This document shows, in pieces, positions 1 to 64,000 of a stretch of DNA of 64,000 nt. Positions within the stretch are counted from its first letter, which is position 1, and each line of letters opens with the position of its first letter. A model generated the notes under the pieces. That model searched no databases, was not told where the DNA came from, and was given only the letters and a program-made list of their open reading frames with translations. Both the position numbers and the translations under genes were made by a program. The stretch spans positions 5,768,001 to 5,832,000 of the forward strand of contig NC_087250.1 in NCBI RefSeq assembly GCF_037042905.1, written 5' to 3'. This stretch comes from Lytechinus pictus. Lineage: Eukaryota.

Positions 1-88
1 ATCAATTTGTTCTGAATGCCACTTGGTCTAAATGCCATTTGGTCTACAATACACTCGACATGATACCCCCTCTTCATCCAATTCTCAT

Positions 89-600
89 TGGCCCAAATTC
101 ACAAAGGTGGTTTTGAAAACCCACGGTTAAGTCCATGGTTTGTGCAGATTTCCTGTATAAATTACGCTCATTTTACCGCGTATATTAAAAAATGGCAAAA
201 AGAAGCTGCTGAAAACTGCTTATCTAAAAAAAGAGCCAATGGAGTAAATTAGAGAGTCAAAAGGGGCCTAAGCTTTCGATCCTAGCAGAATCTTCGTCGG
301 AGGCAAAAATGTCCAATGCTGATGCGCGCTTTTGTCACAGTGCGCCAAATTGACGCCTGTTGCCGTGGTTATCCACGCTATTTTGTTCATGAGTCCACTG
401 TTTTGAATTAATGAGTCCACTCTTCAAACAGTGGACTCATGAAAAAAAAAGTGTATCTTACCATGGTAACAGGCATCGATTTGGCGCACTGTGACGAAAG
501 CGCGCATCAGCATTGGATTTTTTTTTTAATATACAGGAAATATGCATAAATCACGGATTCAACCGTGGGTTTTCAAAACCACCTTTCTGAATTCGGGCCA
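89..600. mobile_element. Palindromic MITE interrupted by a ~110-bp ribozyme-bearing insert
   Basis: Terminal inverted repeats tggcccaaattcacaaaggtggttttgaaaacccacgg / ccgtgggttttcaaaaccacctttctgaattcgggcca, plus a long internal palindrome. Confidence 0.75.
266..304 (-). ncRNA. Minimal type I hammerhead ribozyme variant (Penelope-associated)
   Basis: Minus strand reads GCCU-CCGACGA-A-GAUUCU(GCU)AGGAUC-GAAA-GCUU-AGGC: stem I GCCU/AGGC, 6-bp stem II, palindromic AAGCUU stem III. Confidence 0.7.
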
Positions 601-920
601 TTTAGTCTAATGGCAAAATGCTCTGAGTTCCATCTTGTCAACAAATTATTTTTCTTTTTTTTTTTATGATAAATTCAAAGATCCATAAACAGATGAACTC
701 ACTGTAGAGATAGATAAAATCAATATAACCTAACAAAATTTGTAAATATAGATTTGCTACATGGCAATGAGACAAAATCATAAATGGTTAGTTATGGACT
801 GGTTGAAGAAGATCTTGGATTAGACCATTTTAGATAAAACCAGACAGAAAATTAACCAAGTGGAAGATTACCATATTTTTCAGTCCCATTAAATCTCTGA
901 AAAATGAGAGAATATATTAA

Positions 921-1242
921 CCACTTGGCTGCGGGCCACGTAATATTACGTGCTTGGCTAGTTTGTATTCTGTGCGGAACACGTAAAATTATGTACTTAC
1001 AACACTGTCCGATTAATAAGTGTCACCATCGCGCTGTAATAACCCTATGATGGAAATAGCACAGGACTATAAAAACTGCGGATTAGGACAACAGATGGCG
1101 CTATAACAAAAAATTCTTGAGACTTCCCCTGTGATTTATAGAAACTCAAAGCCACTTGCTATGTAGTGAAATTTGAGTGTGTATTAATTTGGCTCAGCAC
1201 AGAGGGGTTGTATACACATTATGGCTGTCAGCAGTCAAGTGG
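921..1242. mobile_element. piggyBac-like MITE
   Basis: TTAA|CCACTTGGCTGC ... GCAGTCAAGTGG|TTAA. Confidence 0.75.
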
Positions 1243-2267
1243 TTAAGAAGACTTCATCAAAATCCTATATACATTCTATTTATCAATTTCATTTTGTCTT
1301 GCCTTTGTAGCAGAAGAGAAAATTCCAACTTAATTTGATATGTCAGTGGCGGATCCAGCGAGGATTGTACAAATATAGTGCATTACAAAAATACCTTATT
1401 AAAAAGATACCCCACCAATTTAACACAAATTTCTATAGATTTGAAGTGAATGCTTTGCGAGACCAATTTTGTCCCTTGTGAGCTGTTGGTTTTGGATAAC
1501 AGTTCTACCGCCGACAGCTGCAGTCGTCTTCATTTTACATGATAGAGTTAGCAAACTCTTTACTCGGGCCCTACCTGAAAAGAAATAGGAAATGTGTATT
1601 TATTTGTTCTGACATTTTTTAAATGTCCGGGAAGTAGTATTGTAGATGGAGACCCAAATTAAGCTTCGAACAAGGGAAATTGACCTAGAATTAGTGATAT
1701 GACAATATTTACACCCGTAAATAAGGTTCCATGACATTTGCTCCGGCAACAATTGCTCTGCTGCAAATTCCACACACAAGTGGAATGGGCAACTTCAACT
1801 CCGGATTCAATGCTATACCCTATCCGAAACTTAACCCCTCAAATCTAACATAAAACCCTATTGCAACCCTAACCCAAACCCTACATCTTAGACGAATTTA
1901 AACCCGAAGCAATCTAATTGCCTTACTTTGGCGAAAGGAAGCAAGTTACAAAAGTATCATTTGCTGTAAATGAGCAGTGTGTGTTCGTCATTTACATAGG
2001 CGTCAATGCAATTTAAAAGCATATTTTTTTCAATATCTTCCCATAGAAACGATAATTTCTTCCCCAAATTTTGCCTGAACGTGCGACATACAAAGGGTGT
2101 TTTAGAAACAACAATAACTCATATTTGACTGATGTGTCACTTGCTTCCTTTTGCCAAAGTTGGACAGAATTATTTTTGTGTCATTGTCAATAAACCCCCT
2201 TTCGCTAGTGATGTGTGGTTGTGCACCGCATCACTCTCTACTTGTCATCGACTGTCACCCTATCACA

Positions 2268-2670
2268 ATAATAATAATAATAATAATAATACTCAACATT
2301 TATAACGCGCTTTTCCCACATGGCCCAAAGCGCTCACAATTTCATTTAACTTATTTATACAAACAAAAATCAGAATGACATATTAAATGAAGGCAGTTGC
2401 CTAGAACAAAAGGGTTTTAAGGGACTTCTTGAAGGACTCAATTGTTGGGGATTGTCTTATTGTGAGAGGGAGTTTTTTCCATTCCATTGAGGATGCAACG
2501 GTGAATGTTCTATCTCCGGTCTGTTTTCTTTTTGTTGGATATGTTAATTTAAGTGGGTCTTCAGAGAATCTAGTTTTTCTACCACAATGCAGGGGGCCTC
2601 TGCTTCCACCGCTTTCTCTTTTTACTCGAGCTAGCCACAACCTCAAACGTGATAAGGAATAGAATTCACT
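2268..2670 (-). mobile_element. L2/CR1-group LINE 3' fragment
   Basis: ORF2 C-terminus GDRTFTVASSMEWKKLPLTIRQSPTIESFKKSLKTLLF* and a (TTA)n tail. Confidence 0.75.
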
Positions 2671-3073
2671 CTGCGGGTTTGCAGTTCTAACAAGGGATAT
2701 TCATCATGGATTATAATTATCTGTAATGTTAATTATATGCTTAACATGTTTCAAAGGTCAAGAGCATCCTAGCATAGAGTTGAAATGACCAATCTTCAGT
2801 AAAATAGGTCTGTTAGGATCGCCGAAATAGAAAAACAAATATTCTCGAATGACCTGAAATTTTATGAATGTTTGAAAGATTGTTTTTTTTAATACTCATT
2901 ACCTGTGAGCTTGATTATTCAAAGTGTGGAATTTTGTGAGATACACTTAAGCCAGACTGACTTTATTGCAATTTTCTCAGTTTTCACATGTTATTTCTAT
3001 TCAAACATATTCTTGTATTTCTAATATCTTTATTTTCCTCTTTTCTCTCCCATTTTCTTTTACCCCTCAACAG

Positions 3074-3139
3074 AAAGACCGAAAGAACGCTTCAAATAAG
3101 AAAGGGAAGAGCAAGAAACGAAGTTGCATCTTATTCTAA
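3074..3139 (+). CDS. Terminal coding exon of a probable Ras-family small GTPase (polybasic region + CaaX); upstream exons not found in the window
   Basis: Long pyrimidine tract and caacag acceptor, then phase-0 KDRKNASNKKGKSKKRSCILF-TAA. A polybasic stretch followed by CILF is typical of Ras/Rap/R-Ras C-termini. A long AT-rich UTR-like region follows. Confidence 0.75.
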   Translation, partial: KDRKNASNKKGKSKKRSCILF

Positions 3140-3804
3140 GATTGATCAAATATAGCATGTTTTTACTCTCTTGTCTTTTACTGTCAGATTGTTTGTCACA
3201 AGATGAACGTATTCTTAAAATATATGTATAGAGTGTATACAATCATGTTATGTGTCGAGAGTTCCACAGGGATGTGTCTTGGGACCATTACTGTTTAAAG
3301 CCTTTTCTCCGGGACTTTGCTGCCATTTGAGTGACTAGACACGAATGCCTCACATGGAATTCATGGATGATATTGATGATGATGAGGAGGAGGAGGAAAC
3401 CATAGCAACGGTGTATAAAGAATTATATTGTACAGCTAGCAATCTTCAATGGATAGTAAAAAGACGAGTCTAATTATAGGGTGGACCAAAGTGGTGGACT
3501 CTAACAAGATGTTCTTGATTCAAGCACATTTTGTCTTTTTACAAGTATGCTTCGAGTTGAGGTCATCGCTTTCTACTGAAAATAGACACTTTAGATATAT
3601 TTTACACTTGTGTATTGTTAGTCAAAATGAATTATTGTTGTTCAGTGTCATTTCTTGATTTTTTTTTTACACCAAGCCTCAGAACTCTGGCGTATATGTA
3701 AGTCCTGTGATCTACTTTCATCGCATCTCTATGGTTCAAACTTTGGATATTCTTTGATTTTCTAAGCATGCAAGTGCGACAGGGTCCCGTTGCATGTAAG
3801 TTAA

Positions 3805-4508
3805 CCCTAATTCTCCCGGGGGGGGGGGGCCATTATGGCCCCCCCTCTCGACAATTTTCGCGATATATCTGCTGCGCAAAATTTTTTGACCTCGCCACTC
3901 ACTGACTTTACTTTCAAGTCTCGCGCAAATTTTGAGACAAAATTTGTGACGCCCGGGTACGCGGTCACGACATTACGCAACATTATGTAAGTGCATGTCA
4001 GACCCCAAATTGCTCATAAACGTGATTTCATGTACAAAACCAATGCAGATTGTGTATTAGCCAAAATTCATAAATGTATCATTATTTCTACTTTTACTGA
4101 TTAAACTTAATTAATTTTGCCTTGTTTATGATCAGAATTGAGTCTGGAACGATTTCCATCGAAAAACAATAAAAATACAAAAAGTAAAAAAACTAAGAAA
4201 TACATAAGAAATAAAAAAAACAATAAAATACATAAGAAATCAGTCTTGGTACCAGAATTTTTTTCATTCACAATTCTTAGGACTGCTATAAAGAATATTT
4301 TCACCCAAAAATAGCATTCTAGGAGCTTTATTTAGTGAATCAGAGCAAAAAGTATGATTTCATGAATAAATTAGCATAATTCATATAAAATATATAGATA
4401 TGTAGATTACGTCATTCTCTACCACCATGCGAATTTTCGTTGTGATCGAATCTGCGGCTGAGATCTTAAGGGAATGACAAGAATCAAAATACCCCGGGAG
4501 ATTTAGGG
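3805..4508. mobile_element. Non-autonomous piggyBac-like element
   Basis: TTAA|CCCTAATTCTCCCGGGG ... CCCCGGGAGATTTAGGG|TTAA. Confidence 0.8.
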
Positions 4509-4610
4509 TTAATATGTTGTAACTTTGCCATCCACAGCAGCCAATGAAAATCACAGATTCCAGGGAAGTTACCATTGGATGGCAGAGTAACGTTTATGCA
4601 CCGGGGCCCA

Positions 4611-4771
4611 GGTGGGTGTTTCATAAAGCTGTTCGTAAGTTAAGAACGACTGGTGATCCTTTCTTTTGGTAAATGGTATACACCATTGGCGATGGTTTAG
4701 CGTGTAAGAAAAGTTCACCAGTCGTTCTTAAAGTCGCTCTTAACTTACGAACAGCTATATGAAACGGCCCC
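4611..4771. mobile_element. Hairpin MITE family (other copies ~10770-10948 and ~11533-11706)
   Basis: gtttcataaagctgttcgtaagttaag...cttaacttacgaacagctatatgaaac inverted arms, seen three times in the window. Confidence 0.75.
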
Positions 4772-5245
4772 CAGGTATGCATTTTTCTTCAAGCACTTCA
4801 TGCTTCTAGTATGCTTGAGGAGGTTTTTACCGCACCCTTGCTTAAAACGGCTGCAATCAAGGGCTACATCATGTAATCGTATACAGAAGCTTAAAGAATA
4901 GAAATGTAAATGTCGCATATTTAGTAATTGTTTACAGATTTTTCCAGCATAAAGGGGCTTTGACGTGCTTATGGTACTTACAGATGAAGATAATGATGTT
5001 AGAAATGGGGCATTTGTGCTTTTTACATTGTTAAATCTATTATGTTAACAAGAATGAGGGAATTAATCTGTCTACTGTTTATTTTTGTTTTTATATGGTT
5101 TAATGAACTCTATGCCTTATTGTATCTCTATTGCTTTTTTATTCGCAAAAGGCTGCTATATTAAGTTTTTGTTAAAATTTAGCCTCTTAGTATACCGACC
5201 ACCCACTGTAACTGTTAGTTTTACTAACAGAGGGCGACATTTAGC

Positions 5246-5669
5246 AATAAGCCAGTTCGTAGTACCAATCCGTGCATGATCAGAGGAAGGTCATTGGTAC
5301 CAGTCCTGATTGGTACTAAAGTGACATGGTTGTTTAAAATTTAATGAGATAAGCACCAACTTTGATGTATTGATTATTCATATATTCTTTTGAATGGTGT
5401 TTTTCATTTACATCCACAAAAACAAAAAATGTGTATTTCACAGTTTGCCATTGTACAGCATGCTATAATGTGCATTAAAAATGCACCAAAAACCTTCATA
5501 GAGTGTTTATTGATGTGCTATTCTAGTCATCTGGTCTATTCAATTTCTTCATCCTGCTATGTAAGGCATGCTTACGTAATATCTTTTTTGAAATCCGCCT
5601 ATCATAATGAAAGAACTGAAAGATAATTTGACCAGAATTGTCCATGAACTAACTACGAACGGGTTTATT
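5246..5669. mobile_element. TIR MITE (second copy 62020-62475)
   Basis: AATAAGCCAGTTCGTAGT ... ACTACGAACGGGTTTATT termini; the body is colinear with the copy at 62 kb. Confidence 0.75.
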
Positions 5670-5946
5670 GTGAAGAATCAAACATTGTAAGGCAAAATAC
5701 CCTAACATGCACAACTTTGCTTGAGAAGTGTAGTATTGAGGTATTCTACCTGTGTGTGGGAAATGTCACCCTCGCTCTTCAAACATTAGATAGTCGGGAA
5801 GAGAATTCATGCAATTTGTCCATGTATGTTATAATTTGCTGATGCCAGCATTGTTAACAGGTAATGATTGCATTGAAGTTACGTCACTCGAGCCAGGCAA
5901 CTTGCTGGCCCAGCGGTCATGGAGTTGAGGTGAATCTATCATATCA

Positions 5947-6715
5947 ACACACTCTGTACATACTGTGAACATCATGCTGTGTACACACCGTCAATACGCT
6001 GTGAACACACTGGGACCACATTGTGAACCTACAGTGAACACACACTAAGCACATTGTGAACATACTGAAGACACTGTGGACACATTGAGAACACACTGTA
6101 ATCTCACTGTGAACATGCTAGGGCCACACTGTGAACACACTGGGACACCACTGTGATCTCACTGAACACACTGGGACCACACTGTGATCTCACTGTGAAC
6201 TCACTGGGAGCCTAAAGTGAATACAAACTGAGCACATTGTGAACATACTGAAGAGATTGTGAACACACTGGGACCACACCATGATTTCACTGTGAACACA
6301 CTTGGAGCCTACAGTGAACACACACTCAACACATTGTGAACATACTGAAGACACTGTGAACACATTGAGAACACATGTGATCTTACTGTGAACACACTGG
6401 GACCACACTGTGAACACACTGGGACACCACTGTTATCTCACTGTGAACACAATGGGACACCACTGTGATCTCACTAGGACCACACTCTGAACACACTGGG
6501 ACACCACTGTTATCTCACTGTGAACACACTGGGACCACACTGGGACACCACTGTGATCTCACTGTGAACACACTAGGACCACACTCTGAATACACTGGGA
6601 CACCACTGTGATCTCACTGTGAACACACTGGGACCACACTGATCTCACTGGGACCACACTGTGAACTCGCTTTGAACCAATACTCTGTGAACACACTATA
6701 GTCTTTCCAGCAGGG
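5947..6715. repeat. Degenerate ~11-bp-based tandem array (gaacacactgt / ggaccacactg)
   Basis: Direct repeats; the array ends in gtctttccagcaggg. Confidence 0.85.
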
Positions 6716-7263
6716 GCATAACTTAGTTTGTCATAAAATACTTCCACTGGCTCATGACCTATGATTGGTTTATACCCATCATTCTCAAACCCCCTAAATG
6801 TCATGTGATTCCTCATGAAAAGCATATGATGGATTCTTTTTTATCAGTTGTATTAAACAAAAAAATATATATAATGTATTTGAAGTTTATTGTCACATCT
6901 TCATTATTAATGTACTTGATTTAATTTTGATATTGTATCGTCAAATGAATTATATTGATATCAATCAGCTGTTCTTTTAAATTTTTCTATTTTGTATCAA
7001 ATTTATCTAGTAACTTGTGTGAAAGGTTGTTGGTGCCTCAGGCACCCTTGCTCATTTTTTTTTTTATATAAGAAGGAAACTTCATTGCTTCACTGGTGAG
7101 AACTTAAATTCAATATCTAGATTCATTCTTTATCAATCTTTTGAGGTAAAAGGGAACAAACAACCATTGTCACCAATATTGAGAAAAAAATGATAAATTT
7201 TTAGGCTTATGATAATTAATTCTTATTAATCTGGACTTGGTAACCCTGAGTCACAAGGATTAA

Positions 7264-7772
7264 GGGGATCTTTTCACTTTGTGAGCAGCTGATTTAAAAA
7301 AAATCAAACCAAGATAAAACGTGTATGAGTGCTTGTATTTGTCCTTAAAAAACCTGAAACAGACCACAATATAGGATGAAAAATTCCAATTTAGACAGGA
7401 GTAGCAATTGATTAGCCTGATTTTGAGAACCTTCTGTAAGACGCTTTCAGCTTTTGCCCAGTTTTCTCAAATTCCAAAAGTCTGTTGGCTGTGTTGACTG
7501 CCTTCTGTTGTGTGTATCACCTATGCACACACTATTGTTAGCTGCACTGTATTCGCTGTATACACATAGTCATTGAAACCAACCCCCAATTATTTTCAAA
7601 CTTTGGTTTACATCTCCGAAGTTTTAAAATAGCTCCTGTATATATATGATACTTTGCAACTTTTGGGGTGGTATTTTTACCCCGGATTTTTACACTACAA
7701 GCCTAATGTGTAGCCCATTTTCAAGAACCAAAATGAGACTGTTTTAAATCAGAACAAAGTGAAACGATCACT
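7264..7772. mobile_element. TTAA-flanked Kolobok-like MITE
   Basis: TTAA|GGGGATCTTTTCACTTTG ... CAAAGTGAAACGATCACT|TTAA; shares its subterminal sequence with the 43790 element. Confidence 0.65.
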
Positions 7773-10700
7773 TTAAGACAAATGTCAAGAAAATACATTG
7801 CCAATTTGACAAAGAAATAGCGATCAGATTGGGCTTTGGATAATTAAATCTAAGCAATCATGTCACAATTTTTAGGCACAAATATCTTAATGCTAAATGG
7901 AAGGAAGAAAATGATATTGTTGCTTGAAGAAGTAACGTTGATTAAATATTTTTTTTAAAAGGTTAATTTTCCTATATGGATCAAAGATCTGTGCACCCAA
8001 GCAACCACAGGTCCTCAGTTGGTAGGTTATATGATATAATTGTGTGTTTGTAATTACTGCCAAAGTGGCATGTCTATTGTACAAAGTTCAGGAAGGAGGG
8101 AACATCGGGATGAGGGGCAGTTTGCTCCGGGGGGAAGTTCCCTCTCCTTTCTTTTTCATTACGCTTGTGGCTCATTCATACTTGTTTATCGAAAATGGCA
8201 CGTGGAGGTGAGCAGTGTACATTTTCTGTGTTTTATAATCAATGTATTGTCATTTATCATTTATGATTTCTCATTTCTCGTTTAAAAATAAAATGCATTT
8301 TCAAGTGTACAAATAATACACATCTGCAGGGTCATTAGTGCGATTACACATCCAAGGAACAGTTCTAGGTCTTTCTATAAACCAATCAGATAGAAGGATT
8401 TCAGTAGCTTTTAACGGATATCGCCAATTTGTTAGTGTTACAAGTTTTATGAACCGGGCCCCCTGGACTGTTTCAAAGGTAACAAGTGTGTGTGTGATAA
8501 TTCTAATGCCCCTGCAAAATGCTGTGTATTATTTGTTTTATAAGATGGTGATGCGGATCCTAGTTGTTGATGAATTGTCTCCATGCATAAGCCGTCCTCA
8601 TCTCAAAAGCAACCAGACAATAGAATGGTTTAATTCCAATTCGTCCAATTGCCAACTCGTCTACTATCATTTGGTCTACCATCAGTTCGTCCACTCACCA
8701 CATTTATCTACTTTCATCTTATGCCATTCCGTCTAATAACCAGTTGGTCCAATAGCCATTTAGTCCATAGGGTTTGGTCTAATTGGAATAAGTGTTAAAT
8801 TGTGCAAAAGGAATGAATTTGAAGTGGAAATTAGACCAACTTGTTGCGAGACGAAATGGTCATAGACGAAATGGTGATTAGACGAAGTGATGATTGGACC
8901 AAATGGTTATTAGACAAAATGTTGGACGGAATGGCATCAGACTAAATGAAAGCAGACCATGTGGTGAGTGGATGAGTTGGCAATAGACAAATTAACCAAT
9001 AAAACTAATCATTAGACCAGTCAGGTAGCAAAGTTCCTCTTGGCTTAAAATAAATGTGATGGGTTTCATTTGATTAGGATGATATCCTTAAACAGAGCTG
9101 ACAAGTAGTACGATTTTTCCGTATTTAGTACGTTTTTGCAACCAAAATACGGCAGTACGTTTTTTCTTAAAAAAATACGTTTTTTGTATTAAAAAAAAAA
9201 TTTACAAAATCGAAATTTATTGAGAAAAATCATCTCTATATGTCTCTATTTCATGAAACGTACACAAATATGGTTATTAGATCAATATAATTTCAGGTAA
9301 CTTGTTTTTTTTTCAATCATTTTGTAAAAACCAGGGTGAGATATACACAAGTTTCAATGTTTTTTTTTTTTCCATCTGCAAGAGCAGTGCACATTTTAGC
9401 TTGCATGCAGCTTGAGCGCCGTGATGGGCGAGTGCGCCAAGCATTTTATTATGAAATACACTTTTTTGGGGGAAAATACAAAATATTTATCTCACACGGT
9501 AAAAATACTGATTTTTTTGTGAAAATACTGATTTTGGGAGATAAGAATACTGAAAATGCAAAATACAACTTGGCAGCTCTGCTTAAACCCTCATTTCCAC
9601 TCTTCATCCCCTCTCTTGTTTTCCCCCATCTTGCCCTTTCCCCTCATCCTATTTACCCCCATGCACATTTAAAGTGCTGGTGAAGTCTTTCCTTTAAAAA
9701 AAAAAATCATATAAATGCCATTTTTTAGTGATTTGTGTATCCAATTTCGATGTACATTGTTTTTTCTGTCTTTTGTCTAAGCTGTCATCAGTTGATCATG
9801 TGAGTCACACATGTGTGATGTGTATTCTGTTGAGGGAAAATATAGGCAGATTTACACTGTGTTTTACATGTGCATCGCTCACTGATATTGACTAGAACAT
9901 TAGAATACAAACTCTTCGGTGTTGGTGAAAGCACCTGTGGGTGTTTTGAGAGGTATTTTGACAAATGGCGATGATTTCAAGATTTTTGATTTCTATGGTG
10001 TTGATACACCAGCAAGAATCCCATGCCTTTCTAATCCTGTTCTTATTTTCCTTTGTTTTCTTTTTTTCATATTCATTCCCCCTTTCCCCGCCTTCTTATT
10101 CTTCTCAGTCTGCAATTCTTCTCTCCATCAACCCTCTAATTCTTCCCATCTTTTGTTTTCCCTCTTTGTTTTCCAGCTTCTTTTATTCACATTTCCTTCT
10201 TAACTACTTGGTCATCTTACCTCTCTCAGTCTGCATTCTCTCCGCAATCGTCTTGTTCTTGTTCATACCCTCCCCCCTCCCCCGCTATTTTTCACCTTTT
10301 GCTCCTTTCTCCCTCTGTTTTATATTTCTCTCTACCTGCCACCCCCTCCCTTCCTTTCATGCATTTTTTTTTTTTCAAAGGTCATGCGAGATCACCACGG
10401 TTTGGGGGTACCTTTTCAATTTAATAGGGGAGAAGTGGTTTGGTGAATTGAGGATTTAAGGAATGTGAGCCTTTCATTATCATTACGTGTTTATTTGTTC
10501 CACAGGTTGACCAAAAGCCCCATTCACGTTTGAAAAATCCATCGATTTAGCATTGTTACGAGCAGACTCCATATTTGCAATCAAACGTAGATCGAAATAA
10601 TCAATCTCAACTTACGCATTTTTTGTAATTGCGTTCAGTTGTCTCTCACTGCAATGGACCCCAGAGCGAGTGAGCCTTATTTGTTTAAAGAAAAAAAAAA

Positions 10701-12094
10701 TCAATTTTCATGATCATGACAACATAACTCGTATAATTGTTTTTTAATCGTTTTTGGTCTTTTTTCCAGGGGCCGTTTCATAAAGCTGTTCGTAGGTTAA
10801 GAGTGATTTTAAGAACGACTGGGGATCTGTTCTGTGGTAAATGATATTCACCATTAAATGTATCTTGATGATTATTTAGCGCGTAAGAAAAGTTCACCAC
10901 TCGTTCATAAAGTCGCTCTTAACTTCGGAACAGTTTTATGAAACGCCCATTAGGAGTAATGCTAAACCAACACAGAGTAACATGCAGTGTATTCATAGAA
11001 CAATATTGCTCGGAACCATTACGTTTTATTCAAAGGGTTTGAATTAAAAACTTGCGATTTTTCATTGACATTTGGATCAAACAAGTGTGAAGCGGGCTTA
11101 AAGGCAGACATTCCCGGATTCAAGAGGGCGCTTGTGATTTTGTTACGTGCTGTCCTCGCTACCGTCTTCATGACGAAGATCAACGTAATTTGCGTGCAGC
11201 TGTCAATCATCAGCACGCACAGTACACAAACGCTGCGCTGTTTTCAGCTACATGTACATCGGTGCAGCTGTCCCAGACATTTGGGCCCGTTTCATAAAGA
11301 TTTACAACTGTTGTAACTTTGCCATTATGGTAACTACCGTGGCAACAGGGCTCTGCAGCCAATCAAAATCAAGGTTGCCATGGTCGTTGCCATAATGGCA
11401 AAGTGGCACAGTGGCAGCTCTTTGTGAAACGAGCCCTAGTATTACTTCACACAGCAAAATAGGCGGAGCCAACATGCTAAGATCTTCGAACAGCAGCCAA
11501 GCCATACGCGAACTGAGGTTCGCCCGAGTTCTGGTGGGTGTTTCATCAAGCTGTTCGTGAGTTAAGAGCGATTTTATGAACGACTGGTGATCCTTTCTTA
11601 CAGTGAATGGTATACACCAAAATTGGCGATGGTTTAGCACGTAAGAAAGGATCACCAGTCCTTCTAAAGTCGCTCTTAACGAACGAATAGCTTTATGAAA
11701 TGGCCCAGGCATTCGGAACATGGCATTTGCGTAAGCGTCGTATAATGTTGATGTTAATTTTTTAGCTGGCGCCATCTGCAGCGCGTATCGATGTCCAACC
11801 ATACAGTGCCCTCTTTGTTCCCGGGAATGTATTCCTTTAAATCATACTGCTATGTTTAGCTCTCCTGGTGTTAGTGTAAATAACATACAAAAGTCTGAGG
11901 CAAGATTGATAATGTTGTCAGGGAGACTAGAAGTATATTACTTTATTATTGTAAGCGAACAATTATTATTGACATGCTCACACCATAGGGACATGTAATA
12001 CCATTATATTAAAACATTTTTAAAGTAAACAAATTTAAGGGTTGTAGTAGACTTTTTTTCTAGTTTGGATGGACGTGAGGAGTTGATTGGTAAA

Positions 12095-13652
12095 GACGAT
12101 GATGGTGGTGGTGATGATGATGGCAATGAAGGTGATGATGATGGCAATGATGGTGGTGATGGTAAGAATGATGGGGATGATGGTGATGGTGAGGATGATG
12201 GGGATGATGATGATGGTGATGATGAGGAGGAGGATGATGGTAGTGGTGGTAGTAGAGGGGACTTTTGAAAATGAATCTGGTATTTATACTGATGATGATA
12301 GTAATTTTTTTTATGATGATGACTATGATCCTGGCGTTAATGATCGATGGTCATGATACCGATTTTTATGACGAAGAGGAGGAGGATGGTGATGATGATG
12401 TTGAGGAGGAGGAGAATTGGGGAGGATAATGATGAGGAGGAGAATTATGATGGTGGTGATGATGATGGCGATGATGGGGATGATGATGGTGATGATGGTG
12501 ATGATGATGGCAATGATGGCAATGATGGTGATAATGATGGTGATGATATTTAGATATTTAGCAATTCGTTAAAATTAATGCTACTGGAAGATTGTAATTA
12601 ATTTGGTATTGTAAAATACTGCCTGAAAACAAATGATTCTATATAAAGATTTGGTGAATGATTAAGATATTTTTTCTTGTAAATAGTGTAAATATGTTCA
12701 CTGAAAATGATAGAAATTTTCTGCAACAGTAATAAGTAGAATTAGTACTGAATTCGATGTACAATATTGAGATTTAGTTATATTGTTTAAACTATGATAA
12801 TGACATTTGAGGCTAACCTCGATTAGCATCTTGCTATTATGTTAGCTCCAATTACCAAATGCTTTGTTTATATGTGATGTACTATTCCTTGTAATTGTAC
12901 CTGACAGTGATATTTGGTAATAAATTCAATGATGATGATGATGGTGATGATGGTGATGATGATGAAGATGATGATGACGATGATGGTGATGACGATAGTT
13001 AAGATGATGATGGTGGTAGTGGGGATGATGATGGGGATGATGATGATTATGGTGATGATAACGATGATGGTGACGAAATAGTACTTTGATACTTCTTATT
13101 AAGTATCGCTGGAGTTATGTTTTATATTGTTTTTTATGTAAAGTTTTGTAAAATTCAGCACTCGCTGCGTACAGTCTTGGAATAAAATTATTATTACATG
13201 ATGATGGCGATGATGGCAATGATGGTGATGACGATAGTTAAGATGATGATGGTGATAGTGGGAATGATGATGGTGATGGTGGGGATGATGATTATGGTGA
13301 TGATAACGATGATGGTGACGAAATTGCACTTTGATACTTCTTATTAAGTATCGTTGTAGATATGTTTTATATTTTAAAAACATATCTATTTTTGTTGTAG
13401 TGTAACTGTAATATTGGAGATAAATTTGTACAAAGCGCATAGAGCAATTTCAATTGATTATGCGCTATATAAGAACCAATTTATTATTATTATTATTATA
13501 TTGTATTTTATGTAAAGTTTTGTAGAATTCAGCACTCGCTGCGTACAGTCTTGGAATAAAATTATTATTATTATGATATGATGGCGACGATGGCAATGAT
13601 GATGATGATGATGATGATGATGACGTTGGTAATGGCAATGATGGTGATGATG
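12095..13652. repeat. Degenerate (GAT/GGT)n microsatellite blocks with local duplications and an L2-type tail
   Basis: (GAT)n at 12095-12550, 12930-13320 and 13575-13650; segments near 13130 and 13505 are duplicates. Confidence 0.85.
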
Positions 13653-13663
13653 GAGAACCACTA

Positions 13664-13902
13664 CACTGTAAACACTGTGGTGTTAAAACTGACACCAATT
13701 GGTGTTAATAGAGGACCACACCCTGAGGTGTTAAAATAACACCCTAGAGATTGAACATAACACCAAAGAGTGTAAATGTAACAACCATAGGTGTTGTAAT
13801 AACACCTATAGGTGTAAAACTAACACCACCAATTTAACACCGGTATAAAATAACTGGTGTGGTCCTCTATGTACACCGGTTAACACCACAGTATTTGCTG
13901 TG
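13664..13902. mobile_element. 239-bp CAC...GTG MITE with 2-bp TSD (CMC/EnSpm-like); other copies 17032-17270, ~28038-28263 (truncated), 29158-29395, 45664-45902
   Basis: Near-identical copies in both orientations; TSDs of the four complete copies are TA, TG, TT and TT. Confidence 0.9.
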
Positions 13903-16449
13903 TACACCACGGCGCTTCCACATATCCTTCTGACATTAAAATTTAAGAACATTCATCATTGAATACATCAAAATAAAAACCCAGATCCAGATATGCAATA
14001 GCAAGCCCGGCACCTGAACGAAAACAAAGTATCAATCATTTTCAAAATTAATCCTTGATTTCATCCGCCCTGTGTTTATGAAAACAACACCAAATATTAC
14101 CAATATTTTCTTTTTTATGATTTTAAAGCTTAAAAATTATTTTGAAATTATCTTATTAAATCAATATTCTTTGGTACGAAGCTTCCAAGCAAAGCTTGAG
14201 TAAAATGCGAAGTATTTATATATGTAATATAACACACTTAAACAACGTTTTTTCATTTCTGGGAAGAAAATATGTTATCTTTCTTACACGTAAACAGTAC
14301 ATGGCATTTCAACTTTAGAAGGTAAGACCACCCCATCAAACTCTAATTTGAATAAAAAGATGAAAATCAAATAAGTTTCGCTAAATAAAAAAAAATGAAT
14401 GAAAAAAAATATACGCATATCCTGGTCGGTATATAGATGAAAGGACTGACGACATCACCATTTCATTATTCTTTTGTATTTGACTACATGAAATATGAAA
14501 TACATTAATTTTCTCCTCATTGTCATGTGAATCAATGATTTATTCCCACCTGAATATGTGGAATAAGTATTGTTTTAACATTTTGTGGTCCCATCAAGTT
14601 AGCGACTATTGTATAATCCCCCCCCCCGAAAAAAACCCCAGAAGAAATAGTCAGTGAGGGACATCATTGACTCTCTCATTTGAATGTTACTAAGATGTGC
14701 ATATAACTGTTTTGTCAGTGAAAAATAAGCGAAAGTTTAAAACTTTCAGATTTTACATCTTATTGTGGTGAATTTTCAACGATATGCTTGTTTCACTTTT
14801 CGCCATTGATTCAAATCAACATTTTTCTGTGGTGTACTTGACCTTTCAAGGAGAATAAAACAATTGGAAAGAGTATACTTGTGTGATAACAGAAAAATAA
14901 ACGAAACAAAACCCTATACGCGAAAATTGAACAGAAACAAATATTAAGGAAGTTATGAACATTTAAACGAAGCGTTTTTTTTATTGTGTAGTTCTGTTAA
15001 AAAGTAATCAGAGACCATACAGTTGGCAGGAAGCTGCCAAAAGCGTGACTTCCGGAATTTAATTACATCCTCGTGCATGTCAAACAGACAAAAAACCCTC
15101 AGATCAATGACAAGACGGTAATTTAAAGGGATTGAGTAACTCTGAGGAGGTTTGTATATAATTTCATTGTAGTTCCCTACATGCAGTGGCGGCACCAAGA
15201 GGGGAGGAGGCATCCCCCATTATCAGCGTTGCCTCCCCCCCAAAAAAAGAAAATACTAATCGTATTAAATAAAATAAAATAAATAAAAGAAACAATAAAA
15301 TAATTTTTCATACATATGATGACAAAATTTCCTTAGAATGTCCTGACCCTTTGTTAAAATAATAGGCAAAAAATACCAGCTCGCGCTTCGCGCACGTATC
15401 ATTCATTAAATGTGATCCACTTCATAATTTTCCGACACAGTACTTGAAAAAGTGTTGAAATTTACCTTTTTCAGAGCGTAATATCAAATGTCACTCAGCT
15501 TGCTTGCATTATTGATCTTCATGATTAAAAAAAAATGTATTCAGATTGCACAGATTCTAGGTCTAAATCTAAAACATGTGCACGCACGTTTAATGAGATA
15601 GCCTGTATGTTAATCATCCAGTTTCAGATCAGAATATTGTCTTCTCGCGCCTCACGATCGCACTATTAATGATACCCAATTAGCCATATATTCATGATTT
15701 ACAAAATATGAATAGAGTGCCCCGCTTTTAGGTCTAAAATCTCAATTTTCTTCTACTCACGCTTCGCGCTCGCGTCAATTGCTTAGTAACATACCTATCC
15801 CATTTATGAATACATAAAGTGCTTAGAAGGTAATTGTTTAGGCCATGGAATGTAAACAAGTTTCAGCTCGCGCTTCGGGCTCCCATTATTGAAATATGTA
15901 CCATATTCGTGGGTAGCTGTAAACAGTCCTTTTTCCTATCATGTCAAAAAATTCTGCTGGCGCTTGGCGTTCGCAGTAATCGTCTAGTTACATACGCATC
16001 TTGTTCAGGATTACAAACATTGCATGCCCAGAATTTTAAATTGTCAGGATAATACATGAAAGATAAAAAAAATAAATCACTCGCGCTTTGCGCTCGCACT
16101 TTTTATATGGGGCGTAGGAGATTATCTAATATTTATGGTGTTTTATAAGAATAGAGCTATTAGAAGTGACTGATCGGGGAAAATATAGGTGAAGATAATT
16201 TCAGGGCCCACCCCTATTGGCGAAAGTCGGATCCGCCCTTGTGACACATACACAAACATAAAAAAAAATATCCCCCCTGAAAAGGCAAGGACCCCCCAGT
16301 GCCCCCCCCCCCCCCAAGGAAAAAAAATCCTAGCTACGCCATATCGTAAACAAAATCATCTGTCCAGCTTTGCAAGACAGTGTTTTACGACGGGCCCAAA
16401 GTCTGTTCCGCCAAATCAATATACCGTCGTAAAGTCCAAGCGAAAAGTG

Positions 16450-16728
16450 GGATATGTGGCATCAATTAAATGGCAAACTTGAACCACAGAGGATATGAAA
16501 GTGGAAGTATCCTCACACGGAGCGCCCGAAATCATGACTTGTGAAACAAACACCCCGTTTGAAAGCAAGACATTGAGCACACTGAGCCAATAAAAGTGAA
16601 ACTTCATTGTGTGCCAACTCTTAATAGTCACTTGATAAGACAAGCTTCTGACCAACAACCAATATAGGTCGTTGTGTCTCAATCGAAACAGTTTTTACAT
16701 TTCGATAGAGTTTGTGTTGAAGCAGACC
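16450..16728 (+). promoter_or_regulatory. Proximal promoter/5'UTR of gene A with IRF/ETS-like motifs
   Basis: Alignable with 52556-52802. GAAAGTGGAAGT at 16497-16508 is identical at 52597-52608. CCAAT at 16587 is directly followed by IRF-E-like AAAAGTGAAACT at 16592-16603. Confidence 0.45.
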
Positions 16729-17019
16729 ATGGGCGCCAAAGGGTCAAAGAAGTCAACCATTGACAATGCTGACCCCGGAAGTGGTCTAGCAGGCAATGGT
16801 CAGCGGGACGAAACGCCTTCAGGCGATCCTAAGCCTTCGGTTGAGACCGGGAGAGATGCGGCTGTGAGCTCCACCGAAGCGGTTACAGCAACCCAAGCGG
16901 TTGAGACGTCGGGTGCGCAGGGAGCCTCAGGAGGTGCAGGCACGACTCCAGCTACGGAGTCCAGTAAGAAGGAAGCCACGACGGACATTCTTGATACAAC
17001 AGGGAGCTCAGAAAAAGCG
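16729..17019 (+). CDS. Gene A exon 1: MGAKGSKK myristoylation motif + low-complexity A/T/S/E/G tail (97 aa)
   Basis: Start context accATGG; donor GCG|gtacgt; paralogous exon at 52803. Confidence 0.9.
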
Positions 17020-20000
17020 GTACGTTAATTGCACAGCAAAAACTGTGGTGTTAACCGGTGTACATAGAGGACCACACCAGTTATTTTACACCGGTGTTAA
17101 ATTGGTGGTGTTATTTTTACACCTATAGGTGTTATTACAACACCTATGGTTGTTACATTTACACTTTTTGGTGTTATGTTCAATCTCTAGGGTGTTATTT
17201 TAACACCTCAGGGTGTGGTCCTCTATTAACACCAATTGGTGTCAGTTTTAACACAACAGTTTTTACAGTGTGTATACGCTTAAAAACGTATCGTTGCATG
17301 TGTGTGTGTGTGTGTGAGGGTGTGTGTGTGTGAGAGAGAGAGGGTGTGTGCATGAGTGTAAATATTTGTAGATTTTTAAATATTTATTTTGCCCATGATA
17401 TCTGTGATATCGGCTCCCGACATTGAGCTTAATTGAACCCATCGTCTGTAGCGAGTACCAGCTATAGCTCATAACAATAAAACTATCGTACCAGAAAATC
17501 ATTAAGATTGTACAAAAAGAAAACGAAATGATTTTTTATGGGTTTTATCATTCCTTTTGTCCCTAATTTTCAGATTTTTCCAGCTCACTGGATTGGTTTT
17601 CGAGAGATATTCGTACAGTACATTCCTGGTAAACCCTACACTCTCACCGAGTTCGGTGCCCATCTTTACTCCTCTAATGGACTGCATGGACGCCATGAGT
17701 TCAGGGCTATCGACGGGTCAGGATTGGCTAAAAAGGTTGGATTGAGGTAGGTTTGTGGCTTTGTGCTATAGCTCAGTTTTAGTTTAGTTTATTTCACTTC
17801 CATTTTCTGATAATAAACATAACAAACATATATACATATGTATGAATGTACAAAACAGAATAAGTGTCATAAGAATACTTCAATAATTAATTAACAAATT
17901 CGTAGGAAATAGATGGAATATATACAATTCTTTTGTTCCAGATACATTTTGATGATTAGACAAATAATAGATTACGGTTAGCATTTAAAAATGAAAATGA
18001 GGGACTTATTAAAAAGTGAAGCTTGTAATTGTAAGTCCCTTAGGATAAATTTATAGCAATCTTAATCGTATGTAATCAAAAGTAAAGTAAGACAATCTAG
18101 ACCATATATGAAGAAAGGCAAAATAGGTTTGAATAACAAGGAAAGTAAAGGGGGGGGGGGCAGTAACTACATAGGTTAGGGGGATAAGGGAATATTAAAA
18201 AACTGGGGGAAAAAGAAAACAAAAACAAAAAGAAACGATTATGTGTCCAGCAGAAAAGGGATAGCTAGTCTGCAAGCAAAGACTCGAATACAACACTAAC
18301 TGATATACATGTATAAAATGCCTGTTCATCTCACATTTTTGCCCAGTGCTATCTATGGATAATAATGTATTATTTAGTGTGATGTAAAATGATGTTGTAA
18401 TGACACCCAAATTGATTATTCTATTTCTGTCGTATTTAAATGGTCAATTTGTCAAGTGCATTGACTGTTGTTATTATTACCGCTATTGTTACTCATCATT
18501 GTTATTATTATTACTACTGTATTATGACAAGGGTAGGAAATACGGGGACATCCCGATAGACCGCGGGTCCGTTAGACCGCGGGTCCGATAGACCGCGGGT
18601 CCGATAGTCCGCGGGTCCGATAGACCGCGGGTCCGATAGTCCGCGGGTCCGATAGACCGCGGGTCCGATAGTCCGCGGGTCCGATAGACCGCGGGTCCGA
18701 TAGTCCGCGGGTCCGATAGACCGCGGGTCCGATAGTCCGCAGTGTGTGTAAAATTATGATCAGATATATCAAATGTCATCGAGAGGTCCAAAGGTCAAAT
18801 GATACGAGGCCATGGGGTTCTATCAGGTGCGGATCCATGGGGGGGGGGGGGGGCGAGGGGGAACTGCCTTACCCCCCCCCCCCACCCCCAGCTCAAAAAA
18901 AGAGGGGGGAAGAGGGGAAAAGGAGAGAATAAAAAAGAAAGAGCAAGATGGGAAAAGAACAGAATAGAAAAGAGAGTAAGAAGGAGAAAGGAAGAGAAGA
19001 AAAAAAAGAGAAGAAAAGGGGAAAGGAAAGACAAAGAAAATGGGAGAAGAAAAGGGGAAAGAAGAGAAAAAAAGAGAGGAGGGAAAAGGAAGAGGAGAAA
19101 AGAAAAGAAAGGAGAAAGTCAAAGGAGGAAAAAGAAGAAGAAAAAAAGAGGAAGGAAGAGAAGAATATTTAAATAGAGGAAGATGGGAAGAAAGATAAGA
19201 AAAAAGAGAGAGAGGAAGAGGGGAAAACAAGAGAAGAAAGAGAGAGAGAGAGAGGGGGAAGGGGGGGGGAGAGAAAAAAAAGATTAAAAGAAAAAAAGGG
19301 GGAAAGGAAAGAAAAAGAAAAAGGGAGAAGTAAAGGGGGAAAGAGAAAAAAGTGGAAGAGGGAAAAGAAAGAAAAGAAAAGAACGGAGTAAGGAAAAGGG
19401 GGAAAAGAAGAAGAAAAAAAGAGGAAGGAAGAGAATAATATTTAAAGAGAGAGGAAGATGGGAAAAGAGAAGGAAAAAAAAGAGAGAGTAAGGGGGGAGG
19501 AAGAGAAGAAAAACGAGAAAAGAGAGAGGAAAAGAGGAATACAAAGAGAAGAAAAAGAGAGAGAGAGAGGAGGAAAAGAAGAAAAGAAGAAAAGGGGAGA
19601 GGAAGAGGGAAAAAGAAAGAGAGAAAAAAAGAGAAAGGAAGGAATGGGAATGAGGATAAGAGAAAGAAAAAAAAGAAAGAAAAGGAGATGGGAAACGGAA
19701 GAGGGAGATGTTGACCTGGACGTCGATTTGATGGCGCCAAAATGACGTTCGAACTATGGGGCGCCGAACTGATGTTTGAACTGGGAGGGGGCGCCAAATT
19801 GATGTTCGAACTAGGGGAGCGCTAATTTGAATTTTGACCATAATGCGACAAATACATGTTTCAGAGAGGGGGAGGGAGGGCAAAGTTATATTTCACACGG
19901 GGGCGCCAAGTTTATGTTCAACCGAGGGCGCCAAATTGACCTTGAACTTAGGGGGCTTCATGCAAATTCATTTTCGACCGGGGGCGCAACATTGCTCGTA

Positions 20001-23000
20001 TTGCCTGTTTATAGTGAAATATATGTCCTGCCCAAAAAACATAAATTAATGCGGCTGAATTAAAATATCCCGTTTTTACGATAACAGACAAAAACAATGT
20101 TTTCGAGTTTTAAGTCTGTTTAGCGAGATAGATACCCTGTTCAGGGTCACGTAAAAGGGTTATTATCGAATTCAGCTCGGGCTACGCGCTCGCAATATTT
20201 GATTAATGAGGTATGCATCCTCTGCATCAATCCCACATGTAAGTCAGTGTTTTTCAAGTCAACATACATAGGCCGATCCAGGGGGCAAAGATTTTGCCCC
20301 CCATGGTGGCGCAAAAAAGGGGTAAGAAACAGAAAAAAAAAGAAGAGAAAAGGGACAAGCAATTAAAATAGGAATTATACCTTAGTCCTTCTTAAGTCAG
20401 TATATAAAAAAATTGAGCTCGCGCTTCGCGCTGGCATCAATAAATTGTTTAGTTATATACGCATCCCGACCTTACAGTTTTTTATGCGAACGAGAAGCAC
20501 AAGCTGAAAATATTTGATATTCTAACCTGACAACTGAAAATGTATTTTTCATTTCATCATTATAAAAGTTTTCATCTAGCGCTTCGCGGTCGCATTCATT
20601 TCATAATAGATATGCATCGTGTTCATCATAACAACTACTATCATAGGCGGATCCAGGCGGCCCGAGGGCAACCTCCCCCCTATTGACAGGGCAAATAAAT
20701 TGGGAAAAACGGGGAAAGAAAAAAAGGGGGAACGAAAGGGGAAAAAAAAGAAGACGAAACATAAAAGGAGGAAGACGAGTGAATAAAATAAGGTCAGGAG
20801 AAGACTTTGAAAACAATTTTTGAAAATATTTAATGTCACTATATTGAAGTTTCGCTCGCGCATCGCGCTCGCATTGCCTGTTCGATGATTTACATATCTT
20901 GCTCAATATGCTGATATGTAGTTTAAAATATCAAGTTTTGATATCAATATACAAAACATAATTCAGCTCGGACATCGATCTTTCATTATTTTGTTTTATT
21001 TACCAATTTATGTTTTTAAGTGCTCTGGAAAATGTCCGTTTTATGGTTTGAATCAACATTTACAACATTTTGTGCGCTCGCACTATTTGCCAAGTAGGCC
21101 TGCCTATTGTCTTTTTGTATTTCCAAGAAGTTTCTATGACTGGAGTTCCAACAGGCAACAAATATTTATTCAAGCAGCTGTTCATTTCTAAAGAAGCACA
21201 AAAGAAAGAACGGCAGTTAAGACCGTTTTGATGTCCGCCTTCGAAGTCGCCAGTTTCAGTGAAGAAATCCGAAAAGTGAATTTTACGAATATCCATTAGG
21301 ATCAATTTTCCATCTTTTATATTAATAAACAAACAGAAATTTGTACGCATGACAAGACATCAATAACCAAGCGCTATTACGCTGAGATATTTGCCCAGAT
21401 TATATCAATTTATATACCTTTAATAAATTAGTGGAAAAAGTAAGAATTTGACCTTTACTGAAACCAGATTTTAACACTTTTCCGATCGTTTGCGGCAAAT
21501 AAAAATTTCAAATGTGGTCGATGGAATATTGCTATTCATTATTGTATATGCCAGATGAGTGCCCGCACATGCCCAGTCGAGGAAATTTGAGTCATATTTC
21601 AGGACATATTGCATAGTTTTTTTTCGCATGCCTCCGAATTATGTACTACACATATAACCAGACCAGATGCGGCGAAAAAGTAATTATCATCACAATAGCA
21701 TATTTCCCTTTATAAATGACCTATAGCTGCGGAGTCACGCGGGAATCATTTGTCTACACAATTGCAAGAGATGTTGAGCAAAGTGCATGCCTGACATACT
21801 TTCTGCTGGCGGCTTCGAAGCTTGTTCAAAGGGATTTTGTTTGCTGTTACTCCATCTCATTTAAACCTCCTTGGTATTTCATATAAGATTCTCTAAATAA
21901 ACCTTTTCAGGTGTCTCGATTGTAAAAAAAAATAATAAAGGCCTATGAGCTAGCGCTGTGCGCTCGCATTTTGATTGGTGAGTTATGTATACCTATATTA
22001 ATTCTATAACAAACTACTTAAATCCCCCATTAAAAAATTCCGGATCGCGATTTGCGCTCGCATTATTTGCTAAAAATATATCAACCAATGAATCCTATTC
22101 ATGATTACAAAAATACTTAAAATATCCAGTTTTCAGGCCTCATGCACTGTCAACAAATTTTACACACTCATAAGGCTTAACAGATTAATAAATATGAAAT
22201 AAAATTTGTATGAATTCATAATACCTAAATTGTCCCTTTTTCAGAAATAGATATCGACAAGTTTTAGGAAAAGAAAAAGAAGATAGTCATCATTCTTATA
22301 TGATGACAAAATGTCCTCGCATTATTTATATAGTGCTATCAAATTTCCCTATATACACAGTGCTGTAAACAGTGCTTAAATTGACCTTTTCATATCGGAA
22401 TTTCAAATATTATTTTCAGCTCGGGCTCTGCGCTCGCATTATTGATTTTTATGATGAAAAATGAAATGTATTCAGATTGCCAGGATTCTGTCTAATTCTA
22501 AAACACGCGCACGCATGTTTTTTGAGATACAAAGCTTGATCTTATTCAAAACGTGCTAAAATTATCCAGTTTCGGATCAGAATATCAAAAATTTTCTGCT
22601 CGCGCTTTGCGCTCGCATTATTATTGTAGGAAGATACCAAAAATTACCCATGCTTTTTCATGATTGACAAACATGAATCGAATGTCCCATTGGGGGATTT
22701 GAAATCTCATCTTTTTAGGTAGGAATATAAAAAAATTTAGCTCGCGCTTCGCGCTTGCATTATTTAATCGTTGAAATATGTATCGTCTTAATGGCTAGCT
22801 AACTGCAAAACATCCTTAACAGGTCCCTTTTTGACTAGGCCACTGGGACAACCCCTTCAAAGAAACAAAAAAAAATCAACTTTGAGCGGCCGATCGGGGA
22901 AAATATGGGTGAAAAAATGGTCCCTCCCCCTATTGGCGGAAGCTGGGTCCGCCCCTGACTTAGGCTTTCAGGATATAATACATGAAAAATCTATTTTAAA

Positions 23001-26000
23001 AAAATCGGATCGCGCTTCGCGTTCTCATTTTTTATTTAGGCCTTGTGAGATACCTCAATGTGTTTTTAAGAATGAAATCTCAGATTTTCTTTAACGTCTA
23101 CCCCCTCCCACTTCATTTATTTTTGTTTAACTTGGTGCCGTCGCCACCCCCCCCCCCCCGTGCACCCATGCTGTATAAATACGCCACTGATGAGGAGAAT
23201 TAGTCGATTGCTTCGAGATTGCATTATTCTCAAGAGGTTATCATTAATATTATTGAAGGGTATTCTAAACAACAGTACAGAAACTACAGCTCCCGTTCAC
23301 ACAATATTCCAGTAGGGCCTATACTCTGGTAAGAAGTTAAACCAAATTGAACCTCCCCCCCAAAAAAAAATCGCTCGTGCTTCGCGCTCCCATTGATATT
23401 ACATTATATATTCATGGATTTTTTTTTTCAAGAACACATGAAAAAATTGTCTTTTTTTTATGTGATTATAAGATAATTCAAAATCCATTTAAGGCACTTA
23501 AGTTAGCCTGGCCGGGAGGGAGTGGGCGCCATTTTTCGAAAAGTACACATGGGCGCCAAAAATCAGGTCAAATTCCCCCCCCCCTCCCTCCCCACGAAAT
23601 CCTGGATCCGCGCCTGGGTTCTATAACAATAACCCAATTAGGGCAATCACCCCCTGACAACTACTTCAAGGAAAATATTATCCCCATATTTTTACCGCCG
23701 GGGACTGTTACCCCCCCCCCGGAAATTTACCCTCCAGACAATTACCCCGGATAATTACCCCTAGTACGGAGCCTTGAAAATGCCATCAATGTGACGACAT
23801 GGCGTGGTACTTTATCTTGCCATGTCTTAATTAATCACTGGCGGCGGAAGGCAAAAAAAATTAGGGGGGTCCACCTGAAATGTTGGGATGGACACAGGTA
23901 AAAAATTTGACAAGCAAATCAACCAAAATTTATAGGAGGGACTACCAACATTTTTTTACAAAAAAAAAGGTTATCAACCAAAATTATGGGGGGGGGGGGC
24001 AAAAAGATTTTAGGGGGGTCCACCTCAATTTAGGGGGGGGGGGACGTAGAAAACAAATTGACAAGCAAAAAAAAAGGTTCTCAACTAAAAATCTAGGGGG
24101 GACCGTCCCCCATGCACCTCAAATTTAGGGGGGGGGGGAAGGTCCCCCCCCCCCCCGCTTCCACCGCCTAAGTAATTTGTACGCTTATTATATTTCGACA
24201 TAGCGATATATTCTATCTTGTCAAGTCGATATGTCGACATGGCGAGATATGAAGTGTACAAGTCCCGGCGAGAATCCCGATATATCGCCATGTTAACATG
24301 TAACTTATTTAAGTCGACTTTGCAAGATAAAATAAGTGGGCTGACTTGGCAGGATAACGTATCGCGCCATGCGGACATAATAAGCTTATAGTCGACAAGG
24401 CAAGATAAAGTATCTCGCCATGTCTTCAAGTCGATGGCATTTTAGAGGCTCCGTATGGCGTCTAGAGGGTAAATTTCCGGGGGGTAACAGTCCCTGACGA
24501 TAAAAATATGGGGATAATATTTTCCTTGAAGTAGATGTCAGGGGGCGATTGTCCTTTGGGTCATCGTTATAGAATCCCGTGGACTCGTATCATTGGCCTT
24601 TTGACCTCTTGATGACATTGGATCTCACTATATCCTGATCATAATTTTACACACACCGCGGACTATCGGACCCGCGGTCTATCGGACCCGCGGTCTATCG
24701 GACCCGCGGACTATCGGACCCGCGGTCTATCGGGCTGTAACCATTTCCACATGAGTGTGCGTGTGTGTCAATATAATTTCAAAGTGTGGCGACCTTGAGG
24801 AGTATATTTCCACATGAGTGTGCGTGTGTGTCAATATAATTTCAAAGTGTGGCGAACTAGAGGAATGTATTTCCACATGAGTGTGCTTGTGTGTCAATAT
24901 AATTTCAAAGTGTGGCTACCTTGAGGAATATATTTCCACATGAGTGTGCGTGTGTGTCAATATAATTTCAAAGTGTGGCGACCTTGAGGAGTATATTTCC
25001 ACATGAGTGTGCGGGTGTGTCAATATAATTTAAAAGTGTGGCGATCTTGAGGAATATACTCCAGGGGCCAATTTTATTAAACATTTGCAACAGTGGCAAA
25101 TCACATTTTCAGCGTCATATCTTTGTTTCCGCAGCAAATAAAAAAAAGCGTCAAGTACGCGCTTCATAAAAGTTTGCCGCAGAAAGCATCTGCGGCAATA
25201 TTGACGAAGATCAGATTGTGCCAATATTATTTTGAAAGTGTAGCGACCTTTAAGAATATACTCCAGATCAGAGTGTGTCAATACAATTTCAAAGTGTGCA
25301 TGTTGACCTCAAGCAAGCTGTTCCAAAGTCCGTCAGTATATGCACTCTGGAACAGATTGGCCACCATGAGGAATACATTCCACACTGAACAAATTAATTT
25401 CAGTGTGGCCACTTTGTTGAAAGGGTGGCTTGGGGTGTACATTCCACAGTGTAAACAAAGGAATTTCTTAGAGCAGCCACCATGTTTTAATGCAGACCTA
25501 AAATCTGTATTAGCAAGCATGTTCATCACGTCAATAAAATACATTGATCCTTTGCCCTGTACACTATCCTGCCATTAGTCACGTGATTACCGCTATGACT
25601 AAGCAATTAATATTTCCACTTTCAGTCAATACTTTTGTTATAATAATTTTCACTTTCATTGCACTTTTGTTATAATAATTTTCATTTTAGAATTTGTCAA
25701 ATCATTCAAATCCATTCCAATACAGGATTCAACGTAAAGAGAAGTGTAATCGAAAGTCATTAAACAAAAAAAAATCTACAAAATTGCGCCAGCGGCAGTG
25801 GCGTACTTAGCATTTTCCACAGGGGGTGGGAGGCAAAACCGTCCGCCAAAAAAAATTACAATAAAAAAAGGTCTTCAATCGCATATATAGGATTTCGTAC
25901 CAGGAAAAAAATTGACAAGCAAAAAAAAAAAAGGTTTTCAAGCTCGTCGGGGGGGGGGGGGGGGGCAGATATACATCCTTTGGATCATTGCATGGGTTGT

Positions 26001-29000
26001 GACTCGTCAGAGGAGGCAGACTCCCCCCCCCCGTAGGTACACTAGTGGCCAGCGGTATAAGATTTATCCGAAAATAAAAATGAAGAGAAACAGGGAAGGA
26101 AATTGAGCTATTAGTTTCTGATTATACAGAGCACAAACAAAATTAAACGACACGTCTAAATGTCATGCAACCTGTTTAATGACACGGACTTCCGATTTTT
26201 AGTAGGCAACAAGACATTTGCTCCGGCGACAATTAGTCGGGGCTTTATTTTGTCTGTGATATAGAGTTAGGGTTGCGACATTTTTGTTTTGTTTTAAGAT
26301 AAGGATATGGTATAGGGTTACATCAAGGGTTGAAGTTGATCGTTCCAATAATGTGTGTAATTGGCGGCGGAGCAATTGTCATGGAATATTTTATCAAAGA
26401 AAATTTAAACAAATGTTTTTAAAGGAAACAAACATGGGTGTAGTCTGCCATTTAGTGTGTACATTAATAGCTACACTGTTAGAAAATGTATCCTTATTAA
26501 TAAAAGAAGTTCCAGCAGCAGAGTCTCGAGAACACCTGTAATCTTACCAGGTTATATTATATCATATAAAATTACAGGAAATTGGTATTTGGTGTATGGA
26601 ACCTTACAAATTTCCTTAAGTAAAGCATCCTTTTCCCCTTTCTAAATAGACCTGTTCAGTTAAATTGCAGAAAAATTCCTGTTTTATGAATTTACAGAAT
26701 GATTCTGTTTATTGCTTTCTGCAAAATCTACTTTTTTCCTTTAAAATCAGGGGGTTGACAGTGTAGTCTTACAATACACCTCAGTTTCAAATATCTATTA
26801 CAAATTACATCGTAAAAACTATGGTTACACTTCGTAATTCCGAAGGTTCGTAATTCCGAAGGTTCTTTATTCCGAAGGTTCGTAATTCCGAAACACGTAA
26901 ATTGCCTATACCTCGATGTTCGTTAATCCGAAAACGTAAAAGGGTTCGTTAATCCGAACATTTGTGGCGTTATTCCGAAGGTTCGTTATTCCGAAGGTTC
27001 GATAATCCGAAAACGAAATAAGGTTCGATGTTCCGAAGGTTCGTTAATCCGAAAACGAAATAAGGTTCGTTGTTCCGAAGGTTCGTTAATCCCAAAACGA
27101 AATAAGGTTCGTTGTTCCGAAGGTTCGTTAGTCCGAAAACGAAATAAGGTTAGTTAATCACATTCAGTTTTCGGACTAACGAACCTTCGGAATTACGAAC
27201 CTCATTTCTTTTTCGGATTAACAAACCTTCGGAATTACGAACCTCACTTCGTTTTCGGACTAACGAACCTTCGGAATTACGAACCTCATTTCGTTTTCGG
27301 ACTAACGAACCTTCGGAATAACGAACCTTCGGAATATCCGAACCTTCGGAATAACGAAGCTTCGGAATTACGAAGGTATGCGAAAACGGTTGGGTTAGAT
27401 TTTTACCAGCACGAGGGTAATTATGTGTCCAACCGATTTGGGGCAGTATTTTACCCAATGCGGGAAGCATATTGCCCAGTAAGGTTAAAAAATAAGCAGC
27501 AAATATTTTAGAACGGGAATTTTTTTTCATCACACTGGATAAATAAAAAATACCCAAAAGAAATACCCAATGTTGGTTGGACGCATAATTACCCTCATGG
27601 AGCACTTTTACCCAATGTCTTTTTAGAGTGTTGCTTTGAAGACATATTTTAACGGCCAATATTTTTTCTTCTTCTTCTTCTTTCCACATTTTGATATGAT
27701 TGATTCCAACGTGTATTTGTTATGGCCCTGGCAAGCAGGGGTGCTGCGTGTATTATTTACCATAGGCAGCACTCCTCGAAATCTGGTTGGTATGCTGAAT
27801 AAAGGACATTTCATCAGAATCACGTTCATTTTGTTACGACCCCCCCTTTTCTTGGGGGGGGGGGGAGGGGGCTTGTCAAATTTCTCCTGTACCAAAATCA
27901 CCTTCACGTCTTTATGTGTCGCGATACCCATATTATTTTTGGGGGCTTGCCAAATTTTATCCAGCACCCCCTTTAAAGAAAAAAAGTTCCCATCCATGCA
28001 GGCCCCTGATATTTGTCCACCTCATGCAAGAACTGCAGTGGTGTTAACCGGTGTACATAGAGGACCACACCAGTTATTTTACACCGGTGTTAAATTGGTG
28101 GTGTTAGTTTTACACCTACAGGTGTTATTACAACACCTATGGTTGTTATATTTACACTCTTTGGTGTTATGTTCAATCTCTAGGGTGTTATTTTAACACC
28201 TCAGGGTGTGGTCCTCTATTAACACCAATTGATGTCAGTTTTAACACCACAGTTTTTACAGTGTAGGCCCGTATTCTGAAGTCAGGTTTAACTTAGACCA
28301 TGGTCTAACTCTGTGCTAAAATTATGGGAAGCCGAAAGTGTCAAAACTTTTATTAATTCGTATGCTTCTTATGTTTACTGTGCTCTTTCCTGATTCATCG
28401 ATGGTGAAGACAATCGTCTATTTATGCTTCCTAGACAATTATGAATGATTTGAGAGCCAAATGAGCTGAAATATGATACCTCTACCGTTAGTGATTTATG
28501 TAACAATTGGCTTTCCATACTTAAACCACAACTTTGAATCTGAGTTTGAATTAAACCCGACTTCAGAATACGGGCCATAGTATTCAAACATAATTATATA
28601 GATTTACAAATTTAGATGATTTGAGAGAGACTTGATGAAAATAGTAATAATGAGAATAGTAATAATAATAATAATAATAATCATCATCATCATCATCACC
28701 ATAATCAGTATAGCGCACGTATCCACCTGTAGGTGCTCAAGGCGCTCTTATAGTGCCTCGATGATAACAAGAGTCTATTCACACTGCAAACACTCCGGTG
28801 TTGATTTAACACCTGACCGGAATCTATATATGTCCACACCAGAGAAGTATTGCAACAACACCAGTTTGGAATCATAGCCATGCTGTTTTAATTTTAATTG
28901 GTGTTGTATCTGGTAACCAAACTGGTGTAGTTTAACACTTCTCTGGTGTGGACATATATAGATTCTGGGCTGGTGTTAAATCAACACCGGTGTTTGCAGT

Positions 29001-32000
29001 GCACTGGACGGTCTATCCACCCTTACTGTGTGCATACAGAAACCGTGACGTCCTTTTAACCATCAACAACCTAACCTCGGGTTTGACCAATTCGAGTCCT
29101 CTGGCGATTCTGGAATGTTTTACGGACATTGGACCCAACATATGCTTGGTAATATTTCACAGCAAAAACTGTGGTGTTAACCGGTGTACATAGAGAACCA
29201 CACCAGTTATTTTACACCGGTGTTTAATTGGTGGTGTTAGTTTTACACCTATGATGTTATTACAACACATATGGTTGTTACATTTACAATCTTTGGTGTT
29301 ATGTTCAATCTCTAGCGTGTAATTTTAACACCTCAGGGTGTGGTCCTCTATTAACACCAATTGGTGTCAGTTTTAACACCACAGTTTTTACAGTGTTGAT
29401 TTACTTTTTAATTTCTTGAATCCTTAATCCTCAGTTTTATTATTAAAAAGGGTATTTTTTAATGAAAAACGTACATACGATCAGGCGGATCAGCTTCTCC
29501 AGGGACCCATGCCATAAAAAAAGTTGTTATGATAGCAACTCTTGCTGGAATGTCAACTACCATTACACCAATGAATATTCTGTTTCCTGATATGAAAGTT
29601 TACATTCCGTCAAGAGTTGCTATCATAACAAATATATGAAATAGGACCCAGGTGAATATAAATTGCAATAAAATAGAATTTACCCAGAAAACGAAACAAA
29701 AAATCGGGCAATTAATATTTTATGACACGCATGGCCGTATGCGTACGCAGCAGAAACTTACTTTTTTTCTGGAAACTTTCACACAATTTATCAAAGTGTC
29801 AACTAAATATCCTCTATGACAAGCTCGTACGCCTCGCTCCCTGGCTTTTGAAATTCTCCAACAATTTTACGCGTCTTGCCCCCCCCCCCCGAAAAAAAAT
29901 CTGACTACTGCCATATGATCACGCGACACTTATATATAATATTTCGTGAATGTTTTAAGCTATTATGAAACCGTGAAAACGGAATAGAGGCTAGAATTCC
30001 TGCCACATTGCATAGGTCTATGGGGAATTAAGTTTGGTACTTGCATGCAAATCATTTGAGAAACAAATTTTGAAAAAAAAATTATGTTATTCCTTGATGG
30101 ATCTCTAATTCTTTTGCTTTTACTGAATCTAAAACCACTATGAGAACGGGGTGAAATTTCCTCTCTTTTTACTGCATATCCTAATATGTTCATACAGACC
30201 ATTTTTCTTATTTTTTTTAATTTCGCCGATCCCCGTGTCAATGGAGTTACTTTCGTTTCATTTTGAATACGCATCCTGATATGTTCATACAGACCTTTAG
30301 AAACTTTTATTTTCTATTTGGCTAATCCTTGTCCCAATGGGGTTACTTTCATGTTATTTTTACTCTTCTGTCTTTGTTTCCTTTTACTCTTATTTTCATT
30401 GTCAGGTGGTTGAGCGGAACGGAAATGAAACGTGGCTGTTTGCTTTTCATCTAGACGAAGAAGGTACAACTTGACTTTACCATAGATATCAAATAAATGG
30501 ATGGGGCATCTTAATTAAAGGTCAAGTCCACTCCAGAAAAATGTTGATTTGAATAAATAGAACAAAAGTCAAACTAGCAAAAAGCTGAAAATTTCAGCAA
30601 AATCAGATGTAAAATAAGAAAGTTATGACACTTAAAAGTTTTACTTATTTTCACAAAACAGTGATATACAAAACTCAAATGAGACAGTCGATGATGTCCC
30701 TCACTCACAATTCTTTTGTTTCTGTAATTGTTTTAATTATACAATATTTGATTTTTTAACAGATTCGACAACGTGACTGAATCATATAGTATTTAACAAT
30801 GCCCATTTTACATGTTCAGGGAGGAATTAATCGTTGTTTCACTTGACAATGAAGGCAAAAATAGAAAATTCCCTATTTCATGTAATAAAATACGAAAGAA
30901 GTAGTGAGTGGATGACGTCATCTGTCCAGTCTCCTCATTTGCATACCTACCAGGATGTGCATATAACTGTTTTGTGAAATTAAGCGAAACTTTAAAATGT
31001 CATAACTTTCTTGTTTTACATCCGATTTTGATGAAATTTTCAGTGTTATGCTTGTTGGATTGTTCTCTTTCTACATGTATTCGAAACAATTTTTGTTGGG
31101 GTGGACTTGTCCTTTAAAGTGATTGTTTAACATTGGTTTGACTTTAAAAAAATCTGAGCTAGAAGGTCACACATGTCACCAGTGTCTGTGATATGTTACA
31201 AAAATGAAGCCCAGAAAAAATTGCGCTCGAAAATAATTATTTAGTGCTTCAAAAATTGAAATATAAAATGACCAGAAACACCACCTTAATTTCATCCCAT
31301 ACACTTATGTGTATTATTTAGGCGTCTAGTAGACGCCTATTTACAAAATCGGGGTTTGCCTTGTATTTTTAGCTTTTCTTTCTCAATAATGGTTGTTTTC
31401 AGGGTTTATAAGTTCTAATACATGCACTTGTACACATGTTTCATCTTGGTTTAAGAATTTTTAAATCGGCTGCTCACAAAGTTAAACAATACCTTTAACC
31501 ATTATACCGTTGGCGTTAATGGGCAGCTGGCACCGTCCGCAGTGCGTGCGTTTGTCAAATAGCCCCATCTGAATCCGGGGGGCGTGCACCTAATTTAAAC
31601 GAGCGCGTTGAGCTCTATCCAGCTTGTTGATATCGATGTAATTCACTTCTTAATATTTTCATGAACTACAGGGTAACTTTATAAAAAAAGAAGTTATGTT
31701 TAAAGAAGTCATTTTTAAAAGAAAATATGGAGGATTATAATCAGGAGGTGTTGTAAAAGTTTTCTCTATCAGCAAAAAAAAAATTCTTTGTCCGTGCGTA
31801 ATGCCGATCACTGAACATCTCCTTACACTGTAAATTAGAAACCGTCTTATTTCCAAATAATAAATCTCTTTTTTGCGTGATGCCTTTTGTCATTTTTTCA
31901 GCCTTTATGATCTCGTGTAAATGCAGTTTAGGTGGTGTTTTAATATCAATACAATATATTCATGAATCGTGTAATTCTATTTTTGTTGGTATTTTCATTC

Positions 32001-35000
32001 AGATATGAATTTTGATCAAGTCTGGAGAGAGCCGTAGCAAGATAGATGACCAAGACTGGGACCTATCTTGCTACGGCCAGATCACTTGATCATGACGCCC
32101 CCCCCCCCACCTTTAAGAAAGTTCTTTGACATTTTAAGCCCGTTGTTTAAACCGTATATCTATCAACTATTGTTTAAAGTTTCAAAAAAGTGGTTTCAAA
32201 GCGTATAAACAATTTCAAAGAGTTTAATCAATTGCGGACAAAATTAAACATCTTGTTAGAGTGATGGGCTTTACACAATATGCTTATAATTCATTCTAAA
32301 TGGCGTTTTTTTCAGTGAGTGTTATAGAAGATGATTTTTTTTACTTCTCAGGCAATCGACCGATCGTCAAGGAGCTCTTCACCCATAAGTTCGACCATCA
32401 CGTCAGGACGTTTACTTTTCTCGTGATAATTCCTCCCGAGGCAGCGTTCGATGTGGCTGCTCAGTATGCGTACGAATCTTCCGCACCCGTCCAGATAATA
32501 CTCAAAGAAGATGACCATTACATGGAGATCGATACCGAGAAGGCGACCTTTGTGCCAGCATCGCGTAAGTTTTATCATATAATAATAATAACAATTTTAT
32601 ATACCGCAAAATCGCAAAATTGCCTCTAAGCGGTTAAGAGAAAGGAAAATGAAGTATAAAGGAAATAGAAATACTTTGCACAACAAAATGTATCAAAACT
32701 AATATTACAATTTACAACTTTGTCACCAGATCATGAATAAAGAAATACCATGAAGTTTTGAATAATTGAATTTAATTGATTAACTAATAAATGATAATAT
32801 TAATAATGATGTGACTTATAAAGCGCCAAATCCACTCTGTGGAGTGCTCAAGGTGCATAAAAAGCTAGGAGTTAAATAAAAAAAGTGTTTAGAAGATTTT
32901 TTTAAGTTTCAAAAGAGGTACATCTTTTTATGTCTTCAGGAAGGCTATTCCACAAAGTGGGGCATGCAAAAACAAATGATCTTCCCCCAAGTTTTCGAAA
33001 TCTTAGGAATAACAAGGAAGCCAGAAGTGGATAAGGGCAAACACCTGAATTTATTTTCATATTTCACAACAAAGCATATAATGACATAATACAAAAAATA
33101 CATTTGATACATACAGAATACAGAAGATGATGAAAATGGCAGTTAATAAAAGAGAAATATGAAGGAACCTGCATAAAAAGCGGAGCTTGTAGTGTCTGCA
33201 GGTTCCTTGAAGTTCAAGGCCACCCCAGAAAAAAGTTGATTTGAATGAAGAGAGAAAAATCAAACATGAATAACGATCAAAACTTTAGCAAATCCGGATG
33301 TAAAATAAAAAAAAGTTATATGACATTTAAAAGTTACTTCTGTATCACGTGGAGTCGGTGTATTATATAAGGTCAGATCATTTATTCCTCGCCAAACATT
33401 ATTTACTGTATATAATTCTATCATTCTATCAGGTGAATGGGTACCCGGCAGGAGTAATTCCTTGCATGCACTGAGCGCCGGTGATGGTAGCTCGAGCTAA
33501 AGCCGGGGTAATAATAGCAGCGCTTTGTATCCTCTGGCAAAAAGCGCTTTATAAATCCAACTATTATTATTATTATTATTATCATACTGCCTTATATTTC
33601 ATATTGTAATGTTGTATGGGCTTGTCAAAAAACAAAAATCAACTCTTTATTTCTTCTTCACAAAAAAGCTGTTCGTATCTGTACAAACTCAGACTATCGA
33701 GCTCATTCAAACCCATTGTTCCATAAGGTGAGAACCCTAACCATACATGACATTCATTACCTTCATGACCTTTAAATTGCTCTTTTCATGTACAGATTCC
33801 AAATCCGCGAACTTCCAGACAACCTTTTAAAAATGTTCCGTTTCAATACATCTATTCATAATTACCCAACCCGAACCTTTACAAATATTCATTTAGAAAA
33901 CCCAAGAACAGCTCTTTCCCATAGATCTATTCGACATACTGGCCCTGAAATTTGGAATTCTCTTTCTATCTATATTCGTTCGTGCCAAACGAAAAATTCC
34001 TTTAAGAGGCAAGTTAAAAATTTCCTTCTTTCAAAATATGAAACACAAGGCTGATAATAATGCCATGTATATTGTATTACCATTACATGGTTACATAATA
34101 TACCACCACACATATGTAATTCCTTTTTTGCTATATTATTTGTGATTGTTATACAAACAAAATACCTCACCAACGAGTCTTCGTTATCAAAACATGATGT
34201 CTTGTATTTCATATATTGTTAGAACTCTCTTCATGTTTCTCTCTTTCTATTCAGTTCTTTCTTTCCCACTCTGTTTTTTCACCCTCACTCTATCTCTCTT
34301 GCTCTTCTTTTAACTCTTAGTTGATGTTCGCATCATTTAATGTATTATTTTAGCCAATGTATAATTATCTATCTTTGCATTTTTTTTTCTTGGAACATCA
34401 TTCTGAAGCTCATATATGACTGATTATACTAATATGAATATTATGTAATGTTGAAAATGATGTATATATATATATGAATAAAATCAAATCATATCAATCA
34501 AATCAAATCAAAACAGTTCTATGCTCAACTCAGTGATATGCAAATGAGAGAGTAGATGATGTCACTCACTATTTCTTTTGTTTTTTTATTGTTTGAATAA
34601 TACAATATTTCAATTTTTACGAATTCGACAATTAGGACCCCCTTGCTTGAACCACAAAATTTTAAAATAATGGAATTACAAGTGATCAGGGAGGAATGAA
34701 ACACTGTGAAGACAGAATGAACACACTGTGGATACACTCTGAACACACTGCGAACACAATCTGAACACACTGTGAACACACTGTAAACACAATCTAAACA
34801 CACTATGAATACTCTTTGAACACACTGTAAACACAATCTAAACACACTATGAATACTCTTTGAACACATTCTGAACACACTGTGAACACAATCTGAACAC
34901 ACTGTAAACACAATCTGAACACACTCTGAACACACTGTAAACACAATCTGAACACACTCTGAACACACTGTAAACACAATCTGAACACACTCTGAACACA

Positions 35001-38000
35001 CTGTAAACACACTGTAAACACAATCTAAACACACTATGAATACTCTTTGAAAACACTGTGAATACACTGTAAACACAATCGGAACACACTATGAATACTC
35101 TTTGAACACACTGTAAACACAATCTGAACACACCATGAATACTCTTTGAACACACGGTGAACATACTGTAAACACAATCTGAACACACTATGAATACTCT
35201 TTGAACACACTGTAAACACAATCTGAACACACTATGAATACTCTTTGAACACACGGTGAACACACTGTAAATACAATCTGAACACACTCTGAATACTCTT
35301 TGAACACACTGTGAACACACTGTAAACACACTATGAATTCTCTTTGAACACACTGTAAACACAATCTAAACACACTATGAATACTCTTTGAACACACTGT
35401 GAACACACTGTAAACACAATCTGAACACACTATGAATACTATTTGAACACACGGTGAACACAATCTGAACACACTATGAATACTCTTTGAACACACGGTG
35501 AACACACTGTAAACACAATCTGAACACACTATGAATACTCTTTGAACACACGGTGAACACAATCTGAACACACTATGAATACTCTTTGAACACACGGTGA
35601 ACACACTGTAAACACAATCTGAACACACTATGAATACTCTTTGAACACACGGTGAACACACTGTAAATACAATCTGAACACACTCTGAATACTCTTTGAA
35701 CACACTGTAAACACACTATGAATACTCTTTGAACACACGGTGAACACACTGTAAACACAATCTGAACACACTATGAATACTCTTTGAACACACTGTGAAC
35801 ACACTGTAAACACAATCCGAACACACTATGAATACTCTTTGAACACACTGTAAACACAATTTGAACACACTATGAATATTCTTTGAACACACTCTGAACA
35901 CACTGTAAACACAATCTGAACACACTATGAATACTCTTTGAACACACGGTGAACACACTGTAAACACAATCTGAACACACTATGAATACTCTTTGAACAC
36001 ACTGTAAACACAATCTGAACACACTATGAATACTCTTTGAACACACGGTGAACACACTGTAAACACAATCTGAACACACTATGAATACTCTTTGAACACA
36101 CTGTGAACACACTGTAAACACAATCTAAACACACTATGAATACTCTTTGAACACACTGTGAACACACTGTAAACACAATCTAAACACACTATGAATACTC
36201 TTTGAACACACGGTGAACACACTGTAAACACAATCTGAACACACTATGAATACTCTTTGAACACACTGTGAACACACTGTAAACACAATCTAAACACACT
36301 ATGAATACTCTTTGAACACACTGTAAACACAATCTAAACACACTATGAATACTCTTTGAACACATTCTGAACACACTGTGAACACAATCTGAACAAACTG
36401 TAAACACAATCTGAACACACTCTGAACACACTGTAAACACAATCTGAACACACTCTGAACACACTGTAAACACACTGTAAACACACTGTAAACACAATCT
36501 AAACACACTATGAATACTCTTTGAAAACACTGTGAATACACTGTAAACACAATCTGAACACACTATGAATACTCTTTGAACACACTGTAAACACAATCTG
36601 AACACACCATGAATACTCTTTGAACACACGGTGAACACACTGTAAACACAATCTAAACACACTATGAATACTCTTTGAACACACGGTGAGCACACTGTAA
36701 ACACAATCTGAACACACTATGAATACTCTTTGAACACACTCTGAACACACTGTAAACACAATCTAAACACACTTTGAATACTCTTTGAACACACTATGAA
36801 TACTCTTTGAACACAATGTGAACATTGTGAATACACTGTATTCTTTCCAGTAGTTATTAATCTAACGATGTCACGATGGGCAATCGACAACCCTTGAAAG
36901 TTGTGTTTCCAATATACATAGCGTATGTTTATCCATTTTTATATCCCTAGCTTTTGCAGAACGTGTACCAAGGACCTTTAAAAGCACATTTGGTTTTGCA
37001 TTTTTAAGAACCGTTTGTAATAAAAATACAGAGAATGTTTTATTTCATTTTATTTCACAGACAAATATTAGACCAAAGTGATGTCTATGTTGTATTGGGT
37101 AGCGGAAAACAATTCTTCCCCTTTGGAATTTTCTTCCATTTGATTATTTTTATTTGGTTTTTTTTTGTGTGTAATAATGAGCAGAATTCAACCTGCATGA
37201 ATGCCCAATTCTTCCTAAATTCCGTTAATTTTCATTACCCTTTCTGTATTATTGAAAACCGGGCGGACTTGGCCTGCGTATTAGTGTAAAGATGGTAAGG
37301 GGGGGGGGGGTCGGACCATCTCCCCTCCCACTGAATTAAATTTTACAAAGAAAAGGGAGAAAGAAATAAAATTAAAGCGAAAGATTGAAATATATCATTT
37401 TCCGAATATTATGTCAAGATCTATTACATTTATATATTAAAAAGGTCACAATTAATGTTATTTTCTGTTTAGAACTATTGCTGCATGTACCATATCTGGC
37501 CCTCCCAAAAATGAATTCATTGCAAACATTTGTGTTAGGGAGCCCGGGCCTACAAATGAAACAGCAACATTCTATATATATATATATTTATATATTGTTT
37601 TTGCATTGTATCAGAAACTTTAACTTTGAACTTCTACGAAAGAATTGACAAAAGGAATGAGGTCGGCGAAGGGGGCATCCCCGTTGCCATTTCGACATCG
37701 ACGCCGTACCACAACGTCGAGAGGGACGCCGAGTCTGGAAGCTACTGCCACGACCCAATGTGCGTCGAAGGCGTCTCCGAAGGTCCTTTGGGTGTCGTTG
37801 TAAGTTTTACCTCATGTGAGCTCATCAGAGCACACTCTAAAAACAAATCAGTCAAAAATGACTAGGTAATAGGGTCAGCTGGGTGCAACTGTTATTCTAG
37901 TCATATTTGACTATTTTATAGTCGTATTTTACTAGAACATAGTTATTTTGGACTATTTTCAAGTCGTATTTTACTAGAACATAGTTATTTCTGACTAGAA

Positions 38001-41000
38001 TATTTGTCAGAAATGTGACTAGACATATCAGTTGCACCCAGCTGACTACTGGTCTAGTCAATTTGACTGAGTTGTTTTAAGAGTGCATCATTGAGTCATT
38101 TGGGCCCCCTCTTTTCAATATATATTATTTATACCACTTTCAAACTTGTTACTTATCAGGCGCCAGCACCTTTTACAAATTCAGTTCATGCTACATATTT
38201 GTTTTAAGCCCTACATATATTTACCCGGCATCATAATTTTTGTGTACCCCCTTTTTCGCCATAGTGAACGCAAATATGTTTTATTGGTTACCATGCCAAG
38301 CTGTAAAAACTATCTAATTGGTTGAATTTTAATTACATCCAGGGGAGCATTTCATGAAAGGACTTGTCGGACATTTTATCCGACAGTAACCATAGTAACA
38401 ATGCTTCTCAGCCAATCAACATCAAGGAAAGTTGTCAGATCTGACAACTTGTCGAACAAAAATGTTGATGAAACAATCCCCAGGTAGATGTGCATGTTCT
38501 TCTCTTTTAATTATTTAAATTGTATATTTGTATTGCACGGTTTGTGTAGGTGTTTCATTTTTTTTTTTTTTTTGGGGGGGCGAATAATTAATAATAACTT
38601 CTTATTAAACTGTCCTAACTTATCTCTTCGACTTTTAACCTGGTCCCATGAATAAATAACTCGTTTTTTTTTCACCAACTCGTTCCAGCGAAGTACAAGT
38701 TTTACAACTTAATAACTCGTTCACCCAATTTTAGTTTACATTATTCTCTCGACTTGCTAACTTGTTCTCTCGATTTACTTACTCACTCTCACGACCTACC
38801 AACACGTTTCCCCGACTTACTAACTGGTTCTCCCGATTTACAAACTGGTTCTCCCCCTTTACAAACTGGGCCTCCCGAGTTCAACCGCGTAGCCAGGATT
38901 TCATTTTGGAGGGGGCGGTAAATGCACGCAAAGCGTGCCAACACTTACAGAGCGCGCGAAGCGCGCTCCCTAGGGGGTGGGTGCAGGGAGGGGGAGTTTC
39001 CCCCTCCCTCGCGAAGCGCGAAGCTTTCGGTGTTTCATAAATTAAAATGAAAAGAAGCCGTCTCTCTTGTCTCTAGTACCTGTATCAGCTCCAATTCAGT
39101 TGACTCTATTGTGATTTTGAACCTTGTTTTCAAAAGTGATTGTGAACGCACAAAAAGGGATAAAATGGAGGAAATTATAATAATATAATTATTATATAAT
39201 ATATATATAATCATAATTAGCGGAAGCTAATGCATTTTATAATTTTTTGGCAAAGAAAAGGGTCCCGAGAAAAGGGTATTCTCTAAGTCATATTGAATGC
39301 TTCCTTCGAAAAGATCAGATTTTATTACAATTTAGCCACAGTGCATATCTTTAACTCGCAAAACAGAGGATGAAGAAGATATGCCGGAAGGAAGATATTC
39401 TTCCCCGCGCAGAGCAATGAAACTCTGAAATTGTAAAGGTCGGACGTTTCATTACATGCAGATATCTCTATACCCATTGGCTCTAATTCAATTGATTTTC
39501 TAAGATTATTGAACTTCATTACAAGGAAAATACCGCTCAAACTGAAGTTGAAACTTCTGTGATTTATTGAAATTATATGAAAAGGATGATGTATAATATC
39601 TTTGACTAATCTTGAAGCGCTTCATTTGAACGATAAAGAAACTTAAGTGTCATTCAAAATTTCAAACTGAGGGCGCAAAATAGGACAGGAGATAAATGTG
39701 CAGGGAAATGACATGAAATTTATTAGAATTTGATTTTTTTTTTAAATGTTGTACTTTTTTATTTGATACGACACGAATTTTATACCTTTTTTTTAATTTT
39801 TATTAGAAACCTGCTTGCCCCCAAATTATGGTTGTTAAGTAATGAGCTGAAAAGCGGGAGAAGTTGCCTAGTGGAGGTGATGGCAGAAATTGATATAAAG
39901 ATTTGACCCGCCCGGAGTCGACCCGATCAGAAGTTGCGCGATCAATTTGAAAAAAAAAGATAACTTCATACACTTCGGCCTAACCTTACTCTAATTCCAT
40001 GCCCTCATGTATACATTTGAACTTGAACTGGCAAGAATGACGTATAGCTGAGGTGGAACAACAGGGTTAGAGAAAGGGTGAGGGAAACAGAGGAGAACTG
40101 CAATATTGTCATTTATCCGCGCGCAGCGCGGAAGCAAAATTCATATATATAAATTTAGAGCAAGAGTGAAGGAGTTTCTCTTTTTGGAAAAAAAAATTAA
40201 AGAATAAAAGGAAAAACCCACAAAGCTACCTTTCTTCCCTTTTTTCCCTTCGCTTTTCCTTTTCTCCTCTCTTTTTTCCCTTCTTTTTTTTTTCTTTTTG
40301 GGGACGTTTTTTTTTGGGGGGGGGCGACCGCCCCCACCGCCCCCCCCCTGGCTAGGCGCCTGCCCGAGTTACAAACTGGGTCTCCCGATTTACAAACTGG
40401 GTCTCCCGATTTCCTAACTCATTCTCTCCATTTACTAACTCGTTCTTTCGACTTAATACCTAGCTCTCTCCACTTACTAACTCGTTATCATGGTTATCTC
40501 GACCTACTAACTCGTTCTCTCTACTTTCTTTACTTGTTCTCTCGACTTTCCAACTAATTCTCTTGTTCTCTCGATTTACGTACTGGTTCTTAGGACTAAC
40601 CAACGCGTTCTCTCGATTTACTGAACTCGCTCCCTCGACTTACTAACTCGCTCTCTCGACTTACTAACTCGTTATCTCGACCAACTGACTCAATCTCGAC
40701 TTAACTTGTTCTCTCGATTTACTTAATCGTTCTCTTGACTTTCTAAATCTATGGCTTCCCTTTGTAACACATTATCACGGCTAACTTACCGTTCTACCGA
40801 CTTTTGACTCGATCTAGACTCGCTTATTCATTTTCTCGACTTACTGATTCGTCCTCCCGACTTACACTCTAAAAATATATTGGGTAAAAATGCTCCATGA
40901 GGGTAGTTATGTGTTTAACCAACATTTTTGCATTTCTTTTGGACATTTTTATTTATCCAGTGTGATGAATTCCCCCCCCCCCCATTTTAACCCTGCTGGA

Positions 41001-43760
41001 CAAAATGCTTCCCGCGCGTAAAATACTACCCCAAATTAGAAGGACACATGATTACCCTCGTGCTGGTTATTTTTTTTTACAGGGTACTAGTTGTTCTTTC
41101 AGGATTTACTGACTCGTTTTCTTGACTTACTTACTCGTTATCGTGACTTACTAGCTCGGTCTCTCGACTTGCTAACTTGATATCCCGCTTTACTTTATTA
41201 TCAAAGGTTTTTCCATACTGGATGACGGAACGGGGCACTGTGATTCCACAGAATAACATGTTCTTCCTCAGTAGTCTTGCTCCAACAGGTGATGCTGTGT
41301 TCGAGGCTGCAAACACTCAAGAAGGTATACCGAATTTATGGATGATGATGGTGGTGGTGGTGGTCATGATAATGATGATGATGGTGATGATGATGGTGGT
41401 GATGATGATTTTGATGAAGGTGACGATGATGGTGGTGGTGGTCATGATGATGATGATGAAGATGATGGTGGAGATGATGATGGTGGTGATGATGATGGCT
41501 GATGGTGATGATGATGGAGATGATGATGATGATGATGATGATGGAGATGATGATGATGGTGATGGAGATTATTGAGATGTTGATGATGATGGGGATGGAG
41601 ATGATGATTATGGAAGTGGTGATGATAATGATGATGATGACGGTCGGGTAATGATAATGATGATTATGGTGGTGGTGATAATGGTGGCGGATATGACAGC
41701 GATGACGATGGTGATGATGATGGTGTTGATGCTGATGACATCGATAATGGTGACATTATTCTCATCAACATTCAAATCGAAGCATGATATGCATGGGGAT
41801 AAGATAAATAATTTAAAAAAAGCTTACGATGTTAATGATGGTAAAGGTGAATCCAAACTTGAACGTATACGTTCAAGTTTGGATTCACCTTTATATACGT
41901 TGGATTCACCTTTATATACGTATACGTTCAAGTTTGGATTCATCATTATATATAATGATGTGTAAAAATGAGTAATAGAAAGTGCAAAATCATGAAATTT
42001 CAGCGGAAAACCGATAATTCTGATGGTCACTGACACAAAATGTATATGTGGGACAATATATCATTATGACTGGAAAAATAATACCCGACATTTTATGGAA
42101 TTCTGTGCTTAGTTTGCTAATTTCTCAGTAATTACGCATTTTTTCCAAGAGTCTTTTGCATGTACACTCTAAAAACACTGAGTAAAACTTTACCCAATAT
42201 TGGGTAGAAAAGGAACATGCATGTTTGCTGGATATCTTTTTACCCCATATTGGGCTATTCAACGCAACATTGCGTTAAAGGGGAAGTCCACCCTGAAGAA
42301 AACTTTTTTGGAAAAATAGCAGAAAAAATAGTAAAAAATATTGGTGAAGGTTTGACGAAAATCCGTTAAAGAATAAGAAAGTTATTATAGTTCAAAGTTT
42401 TGGATTTGTGACGTCATAAACGAGCAGCTGCCCCATGTGTTATGTAATATAAAATGCATGAATTTCAAATTTTATATAGTTGCTGTTGACTTAATTTTGT
42501 TTTCTATTCATGATCGGGTGTGAAATGATTTGTCTATTGATATACAAAAGGTACCGTAAAAACCATTTTCAATTTTCTGAGAAAATGACATTTCATTGAT
42601 TTTTTACCATTCGCTATGTAGGAATGCTGCTCGCATATGACGTCACAAATCAAATAATTGAAATTCTAATAACTTTTTAATAATTTGATGAATTTTTCTC
42701 AAACCTTCGGCAATATCTTTTATTATTTTTTCTGCTATTTTTACAATAAACTTTTTGTCAGGGTGAACTTCCCCTTTAAATTGACAACATATTGGGTATA
42801 TCTTCGTACCCAACCATCATGCATGTTCCCATTTTACCCAATATATTGGGTGAACCTTTTTTAGAGTGTACATTTTTGTTAATTTATTATATACAAACCC
42901 TCTGGTGGCCATTTTATTGGATTCTGTTCGAACTCATTTTGAGGTCGTAACCCCCCCCCCCCGGGGGGGGGGGGGGGGGGGGCACTTACATTGACGAGTG
43001 GATACCATGCGCGACCAAAAAACACGTAAAAAGGATGTCCTTTTCACCGGGCACGTTACGTACGTAATGTGATAAGGGTGTCAAAAACACAAAAATAATG
43101 AAAAAAGGGTGTCTATTTCGCTAGGAAAATTACGTGTTTAGGGTCGAATTTGCGGGAATGATAAAACAAAATTAAAATGTTTTATAAAGGATGTCCATTT
43201 TGCGCCAACACTTCGTGTTTAGAGTCCGATTTGCGCGAGGTGTAGAAGGTGGGGTCGTACTAAACCAAATAAGCTAAAGCCGACGACCGAAGGACCCGTA
43301 ACAATAAAACAGTCCTGTACTTGTTTAGGGGTTATTTTCAGGGAATATTTGCCAAGAGTATCGTTTTGTTTCCAATACTTGTTAAGGGTGGGGTTTCGCA
43401 CGCCAATACCTGTTAAGGGGTGCATTTTCAGAATATGGAAATTACGTGTTTATTAGGGTGCTTTTCGAGACCCCATGGTCGCGCATGGTATCCACTCGTG
43501 AATGGAAGTGCCCCCCCCCCCGGGTCGTAACCACAACTGGTATTTGTATTTTGTACATCACCTTCCGTTTCCTCTCAACAGAACTCTACATGGTATCATC
43601 AGTCTATAACCAAGACCCAGGTGTGTTGATTGCTAGCCTTGACAAATCCAGCGCCGACTTTAGAGTAATTCAGTTAGATTCGGGAAGTCAGACGTCACTC
43701 AAGGACATTTTCTCGAGGCTTGCCGATCCAGAAAAACGACCGGAATATCCTAGTCTGTAG
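16729..43760 (+). CDS. Gene A (8 exons, 1326 nt CDS, 441 aa): myristoylated PDZ-like + interleukin-1-like beta-trefoil protein
   Basis: join(16729-17019,17574-17746,29040-29148,30406-30463,32352-32564,37615-37799,41207-41324,43582-43760). All introns are GT-AG, intron phases 0,2,0,1,1,0,1 are mutually consistent, and there is no internal stop. PDZ-like and IL-1-like motifs run continuously across the junctions. Confidence 0.85.
17574..17746 (+). CDS. Gene A exon 2: first half of PDZ-like domain (IFPAHW...EFGAHL...AIDGSGLAKKVGL-R)
   Basis: ttttcag acceptor and AG|gtaggt donor (phase 2); conserved in the paralogue at 63835. Confidence 0.9.
18824..23616. mobile_element. Non-autonomous hAT-like element (4.8 kb) containing a ~0.8-kb polypurine tract
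   Basis: 8-bp TSD GGTTCTAT (18816-18823, 23617-23624); 14-bp TIR CAGGYGCGGATCCA. Confidence 0.85.
23767..24453. mobile_element. TA-flanked TIR MITE, itself interrupted at ~23836-24172
   Basis: TA|CGGAGCCTTGAAAATGCCATC ... GATGGCATTTTAGAGGCTCCG|TA. Confidence 0.75.
24743..25057. repeat. 63-bp minisatellite, 5 copies
   Basis: atttccacatgagtgtgc... recurs at 24743, 24806, 24869, 24932 and 24995. Confidence 0.9.
26823..27377. mobile_element. Foldback MITE with ~15-bp internal repeats (ttccgaaggttcgtaa)
   Basis: Left-arm repeats are inverted in the right arm (ttacgaaccttcggaa). Confidence 0.8.
28782..29001. mobile_element. CAC...GTG MITE with CA TSD
   Basis: CA|CACTGCAAACAC ... GTGTTTGCAGTG|CA. 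Confidence 0.8.
29040..29148 (+). CDS. Gene A exon 3: PDZ-like core (R-NRDVLLTINNLTSGLTNSSPLAILECFTDIGPNICL)
   Basis: atacag acceptor in phase 2 completes GLR-NRDVLLTIN, matching the PDZ GLxxGDxILxIN pattern; donor TTG|gtaata. Confidence 0.85.
30406..30463 (+). CDS. Gene A exon 4 (VVERNGNETWLFAFHLDEE-G)
   Basis: Strong pyrimidine tract + gtcag; phase 0 in, phase 1 out (AAG|gtacaa). ICL-VVER resembles the last PDZ strand. The exon is too short for the ORF track. Confidence 0.8.
30519..31494. mobile_element. Two abutting Kolobok-like MITEs (30519-31113 and 31118-31494) sharing one TTAA
   Basis: TTAA|AGGTCAAGTCCAC...GTGGACTTGTCCT|TTAA|AGTGATTG...CAATACCT|TTAA. The second element is the reverse complement of 43790-44163. 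Confidence 0.8.
32352..32564 (+). CDS. Gene A exon 5: linker and first strands of the IL-1-like domain (...AAFDVAAQYAYESSAPVQIILKEDDHYMEIDTEKATFVPAS)
   Basis: ttctcag acceptor and C|gtaagt donor; phase 1-1; coding-like GC content inside an AT-rich intron. Confidence 0.88.
33430..33583 (+). mobile_element. SINE 3' portion with L2-like tail
   Basis: caggtgaatgggtacccggc core, agcgcttt...aagcgctttataaat stem-loop and (ATT)n tail. Confidence 0.65.
33590..34512 (+). mobile_element. LINE (L2/Crack-like) 3' fragment
   Basis: SHRSIRHTGPEIWNSL...NSFKRQVKNFLLSKY, then AATAAA and an (AATCA)n tail. Confidence 0.75.
34700..36853. repeat. 2.1-kb satellite of 11-bp monomers in 44/55-bp higher-order units
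   Basis: Units gaacacactgt-aaacacaatct-gaacacactat-gaatactcttt, with or without a fifth 11-mer. Confidence 0.95.
37615..37799 (+). CDS. Gene A exon 6: IL-1-like middle strands (Q-TLTLNFYE...GGIPVAIS...PMCVEGVSEGPLGVV)
   Basis: gtatcag acceptor in phase 1 and GTT|gtaagt donor in phase 0. IPVAIS resembles IL-1beta IPVALG. Confidence 0.88.
37833..38085. mobile_element. CAC...GTG MITE with CA TSD
   Basis: CA|CACTCTAAAAAC ... GTTTTAAGAGTG|CA. Confidence 0.8.
38882..40362. mobile_element. Non-autonomous hAT-like element inserted in a degenerate ~21-bp array (ttactaactcgttctctcgac, ~38620-41175)
   Basis: 8-bp TSD CCCGAGTT; imperfect TIR CAACCGCGTAGCCAGG / CCTGGCTAGGCGCCTG. Confidence 0.8.
41207..41324 (+). 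CDS. Gene A exon 7 (VFPYWMTERGTVIPQNNMFFLSSLAPTGDAVFEAANTQE-E)
   Basis: tcaaag acceptor in phase 0 and AAG|gtatac donor in phase 1. MFF...VFEAA resembles IL-1 FVF...FESA. Confidence 0.82.
41340..41750. repeat. (GAT/GGT)n microsatellite at the start of intron 7
   Basis: Direct reading of the sequence. Confidence 0.9.
42165..42868. mobile_element. CAC...GTG MITE (TA TSD) with a nested Kolobok-like element at 42279-42775
   Basis: TA|CACTCTAAAAA...TTTTTAGAGTG|TA; inner TTAA|AGGGGAAGTCCACCCTGA...TCAGGGTGAACTTCCCCT|TTAA. Confidence 0.8.
42953..43524. mobile_element. TIR element with CCCGGG ends
   Basis: gcacttacattgacgagtggataccatgcgcgacca is inverted at 43475-43511; TCGTAACC is duplicated on both flanks. 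Confidence 0.75.
43582..43760 (+). CDS. Gene A exon 8, terminal (LYMVSSVYNQDPGVLIASLDKSSADFRVIQL...EYPSL*)
   Basis: ctcaacag acceptor in phase 1; TAG at 43758-43760. LYMVSS and ADFRV resemble IL-1 WYIST and TDFTM. Confidence 0.85.
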
Positions 43761-43789
43761 TAATGTTTGTTGATGTTGTTGATGATTAA

Positions 43790-44163
43790 AGGTATATTGT
43801 TTAAATTTGTGAGCAGCCGATTTAAAAAATTCTTAAACCAAGATGAAACATGTGTACAAGTGCATGTATTAGAACTAATAAACCCTGAAAACAACCATTA
43901 TTGAGAAAGCTAAAACTACAAGGCAAACCCTGATTTTGTAAATAGGCGTCTTATAGATGCCTAAATGGTACACATAAGTGTATGGGATGGAATTAAGATG
44001 TTGTTTCCGGTCACTTTGTAATACAATTTTTGAAGCACTAGATAAGTATTTTCGAACGCAATTTTTTCTGGGCTTCATTTTTGTAACATATCACAGACAC
44101 AGGTGACAAGTGTGACCTTCTAGCTCAGATTTTTTAAAGTCAAACCAATGTTAACCAATCACT
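43790..44163. mobile_element. Kolobok-like MITE 30 nt downstream of the gene A stop codon
   Basis: TTAA flanks on both sides; inverted copy of 31118-31494. Confidence 0.85.
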
Positions 44164-44559
44164 TTAAAATAGAAATAGTTACAAGAAAGAGATTATGATA
44201 GAAATAGAAGGGGAGGGGAAAGATGGGGAAAATCAGAAATGAATACAAATTTATTGTACTTTTTTATATGGTGTGTGGAAATAATTATAACACTGTTAAC
44301 ATGGTTAAGAAACCCCTGAATTTACAGCAAAAACAAGATTTTGCAGAAAGCAATAACAGAATCATTCTATATTTCATATAGTTTTGATAAAGGGTCAATA
44401 ATGTAAACTTTCGGCCCCTACTTCAGTATCATCTAACATTTCAACTTTTTCAAACTGCCAAAGGTTTGAGGAAAAATCAGTCAAAAACGAAGGAATAAGA
44501 AATTATTAGGTGTTTTAAGTATTTGATTTGTGACGTCATATGCGAGCATCTTTTTCCAC

Positions 44560-45360
44560 ATATTTATTTATTTATTTATTTATTTATTTATTTTGTTTTA
44601 TTTATTTTATACTACAGGGTAGGCCTGTTCAGTTCTTAAAACTGCTTTACAAAGGCGCCCTGCAGTTTAAAATACATGTCAAGATAACTATGAACAACAA
44701 CAACAAACAACATCAAAAATACAAAATACAAAATATCTAACATCAGAAACAATTAACATAGAGAGTGGGAAGTGACAATTTAAACATACATAGCATTGTA
44801 AATCAATGGAATATCATTTCGCTCTTTATCAATTCGTATGAAAGGCTTTGCATACTAACAAGGAGGTACAAACTTGTAAATTTGAAGGAAGTGCATTAAA
44901 TAATTTGGGTCCGACATATGCGAAAGATTTTCTTTTATGTTCAATTCTAGCTTTGGGAAGCTGAAGGGGGCATCGTAAAGAATACCGTGTTTTGTATTTC
45001 ACGGGCCGTTTACATACTAAAGGTTTTAAATAATTTGGAACTAAATCATTCATTATTTTATAAACAAGAACACAATACTGATATTTTATACGCTGATCTA
45101 CTGATTGCCACTTCAGTGACTGCAACAAAGAAATTTGTGATGTATTATAATCTTTTTTCAAAAGCATTCTGGCATATTTATTTTGAAGTTTTTGTATCTT
45201 ATCTAAATGTATTTTTGCACTGCTTCCCCAAGATGTAATACAGTAATCAATGTAAGGTAAAATCATAGAAAAGTACAGCTTCTTCATAATATCAAAGGAC
45301 AGTAAGTGCTTAATCCGCCTTACACAACCTATTGCCCGAGATATTTTACATATCAAATAA
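44560..45360 (-). mobile_element. LINE (L2/Crack-like) 3' fragment
   Basis: ORF2 C-terminal region KLYFSMILPYIDYCITSWG...KSFAYVGPKLFNALP and an (AAAT)n tail. Confidence 0.85.
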
Positions 45361-46639
45361 TCAATGAAAAATAATTTCCTCAGAAAGTTGAGAATGGGTT
45401 TTACTGTGCCTTCAATATATCAATACACAAATAATTTCACACACCTGTTCCTAAAAAGAAACAAAATATGTCTTCACGAAATATCAAAGATTTTAATTCA
45501 TACAATCATTAAAATATTACAAAGCATTTGGGGATCCTGCTCGTTTATGACGTCACAAATTCCAAAAAAACCCAGCATAATGAAACAGTAAAATATATCG
45601 ATGAAAGTTTAAGAAATTAATATTCATCACACGTTAAGGAAGGTATTAGAATTTCAAGTTATTCACTGTAAAAACTGTGGTGTTAAAACTGACACCAATT
45701 GGTGTTAATAGAGGACCACACCCTGAGGTGTTAAAATAACACCCTAGAGATTGAACATAACACCAAAGAGTGTAAATGTAACAACCATAGGTGTTGTAAT
45801 AACACCTACAGGTGTAAAACTAACACCACCAATTTAACACCGGTGTAAAATAATTGGTGTGGTCCTATATGTACACCTGTTAACACCACAGTTTTTGCTG
45901 TGTTTATTTGTGACGTCATAGTTATACGAGCAGCTGCTCCATGTGATACGTACTATGAAATACATAAATTTCAAGGTTTTAATGGTTTTGTGATATATCT
46001 TTTTATTTCTTTCAGGAGAGGGTGTGGAATGACTTGTGTATATATAATGAAAGTACAGCAAAACTATTTCAATTTTCTGAGAAAATGGTATTTCATTTAT
46101 TTTTTTATCATATCGGAAAGCTTGACTTGGATATCAAATAAAAAAAAAAATTGAATAACTAAAAAACAAATTGATTGATTCTCCCCAAACCTTCACCAGT
46201 TTTTTTTTTAAATCATTTATGCTGCTATTTGCACAATGCATTTTTACAGGGTGAACTTCCCCTTTAAATATCTCTATACAAGGGTGGGGATGTGTGTGTG
46301 CGGGGGGGGGGGTAACGAATAGAGATTGCCCTACTTCATTTACTGCGACGGCAGGCAGCAACTGCAAGGTCAAAGTCTATAACAAATTTACTATCAACCA
46401 ATCAGAATGAAGGATTTCAATAGTTTTTAACCGTTATTTCAAATTTGCTACTAAAACAAGTTTCATGAAAGAGGCCTATGTGGTACAGCGCCTCGTGTAC
46501 ATTTGATACAAGGAAGCAAAGGGTCCCTGCATTTGACTTGTGTGCAGAAGAATGTCACCTTCGCTATATTAGTAGACCGGCCGAAACGATTTTTTATACT
46601 TTGGACGGCAAAATTTGTTAATGACATTTAATGGCATTT

Positions 46640-48920
46640 GTTAATGCTTGCTAATGCTTGGCATCCCAGCTAATACTCTTGCAAAAATACCCAGGAATAG
46701 CGTACGGCCGGATGCCAAGCGCAGTTTTGCGTGGAAGTGTCATTTTTAGCGTAAAATCTGAAAGAATGTCGAAAATCACGTATTTTTATATTTTGACAGA
46801 TTATTTTAATATTTTTTATTATCTTTGATATGCAATTATTTTTATTCAGAGTTTCAAATTTCAAATTTGAATATTACACACACACATATGGCATAGGGAA
46901 ACAAAACCGCGATTTCCTCAAAATTAAAGTTTGTGAAAACTATCAATAGTTTAAAGTTTTTTACGCAACTTAAATTAATCGATTTAAATGCGTTTCTCAA
47001 TCGAATGTATAGTAAATTTCCTAATGCCACAAATATTAAAAAAAATTCAAGTAATATGGAATATATCTCATTTTATGTTATCCGAAAAGAGACAATGTGC
47101 ATTTTACTAAGCGAGTTTTTTATTACATGTATAAGTGATTCTAAAGCGAGTTTTTAATTGGATAGCACAATTTGTCAATTATTTGCATCCCAGCTCAAAG
47201 TCTTGCGGAAATCCTGAGGAATAACGTACGGCCGGATGCCAAGCGCAATTTTGCGTGAAAGTGTCACTTTAGCGTAAAAACTGAAAGAATGTCGAAAATC
47301 ACGCATTTTGATATTTTGACGGATTATCATCATATTTTTGATTATCTTTGATATGAAATTATTTTTATTCAGAGTATCAAATTATAAAACTCATAAGTAT
47401 GCATTTCAAATTTGAATATTACACACACACATATGGCACAGGGAAACATAAAACCGCGATTTCCTCAAAATAAAAGTTTGTGAAAACTATCAATAGTTTG
47501 AAGTTTTTTACGCAGCTTAAATTCTTCGATTTAACTGCGTTTATCCATAAAATGTATCGTAAATGTCCTAATGTCACAAATATTAAAAGAATTATCAAGT
47601 AAGATGGAAGATATCTCACTTTATGTTATCCGAAAAGAGACAATGTGCATTTTACCAGGTGCGCATTTTGAAAGAAAAATTGAAAATACCGTACATTATG
47701 TACATAGTTACATGTATAAGTACATACTAAAGCGAGTTTTTAATTACATGTATAAGTGATTCTAAAGCGAGCTTTTAATTGGATAGCACAATTTGTCAAA
47801 TATTTGCATCCCAGCTCAAAGTCTTGCGGAAATACTGAGGAATAACGTACGGGCGGATGCCAAGTGCACTTTTGCGTGAAAGTATAATTTTTGCCTAAAA
47901 TTTGAAAGACTGTTGAAAATCACGCATTTTGATATTTTGACGGATTATCATCATATTTTTGGTAATCTCTGATATGGAATTATTTTTATTCAGAGTTTTA
48001 AATTATAAGTCTAGTAAATATGCATTTCAAATTTGAATATTACACTTACACATATGGCACAAGGAAACATAAAACCGCGATTTCCTCAAAATAAAAGTTT
48101 GTGAAAACTATCAATAGTTTGAAGTTTTTTACGCAGCTTAAATTCTTCGATTTAACTGCGTTTATCCATCAAATGTATAGTAAATGTCCTAATGTCACAA
48201 ATATTAAAAGAATTATCAAGTAAGATGGAAGATATCTCACTTTATGTTATCCGAAAAGAGACAATGTGCATTTTACCAGGTGCGCATTTTGAAAGAAAAA
48301 TTGAAAATACCGTACATTATGTACATAATTACATGTATAAGTACATACTAAAGCGAGTTTTTAATTACATGTATAAGTACACACTAGAGCGAGTTTTTTA
48401 ATTGAATAGCACAATTTGTCAATTCTTTGCATCCCAGCTCAAATTCTTGCGGAAATACTGAGGAATAACGTACGGGCGGATGCCAAGTGCACTTTTGCGT
48501 GAAAGTATCATTTTTAGCGTGAAACCTGAAAGACTGTCGAAAATCACGCATTTTGATATTTTGACGGATTATCATCATATTTTTGATTATATTTGATATG
48601 GAATTATTTTTATTCAGAGTTTCAAATTATAAGTCTACTAAATATGCATTTCAATTTGGAATATTACACACACATATATGGCAATATGAAATATAAAATC
48701 GTGATTTACTAATAGTTTGTGAAAACTATCAATAGTATAATGTTTGTGTTCCGCATCTCAATTTCGTCAATTTTAGCGCTAACCGAATAAATACATAATA
48801 ATTGTTGTCATGGCACATATAGTGAAAACAAATGTTGAAATAAGATACAACATATATCATTTTATGTTATATATGCGAAAAATAACAATGTACATTTATC
48901 GGATGCGTATTTCTGATAAA
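46640..48920. repeat. ~620-bp tandem repeat, about 4 copies
   Basis: gcatcccagct anchors at 46661, 47185, 47806 and 48429. Confidence 0.9.
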
Positions 48921-48924
48921 ATAC

Positions 48925-50952
48925 ATTTTAGACGGTATTAACAGACTTTTGCTTGATTTCGGCGCATTTTGGGCTGTTTCAAGCCAACTCGCAATAATTT
49001 GCACGCTGATAATTTGAAAGCGAGCACATGGACCCCATACTTTAAATGTCTTAACTTCTTCAGAATATATTCCTTTCCAAATCTATAGTGTATGATGTCT
49101 CCAAATCTAGAGAGTATGATGAAAATGGCATGGATTTTGAATGTTTGGAGATAGACTAAGGACCCATTCGTATTTTAGACATTTTGGACGGTATTAGACT
49201 TTTGCCCATTTTAGGCGCATTATAGACTGTTTCAAGCCAACTCGCAACACTTTGGACACTGATAGTTTAAAAACGAGCACATGGACCCCATATTCTTAAT
49301 ATTTTAACGTCTTTAGAATATATTCCTTTACAAATCTAGAGAGGATGATGAAAATGACATGGATTTTGAATGTTTGGGAGCAGAACTACGGAACCATTCG
49401 TAGTTTGGACTTTTTGGGCGGTATAATCAGACTTTTACTTGTTTTCGGCGCATTTTGGGCTGTTTCAAGCCAACTCACAACAGTTTAGACACTAATAGTT
49501 TAAAAACGAGCACATGGATCCCATGTTCTTAATATTTTAGCGTCATCAGAATATATTCCTCTGCAAATCTGGAGAGTATGATGAAAATGACATGGATTTT
49601 GAATGTTAGGGTGCAAAACTACAGAACCATTCGCATTTTAGACGGTATTATTAGGTTTTTGCACGTTTTCGGCGCATTTTAGGTGGATTTCAATATTTTC
49701 AAGCCAACTCGCAACAATTTAGACACTGATAGTTTGAAAACGAGCACATGGACCCCATGTCTTTAATATTTTAACGACATCAGAATATATTCCTCTGCAA
49801 ATCTAGAGAGTATGATGAAAATGACATGGATTTTGAATGTTAGGGAGCAAAACTACGGAACCATTTGCATTTTAGACGGTATCAATTATTTGGTTTTTGA
49901 ACGTTTTCGGCGCATTTTAGGTGGATTTCAATATTTTCAAGCCAACTCGCAACAATTTGGATACTGATAGTTTGAAAACGATTTCGTGGACCCCATGTTT
50001 TTAATATTTTAACGTCATCAGAATATATTCCTCTGCAAATCTAGAGAGTATGATGAAAATGACATGGATTTTGAATGTTAGGGAGCAAAACTACGGAACC
50101 ATTCGCATTTTAGACGGTATTATTTGGTTTTTGCACGTTTTCGGCGCATTTTAGGTGGATTTCAATATTTTCAAGCCAACTCGCAACAATTTGGACACTG
50201 ATAGTTTAAAAACGAGCACATGGACCCCATATTTTTAATATTTTAATGCCTTATGAATATATTCCTCTACAAATCTAGAGAGTATGATGAAAATGACATG
50301 GATTTTGAATGTTAGGGAGCAAAATATACAACCATTGCATTTTAGAGGGTATTTAGAGAGACTTTTGCATGTTTTCGGCGCTTTTTAGGCGATTTTTTAA
50401 AGCCAACTTGCAACACTTGGGACAGTAATAGTTTAAAAACGAGCACATGGACCCTATATTTTTTTATATTTTAACGTCTTTAAGAATATATTCGCCTACA
50501 AATCTGGATAGTATGATGAAAATGACATGGATTTGCATTTTAGACGGCATTATTAGACTTTTGCAAGTTTTTGGCGCATATTGGGCGATTTTCATGCCAA
50601 CTCGCATCACTTTGGACACTCAGTTAAAATACGAGCACATGGACCCCATATTTTTAACTTCCCTACACCTTTGATATGCATTCCTCTACAATTTAGCCAA
50701 ATTTGATGAAAATGACATGGATTTTGAATGTTTGGGGGCAAAACTACGGAACCTTTTGCACTTTAGACGGCATTTTTAGACTTTTGCACGTTTTTGGCGC
50801 ATATTGGGTGATTTTCATGCCAACTCGCATCACTTTGGACACTCATAGTTAAAAAACGAGCTCATGGACCCCATATTTTTAACTTCCCTACACCTTCGAT
50901 ATGCATTCCTCTACAATTTAGCCAAATTCAACGAAAATGACATGGATTTTGA
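48925..50952. repeat. ~235-bp tandem repeat, about 9 copies
   Basis: cgagcacatggacccca and gatgaaaatgacatggattttg recur nine times. Confidence 0.9.
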
Positions 50953-52345
50953 AAAAAGTGCAGCTTACAAAATACTTTTTAAATTTTTGAGTAGATTCAC
51001 GTCTTTGAAGATGAGTTTTTTCCGAGTTTTTGCACAATTCTTGCCATATGAGGGCGCTGCTGACTCCAAATGGATATAGTTTTACCAATTACAAGAATTT
51101 TTCTCACTTTGGTATACACTTTGTTATATATCTAAAAAAAATTGATGAAGTTTGATGTGGTATCCACTGAGTAAAGATGATTTAAACTCATTTGGTGAAT
51201 TCGTGAGGTCTAAGAGAGGCATTATTCTCTTCATTGCGCGAGATTGCATATCATTCAAATACGGCGACTTTGAAGACCCGTAGAAAAAAATAAGCACATC
51301 TTGATCCTAAATTTCTTTTTTGCATTTTCATAATGCATAGATACCGAAGTGACTCTCTGCAAAATTTGGTGAAAATAACACGGACTTCGCTTGTATGACT
51401 GTTTAGTAGTTATATGCATGAGGGACGTTTTGCAACAGCTACGCAGACGCTTTTTGAAACATAGAGAATTCTTTTGGCAATTTGGCCTTTAATGACACCA
51501 GTTTCGCCCTTGACTCTAGACAAACGACATATTTGCGATTTTTCGTCAGCCCGGCCTGAAATGTCGGACACGTAACTGCATGCTCTTCCGATTCAGCAAC
51601 GCTTTAAAAAAGACTTCATTTGTGATTTGACTTGTGTTTTCAACTCATTTGGTGCGTTGTACGACTTATTCCGCGTCGCTTGGCAAAAACTCGCTATTAC
51701 TGCAGCAATGAAGCGACCAATAAGCTAAATATCGGTAAACCTGTCTGTCCTAAATGTTTGCAATTATGATATATAGCATAAGCCGCAAGAGCAAAATAGG
51801 CTTTTACCTTGAATGAAGTTAACTGATCCCTTCACGTTGAAAGAGGGGGTGGGATGCGAGAAAAATACAGGGATATGATTTTTTTTTAAAGTTTGACTTG
51901 AGAATGATACGATAAGTTTCATTGTGTTTACAATGAGTGATTGTCTTTTTTATTGTCACGTGGAGGCGTGTGTGACATCAAATGTTTTTTGTTTTTGTTT
52001 TATTATTATACTGGAAACAGGGGCTATTATTTTCTTGTTTTAAATCTTTTAAATACACTACTTGGTGCACAAGTCTGCACCATCTCTATCTTTCTGCTGT
52101 TACAAGGTTTGACAAATTTTTCATCAAAGAAAACAAAGTTACTGGTTTTCAAAATCCAATTTTGTGATGTCATGCAAGCAATGCAAGCAGCTATCGTGAA
52201 CGACGTTGACTGGCTATGACAGATGTCCTAAGAAAATGGAAAAGGGCGTCACAGTTTATTTTAGGTTTCCTCGGGGACTTGGGAACGATTATTAGTTTTT
52301 AATAAGCAACCCCCCAAAAAAAATTAATTAGAAAGTAAAAAAGGG

Positions 52346-52384
52346 GCCTAAGCTTTCGATCCTAGCAGAATCTTCGTCGGAGGC
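52346..52384 (-). ncRNA. Second, identical copy of the minimal hammerhead ribozyme
   Basis: 39 nt identical to 266-304. Confidence 0.7.
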
Positions 52385-52802
52385 AAATTGACAAACATAT
52401 ACAAATTAATGAATAAATGAAATGAAATAAATATGTATATATACATATATATTAATAATAATTATCATTATTATTGTAACCATAAGAATAAAATAAATGC
52501 ATAAAAATACAATAAAACCCAGTACCGCCCCCTACATCCCAGTGCCATGGGGGTAAATATGTCGCATCGAATGACAACATGAACTACGGAGGATATGAAA
52601 GTGGAAGTATCCGTGCGCCCTAAATCATATATCAAATAAAACATCCTGTTTGAAAGCTAGACATGAAACGTACGGAGCTGAGGCAATAAGTGCAACTGCA
52701 TTGTGTGCCAACTCTCTTAGTCAACAACATAACCATTATAAGTCTTTGTGTCTCAATCGAAACAGTTTGTACATTTCGATAGAGTTTGTGTTGAAGAAGA
52801 CT

Positions 52803-53087
52803 ATGGGCGCCAAAGGGTCAAAGAAGTCAAACAGGGCAACCGTTGACAATGCTGACCCAGGAAGTGGTTTAGCAGGCAATGGCCAGCTCGACGAAACGCC
52901 TTCAGGCGATGCTAAACCTTCGGTAGAGACCAGGAAAGATGCGACTGTGAGCTCCACCGAAGCGGTTACAGCTACCCAAGCCGCTGAGACGTCGGGTGCG
53001 CAGGGAGCCTTGGGAGATGCAGGCACGGCTCCAGCGGAGTTATCTACGACGGACATTCTTGATACATCAGAGGGCTCAAAAAAAGCG
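52803..53087 (+). CDS. Gene B (tandem paralogue of gene A) exon 1, 95 aa
   Basis: MGAKGSKKSNRATVDNADPGSG...DILDTSEGSKKA; same donor position (GCG|gtaggt); indels relative to gene A preserve the frame. Confidence 0.88.
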
Positions 53088-53125
53088 GTAGGTTAATTGT
53101 ATACGCTTAAATACGTACCGTTGCA

Positions 53126-54720
53126 CAGGGGCGTTGATCCATTTTTCAGATTGGGGGGGGGGGCAAAATTATGAGTCAATGTTCCCATATTCCAAAGGTG
53201 GTCGATCACATATAACACACCCATCCACACACCTATGTATTTATGTATATATATATATATACATATATATAACTCATGAGAAAGAGACACACATCTTACC
53301 AACAAATCAATGCGAGCGCGAAAAGCAAGCTGAAATTGTTTAGTATACTGATGTGAAAACCGGAAAAAGGTACCCATTTAGGACTGTTTGAGTAACTCAC
53401 GAGGAGGATGCATATCTCACTACACAGATAATGGTGTCCTTTTTTGTTAAATTGTTGTATGGTTTGATCGTTTGCGAAGTCGCAAGGGATAATATTGTAA
53501 TACGTGTAAGGCGTTCTGACGTAGATGTTAGATTTGTACACCTAAAGGCAAGAACATAGAGACTCCATCAGACTGCAATTCACAGATATCCCATAGTATG
53601 GGAAGCCCTGCCCTCTGAAAGCAGAGTTGAAATAGTCTCGGGAAACATTAATCATGTTCTGTGTGTCCTCAAGAGGGATATCCTTAAGTTCCAGTTAGAT
53701 TAAAATATAAATTAGAATATGTCTAAAGATCCACAACACATTATCAAGTTTCTTTTTAATTTTCTAAACTGTGTCCAATTTATTATTTCTTTATATCTTT
53801 TATCTCATTCGTTGTAAAGTTATTTATTTCCACTGTTGGCTCAATTATATTTAACCGAATATTTGTTCCTCCTGTTTTCTTTGGTTAAGTCAAACATAAG
53901 TTGGTTCCTTTTTTTTTTGTGCAACCTACCTGTCTTGTACTATTATGTTATTCTATTTTGTAACTCTATTATGTAATGATCTTTTTTCACCCAATCAGGT
54001 GTGGGAGGGAAGACCTGTGGGCCATGGCCATTAAGTTGACCTATTCCCTACCCAGGCTACCTGGTTGGGTGAGAAAGGGTCTAAAAATTATTTGTATTTT
54101 TGTATTTTTTCTCAATTTTGCATTGTACATGCTGTTTTGTTTTTGATGAAGTGCCGAATAAAATAATAATAATAATAATGTGAGTGCCGAGAGCGAGCTG
54201 AAGTTTCTTTATATTCTGACCTGAAAGCTTGATATTCTAAGCATGTTTGGTACCAATGATTAAGATGGGTATCTAAAACAATAGATGCGAGCGCGAAGCG
54301 CGAGCTGTAAATTTTGATATTTCGATCTGAAAAAATTGACAGTTTAACTGACGTTTTTAATAAAGAACTAGATATATTGCAAATCGAAGCGGGAGTTCTT
54401 TTGAGGTTTAGAACTGAAAATGGGACATTCTATTCACAATTTAATCATGACAAGTAATGGTTTTTGCTACAGAAATGATGCGAGCGCGAAGCGCGAGCTG
54501 AAAATTTTTATATTACAATCTGAAAGCGGCATTTTGAGCACGATTTTAAATAAAGAATGAGTTGTGTATCTCAATCTCGCTTGCTGAGTTCTATGTAACA
54601 GAACAATCTTATCTTATTTTTGCACATGTGGAATTATTGGGGGGGGGGGGGGGCAAAACGATATGTTTGCCCCCCCCCCCAAATATTTTCATTGGTGGGG
54701 CGATCGCCCCCCCCCCTCTG
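53126..54720. mobile_element. hAT-like non-autonomous element in gene B intron 1, with a nested LINE-like fragment
   Basis: 8-bp TSD CCGTTGCA (53118-53125, 54721-54728) and CAG...CTG ends. The empty site is visible in gene A intron 1. Confidence 0.85.
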
Positions 54721-55268
54721 CCGTTGCATGTGTGTTTGGGTGTGAGGGTGTGTGTGTGTGTTTTAAAGATAGATTATGCGTGTGAGAGAATTGTCTTAAT
54801 GTTTATTTGGATGTTTATTTGCTGAGTGTGGTGTGTTTTGTCTAGGTGTTTTGAAGGGGAATGGGGTTGCCACCTGGCGGTAGTTTACATGGTGGAGGAG
54901 TTTTTTTTTGGTGGGGGGGGGGGTGGATTTGAATTTTGATGTTGTTATTAAGTAACTTCCTTTTTTAATTTCACAATCGTTGATTTTGGAAAATCAACAT
55001 GAATGAATGTTGAATGAATGTGTTTCATGAAAAAGGAAGAAAAACATGAAGATTTGAATGAATGATTTTGTAATAACTGTGATGTTCTGAGACACAGAAA
55101 TAAAATATAGAGCCATGGGGTTGGTTGAAATAAGAGGTCGGCCTATGTGCTCCTCTTGCATACTTTACTTACTTTACTTTCAGTCCACGATGCTGTAGGC
55201 TTGAGTTGAGTGCCTGTTCATCGATCGTAGTATCTCCTCTGGTGGTAGTACAGTATCCATGGTATTAA

Positions 55269-55305
<37 letters not shown>

Positions 55306-55306
<1 letters not shown>

Positions 55307-55840
55307 TTCGGGAATACTATCCTTGTATAGAGTGCTCGATGTCCTTCACAGGAAGAGCTTTGAATAATAAACACAAGTTCACAAGGTTGTCACAAGGTTG
55401 CAGTGACATCACCAATACTAGTGATGCAGCCTTTATAGGCATAATTTTCGTTTCACTTTCATTATTATCAATTCTATGGCATCTCATCTTATTATCGGTT
55501 AATCGATCAACCACCCATCGCGGAGTATCGATTATTTGTAAAACATTTGAAAAACATTCAAATTATAAAAACCTCAGCGCGCACTGGTTACCTAGTTTCC
55601 TGCGCACAGTATGTGCGTGTTTGGTGAAACGCGCTTCGCGCGATCGCGACATGCATTGTTCAATGGTATTGAAAAGTTTTATCATTTGCCTGAAGATCGC
55701 ACCTCACGTAGGTTGCGTGAAACTCAGAGTTGCAATTAAATTTGATGAACCTCCAGTCAACCTTGTGAACTTGTGTTTATTATTCAAAGCTCTTCCTGTG
55801 AAGGGCATCGAGCACTCTATACAAGGATAGAATTCCCGAA

Positions 55841-55841
<1 letters not shown>
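55306..55841. mobile_element. TIR element (84-bp TIRs) inserted in (TA)n
   Basis: 55306-55389 is inverted at 55758-55841; TA repeats on both flanks. Confidence 0.85.
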
Positions 55842-55882
<41 letters not shown>

Positions 55883-55924
55883 ACAAATGAAGACTTAATA
55901 GAAACGCCGTGAGGAGACGTAATC

Positions 55925-55958
55925 TTCGAACTTTTCGGTCACAGACCTTCTTCAGGGA
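55925..55958 (-). ncRNA. Hammerhead-like motif in a short Penelope pLTR fragment
   Basis: Minus strand reads CC-CUGAAGA-A-GGUC(UGU)GACC-GAAA-AGUUCG; the fragment (about 55880-56073) lies between (TA)n tracts. Confidence 0.6.
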
Positions 55959-56067
55959 TGAATTTATCAAATCCAAAACAGGTTGCATCATTTGGCATTT
56001 TGGTGATGATACCAAAGCGCAATAAATACAATGCGCAACAACATAACGCGACAGGTGCACTTGTGTT

Positions 56068-56104
<37 letters not shown>

Positions 56105-56269
56105 GTGAAAGAAATGGATGAAGAGAACAATGGTAGGCGTAGCTTAAATCAAGGTTCCCCAGAGCTATCTACCCTTTTTGGAAAAATGGGAAAAATGGGA
56201 AAAATTGGAAAAATTCACACAATATTTAAATATAAAAGAGTTGCCAAAGCTGTAGTACATATATAACTT

Positions 56270-56327
<58 letters not shown>

Positions 56328-57146
56328 CGAACAAATTACAAGACGATTTGACGTTGCTTGGAAGACCACAATTTAATCAAGCTTTCGGCCTTAGGCCTTC
56401 TTCATGGGTTCTATAAACAAAAGCGAACGAAACATAATCAATATTACAAAGGGAGGAACAGATGGACATATGGACATATAATACTGTTATAATAACATAT
56501 GTAACATAATCAATGGTACAGAGGGAGGAACAGATGAACATATGGACATATAATGCAGGTGTAATAGCATATGTAACAATGACGTCGTACGTATACAATA
56601 TATGCAAATACATACATATACAGAATACATGCACATAAACATCTACATATATATATACATACATATGTAAATATACACATACATACACATATGATGTACA
56701 AACATGACGAATCTAATGTGGGGTAATTTTACCTGGGTCTTTGGGGTCTTTCGGGCTGACTCGGAGGTGTGTAGTGTCGTGCGTTCGGTTTCTGGTGTGA
56801 TATATATAATTTGCGTGACTTATGTTCATTCAAGTGAAACGGTGAAGGTGTAGGTCATTAAACGCTGCATTGTTATTACGCCGGTAAATTCGAGAGGTTA
56901 CATTATAAAGACTTATAATTCATACAGGTAAAAGACCAGATACGATTATAGATGTTCACAAAAAATGTATATATATGTTCATAAAATATATATGTTCATA
57001 ATATATATATATATATGTTCACAAAAAAGAAATATATATGTCGATGATAACAATCTCTTGTCATTATCGAATAACAAATAGGTTTGATATCAAAGTATAA
57101 ATAAGTATCGTAAATAGTATGAGTCGTAAATTGGGACTGGACTTCT

Positions 57147-59888
57147 CTATTCCTCAACATTTATACCGTGCGGGTGAAGCGTTTTGAGTTTATGTATCCA
57201 GAATGATTCTCTATGGAGGATAGTGTTGTGTGATTCGTTGTTGATGAGTTCGATACCTGTTATCATTGCATTTTCTACTGAGTGGTTTGGGAGATTGAAA
57301 TGTGTTGTGTACGGCAATGTTTTGTGTTGTGGGGTGTGGTAGTTTCTTATTTCTGATCGAGTGTTATTGAAGCGTGTGTATATTGTTGTTTCTGTTTTTC
57401 CTACATATTGTTTACCACACTGTGAACATGTGATTAGGTATATTGCCCAGCGGGATTTGCAGTTTATGTTGGATCTTATGGTATATTCTTGTCCTGTGAC
57501 TGTGCTCCTGAATTGTTTTGTCTCTATGATATGTTTGTGGAGAACACATCTGGGCGATGGGCATTTGAAAAACCCGACAGTAGAGGTTTCATGGGCTTGT
57601 TGGGTGAGCTGGGATGGGTCTCGTGCCCGTACTAGTAAATCTTTAAGAGTGCGTCCTCGACGGAAGGATGTTGTAGGGGGTTGAGGGAATATATCTTTCA
57701 TCTTGTTTGACTGGTGTAGAATGGGAAGGTGTTTGTGTAGATTTCGGGGGATGGAGGCAGTAGGTGGGGAGTATGTAATTGGGAAGAAGATCTTGGTTGG
57801 GTCAGATGTGTTGGGGGGTTTGTATTGAAGTAGATCCGACCTGGGTTTGTCAGCGGCCCGTTCAATTTGTTGTCTTACCATGTGTTTATCATAATTTCTA
57901 TCCATGAAGTGATGTTCCAGTTGTTGCATGTGGTGTTCTGTCCTTGTGTTGTCCGAACATATTCTTCTTACGCGTAAAGCCTGGCTGTATGTGATGCCTT
58001 TGAATGTGTGTTTTGGGTGGCATGATGATGGGAGCAGATATGTGTGGGTGTCAGTGGGTTTTGTGAATAGTTCGGTGTGTATTTGTGCATCAGAGAGTTG
58101 TAAGGAGACATCCAGGAAGTGTGCATTGTGGTTTGAGGATTCAAATGTGAATTTGATCGTCGGGTGGAGAGTGTTCATTGTGGTTTGTAGTTTATTGAGA
58201 GTTCTTGGTGATCCTGACCAGAGGAAGAAAATATCATCTATGTATCGTTTCCAGGATGTTTTGAGTGTAGTGCTGTGTGAGTTTGATATTATTTGTTGTT
58301 CAAGTTTGCCCATGAAGATATTGGCGTATGTAGGGGCAACAGGTGTGCCCATTGCCGTCCCTTCTATTTGAATGTAGTGTGTGTCATTGAATTTGAAATT
58401 ATTAAGGGTAAGTATTAGCTCGAGCAGTCTAATGAGTTGGTTTGTTGGGGGATGTTGTTCTTTCCTTTTGTCAAGGGCTTCCTTACACGCTAGTATACCT
58501 TCTTTATGTGGAATATTGGTATATAGGGATTTTACGTCTGCGGTTACTAGGATCGTTCTGGGACTGATTTGGGATTCTCTGTTGATGGTAGATACGTGAT
58601 TGAGGAAGTGGGTGGTATCTTTGAGGTGTGATGGTAGTTGTTCTACGAAGGGTCTGAGATAAAAATCGACAAGTCTAGATATTTGTGCAGTGGGGCATGA
58701 ACACCCAGATACAATAGGGCGCCCGGGATTGCCCGGTTTGTGAATTTTAGGAAGGAAATAAAGGTTGGGACATGTAGCATCCTTTGGGGTTAGGACTTTC
58801 TTTGTTTGGGTATCTGTTTCCAAGTTTTTAACTGCCCTTTTAACCTGTTCTATGTGATGGGGAGTGGGGTCTCTATCAAGCCGGACATAGGTAGTTTGGT
58901 CTGAAAGTTGTCTAAGACCTTCAGCAATATAGTCTTTTGTGGACATTATGACAACAGATGAGCCCTTATCGGCTGGTTTTATGATGATATCTTTGTTAGC
59001 TCGTAATTTCCTGAGCGCCATTCTTTCATCTCTCGTCAAGTTGTCATAATGTATCTTTGTGTTGTATTTGTGGGTTTCTTTCTCTACATCCTTTAAGACA
59101 GTGTCGAGAAAAATATGGAGATGCGGCTCGTGCACAGAAGGGGTCCAGGTGTTTGGGGGCTTGATAAGTTTGGGCTGCTTGATATCATTATCGTCTGATT
59201 TGCTGGGGGTTTTAGGCGTATGATTTTGATCATTTTGGTCATTTCGTTTGTCAGTATAATGGACTTTAAGCATCATACGTCTTTTTAGGCCGTCCATGTC
59301 CTTTTTTATGTCAAGGGTGTCTACCTGAGGGGGTGTGGGGCAAAATTTGAGTCCCTTGGATAAGAGTTTTATTTCTGATTCCGATAGTGTGTAATTGGAT
59401 AGGTTGACGATAGGGACTTTGGGTCTTTCCTTTTGTGCAAGGGGCGCATCTCCATTTACAATTCTTTTCGCAGCTCGTCTGCGTCTTAAGTATTGTTTCT
59501 TTCTAAATCTTCTACACTTATGTTTATTTCTGTGCCCACTGTTGATGGGGTTGGGTTGTGAGGAATTAACGGCGATTAGTTCTTTGACGTACTTACAATT
59601 TATTTCGTCACGTTTCAATTTCTCTTCTTTCTTTTCAGTGAGGTGTCTTTCTTTCTGTGCGCAGTCAAAGTTGATTCGGTTGATTGTTCTGTGGTATATG
59701 TCACTCGTGCATTGTTCCCTCAGTTTAGTACGGAGTTTAATTGTTTCCTTGGATATAATGTCGTATTGTTGTCTTACTGCTTCGACGGTTAGGTCCCGTA
59801 GTTGTCGAGCGGCGTTCCAGAGCGTCGTAGACCAATCGACATCGATCCTATCATTATTCTCAAATCCGAAAGATTTTTTTAACAACAT
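57147..59888 (-). CDS. Penelope-like RT + GIY-YIG endonuclease polyprotein (913 aa, probably 5'-truncated)
   Basis: RT motifs LVTADVKSLYTNIPH, QIEGTAMGTPVAPTYANIFM, WKRYIDDIF and FLDV; Cys linker CPSPRCVLH; GIY-YIG motif AIYLITCSQCGKQYVGKT...RESFWIHKLKTLHPHGIN. Confidence 0.95.
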   Translation of the reverse strand: MLLKKSFGFENNDRIDVDWSTTLWNAARQLRDLTVEAVRQQYDIISKETIKLRTKLREQCTSDIYHRTINRINFDCAQKERHLTEKKEEKLKRDEINCKYVKELIAVNSSQPNPINSGHRNKHKCRRFRKKQYLRRRRAAKRIVNGDAPLAQKERPKVPIVNLSNYTLSESEIKLLSKGLKFCPTPPQVDTLDIKKDMDGLKRRMMLKVHYTDKRNDQNDQNHTPKTPSKSDDNDIKQPKLIKPPNTWTPSVHEPHLHIFLDTVLKDVEKETHKYNTKIHYDNLTRDERMALRKLRANKDIIIKPADKGSSVVIMSTKDYIAEGLRQLSDQTTYVRLDRDPTPHHIEQVKRAVKNLETDTQTKKVLTPKDATCPNLYFLPKIHKPGNPGRPIVSGCSCPTAQISRLVDFYLRPFVEQLPSHLKDTTHFLNHVSTINRESQISPRTILVTADVKSLYTNIPHKEGILACKEALDKRKEQHPPTNQLIRLLELILTLNNFKFNDTHYIQIEGTAMGTPVAPTYANIFMGKLEQQIISNSHSTTLKTSWKRYIDDIFFLWSGSPRTLNKLQTTMNTLHPTIKFTFESSNHNAHFLDVSLQLSDAQIHTELFTKPTDTHTYLLPSSCHPKHTFKGITYSQALRVRRICSDNTRTEHHMQQLEHHFMDRNYDKHMVRQQIERAADKPRSDLLQYKPPNTSDPTKIFFPITYSPPTASIPRNLHKHLPILHQSNKMKDIFPQPPTTSFRRGRTLKDLLVRARDPSQLTQQAHETSTVGFFKCPSPRCVLHKHIIETKQFRSTVTGQEYTIRSNINCKSRWAIYLITCSQCGKQYVGKTETTIYTRFNNTRSEIRNYHTPQHKTLPYTTHFNLPNHSVENAMITGIELINNESHNTILHRESFWIHKLKTLHPHGINVEE

Positions 59889-60431
59889 CTATAATCGTAT
59901 CTGGTCTTTTACCTGTATGAATTATAAGTCTTTATAATGTAACCTCTCGAATTTACCGGCGTAATAACAATGCAGCGTTTAATGACCTACACCTTCACCG
60001 TTTCACTTGAATGAACATAAGTCACGCAAATTATATATATCACACCAGAAACCGAACGCACGACACTACACACCTCCGAGTCAGCCCGAAAGACCCCAAA
60101 GACCCAGGTAAAATTACCCCACATTAGATTCGTCATGTTTGTACATCATATGTGTATGTATGTGTATATTTACATATGTATGTATATATATATGTAGATG
60201 TTTATGTGCATGTATTCTGTATATGTATGTATTTGCATATATTGTATACGTACGACGTCATTGTTACATATGCTATTACACCTGCATTATATGTCCATAT
60301 GTTCATCTGTTCCTCCCTCTGTACCATTGATTATGTTACATATGTTATTATAACAGTATTATATGTCCATATGTCCATCTGTTCCTCCCTTTGTAATATT
60401 GATTATGTTTCGTTCGCTTTTGTTTATAGAA

Positions 60432-60463
60432 CCCATGAAGAAGGCCTAAGGCCGAAAGCTTGA
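60432..60463 (+). ncRNA. Hammerhead-like motif in the Penelope pLTR (mirror copy at 56377-56408, minus strand)
   Basis: CCC-AUGAAGA-A-GGCC(UAA)GGCC-GAAA-GCUUGA; the core has A in place of C3. Confidence 0.55.
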
Positions 60464-60568
60464 TTAAATTGTGGTCTTCCAAGCAACGTCAAATCGTCTT
60501 GTAATTTGTTCGCCTAAGTATTTGGTACAAGACACAGTAGTCATGTTAAAGAGTGGATGCCTGTTTAC

Positions 60569-60650
<82 letters not shown>

Positions 60651-60740
60651 TATAAAAGAAGAGGGCCCTTTGCATAACGTGTATTACAGCGCGTCATGTT
60701 CTATGTACACTTGTAAATAATTCAGCATCAACGCAAGACG

Positions 60741-60803
<63 letters not shown>

Positions 60804-60806
<3 letters not shown>

Positions 60807-61335
60807 TAACACGAGAAAGGACTGTCAAAAGTGTGTACATGTATGCTAAAAACCGTGGAAACACAAATACAATACTGCCTACACTGGCTTATAGAGCAAA
60901 TCATAATTCTTTGACCAGTGTCTATCCAGGCGATTTTTGAAGGAGTTGACTGAAGAAGCCGAAACAACACTGTCGGGAAGATTCCACATATCTACAACTT
61001 TGTTACTGAAAAAGTACTTCCTAATATCAAGCCGAGAAAATTTCTTCTCCAACTTCAACCTATGAACTTTAGCATGTCTAGACCTCTGCGACAAATTGAA
61101 AAGGTTTTGTTGTGTGTAATATATTCCAGTCAAGTACTTGCAGACATCAATCATGTCACCTCTACTGCGCCTATGAGCAAGTCTTGGCAATTTGAGTTTC
61201 ATGAGACGTTTCCTATAAGACAGATTTCAAAAACCTGGAATCATTTTGTGGCTCGCCTCTGTACACTTTCTAACTCTCTTTGTTCACTCATATGGTGACC
61301 ATGCGGCTTGTCCATACTCTAATAGGGGTCTGATA
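60804..61335 (-). mobile_element. CR1-type LINE ORF2 C-terminal fragment
   Basis: LKLPRLAHRRSRGDMIDVCKYL...RLDIRKYFFSNKVVDMWNLP...NSFKNRLDRHW. Confidence 0.85.
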
Positions 61336-61396
61336 ACTTAATGGGGTTTCACCGATTGGGGGCTCGTCATAAAAAGTTGTCACGTTCCGTTTTTAA

Positions 61397-61967
61397 AGGA
61401 AAATGAAACCTTTGAACCAAGATAACTTGTGTGAAATAAAGCAAAGACACAGATTAGAAAAAGTTTGAGAAAAATCGGACAATTAATGAGAAAGTTATGA
61501 GCATTTGAATACAGCGATCACTAATGATATGGAGATCCTCCAATTGGCAATGCGACAAAGATGTGTGATGTCACTTGTTAAATACTCTCCCAGTTTAGTA
61601 TATATTTCACTTAAACTGCCTCTTTTATCACATCTACCAGGAAATCTGTTTTTCTATAGGAGGGCATGATGCATGTCATACAGATTTTCAAAGTATACAT
61701 TATAGATAAAGAATTTGTATTACCATACGAAAGAGCGAAAAGAGACATTTATTTTCGGTGGTATTCTATAGTCCATCAAAGTTGTTCACATGTGACATCA
61801 CACATTGCATTTCTAATGGGAGGATCTCCATAGCATTATGATCGCAATATGCAAATGCTCATAACTTTTTCATTATTTGTCGGATTTTACTCGAACCTTC
61901 TTTGTTCTTATTCTTGGATTTTTCTGTTTCCACACAAGACTAATTGTTTCAAAGTTTGCATTCCCCT
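61397..61967. mobile_element. Kolobok-like MITE
   Basis: TTAA|AGGAAAATGAAACCTTTG ... CAAAGTTTGCATTCCCCT|TTAA with long imperfect arms. Confidence 0.7.
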
Positions 61968-62627
61968 TTAAAATGGTGGATTTACCCCTGGTGTCAGTGG
62001 TATGTGTGCGTGTTGGGGGAATAAGCCAGTTCGTAGTTCCTTTCTGCGCATGATCAAAAAGTTCTACGCATGATCAGAGGAAGGTCATTTGTACCAAAGT
62101 GACATGGTGGTTTAAAATCTAATGAGATAAGCACCAACTTTGATGTCTTTATTATTCATATATTCTTTTGAAATGTGGTTTTCATTTACATCCACAAAAA
62201 AAAACAATGCGTCCACGAACGACTGGCATTTAACAGTTTGCCAAGTTCATTGTGCAACATGCTATGATATGCATTCAAAGTAGGAATGCAACAAATACCT
62301 TCATAAAGTGTCCATTGGTGTGCTATTCTTGTCACCTGGTCTATTCAGTTTCTTCATCCTGATATGTAAGGCAAGCTTACGTAATATCTTGCTTTGAAAT
62401 CTGCCTATCATAATGAAAGAAATGAAAGGTCATTTGACCAAAATTGTCCATGAAGTAACTACGAACTGGTCTATATGCATGGCGTCGGGAGTGGCTTTTT
62501 GAAACACAATTAGAATAGATGATTGCGTTCAGCACTGTGCACAATGGAAGCTTAAAAGTGCCACCCCGATGTTAATCATCTCGTCATATCTACATCTCTT
62601 AGGGAAAAAGGATAAGAAATTATCAAA

Positions 62628-62870
62628 TGGCAAGATCTTGGATCTCGTCATGTCTACATGTTGTGGGAGAGATGATCAGATGGCAAGATCTTGGATCTCG
62701 TCATTTCTACATCTTGTGGGAGAGATGATCAGATGGCAAGATCTTGGATCTCGTCATGTCTACATCTTGTGGGAGAGATGATCAGATGGCAAGATCTTGG
62801 ATCTCGTCATGTCTACATCTTGTGGGAGAGATGATTAGATGGCAAGATCTTGCATCTCGTCATGTCTACA
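62628..62870. repeat. 53-bp minisatellite, about 4.5 copies
   Basis: tggcaagatcttg recurs at 62628, 62681, 62734, 62787 and 62840. Confidence 0.9.
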
Positions 62871-63199
62871 ACCATATCGAAAACTTGCATACAGTGTACC
62901 GGACATGTAAAAACATAGCAGACGACGTTTGCAGACCTCGCGATCATCGTATGACTAGTGGTGCAGAATGTTCCATTGCGGCTTTATGGGGGGAATAGCA
63001 TTACAGAGGGATTTAATGTATACACAAATAATACCAACCATGATATCTGTAAAGTAGGCTACCGACGTTGAGCTTGATTGAACCCATCGTCTGTAGCGAA
63101 TACACGCTAGGTCATAACAATAAAACCATCATAACAGAAAATCATTAAGATTGTACACCTGATTAAAATAATCACGGGGCTTGCATAAAGCTTCACAAG

Positions 63200-63781
63200 C
63201 TTCAGAATGCTTCAGAATGCATGCAGCTGCTCGCATTGTCATTTTTTCAAGTAAACGTTCTCACATCACTCCATCTTGAATTCGCTGCACTGGCTCCCTA
63301 TCAAAAATCGGATTATCTTTAAGATTTTGTTGCTTGCTTTTCATAGTATTCTTGGATCAGCACCACAATACAGTCTTTCACTTATCAATCACTACAGACC
63401 AAGCAGGTCTTTGCGCTCCATTGACATATCCACTGAGGATTATCTATTGTTACTGGGGGTGCTGTGACAATGCTCAGCACCCCCAGTAACGATAGAATAA
63501 TCCTCCATGGATAGGTCACTGTTGCGCTCATCCACTTCTGGCTTCCTTGTTATTCCAAAAGTTTCAAAAACTTGGGGGGACATTCGCTTTTGCATGCCCC
63601 ACTTTGTGGAATAGCCTTCCTGAAGTCATAAAGAAGTGTACCTCTGTCGAAACTTTCAAAAATCTTCTAAAAACTTTTTTTAATTTTTTTTATTTAACTC
63701 TTAGCTCTTTACGCGCCTTGAGCACTCTACAGGGTGGATTTGGCGCATATAAGTCACATTATTATAATTATTCATTATTAT
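63200..63781 (+). mobile_element. L2-type LINE 3' fragment with an ~85-bp hairpin inserted (63428-63513)
   Basis: LHWLPIKNRIIFKILLL...FAFACPTLWNSLP...TFKNLLKT and an (ATT)n-like tail; absent from the homologous position of gene A intron 1. Confidence 0.8.
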
Positions 63782-63834
63782 AAAAAAAATGAAAACGAAT
63801 TGATTTTAATATCCCTTTTGTCCCTAATTTTCAG

Positions 63835-63998
63835 TTTTTTCCTGCTCACTGGATGGGTTTTCGAGAGATATTCGTACAGTACATCCCATGTAAACCCTAC
63901 ACCCTCACCGAGTTCGGTGCTCATCTTTACTCCTCTAATGGACGCCATGAGTTCAGGGCTATTGACGGGTCAGGACTGGCTAGAAAGGTTGGATTGAG
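63835..63998 (+). CDS. Gene B exon 2 (FFPAHWMGFREIFVQYIPCKPYTLTEFGAHLYSSNGRHEFRAIDGSGLARKVGL-R); gene continues beyond the window
   Basis: ttttcag acceptor and AG|gt donor at the window end; 9 nt shorter than gene A exon 2, in frame. Confidence 0.88.
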
Positions 63999-64000
63999 GT

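Follow-up and report, generated by a model that had tools for sequence, protein, structure and literature searches.

A conserved N-terminal acylation signal on a sea urchin subfamily of IL-1anc precursors

Introduction

The closest described relatives of the sea urchin gene studied here belong to the IL-1anc family (Fontenla-Iglesias et al. 2026; PMC13736523). In the available part of that paper, N-termini are treated only as NLSs and signal peptides. Eight localised IL-1anc proteins are described there as cytoplasmic, nuclear, or secreted, and none of the eight starts with Met-Gly. A (F/L)ES motif in strand 9 is often conserved. The route by which PDZ-containing members leave the cell is stated to be unknown.

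The nearest published concept to a lipid-modified precursor of this family is mammalian pro-IL-1 alpha, which is lysine-myristoylated (Lys82/Lys83) and membrane-associated according to the part of a review available (PMC8339906). Two further systems offer N-terminal likenesses. In BASP1/CAP-23, a G-x-K-x-S-K-K pattern precedes a long polar low-complexity region (PMC7494789, in part), while dual-acylated SH4 proteins (HASPB, Src family) are targeted to membranes in a Gly2-dependent manner.

Here, we analyze a 64,000-nucleotide stretch of the Lytechinus pictus genome (hereafter, the window), which holds one IL-1anc gene (gene A) and the beginning of a tandem paralogue (gene B). Sequence comparison indicates that gene A carries a real and conserved N-acylation signal, in a subfamily overlooked within an otherwise known family; the signal is apparently unreported. 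The terms “myristoyl” and “palmitoyl” have no occurrences in the main text and supplements of the IL-1anc paper (PMC13736523) or in the main text of its preprint, and neither MGAKG nor five locus identifiers of the subfamily appear in seven text supplements of PMC13736523. Among the matches listed in a literature search that left most subscription journals outside, the name “IL-1anc” was met only in the paper and its preprint, and no paper listed for myristoylation and interleukin-1 in invertebrates had, by its title, an invertebrate IL-1 as its subject. The signal would make one residue, Gly2, a handle on whether membranes control an invertebrate IL-1 precursor.

Results and Discussion

Gene A encodes an IL-1anc in which a PDZ domain lies between a disordered linker and an IL-1-type beta-trefoil. 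In a model guided by the L. variegatus protein, it has 8 exons and 441 aa, with no internal stops, GT..AG at every intron, and intron phases 0,2,0,1,1,0,1 (Table 1). Exon 1 contributes 97 aa from MGAKGSKKS to the GT donor. The exon match at 32354-32563 shares 99% identity with a Lytechinus pictus protein and 87% with L. variegatus LOC121417411.

Table 1. Features of genes A and B in the window.
Feature	Position	Strand	Basis
Probable 5' untranslated region, gene A (ATG-free)	16567..16728	+	spliced-contig colinearity and ATG/stop scan
Possible cryptic AG acceptor, gene A 5' UTR	16707-16708	+	sequence scan
Putative N-myristoylation motif MGAKGSKKS (Gly2, Ser6, Lys7), gene A	16729..16755	+	sequence; conserved in homologues
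Gene A exon 1: motif and disordered A/T/S/G-rich linker	16729..17019	+	exon 1-2 junction in spliced contigs
Gene A exon 2: PDZ domain, first half	17574..17746	+	protein-guided model and spliced contigs
Gene A exon 3: PDZ domain, second half	29040..29148	+	protein-guided model
Gene A exon 4: PDZ end and next strand	30406..30463	+	protein-guided model
Gene A exon 5: interdomain linker and beta-trefoil start	32352..32564	+	protein match and protein-guided model
Gene A exon 6: beta-trefoil with low-confidence insert	37615..37799	+	protein-guided and structure model
Gene A exon 7: beta-trefoil, FEA replacing FES motif	41207..41324	+	protein-guided model and alignment
Gene A exon 8: trefoil end and stop codon	43582..43760	+	protein-guided model
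Gene B exon 1: tandem paralogue, first nine codons identical to gene A	52803..53087	+	sequence
Gene B exon 2: PDZ start; gene continues past window end	63835..64000	+	protein-guided model

The published list may have missed this subfamily because the L. pictus database models of the cluster are fragmentary. Model P0001 is without its N-terminal half, the initial stretch of P0004 matches the retroelement endonuclease of the window, and the RefSeq model P0005 seems to merge two tandem genes into one model, with an out-of-frame end. The added subfamily, which includes several genes of S. purpuratus and Lytechinus, is absent from the published list of five per species.

Structural models place gene A within the IL-1 family. 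In the model of the L. variegatus orthologue, residues 1-104 are unstructured (pLDDT <50) and are followed by the PDZ domain and then the trefoil. The PDZ domain, which is absent from the earlier sequence-only reading, lies at residues ~115-203. Its profile matches the PDZ domains of Shank3 and PSD-95 (E ~7e-8), with structural matches at Z 7-8.8; from a single sequence, Pfam PDZ_6 gives E 0.008, which is below its cut-off, and a PDB search gives weak PDZ matches only. The trefoil was modeled from P0001, which is ~95% identical to the window's exons, and has 12 strand elements over residues 41-206 (pTM 0.70). Folded alone, it has IL-1 alpha as its top structural match (Z 16.3, rmsd 2.4, 137 aligned), then IL-33 and a glycosidase trefoil (Z 14.7), then IL-36 and IL-37, with FGF18 at Z 13.5. 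Foldseek places IL-18 first (E ~1e-6). The initial recognition of an IL-1-like protein is thus borne out at the level of the fold. Pfam detects no IL1 domain in P0002 or P0001, and finds it in 1/18 alignment members. A profile search returned 22 matches, including LpicIL-1.4 (E 1.3e-20) and PminIL-1.3 (E 1.7e-11); P0022, an unrelated repeat protein among the 22, and P0014, a fused model, were left out of alignments. Atlas feature matches to IL-1 clusters stand at 0.91.

Gene A resembles LpicIL-1.4 and PminIL-1.3 in having a PDZ domain followed by an IL-1 trefoil, without a hydrophobic signal sequence. By inspection only, its N-terminus is polar and free of any hydrophobic run, and no signal peptide is apparent. 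The L. variegatus orthologue is 24% identical to LpicIL-1.4 over 340 aa (E 4e-21). The subfamily nonetheless differs from the published IL-1anc proteins: it stands outside Table S2 (PMC13736523), has an N-terminal NMT motif, and has FEA for FES. The FEA of gene A aligns with the FES of PminIL-1.3, and FEA or FKA is found across the subfamily.

The ATG at 16729 is probably the true start codon of gene A, since a spliced contig crosses the upstream in-frame stop. This stop is TAA at 16636-16638 in gene A; gene B likewise has an upstream in-frame stop, at 52596. In neither gene does an in-frame ATG lie in between, and both genes have a strong start context (A at -3, G at +4). Exon 1 is joined to exon 2 across a 554-nt intron in contigs of X1 and X2, two of the four runs examined among the 24 listed, which come from one study and whose RNA status is a guess. 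The X1 contig is colinear from 16567, so that the stop at 16636 lies within it, and that of X2 is colinear from 16641. Relative to the window, each has 8 substitutions and a 3-nt gap, with codons 1-9 unaffected, and both read through the AG at 16707-16708, the equivalent of the acceptor used by P0005. The contigs speak for the joints listed rather than for 5' ends, and may contain some pre-mRNA. The start codon assumed in the sequence-only reading is supported by the X1 contig. In the raw RNA runs X19 and X20 (~6% read), there was no depth over 16534-16941, i.e., most of exon 1, and these runs are silent on other tissues or infection.

The MGAKGSKKS opening is common to both paralogues, at 16729 in gene A and 52803 in gene B, as first noticed. 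The two are not independent evidence, because their first nine codons are identical. Across exon 1, the codons of genes A and B show 9 synonymous and 16 non-synonymous differences, with 0 in codons 1-9, a sample too small to show selection. The window's six frames contain 1910 open 8-codon starts led by ATG; 21 of these fit MGxxx[ST] and 2 fit MGxxx[ST]K, the pattern of genes A and B. The evidential weight of the motif lies with its distant homologues and not with the paralogue pair.

These homologues retain the motif in three genera. Our test set (n=23) comprised the two window genes and 21/42 collected proteins, omitting fragments, most fused models, duplicates, and non-homologues. MGxxx[ST] is found in 12/23 sequences, all 12 of which also have Lys7, and these represent four N-terminal types: MGAKGSK (Lytechinus), MGGKASK (S. 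purpuratus), MGIHASK (L. variegatus), and MGSKASK (Diadema). Gly2 and Ser6, whose conservation had been proposed as a check on the motif, are therefore kept, together with Lys7, in Lytechinus, Strongylocentrotus, and Diadema homologues. Core identity is 47-52% among the Lytechinus, S. purpuratus, and L. variegatus types and 20-25% to Diadema. Against Diadema, residues 2-7 are identical at 4/6 positions, with a core identity of 20-21%. The pre-PDZ linkers vary from 40 to 109 aa among homologues and also differ in sequence. Conservation is concentrated on Gly2, Ser6, and Lys7. A tree of 17 cores separates the Diadema MG proteins from the group of the window, with moderate deep support.

The 11 non-matches comprise one protein with Gly2 and three cysteines, one with Gly2 replaced by Asp, three that are apparently 5'-incomplete, and six that are motif-free, namely the LpicIL-1.4 group and PminIL-1.3. 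Exon 1 is also missing from an older model of LOC100892317. A further homologue search, over 7538 candidates, gave 3 matches and brought in no protein from starfish or amphioxus; the N-termini of these taxa were therefore taken, outside the tree, from Table S2 (PMC13736523). In that table, counted by eye, 13/104 rows start with MG and 4/104 match the consensus (three amphioxus, one starfish). All three amphioxus proteins (3/3) start MGK[ST]SSK and continue with a cysteine cluster. Among starfish, one protein starts MGGIFSK and a further four combine Gly2 with Cys at positions 3-5; 0/33 vertebrate rows start with MG. The motif is dispensable across the IL-1anc family, and the closest named relative, LpicIL-1.4, is without it.

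Two other patterns were seen at these N-termini. Asp or Glu occupies position 2 in close paralogues of Met-Gly proteins in four cases (P0027, P0043, and, in Table S2, PminIL-1.10 and PminIL-1.4). These could be tuned soluble forms, decay, or just a common transition. In the same table, AplaIL-1.7 (MGCAVGK) and PminIL-1.5 (MGNVARKR) have an internal Met-Gly motif resembling a real start; acylated members may therefore be undercounted.

N-myristoyltransferase (NMT) prefers Gly2 and Ser/Thr6 (PMC3724820, PMC5492501), and Lys7 is a recognition residue that pairs with NMT Asp471 (PMC7048800). With Gly2 at the probable start, Ser6, and Lys7, gene A fits the NMT consensus assigned to it by the sequence-only reading. 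On these preferences and this N-terminus, we consider N-myristoylation of the gene A product quite likely. Speaking against it, one in vitro NMT1 table gives its three G-x-K-x-S peptides a Vmax of 1.6-3.4, where the G2A control has 1 and Src 25.8 (PMC8982324), although BASP1 has Lys4 and is myristoylated (PMC7494789). A yeast screen, in a dual-lipidation context, likewise yielded no Lys or Arg at position 8 (PMC3724820). With regard to NMT activity in sea urchins, their flagellar creatine kinase is reportedly myristoylated.

Membrane association of the gene A product is the somewhat more probable outcome. Myristoylation is insufficient for anchoring, and myristate alone anchors weakly, according to the available part of a review (PMC10940682). 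The three lysines of gene A are cancelled by Asp12 and Asp15, giving a net charge of +1 over residues 2-20, so that association is expected to be reversible. The net charge is +4 to +5 in S. purpuratus homologues and +1 in those of Diadema, which have two lysines in the N-terminal cluster. The proposed likeness to a BASP1-type basic anchor is overstated: the G-x-K-x-S-K-K pattern is shared, but the basic cluster is smaller, with three lysines in gene A where the first ten residues of BASP1 contain five (PMC7494789, in part). Lys7 can also be accounted for by its part in NMT recognition (PMC7048800). BASP1 also lacks folded domains, and its resemblance to gene A is confined to the motif. The stretch that follows, described at first as acidic and Ala/Thr/Ser-rich over ~90 residues, is indeed rich in these three (Ala+Thr+Ser 38/88 over residues 10-97, with Gly 12) and no more than mildly acidic (Asp+Glu 14, Lys+Arg 6). 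An NLS is commonly recognized by the pattern K-K/R-x-K/R, and by inspection KKSN and KKRS fall outside it, so that we rejected an NLS as the meaning of the lysines.

Cysteines distinguish gene A from the dual-acylated SH4 proteins, whose Gly2-dependent targeting it is otherwise predicted to share. No cysteine lies near the N-terminus of genes A or B, which therefore have no palmitoylation site there. The amphioxus and starfish N-termini in Table S2 do resemble the dual-acylated type. Pro-IL-1 alpha, in turn, shares with gene A an IL-1 precursor, and, as predicted features of the latter, a fatty acid on the N-terminal propiece and membrane association (PMC8339906, in part). It differs in the site of acylation, which is an internal lysine modified by an unknown enzyme, whereas in gene A NMT is predicted to modify the N-terminal glycine; it also has no PDZ domain, and the propieces are without sign of homology.

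We lean slightly towards the following reading as a whole. Gly2 of the precursor in this sea urchin subfamily would be co-translationally N-myristoylated, and the myristate with two to four lysines would confer weak, reversible association with cytoplasmic membrane faces. A distribution over both endomembranes and the plasma membrane would be likelier than firm tethering to the plasma membrane. The PDZ domain and trefoil would be held off the bilayer by the long disordered linker, and cleavage within this linker would set both free. Conservation of the motif suggests a membrane-associated class of IL-1 precursors. Release by linker cleavage is the more tentative part of this reading, and less likely than not. 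A candidate caspase site, DILD (DxxD), lies at residues 86-89, near the linker end, and is kept in genes A and B and the L. variegatus orthologue. A similar caspase site, DEPD, has been mapped in SpurIL-1.3; SpurIL-1.1 and SpurIL-1.2 also contain DEPD, and their cleavage is not reported in the available part of that paper (PMC13736523). By analogy, cleavage at DILD would free the PDZ domain plus trefoil.

The lipid may instead serve mainly for protein binding or as a switch, through calmodulin or a lipid-binding carrier, with the protein mostly soluble. The low net charge and the lack of cysteine near the gene A N-terminus are consistent with this, as is BASP1, in which calmodulin is bound through the myristoyl group together with alternating basic residues (PMC7494789, in part). 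Yet Gly2 is paired with cysteines in amphioxus and starfish proteins (Table S2) and in one S. purpuratus homologue (MGGNICCCK), and since this pairing is the usual dual-acylation membrane signal, it points to membranes as the common purpose. We regard the switch as unlikely for gene A. It is a little less probable again that the product serves as an intracellular PDZ scaffold anchored to membranes, its trefoil never being set free as a cytokine. The change of FES to FEA or FKA would suit such a role, but the trefoil is nearer to the IL-1 family than to FGF or lectin trefoils (Z 16.3 vs 13.5 for FGF18), and other IL-1anc members are immune-induced (PMC13736523, in part).

The sequence-only reading had inferred that anchoring positions the precursor for unconventional release, a step beyond the present results. 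In its strong form, export would be directed by the anchor itself, which would sort the precursor into extracellular vesicles or carry it across the membrane, as with Leishmania HASPB. Vesicles are enriched in myristoylated proteins, and the Src octapeptide is enough to load Cas9 (PMC8982324); N-terminal acylation is required for HASPB export (PMC3491706); and the stated ignorance of the release route of PDZ-containing IL-1anc proteins (PMC13736523) leaves room for it. HASPB, however, also needs palmitoylation, its myristoyl-only mutant remaining near the Golgi (PMC3491706, in part), and gene A is without a nearby cysteine, which makes export by the anchor improbable. Least probable is an unused motif, with the true start upstream or the peptide a poor NMT substrate. 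In its favor, there is a usable AG acceptor 20 nt ahead of the ATG, and P0005 is spliced at the corresponding site; the contigs may be partly pre-mRNA, and K4-type peptides have a low Vmax (PMC8982324, in part). Against it, P0005 is an apparent fusion with an out-of-frame end, the same Met-Gly starts annotated proteins in three genera, and conservation is focused on Gly2, Ser6, and Lys7.

Returning to the membrane-associated, linker-releasable precursor, a broader extension is speculative. Invertebrate deuterostomes (sea urchins, starfish, amphioxus) might have a lipid-anchored IL-1 branch, in which N-terminal myristate, with lysines or palmitoylated cysteines as a second signal, holds the precursor at membranes and governs its release by linker cleavage or vesicles, and in which repeated Gly2-to-Asp/Glu changes give soluble paralogues. 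If so, membrane-bound pro-IL-1 would represent a design that is ancient or has recurred, and pro-IL-1 alpha would echo it.

The window has several other features. An upstream gene has its last coding exon at 3074-3139 (+), which closes with a lysine-rich stretch and CILF; a polybasic tail of this kind with a CaaX motif is typical of small GTPases. A 913-codon minus-strand frame at 56324-60516, with reverse transcriptase and GIY-YIG matches and flanked by 642-bp inverted repeats, is a Penelope-like element inside gene B intron 1. IRF/ETS-like motifs lie at 16497, 16594, and 52597, upstream of both start codons, and one is common to both genes; they are weak evidence, because such motifs number 10 and 19 in the window. 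Long tandem-repeat arrays occupy 34696-36840, 5946-6700, and 46653-50953, reported as one in gene A intron 5 and two between genes A and B. A 240-bp repeat is present in five copies that are 94-98% alike (13661-13903, 17032-17271, 28026-28266, 29154-29396, and 45664-45903), two of which lie within 15 bp of the gene A exon 1 and exon 3 donors.

What the first reader, a model, noticed from the sequence alone, without database searches (positions are those of the whole stretch)
16729..43760. Hidden 8-exon gene encoding a PDZ-like + interleukin-1-like beta-trefoil protein in an apparently invertebrate genome
Seen: eight small exons spread over 27 kb splice in phase into a 441-aa ORF. By-eye comparison with human IL-1beta gives colinear matches: APVQIILK~APVRSLNCTLR, LTLNFYE~VVFSMSFV, GIPVAIS~KIPVALG, GPLGVV~PTLQLE, NMFFL~RFVFN, VFEAANTQEELYMVSS~EFESAQFPNWYISTS, SADFRVIQL~ITDFTMQFV. 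The upstream region (EFGAHL...GSGLAKKVGLRNRDVLLTINN...ICLVVER) follows the PDZ pattern. There is no signal peptide, as in IL-1 cytokines. Established: IL-1 ligands are classically described from vertebrates, and teleost nIL-1Fm carries a PDZ-like N-terminal region. I recall recent reports of PDZ-bearing ancient IL-1-like proteins outside vertebrates but cannot verify them, so novelty needs checking. Inference: this is a divergent leaderless IL-1-family cytokine.
Basis: partly seen in the sequence, partly recalled or inferred. Interest (0 to 1): 0.95.

Follow-up and report, generated by a model that had tools for sequence, protein, structure and literature searches.

The report
Unlisted sea urchin PDZ–IL-1-like gene
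This is a real eight-exon sea urchin gene for a protein with a PDZ domain and an interleukin-1-like beta-trefoil; it belongs to the recently published "IL-1anc" family but sits in a branch that the paper did not list.

Summary
Eight GT..AG exons (16729-43760, + strand) give a 441-aa ORF. The Lytechinus variegatus orthologue is a 442-aa NCBI model. Spliced contigs from two studies confirm junctions 3-4 and 4-5.

AlphaFold models match IL-18, IL-1alpha and IL-1beta ahead of all other trefoils:
- Foldseek: 42 of the 43 listed rows are IL-1 family.

The gene is homologous to LpicIL-1.4, a listed IL-1anc member (E 5e-10). All six LpicIL-1.4 introns coincide with introns of this gene in position and phase.

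The PDZ + IL-1-trefoil family is already in print (PMC13736523). This gene, its tandem twin, two further L. pictus copies and the S. purpuratus and L. variegatus relatives are not in that paper's tables. The verdict is therefore a new member of a known kind.

Two points are new here: the unlisted sea urchin clade, and a conserved Met-Gly...Ser-Lys-Lys start that fits N-myristoylation. Cytokine function is inferred, not shown.

The parts
16729..17019 (+). Exon 1 (291 nt, ends in phase 0). The ATG sits in an ACCATGG context. It encodes the Met-Gly-Ala-Lys-Gly-Ser-Lys-Lys start and a Gly/Ala/Thr/Ser-rich region of about 97 aa, modelled as disordered.
   Evidence: pLDDT is 24-30 over residues 1-100 of the orthologue model.
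17574..17746 (+). Exon 2 (173 nt, ends in phase 2). First half of the PDZ domain, including the x-Phe-Gly-Ala loop.
   Evidence: The intron after this exon is shared with LpicIL-1.4.
29040..29148 (+). Exon 3 (109 nt, ends in phase 0). Second half of the PDZ domain.
   Evidence: Contig pieces start at 29040, and the joint to 30406 is seen in X1 and X15.
30406..30463 (+). Exon 4 (58 nt, ends in phase 1). Last PDZ strand and the first arm of a beta-hairpin linker.
   Evidence: Both flanking joints are seen in contigs of X1 and X15; the 3' joint is also seen in one raw read of X20.
32352..32564 (+). Exon 5 (213 nt, ends in phase 1). Linker and trefoil strands 1-3.
37615..37799 (+). Exon 6 (185 nt, ends in phase 0). 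Trefoil strands 4-7, with an acidic low-confidence loop.
41207..41324 (+). Exon 7 (118 nt, ends in phase 1). Trefoil strands 8-9, including the Phe-Glu-Ala counterpart of the IL-1 F/L-E-S motif.
43582..43760 (+). Exon 8 (179 nt, stop codon included). Trefoil strands 10-12 and a short C-terminal helix.
52803..53087 (+). Exon 1 of the tandem second copy, with the same Met-Gly...Ser-Lys-Lys start. The rest of that gene runs beyond the window.
63835..63998 (+). Exon 2 of the tandem second copy.

Best explanation
The locus is an intact, transcribed gene of a Lytechinus sea urchin (L. pictus by protein identity). It encodes a leaderless protein of the IL-1anc type, with three parts: (1) a disordered N-terminus of about 100 aa that begins with a conserved N-myristoylation-type motif followed by lysines; (2) a divergent PDZ domain; (3) a C-terminal beta-trefoil (about 12 strands) whose closest solved structures are IL-18 and IL-1.

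It belongs to a sea-urchin-specific clade that is sister to the published LpicIL-1.3/1.4 genes and is absent from the published lists.

Shown here: gene structure, splicing of exons 3-5, homology, and predicted fold.

Inferred: by analogy with the S. purpuratus and lamprey IL-1anc proteins studied in PMC13736523, the protein is made in the cytosol as a pro-form. It may be held at the inner face of membranes by myristate plus the lysines and/or by PDZ contacts. It would reach the outside by a non-classical route (cell damage, pores or proteolysis), and the trefoil would then act as a ligand for Ig-TIR receptors.

I put membership of the family at about 0.85-0.9 and cytokine function at about 0.5.
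For: Gene: eight GT..AG exons giving a 441-aa ORF. The orthologue is 442 aa at 88% identity. Spliced contigs come from two studies plus one raw RNA read. The exon-6 DNA search of the own genome found no intron-less copy; only the two tandem loci carry the coding part.

Homology to a listed IL-1anc member:
- phmmer with P0002 hits P0012 = LOC129260728 = LpicIL-1.4 at E 5e-10 over residues 106-395 in a library of 1.84 billion proteins.
- 6 of 6 LpicIL-1.4 introns coincide with introns 2-7 of this gene in phase (2,0,1,1,0,1). Five fall in the same alignment column and one lies within 2 columns.

Fold:
- The AF2 model of P0001, made without templates from a 19-row urchin-only alignment, has pTM 0.71 and core pLDDT 85-93.
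- Foldseek against PDB: 42 of 43 listed rows (ranks 1-49) are IL-18, IL-1beta, IL-1alpha, IL-36gamma or an IL-1beta/IL-1Ra chimera. The best is 4xft_B (E 1.2e-5, TM 0.75 by target). FGF13 first appears at rank 50.
- A second model, of full-length L. variegatus P0002, again gives IL-18, IL-1alpha and IL-1beta at ranks 1-28.

PDZ.

No signal peptide.

The Phe-Glu-Ala motif lies in modelled strand 9, where the paper places the F/L-E-S motif.

Myristoylation-type start: Met-Gly, a permitted residue at position 3, Ser at 6 and Lys at 7. It is present in 9 of the 12 database models that have sequence upstream of the PDZ, in both window copies, and across S. purpuratus and Lytechinus, although the rest of the N-terminus is poorly conserved.
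Against: - No sequence method links the trefoil to vertebrate IL-1. Pfam IL1 (PF00340) matched 0 of 20 family members at E <= 10, and no IL-1 chain was among the 60 best of 105 profile matches to PDB sequences.
- The language-model search returned generic trefoil clusters (AbfB, Inhibitor_I66, ricin-type, CDtoxinA) at scores of 0.89-0.91, a range that chance also reaches. No IL-1 cluster was returned.
- The motif reads F-E-A, not F/L-E-S.
- Two true RNA-seq runs gave almost no depth on exons 3-5, so expression in those samples is low.
- Between the tandem copies the trefoil has dN/dS 0.82, against 0.21 for the PDZ. That may reflect relaxed constraint rather than immune-type diversification.
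- The only Asp in the PDZ-trefoil linker hairpin (F-H-L-D) is Asn in the S. purpuratus relatives, so no conserved caspase site is evident.
- A cytosolic-face lipid anchor does not by itself explain release.
- Nothing functional was tested.
Confidence: 0.7

Rival explanations
1. A purely intracellular, membrane-associated PDZ-trefoil scaffold. The trefoil would bind an intracellular partner (a channel tail, actin, a lipid or a glycan), as FGF-homologous factors, fascin or hisactophilin do, and would never act as a secreted cytokine. It would share descent with the IL-1anc genes but not the function.
Against: The nearest structures are consistently the secreted IL-1 cytokines, which are also leaderless. 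PDZ-bearing relatives in S. purpuratus and lamprey are induced by immune challenge, and one is cut by a caspase (PMC13736523, abstract and sections 7, 11). Human pro-IL-1alpha is itself myristoylated and reaches the cell surface (PMC10494239, passages).
Confidence: 0.25
2. A generic or convergent beta-trefoil fused to a PDZ domain, with no common descent with vertebrate IL-1. The fold resemblance would be no more than trefoil geometry.
Against: IL-1 family chains fill every top rank in three searches made on two independent models. They also align over more residues: 134-139, against 113-129 for the other trefoils. The PDZ + trefoil architecture, the leaderless N-terminus and the strand-9 motif are the family's published hallmarks. 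By the paper's account, the intron phases of the trefoil exons match the family pattern; for LpicIL-1.4 I checked this myself.
Confidence: 0.1
3. Not a working gene: either a chance chain of open exons or a decaying duplicate.
For: The L. pictus database models are split and partly chimeric (LOC129263514 reads through into the next copy; LOC129263515 starts inside exon 5). Depth in two RNA-seq runs is low.
Against: - All eight exons are open with canonical splice sites.
- The full-length orthologue is 88% identical in L. variegatus, and relatives exist in S. purpuratus.
- Spliced contigs were found in two studies.
- The PDZ has dN/dS 0.21.
- The fold is predicted with confidence.
Confidence: 0.02

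Closest known systems
IL-1anc family (Fontenla-Iglesias et al., Nat Ecol Evol 2026, PMC13736523; preprint PMC12338702), in particular LpicIL-1.3/1.4 (LOC129260727/8) and LvarIL-1.3/1.4
   Same: The architecture is the same: an N-terminal PDZ plus a C-terminal IL-1-like trefoil, with no signal peptide. Sequence homology is direct (E 5e-10). All six introns of LpicIL-1.4 are shared in position and phase. The strand-9 motif is in the same place. Both are tandemly duplicated in sea urchins.
   Different: - Identity to LpicIL-1.4 is only 21-27%, and the two form separate clades with 100/100 support.
- This gene has an extra first coding exon of about 97 aa with a myristoylation-type start.
- It is not in the paper's Table S2. 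A likely reason is that the paper's screen began with Pfam PDZ HMM hits, and this PDZ scores below threshold (16.3 bits against a cut-off of 27).
- No experiments exist for this clade.
Vertebrate IL-18 / IL-1alpha / IL-1beta (Pfam IL1, PF00340)
   Different: There is no detectable sequence similarity. The pro-region holds a PDZ domain. No conserved caspase site is evident. Receptor use is unknown.
Teleost nIL-1F (PDZ-bearing 'novel IL-1', lumpfish; cited in PMC13736523 as ref. 40, PMC7144542)
   Same: I saw this only as a passage in PMC13736523 and in the search listing.
   Different: It is a vertebrate gene. It was not compared here by sequence or structure.
Membrane-bound, myristoylated human pro-IL-1alpha
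   Same: An IL-1 family precursor that carries myristate in its N-terminal pro-piece and is displayed at membranes (PMC10494239, passages).
   Different: In IL-1alpha the lipid sits on internal lysines 82 and 83. Here the motif is the classical co-translational Met-Gly N-terminus, and lipidation is only predicted.

Membership tests
IL-1anc (PDZ + IL-1 trefoil; PMC13736523) | N-terminal PDZ domain | tested here: met
   A family profile hits solved PDZ domains (Shank3 E 2.7e-4; Shank1, NHERF3, Scribble, DLG and Tiam1 follow). Pfam PDZ_6, PDZ_2 and PDZ match 9, 7 and 6 of 20 members; the one score checked against its cut-off (P0002, PDZ_6: 16.3 bits vs 27) is below it. The AF2 element order is beta-beta-beta-alpha-beta-alpha-beta with pLDDT 84-93.
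IL-1anc (PDZ + IL-1 trefoil; PMC13736523) | C-terminal 12-stranded beta-trefoil whose nearest structures are IL-1 family members | tested here: met
IL-1anc (PDZ + IL-1 trefoil; PMC13736523) | F/L-E-S motif in beta-strand 9 | tested here: inconclusive
   The sequence reads F-E-A in modelled strand 9 (residues 166-170 of P0001). That is a near match; the paper allows a 'related sequence'. No residue-level structural alignment was printed to confirm equivalence.
IL-1anc (PDZ + IL-1 trefoil; PMC13736523) | No signal peptide | tested here: met
   The highest 15-residue hydropathy mean in the first 100 aa is 1.04, at the PDZ start, and the N-terminus is Gly/Ala/Thr/Ser-rich. No dedicated predictor was run.
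IL-1anc (PDZ + IL-1 trefoil; PMC13736523) | Sequence homology and shared gene structure with accepted members | tested here: met
   E 5e-10 to LpicIL-1.4. The profile search also recovers LvarIL-1.4 and LpicIL-1.3. 6 of 6 introns are shared in position and phase.
IL-1anc (PDZ + IL-1 trefoil; PMC13736523) | Immune induction, cytoplasmic or nuclear pro-form, caspase processing | not testable with these tools
   These were shown in the paper only for S. purpuratus IL-1.1-1.5 and the lamprey genes. The linker Asp of this gene is not conserved.
IL-1 superfamily by sequence (Pfam IL1, PF00340) | Match to the Pfam IL1 model | tested here: not met
   0 of 20 family members match at E <= 10. The paper reports the same for invertebrate IL-1anc in general.
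IL-1 superfamily by sequence (Pfam IL1, PF00340) | Intron positions and phases shared with vertebrate IL-1 genes | not tested
   The paper states that two central trefoil introns are conserved, but its Extended Data Fig. 7 is a picture (legend only). No vertebrate gene was examined here. The trefoil introns of this gene have phases 1, 0, 1.
IL-1 superfamily by sequence (Pfam IL1, PF00340) | Binding to an Ig-domain IL-1 receptor | not testable with these tools
   No receptor candidate was examined.
N-myristoylated proteins | Met-Gly start with a permitted residue at position 3, a small residue (Ser) at 6, no Pro at 7, and often lysines at 7-8 | tested here: met
   A regular-expression test of the N-termini was positive for P0002, P0005, P0007, P0008, P0010, P0017, P0019, P0028 and P0030. 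That is 9 of the 12 models that have sequence upstream of the PDZ. It was negative for P0006/P0016 and P0009. Both window copies carry the motif. The start codon context is ACCATGG, and there is no upstream in-frame ATG after the preceding stop.
N-myristoylated proteins | Lipid actually attached | not testable with these tools
   This needs metabolic labelling or mass spectrometry.

The most novel reading that the evidence does not exclude
This clade may be a lipid-anchored form of an IL-1-like pro-cytokine. Co-translational N-myristoylation plus a lysine patch would tether the precursor to the inner face of membranes, and the PDZ domain would position it there. This could be a recurrent feature of IL-1anc proteins that has gone unremarked.

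Support from the paper's own Table S2: ORFs of the amphioxus genes begin Met-Gly-Lys-x-Ser-Ser-Lys followed by a cysteine cluster. Several sea star genes begin Met-Gly-Cys-Cys, Met-Gly-Ser-Cys or Met-Gly-Gly-Ile-Phe-Ser-Lys (9 ORF cells start MGC, MGS, MGK or MGG). The paper's main text does not contain 'myristoyl', 'palmitoyl', 'acylat' or 'lipidat'.

If true, membrane tethering by acylation would be an old route by which leaderless IL-1 proteins reach or signal from the cell surface, and human IL-1alpha lysine myristoylation would be a later echo of it.
Probability: 0.35. Interest if true: 0.65.

Novelty: new member of a known kind. Interest (0 to 1): 0.42.

Why it matters
The main claim, an invertebrate IL-1 with a PDZ domain, was published in 2025-26, so this locus does not open that question. 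It adds three things.

1. The sea urchin repertoire is larger than listed. This genome has at least four more genes on one chromosome: two at 5.78-5.87 Mb and two at 4.69-4.77 Mb of contig C6. At least three L. variegatus and five S. purpuratus gene models belong to the same clade. Screens that start from Pfam PDZ hits miss them.

2. The clade carries a conserved myristoylation-type start. This gives a cheap, testable idea about how leaderless IL-1-like proteins are held at membranes and released.

3. The PDZ is conserved while the trefoil diverges fast between the tandem copies. That is the pattern expected of an immune ligand, and it is worth testing with population data.

Tried and rejected
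- Sequence links to IL-1. Pfam on 4 proteins, then on 20 family members, at E <= 10 gave no IL1 family. The profile search against PDB sequences gave only PDZ chains and a few chance rows among the 60 shown of 105.
- Reach beyond sea urchins. A single-sequence search of 1.84 billion representatives found 12 proteins. A profile search of the 5.8-billion set found 14 (only the 8000 candidates sharing the most words were scored). All that carry a name are sea urchin proteins. No sea star, hemichordate or amphioxus protein was reached, so the link to those IL-1anc genes rests on architecture, fold and by-eye motifs.
- ESM Atlas features gave generic trefoil clusters at 0.89-0.91 with few shared features, and no IL-1 cluster. 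The scores are in the range that chance reaches, so I treat this as a lead only.
- RNA holders. No listed holder of exon 6 is on record as RNA. Raw RNA runs X19 and X20 (about 6 in 100 of each read) gave next to no depth on exons 3-5.
- Stretch chosen for the lay. I laid only 28900-32700, to keep clear of the 2.1-kb minisatellite and the (GAT)n array. Junctions 5-6, 6-7 and 7-8 were therefore not tested on reads.
- A profile search of the own genome was not accepted for this genome.
- Caspase site. The linker F-H-L-D looked like a candidate, but the Asp is Asn in the S. purpuratus relatives, so I make no claim.
- A PDZ match by fold search was not obtained.
- Earlier notes of this scan: nothing near the locus or under the key words.
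- Literature. A full-text search for six LOC identifiers of this clade found 0 papers. bioRxiv supplements are closed, so the preprint's tables were not seen.

Full report
**Where the window lies.** The window is G000:C6:5768001-5832000 of an 812-Mb, 368-contig genome. The exon-6 peptide matches 'uncharacterized protein LOC129263515 [Lytechinus pictus]' at 98% identity and L. variegatus LOC121417411 at 88%. A gene on contig C20 translates letter for letter to L. pictus XP_054754655.2. The organism is therefore a Lytechinus sea urchin, most likely L. pictus.

**The observation.** tblastn of the orthologue P0002 (442 aa) places eight colinear pieces on the + strand between 16729 and 43745. A script then tried every GT donor and AG acceptor within 15 nt of those pieces, kept open frames and scored them against P0002.

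- The best model is 16729-17019, 17574-17746, 29040-29148, 30406-30463, 32352-32564, 37615-37799, 41207-41324 and 43582-43760.
- All introns are GT..AG, the phases are 0,2,0,1,1,0,1, and the product is 441 aa.
- The ATG sits in ACCATGG, with no upstream in-frame ATG after the preceding stop.

**Support for the junctions.**

- Database models tile them. LOC129263514 (P0005) holds exons 1-5 and then reads into the 5' region of the next copy (52716-53058). LOC129263515 (P0001) holds exons 5-8. The L. variegatus model holds all eight.
- I laid two contig sets and two raw RNA runs on 28900-32700. Contigs of X1 and X15 (two studies) cover exons and dispersed repeats but not unique intron sequence. 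They carry the joints 29147/8->30405/6 and 30461/3->32350/2 with GT..AG ends.
- An 839-nt contig of X15 spans exons 3-5 and runs on at both sides. One raw read of X20 carries the second joint.
- The raw RNA runs otherwise show almost no depth on these exons, so expression there is low.
- The exon-6 DNA search of the genome found the coding part only at the two tandem loci. The spliced contigs are therefore not a processed genomic copy.

**Domains by sequence.**

- Pfam gives only a sub-threshold PDZ_6 hit for P0002 (E 0.008; 16.3 bits against a cut-off of 27).
- Across 20 family members, PDZ_6, PDZ_2 and PDZ match 9, 7 and 6 members. The IL1 model matches none at E <= 10.
- A family profile hits solved PDZ domains (Shank3 E 2.7e-4, then Shank1, NHERF3, Scribble, DLG, Tiam1). 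No IL-1 chain is among the 60 rows shown of 105.

**Fold.**

- AlphaFold2 on P0001 (exons 5-8) used a 19-row alignment of sea urchin proteins only and no templates. It gave pTM 0.71, pLDDT 85-93 over most of residues 40-210, and thirteen strand segments in the order expected of a trefoil.
- Foldseek against PDB: 42 of the 43 rows listed (ranks 1-49) are IL-18, IL-1beta, IL-1alpha, IL-36gamma or an IL-1beta/IL-1Ra chimera. The best is 4xft_B (E 1.2e-5, TM 0.75 by target). FGF13 appears at rank 50.
- A second model, of full-length P0002 (pTM 0.66), has residues 1-108 disordered, a PDZ-type element order at 111-199, a beta-hairpin at 203-228 and the trefoil at 252-417. It again returns IL-18, IL-1alpha and IL-1beta at ranks 1-28.
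- The domain is a beta-trefoil beyond reasonable doubt. IL-1 family members are its nearest solved structures, although the margin over other trefoils is modest in one of the searches.
- The language-model search gave only generic trefoil clusters at chance-prone scores.

[quoted passage not shown] I read the outline, sections 7, 11 and 20, search passages, and supplementary file 4.

- The paper defines IL-1anc as an N-terminal PDZ plus a C-terminal IL-1 trefoil. The proteins are leaderless, have an F/L-E-S motif in strand 9, and occur across Eumetazoa.
- It reports experiments in S. purpuratus and lamprey on induction, localisation and caspase cleavage of SpurIL-1.3.
- Its Table S2 lists five L. 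pictus genes (LOC129278821, 129278820, 129260727, 129260728, 129279149), five L. variegatus genes and five S. purpuratus genes.
- None of the identifiers of this locus or its relatives occurs in the seven supplementary files held. These are LOC129263514/15/11, LOC121417411/426, and LOC100892317, 100889353, 105437773 and 105445920.
- A library-wide search for six of them found no paper.
- The paper's screen began with HMMER hits to Pfam PDZ models, which this PDZ fails. The paper itself warns that divergent members may have been missed.

**Kinship with listed members.**

- phmmer with P0002 against 1.84 billion representatives found 12 proteins. Ten carry a sea urchin name or belong to a cluster with sea-urchin-named members; the other two are unnamed Logan/ENA records (P0009, P0013). 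Among the named ones is P0012 = LOC129260728 = LpicIL-1.4 (E 5e-10, residues 106-395 on 8-320).
- The profile search adds LvarIL-1.4 and LpicIL-1.3.
- I rebuilt the LpicIL-1.4 gene from contig C20. Its translation is identical to XP_054754655.2. All six of its introns fall in the same or adjacent alignment columns, with the same phases (2,0,1,1,0,1), as introns 2-7 of the window gene. The window gene has one extra 5' coding exon.
- A maximum-likelihood tree of 15 rows separates the window clade (11 rows) from the IL-1.3/1.4 group (4 rows) with 100/100 support. The first 125 residues of P0004 were dropped before building it, and the root is at the midpoint. The window gene groups with L. variegatus LOC121417411 and the tandem copy at 99/100.

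**Family size.**

- Protein searches of the own genome show four genes of this clade on contig C6. They are the window gene, a tandem copy at 5820803-5866152, and two more at about 4.69-4.71 and 4.72-4.77 Mb on the other strand.
- The tandem copy has the same eight exons and phases and gives 413 aa. It is 83.5% identical to the window gene and stops earlier, so it loses the C-terminal helix but not the trefoil.
- Between the two copies, dN/dS is 0.21 for the PDZ and linker, 0.82 for the trefoil and 0.50 for the N-terminus (Nei-Gojobori).

**The N-terminus.**

- Both window copies begin Met-Gly-Ala-Lys-Gly-Ser-Lys-Lys.
- The S. purpuratus relatives begin Met-Gly-Gly-Lys-Ala-Ser-Lys-Lys. The second L. 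variegatus group begins Met-Gly-Ile-His-Ala-Ser-Lys-Gly.
- 9 of the 12 database models with sequence upstream of the PDZ fit the N-myristoylation pattern. P0006/P0016 and P0009 do not.
- The rest of this region is poorly conserved and disordered, so the conserved start looks functional. This is an inference.
- Among the published IL-1anc ORFs, nine begin MGC, MGS, MGK or MGG. They include the three amphioxus genes, which have a cysteine cluster, and several sea star genes.
- The paper's main text never mentions myristoylation, palmitoylation or acylation.
- Human pro-IL-1alpha is myristoylated on Lys82 and Lys83, and this affects its display on the cell surface (PMC10494239, passages).
- By eye, the sea star ORFs also share the D-F-P-S-W-M and F-x-L-E-S..Y-L motifs with this clade.

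**Verdict.** The general discovery is already in print, so this is a new member of a known kind. More precisely, it is an unlisted sea urchin clade with a possible lipid anchor. Cytokine function, lipidation, processing and release are inferred and untested.

Noticed in passing
window 52803-53087 and 63835-63998; continues at C6:5851279-5866152 (L012, L013): A tandem second copy with the same eight exons and intron phases. It gives 413 aa, 83.5% identical to the window gene, and has an earlier stop that removes the C-terminal helix. The NCBI model for it (LOC129263511, P0004) lacks exons 1-2 and instead starts with a GIY-YIG piece that looks retroelement-derived.
   Followed up: yes
window 57147-59888 (- strand), flanked by 56377-56712 (-) and 60128-60463 (+): An open 913-aa frame with a reverse transcriptase domain (E 3e-11) and a GIY-YIG domain (22.0 bits against a cut-off of 22.6). 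This is the make-up of a Penelope-like retroelement. It lies in intron 1 of the second copy and is bracketed by an inverted pair of stretches of about 336 nt whose translations are identical.
   Followed up: partly
window 52716-53058: The NCBI model LOC129263514 (P0005) joins exon 5 of the window gene to the 5' region and first exon of the next copy, translating its leader in frame. This is either a read-through transcript or a model artefact.
   Followed up: partly
window 34697-36839: A 2.1-kb minisatellite in intron 5 (11-nt unit x 195; higher-order 99-nt unit x 20.7). It creates long spurious open frames on the minus strand.
   Followed up: no
window 41341-41738: A (GAT)n array of about 132 units that begins 17 nt after the donor of exon 7. 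It lies in the same reading frame run as exon 7, which makes the stop-to-stop frame look much longer than the exon.
   Followed up: no
window 18919-19688: A 770-nt purine-rich (A/G) low-complexity block in intron 2, with strong GC and AT skew.
   Followed up: no
window 17107-17216, 28100-28209, 29157-29400, 30424-31566: Dispersed repeats in the introns. Some have a 21-nt internal period and a shared 'GGTGTTATTTTAACACC' unit. They reach very high summed depth in RNA-derived contigs and raw RNA reads, while the neighbouring unique intron sequence has none. They are probably abundant transcribed mobile elements.
   Followed up: no
G000:C6:4689269-4766049 (- strand): Two more genes of the same clade lie about 1.05 Mb upstream on the same contig. 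They are closest to L. variegatus LOC121417426/LOC121416645, and one first exon is 86% identical to that protein.
   Followed up: partly
window gene against second copy, codons 246-417: The trefoil evolves about four times faster than the PDZ at non-synonymous sites (dN/dS 0.82 against 0.21) between the tandem copies. The cause could be diversifying selection or relaxed constraint; this was not resolved.
   Followed up: partly
S. purpuratus LOC105445138 (P0020) and LOC115920486 (P0011): These are S. purpuratus counterparts of the published LpicIL-1.3/1.4 group, but they are not among the five S. purpuratus genes in the paper's Table S2.
   Followed up: partly

Follow-up and report, generated by a model that had tools for sequence, protein, structure and literature searches.

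Is the DNA at positions 52557-64000 of the window, the whole 64,000-nt stretch of Lytechinus pictus DNA analysed here, the start of a second working gene, of a decaying duplicate, or of an assembly artefact? An eight-exon sea-urchin gene has been duplicated in tandem, and the region is the 5′ end of its downstream copy, here termed copy B; the gene upstream is termed copy A. Our overall reading, which we consider likely, is that copy B is a tandem paralogue with the architecture of the IL-1anc family, that purifying selection has acted on it, and that it most probably gives a working protein.

Structure of the duplicated genes

A self-BLAST of positions 50001-64000 against 1-50000 gave three plus-strand matches, collinear with the upstream gene: 52557-53099 with 16452-17031 (78.7% identity, 595 columns, E 3e-143), 63038-63157 with 17393-17514 (86.9% identity, 122 columns, E 1e-35) and 63804-64000 with 17543-17748 (88.8% identity, E 1e-73). 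The first-pass annotation, which reported a recurrence of promoter, exon 1, intron remnants and exon 2 about 36 kb downstream, is thus confirmed at 79-89% identity, and the ATG-to-ATG spacing is 36,074 nt (52803 - 16729). The correspondence is collinear through the promoter, all exons, the introns (77-92% identity) and the 3′ flank. The duplication would have been head to tail and have taken in some 30 kb (window 16452 to ~46539); copy B, placed at 52557 to ~99362 on the extended window scale, would since have reached about 47 kb as repeats and retroelements entered its introns.

Copy A has the following exons:
16729..17019, plus strand: exon 1, 97 codons, 291 nt, identical to RefSeq XP_063956741.1 (P0019)
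17574..17746, plus strand: exon 2, 173 nt
29040-29148, 30406-30463 and 32352-32564, plus strand: exons 3-5
37615-37799, 41207-41324 and 43582-43760, plus strand: exons 6-8, stop codon TAG

The protein of copy A has 441 aa, with exons 3-8 lying within 29040..43760. Intron 1 is 554 nt long; exon 1 has the donor GTACGT, and exon 2 has the acceptor TTTTCAG and the donor GTAGGT.

Inside the window, copy B has the following features:
52557..52802, plus strand: 5′ flank and 5′ UTR, where homology to 16452-16728 of copy A begins
52803..53087, plus strand: exon 1, 95 codons with an MGAKGSKK start, ending in phase 0, donor GTAGGT
53088..63834, plus strand: intron 1, 10,747 nt vs 554 nt in A
56377..60463, minus strand: Penelope-like retroelement in intron 1
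63038..63157, plus strand: remnant of the ancestral intron 1, collinear with 17393-17514 of copy A
63835..63998, plus strand: exon 2, 164 nt, start of the putative PDZ domain, ending in phase 2, donor GTAGGT at 63999

The alignment of the two copies, 5′ flank included, has a mean column identity of 80%. The 5′ flanks have in common a perfect block of 25 nt, GGAGGATATGAAAGTGGAAGTATCC, and just three mismatches are present in the final ~70 nt upstream of the ATG. Exon 1 was read directly as 285 nt in B and 291 nt in A, in agreement with the 95 and 97 codons first given; in B its N-terminus is myristoylation-like, followed by a polar and disordered section. The splice sites of exons 1 and 2 are intact as claimed, with GT donors and the same TTTTCAG exon 2 acceptor in both copies.

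Two earlier statements on exon 2 hold in part. Its differences had been described as silent or conservative, and 7.0 are indeed synonymous with 4.0 non-synonymous (dN/dS 0.15; exon 1 has 0.50), but a Gly to Cys change among the four replacements is non-conservative. Copy B does lack the 9 nt (L-H-G) at a repeated ATGGAC, but a deletion in B is not the simplest reading. These residues are missing in 6/6 S. purpuratus relatives and are present in the L. variegatus orthologue, and thus a gain of the 9 nt in the A lineage is the simpler view, though copy B may instead have lost them by a precise slippage deletion.

Intron 1 of copy B is 19 times the length of that of A, swollen by inserted repeats, and the A intron can be aligned with it only at 63038-63157 and in the last ~30 nt. 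The Penelope-like element has one open 913-codon frame (57147-59888, minus strand) that matches RVT_1 (E 3e-11; 43.9 bits, cut-off 29.6) and GIY-YIG (E 2e-4; 22.0 bits, slightly under the 22.6 cut-off). Its flanks, 56377-56712 and 60128-60463, are inverted and have identical translations on opposite strands.

Completeness of copy B

Sixteen of the 23 genome matches of the L. variegatus orthologue P0002 are the eight exons each of A and B. Exons 3-8 of copy B were all recovered by extension downstream and are open, none being missing or disrupted. The seven donors and seven acceptors per copy are all GT and AG, and the intron phases in both copies are 0, 2, 0, 1, 1, 0, 1. Another intron differs in length between A and B (11,293 vs 19,280 nt). 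The indels between the copies (+9/-15, -9, +9, -3 and +3 nt) are every one a multiple of three. Thus the initial claim that the copies differ only by frame-preserving changes stands within the window and for all indels of the eight exons, but it fails at one in-frame TGA in copy B.

This TGA is at codon 414 (GGA in copy A), outside the window and 21 codons upstream of the old stop. It lies past the last trefoil strand, where the S. purpuratus relatives end too. The stop appears young, because the 21 codons behind it stay conserved (dN/dS 0.17 over 24 codons); it could represent the onset of decay, a polymorphism or an assembly error. Copy B most likely still yields a working product, which would stop directly behind the trefoil.

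Protein architecture and family

Both copies encode leaderless proteins of ~410-440 residues, with a putative PDZ domain in exons 2-4 and an IL-1-type beta-trefoil in exons 5-8. The N-terminal ~100 residues, after the MGAKGSKK motif, are polar, without a hydrophobic run and modelled as disordered, and no signal peptide is read from the sequence. The MGAKGSKK start is a likely N-myristoylation site with basic residues, and therefore probably a membrane anchor. An MGxxxS(K/G) start is conserved in A, B, P0002 and P0023 of L. variegatus, and P0004, P0007 and P0021 of S. purpuratus.

The AlphaFold2 model of P0002 has a pLDDT of 70-91 over residues ~130-420, with a PDZ-like order of strands and helices at residues 131-214. 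In a Foldseek search with this model, IL-18, IL-1alpha and IL-1beta account for all 21 matches listed ahead of lysenin, the first other match, at rank 24; their E starts at 1.7e-6 and their target TM ranges over 0.61-0.76. The best VIA-align match is IL-1alpha (Z 15.8, rmsd 2.4 A, 137 residues); other Z values are 14.0 for IL-33, 13.6 for IL-36gamma, 13.3 for IL-37 and up to 14.0 for non-IL-1 trefoils. The sequence of copy B itself (P0005, exons 3-8) has IL-18 and IL-1 as its top matches, IL-18 leading at E 9e-5, with a low-confidence model (mean pLDDT 52). The IL-1 likeness proposed in the first-pass annotation is thus upheld at the level of predicted structure, a PDZ domain and a beta-trefoil being predicted and IL-18, IL-1alpha and IL-1beta being the best structural matches. 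Pfam IL1 (PF00340) gave no match at E up to 1 for P0002, P0003 and P0004, and the likeness to classical IL-1 is structural only. For the PDZ domain, Pfam PDZ_6 has an E of 0.008 at 16.3 bits, under the cut-off of 27, and a family profile run against PDB sequences found mostly PDZ domains, at E of 0.002-0.7. PF13180, the PDZ profile used in the screen of PMC13736523, gave no match in the Pfam search of the subfamily proteins.

The IL-1anc family, which joins a PDZ domain to an IL-1 trefoil, was described by Fontenla-Iglesias et al., Nat Ecol Evol 2026 (PMC13736523), with as criteria a trefoil in three to five exons, two central PDZ introns of conserved phases and an (F/L)ES motif in beta-strand 9. 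LpicIL-1.4 (LOC129260728) and LvarIL-1.3 (LOC121416031) are given as IL-1anc in its Table S2. A phmmer search with P0002 found LpicIL-1.4 at E 5e-10, and hhalign of eight family members against five of the LpicIL-1.4/LvarIL-1.3 group gave 99.8% at E 2.6e-28 over 286 columns, in an alignment that spans the PDZ region too. In A and B four exons encode the trefoil, and two introns, of phases 2 and 0, interrupt the putative PDZ domain. At the (F/L)ES position A, B and L. variegatus have VFEAANT (FEA), and the S. purpuratus relatives have FKA or IKA; FEA falls in a late trefoil strand of the P0002 model, and the serine is absent. On sequence grounds, A and B are new members of the IL-1anc-type family. 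The first description of a small cluster is fair, because a sister subfamily has a tandem pair of its own at a distance of 1.1 Mb; in S. purpuratus several paralogues are found on one scaffold.

It is conceivable, though doubtful, that both copies work but are membrane-anchored intracellular scaffolds, with PDZ and trefoil binding inside the cell, and not secreted cytokines. The start conserved across Lytechinus and S. purpuratus members without a signal peptide, the replacement of (F/L)ES, and the lectin, FGF and other beta-trefoils within 2 Z units of IL-1 in VIA-align would agree with such a role. However, IL-1 family members top both structural searches, and membrane-associated pro-forms without a leader are usual for IL-1alpha and IL-1beta. 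PMC13736523 bears on both sides: it notes that IL-1anc and IL-1R-like genes are unlinked in sea urchins, which would suit scaffolds, but it also reports immune induction, pro-form-like localisation and caspase cleavage for S. purpuratus IL-1anc, and these, with the IL-1anc architecture and homology of A and B, argue for the IL-1anc-type reading that is kept here.

Divergence and selection

The A and B proteins are identical at 359 of 429 aligned residues (84%). Between the copies dS is 0.179 and dN 0.095, and the resulting dN/dS of 0.53 (bootstrap 0.37-0.80) is by itself no proof of selection on B, since a constrained copy and a neutrally drifting copy would average the same. By region, dN/dS is 0.15 in exons 2-4 (PDZ) and 0.71 in exons 5-8 (trefoil). 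Differences polarised with S. purpuratus comprise 15 derived in A and 15 in B. Private replacements with respect to the L. variegatus orthologue number 40 in B and 20 in A (binomial p 0.013), an excess that would fit either an older split or a faster B. At the 59 family-invariant columns, where at least 7 of the 8 other family members agree, each copy retains 58, and the single departure is common to both. There are thus zero B-specific changes at these columns; about a dozen would be expected if B were neutral, on a rough calculation that takes dS/2 and ~2.3 non-synonymous sites per codon.

From the splice sites, the dN/dS below 1, the equal replacement rates and the invariant residues we infer that both copies are functional. 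Purifying selection on copy B for most of its history is part of the explanation that appears best, and copy B would be a real, probably functional tandem paralogue.

Gene models and possible decay of copy B

In RefSeq, LOC129263514 has the models P0019 (467 aa) and the older P0001 (375 aa), and LOC129263511 has P0005 (390 aa). P0019 matches our model of copy A, except that use of an acceptor lying 78 nt upstream of exon 3 adds 26 residues; the L. variegatus and S. purpuratus proteins do not have these. P0005 equals copy B exons 3-8, with the same TGA end, but a transposon-derived exon in intron 2 replaces exons 1-2; its residues 1-127 are encoded at 79626-80006 (extended scale) with 100% identity. 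In P0001, exons 1-5 of A are joined out of frame to the 5′ UTR and exon 1 of B, the junction running from exon 5 of A into a cryptic acceptor that precedes the B ATG by 23 nt. Thus copy B is mis-modelled in public annotation, and exons 1-2, those in the window, are omitted. Since P0005 starts in a transposon and P0001 splices from A, the own promoter of B may not be in use.

These models bear on another reading, which we regard as unlikely, whereby copy B is decaying or re-wired: its promoter and exons 1-2 would be unused, and it would give a transposon-initiated or read-through message, or nothing useful, with a product that has no lipid-anchor motif and half a PDZ domain. The starts of P0005 and P0001 point that way, but gene-prediction models near transposons are often wrong; the TGA at codon 414 does so too, but falls where relatives also end. 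The doubled private replacements and the dN/dS of 0.71 across the trefoil exons have to be set against the even polarised changes (15 vs 15), the 7 synonymous vs 4 non-synonymous differences of exon 2 and the lack of B-specific changes at invariant columns. Likewise the 10.7-kb intron 1, with its Penelope-like element and open 913-codon frame, is offset by 14/14 intact splice sites and indels that are all in frame. A functional copy B remains the preferred reading.

Sea-urchin genomes are very heterozygous, so two haplotypes of one locus could be placed in tandem by the assembly, but this is exceedingly improbable given the synonymous divergence of 0.18, intron identity of only 77-92%, intron lengths of 554 vs 10,747 and 11,293 vs 19,280 nt, differing repeat content, five in-frame indels, the S. 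purpuratus paralogues on one scaffold, the sister pair 1.1 Mb away, and older RefSeq records (P0010, P0012, P0020) that hold separate A-like and B-like loci with the diagnostic indels. With a neutral divergence of ~0.18, different repeats and one 28.5-Mb contig, A and B are thus diverged paralogues and not alleles, the alternative initially considered.

Proposed biology and implications

If the product behaves like the IL-1anc proteins that have been characterised, immune cells would keep it in or at their membrane as a pro-form, and proteolysis would then free it, no signal peptide being involved. Such a scheme would comprise lipid anchoring, processing, secretion, a receptor of some kind and, for copy B, transcription from its own promoter. 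An Asp motif is found just before the PDZ domain, DILD in Lytechinus and EP[RH]D-G in S. purpuratus, and may be compared with DEPD-G in SpurIL-1.3. If true, a membrane tether cut at this conserved motif would be a possible ancient route to position and release a leaderless IL-1.

More tentatively, echinoids may carry a whole IL-1anc-type subfamily missed by the founding study, with an N-myristoylation-plus-basic start as its hallmark, which would represent lipid-anchored pro-IL-1 if the motif is used. Its loci comprise two tandem pairs on one chromosome here and at least six in S. purpuratus. Because this diverged subfamily adds at least four genes here, the founding count of five IL-1anc genes per sea-urchin species (PMC13736523) would be too low. 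IL-1 homologues outside vertebrates were recognised as late as 2025-2026, and the subfamily can be reached by ordinary profile searches with urchin proteins as queries. It appears to evolve through tandem duplication, like vertebrate IL-1 genes. Corrected models for the two mis-annotated loci make it possible to design paralogue-specific probes, as well as expression counts and constructs, and the conserved lipidation-like N-terminus suggests how a leaderless IL-1 might be retained at the membrane and then set free, an idea open to direct testing.

Comparison with known systems

PMC13736523 lists five genes for each urchin species, and LOC129263514, LOC129263511 and LOC121417411 are not among them; none of its 7 supplementary files contains LOC121417411, LOC100892317, LOC105445920 or LOC100889353; “Myristoyl” has 0 occurrences in its main text. 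A literature search for six locus names of the A/B family found no papers.

The closest system is IL-1anc, nearest LpicIL-1.4 and LvarIL-1.3, which A and B resemble in the putative N-terminal PDZ domain split by two introns, the C-terminal IL-1-type trefoil over four exons and the lack of a signal peptide. MG(C/S/K) starts are also present in at least four rows of Table S2, from starfish and amphioxus (PMC13736523). However, IL-1anc proteins have only ~22-27% identity to the A/B subfamily, which differs in its long disordered N-terminal region, its conserved MGAKGSKK-type start and FEA in place of (F/L)ES.

The vertebrate IL-1 family (IL-18, IL-1alpha, IL-1beta, IL-33, IL-36, IL-37) has the same beta-trefoil fold as that predicted for A and B, is likewise leaderless and has paralogues in tandem; the human IL-1 gene cluster sits on chromosome 2. 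Sequence identity in the structural alignments is just 12-16%, and in the place of the vertebrate propeptide the A/B proteins have a putative PDZ domain and a lipidation-like N-terminus.

Duplication in the window

The segment at window positions 50001-64000 was searched by BLAST against the rest of the window. Three matches to the gene that starts at 16729 (copy A) were found, and these are collinear and all on the plus strand:

52557-53099, plus strand, against 16452-17031 of copy A: 5′ flank and exon 1 of copy B, 78.7% identity, E 3e-143
63038-63157, plus strand, against 17393-17514 of copy A: intron 1 remnant, 86.9% identity
63804-64000, plus strand, against 17543-17748 of copy A: exon 2 region, 88.8% identity

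A duplication of promoter, exon 1, intron remnants and exon 2 had been proposed in the first-pass annotation, and each detail is borne out by reading of the sequence together with the self-BLAST. A distance of 36,074 nt separates the two ATGs, and the 5′ flank common to both copies reaches ~245-280 nt upstream of the start codon. Copy A has an intron 1 of 554 nt and copy B one of 10,747 nt, where inserted repeats make up the surplus. Exon 1 has 97 codons in copy A and 95 in copy B, and exon 2 has 173 nt and 164 nt, respectively; the 9 nt absent from exon 2 of copy B are the L-H-G codons, located at a repeated ATGGAC. The codon counts of exon 1, the 9-nt difference and the intact splice sites, as originally described, were all found again on reading.

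Both promoters also display a perfect block of 25 nt, GGAGGATATGAAAGTGGAAGTATCC (window 16490-16514 and 52590-52614, ~215-240 nt before the ATG). The block has palindromic ends and a GAAAGTGGAAGT core, which we take to resemble IRF or ETS sites, and is a possible regulatory site. As a case of significant conservation it was set aside, as by a rough estimate it is not clearly above chance given a neutral identity of ~80%.

Complete gene models

P0002, the 442-aa L. variegatus orthologue (LOC121417411) that was found via the exon 2 search, was used as query against the genome of 811 Mb (368 contigs). This gave 23 matches, i.e., the eight exons of copy A, the eight exons of copy B, and seven matches situated 1.1 Mb upstream on the minus strand. 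Extension downstream for exons 3-8 thus showed that copy B has all eight exons. Positions above 64000 are on an extended scale, the position in contig C6 (NC_087250.1) minus 5,768,000, the window itself being C6:5768001-5832000:

16729-17019, 17574-17746, 29040-29148, 30406-30463, 32352-32564, 37615-37799, 41207-41324, 43582-43760 (window scale): exons 1-8 of copy A, 441 aa
52803-53087, 63835-63998, 83279-83387, 86234-86291, 89271-89483, 92063-92256, 93847-93961, 98049-98230 (extended scale): exons 1-8 of copy B

In each copy all seven introns have GT...AG ends, and the intron phases (0, 2, 0, 1, 1, 0, 1) are identical between copies. All length differences are multiples of three. The earlier statement that the changes are frame-preserving only therefore holds for every indel in the eight exons, but not for one in-frame TGA in copy B. 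This is codon 414, at C6:5866150-5866152, whose counterpart in copy A is GGA; it is followed by 21 codons that are still conserved and then by the old TAG. The orthologue's structure model predicts residue 417 as the end of the last trefoil strand, and the stop of copy B corresponds to residue 421. Because the stop lies after this strand, and S. purpuratus relatives end near the same position, the fold of copy B would not be truncated.

Collinear homology between the copies continues through the introns (77-92% identity) and ~2.8 kb beyond the stop codons. A single unit of ~30 kb was duplicated. It should be noted that copy A ends in ...RPEYPSL* (window 43740-43760), and that an older RefSeq record (P0010), L. 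variegatus and the post-stop frame of copy B end in ...RPES*. The 2-nt indel just before the stop of copy A reflects polymorphism or else an error in the assembly.

Annotation of the two loci

The L. pictus RefSeq proteins map to C6 at 100% identity. The RefSeq model P0019 (LOC129263514) corresponds to copy A with 26 additional residues. They result from an acceptor that lies 78 nt upstream of exon 3 and is either used as an alternative or was modelled wrongly. The extra residues, FWAGVK...LLCAY (window 28960-29039), are found in no relative. An older model of the same locus, P0001, joins exon 5 of copy A to a cryptic acceptor 23 nt before the ATG of copy B. P0005 (LOC129263511) consists of exons 3-8 of copy B preceded by a transposon-derived first exon from intron 2, and omits exons 1-2, which are in the window:

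79626-80006 (extended scale; C6:5847626-5848006), plus strand: GIY-YIG-like transposon fragment inside intron 2 of copy B; the RefSeq model of LOC129263511 has its first coding exon here

Wider cluster and repeat elements

A second tandem pair, from a sister subfamily, and several repeat elements were also found on the contig:

C6:4689269-4738587, minus strand: second tandem pair, orthologues of L. variegatus LOC121417426
Window 56377-60463, minus strand: Penelope-like retroelement in intron 1 of copy B, uninterrupted frame of 913 codons with reverse transcriptase and GIY-YIG domains
Window 34590-36840: large tandem array of 11-nt period, intron 5 of copy A
Extended scale 90456-90883: shorter homologous array of the 11-nt type, intron 5 of copy B
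Window 6320-6710: related array, upstream
Window 49098-50953: tandem array of ~8 copies of a ~234-nt unit, spacer between copies A and B
Window 18760-19900: low-complexity tract in intron 2 of copy A, purine-rich and with a strong skew (GC skew 0.45)

Over most exons, identity of the sister pair to LOC121417426 is 78-93%. All eight exons were found in one copy, which begins with MGIHASKG; in the other, exons 2-8 were found, and the DNA examined there showed no exon 1. The Penelope-like element (RVT_1, E 3e-11; GIY-YIG, E 2e-4) looks young and is possibly still mobile. Its inverted flanks of ~335 nt have identical translations. The purine-rich tract yields long spurious frames that are rich in Lys, Glu and Arg.

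Paralogy, selection and timing

Copies A and B are identical at 359 of 429 aligned residues. Given this divergence, the differing introns, and the fact that an older RefSeq release has A-like and B-like sequences as separate records, a haplotype artefact can in practice be dismissed. Between the copies dS is 0.179, dN is 0.095 and dN/dS is 0.53 (bootstrap 0.37-0.80); by exon, the ratio is 0.50 for exon 1, 0.15 for exons 2-4 and 0.71 for exons 5-8. The overall ratio could also result from one constrained and one neutral copy, and therefore each lineage was examined. A three-way comparison with the L. variegatus protein gave 20 private replacements in copy A, 22 in L. variegatus and 40 in copy B. 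When S. purpuratus proteins serve as outgroup, 15 changes are derived in each copy. Among 59 columns invariant in at least seven of the eight other family members, 58 are kept by copy A and 58 by copy B, the one departure being common to both. The lineage counts and the kept columns indicate that copy B has evolved under purifying selection during most of its existence, and copy B is likely functional.

In a maximum likelihood tree of 13 family proteins, copy A, copy B and the L. variegatus orthologue form a three-way fork. Outgroup-polarised informative sites number six for copy A with L. variegatus, four for copy A with copy B, and one for copy B with L. variegatus. Three residues, LHG in copy A and PHG in L. 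variegatus, are missing in copy B and in each of the six S. purpuratus sequences. Since these residues are common to copy A and L. variegatus only, an insertion in copy A rather than a deletion in copy B is favoured, with the duplication predating the divergence of the two Lytechinus species; the insertion is the sole character in support of that date. A precise slippage deletion in copy B at the ATGGAC repeat is a possible alternative to the favoured insertion.

Fold and protein family

Homologues of P0002 at E ≤0.001 comprise 12 proteins among 1.84 billion representatives, and all named ones are from sea urchins. Pfam gave a PDZ_6 match below threshold and no better domain assignment, and the family profile, when compared with solved structures, matched mainly PDZ domains (E 0.002-0.7). 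AlphaFold2, with an alignment of 18 rows, modelled residues ~130-420 at pLDDT 70-91 and predicts the first ~110 residues to be disordered. In a Foldseek search of the PDB, the 21 matches listed ahead of lysenin (rank 24) all belong to IL-18, IL-1alpha or IL-1beta; their E values start at 1.7e-6, and their target TM scores are 0.61-0.76. An independent all-against-all structure alignment placed IL-1alpha first (Z 15.8, rmsd 2.4 Å, 137 residues) and IL-33, IL-36gamma and IL-37 among the first seven; for unrelated beta-trefoils, Z goes up to 14.0. For exons 3-8 of copy B (P0005), modelled with less confidence (mean pLDDT 52), IL-18 and IL-1 were again the first matches (E 9e-5). In the ESM Atlas, clusters of IL-18, IL-33 and IL-1 score 0.77-0.81, yet the top match is an unrelated bacterial cluster, and this result is taken as a lead only.

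The IL-1anc proteins, as described by Fontenla-Iglesias et al. (Nat Ecol Evol 2026, PMC13736523), have a PDZ domain at the N-terminus and an IL-1 trefoil at the C-terminus, lack a signal peptide, and are present throughout Eumetazoa. Those of S. purpuratus are reported there to show immune induction, pro-form-like localisation and, in one member, caspase cleavage. In Table S2 of that paper, S. purpuratus, L. pictus and L. variegatus have five genes apiece, and the authors warn that divergent members were possibly missed. LOC129263514, LOC129263511 and LOC121417411 are not among these five genes per species, and four locus names of the A/B family are absent from all seven supplementary files. 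A literature search on six locus names of the family found no paper naming them.

A phmmer search from P0002 reached LpicIL-1.4 (LOC129260728) at E 5e-10, and profile-profile comparison with the LpicIL-1.4 group gave 99.8% probability (E 2.6e-28, 286 columns, both domains spanned). On this homology the A/B locus belongs to a diverged IL-1anc subfamily that the paper does not list. The initial comparison with IL-1 genes is thus right in kind, given the structural matches and the profile homology to IL-1anc. The gene adds a member to a family described in 2025-2026 and, together with its relatives, forms an unlisted subfamily of it.

N-terminus and putative cleavage motif

Copies A and B, P0002 and P0023 (L. 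variegatus), and P0004, P0007 and P0021 (S. purpuratus) all start with MG..(S)K, followed by basic residues. This start presumably fits the N-myristoylation pattern. The word "myristoyl" does not occur in the main text of PMC13736523; at least four rows of its Table S2, from starfish and amphioxus, also begin with MG(C/S/K). Directly before the PDZ domain, Lytechinus has DILD and S. purpuratus has EP(R/H)D-G. We infer that lipid anchoring and cleavage may occur in the A/B subfamily. The motifs before the PDZ domain resemble DEPD-G, the caspase site that was mapped in SpurIL-1.3 (PMC13736523).
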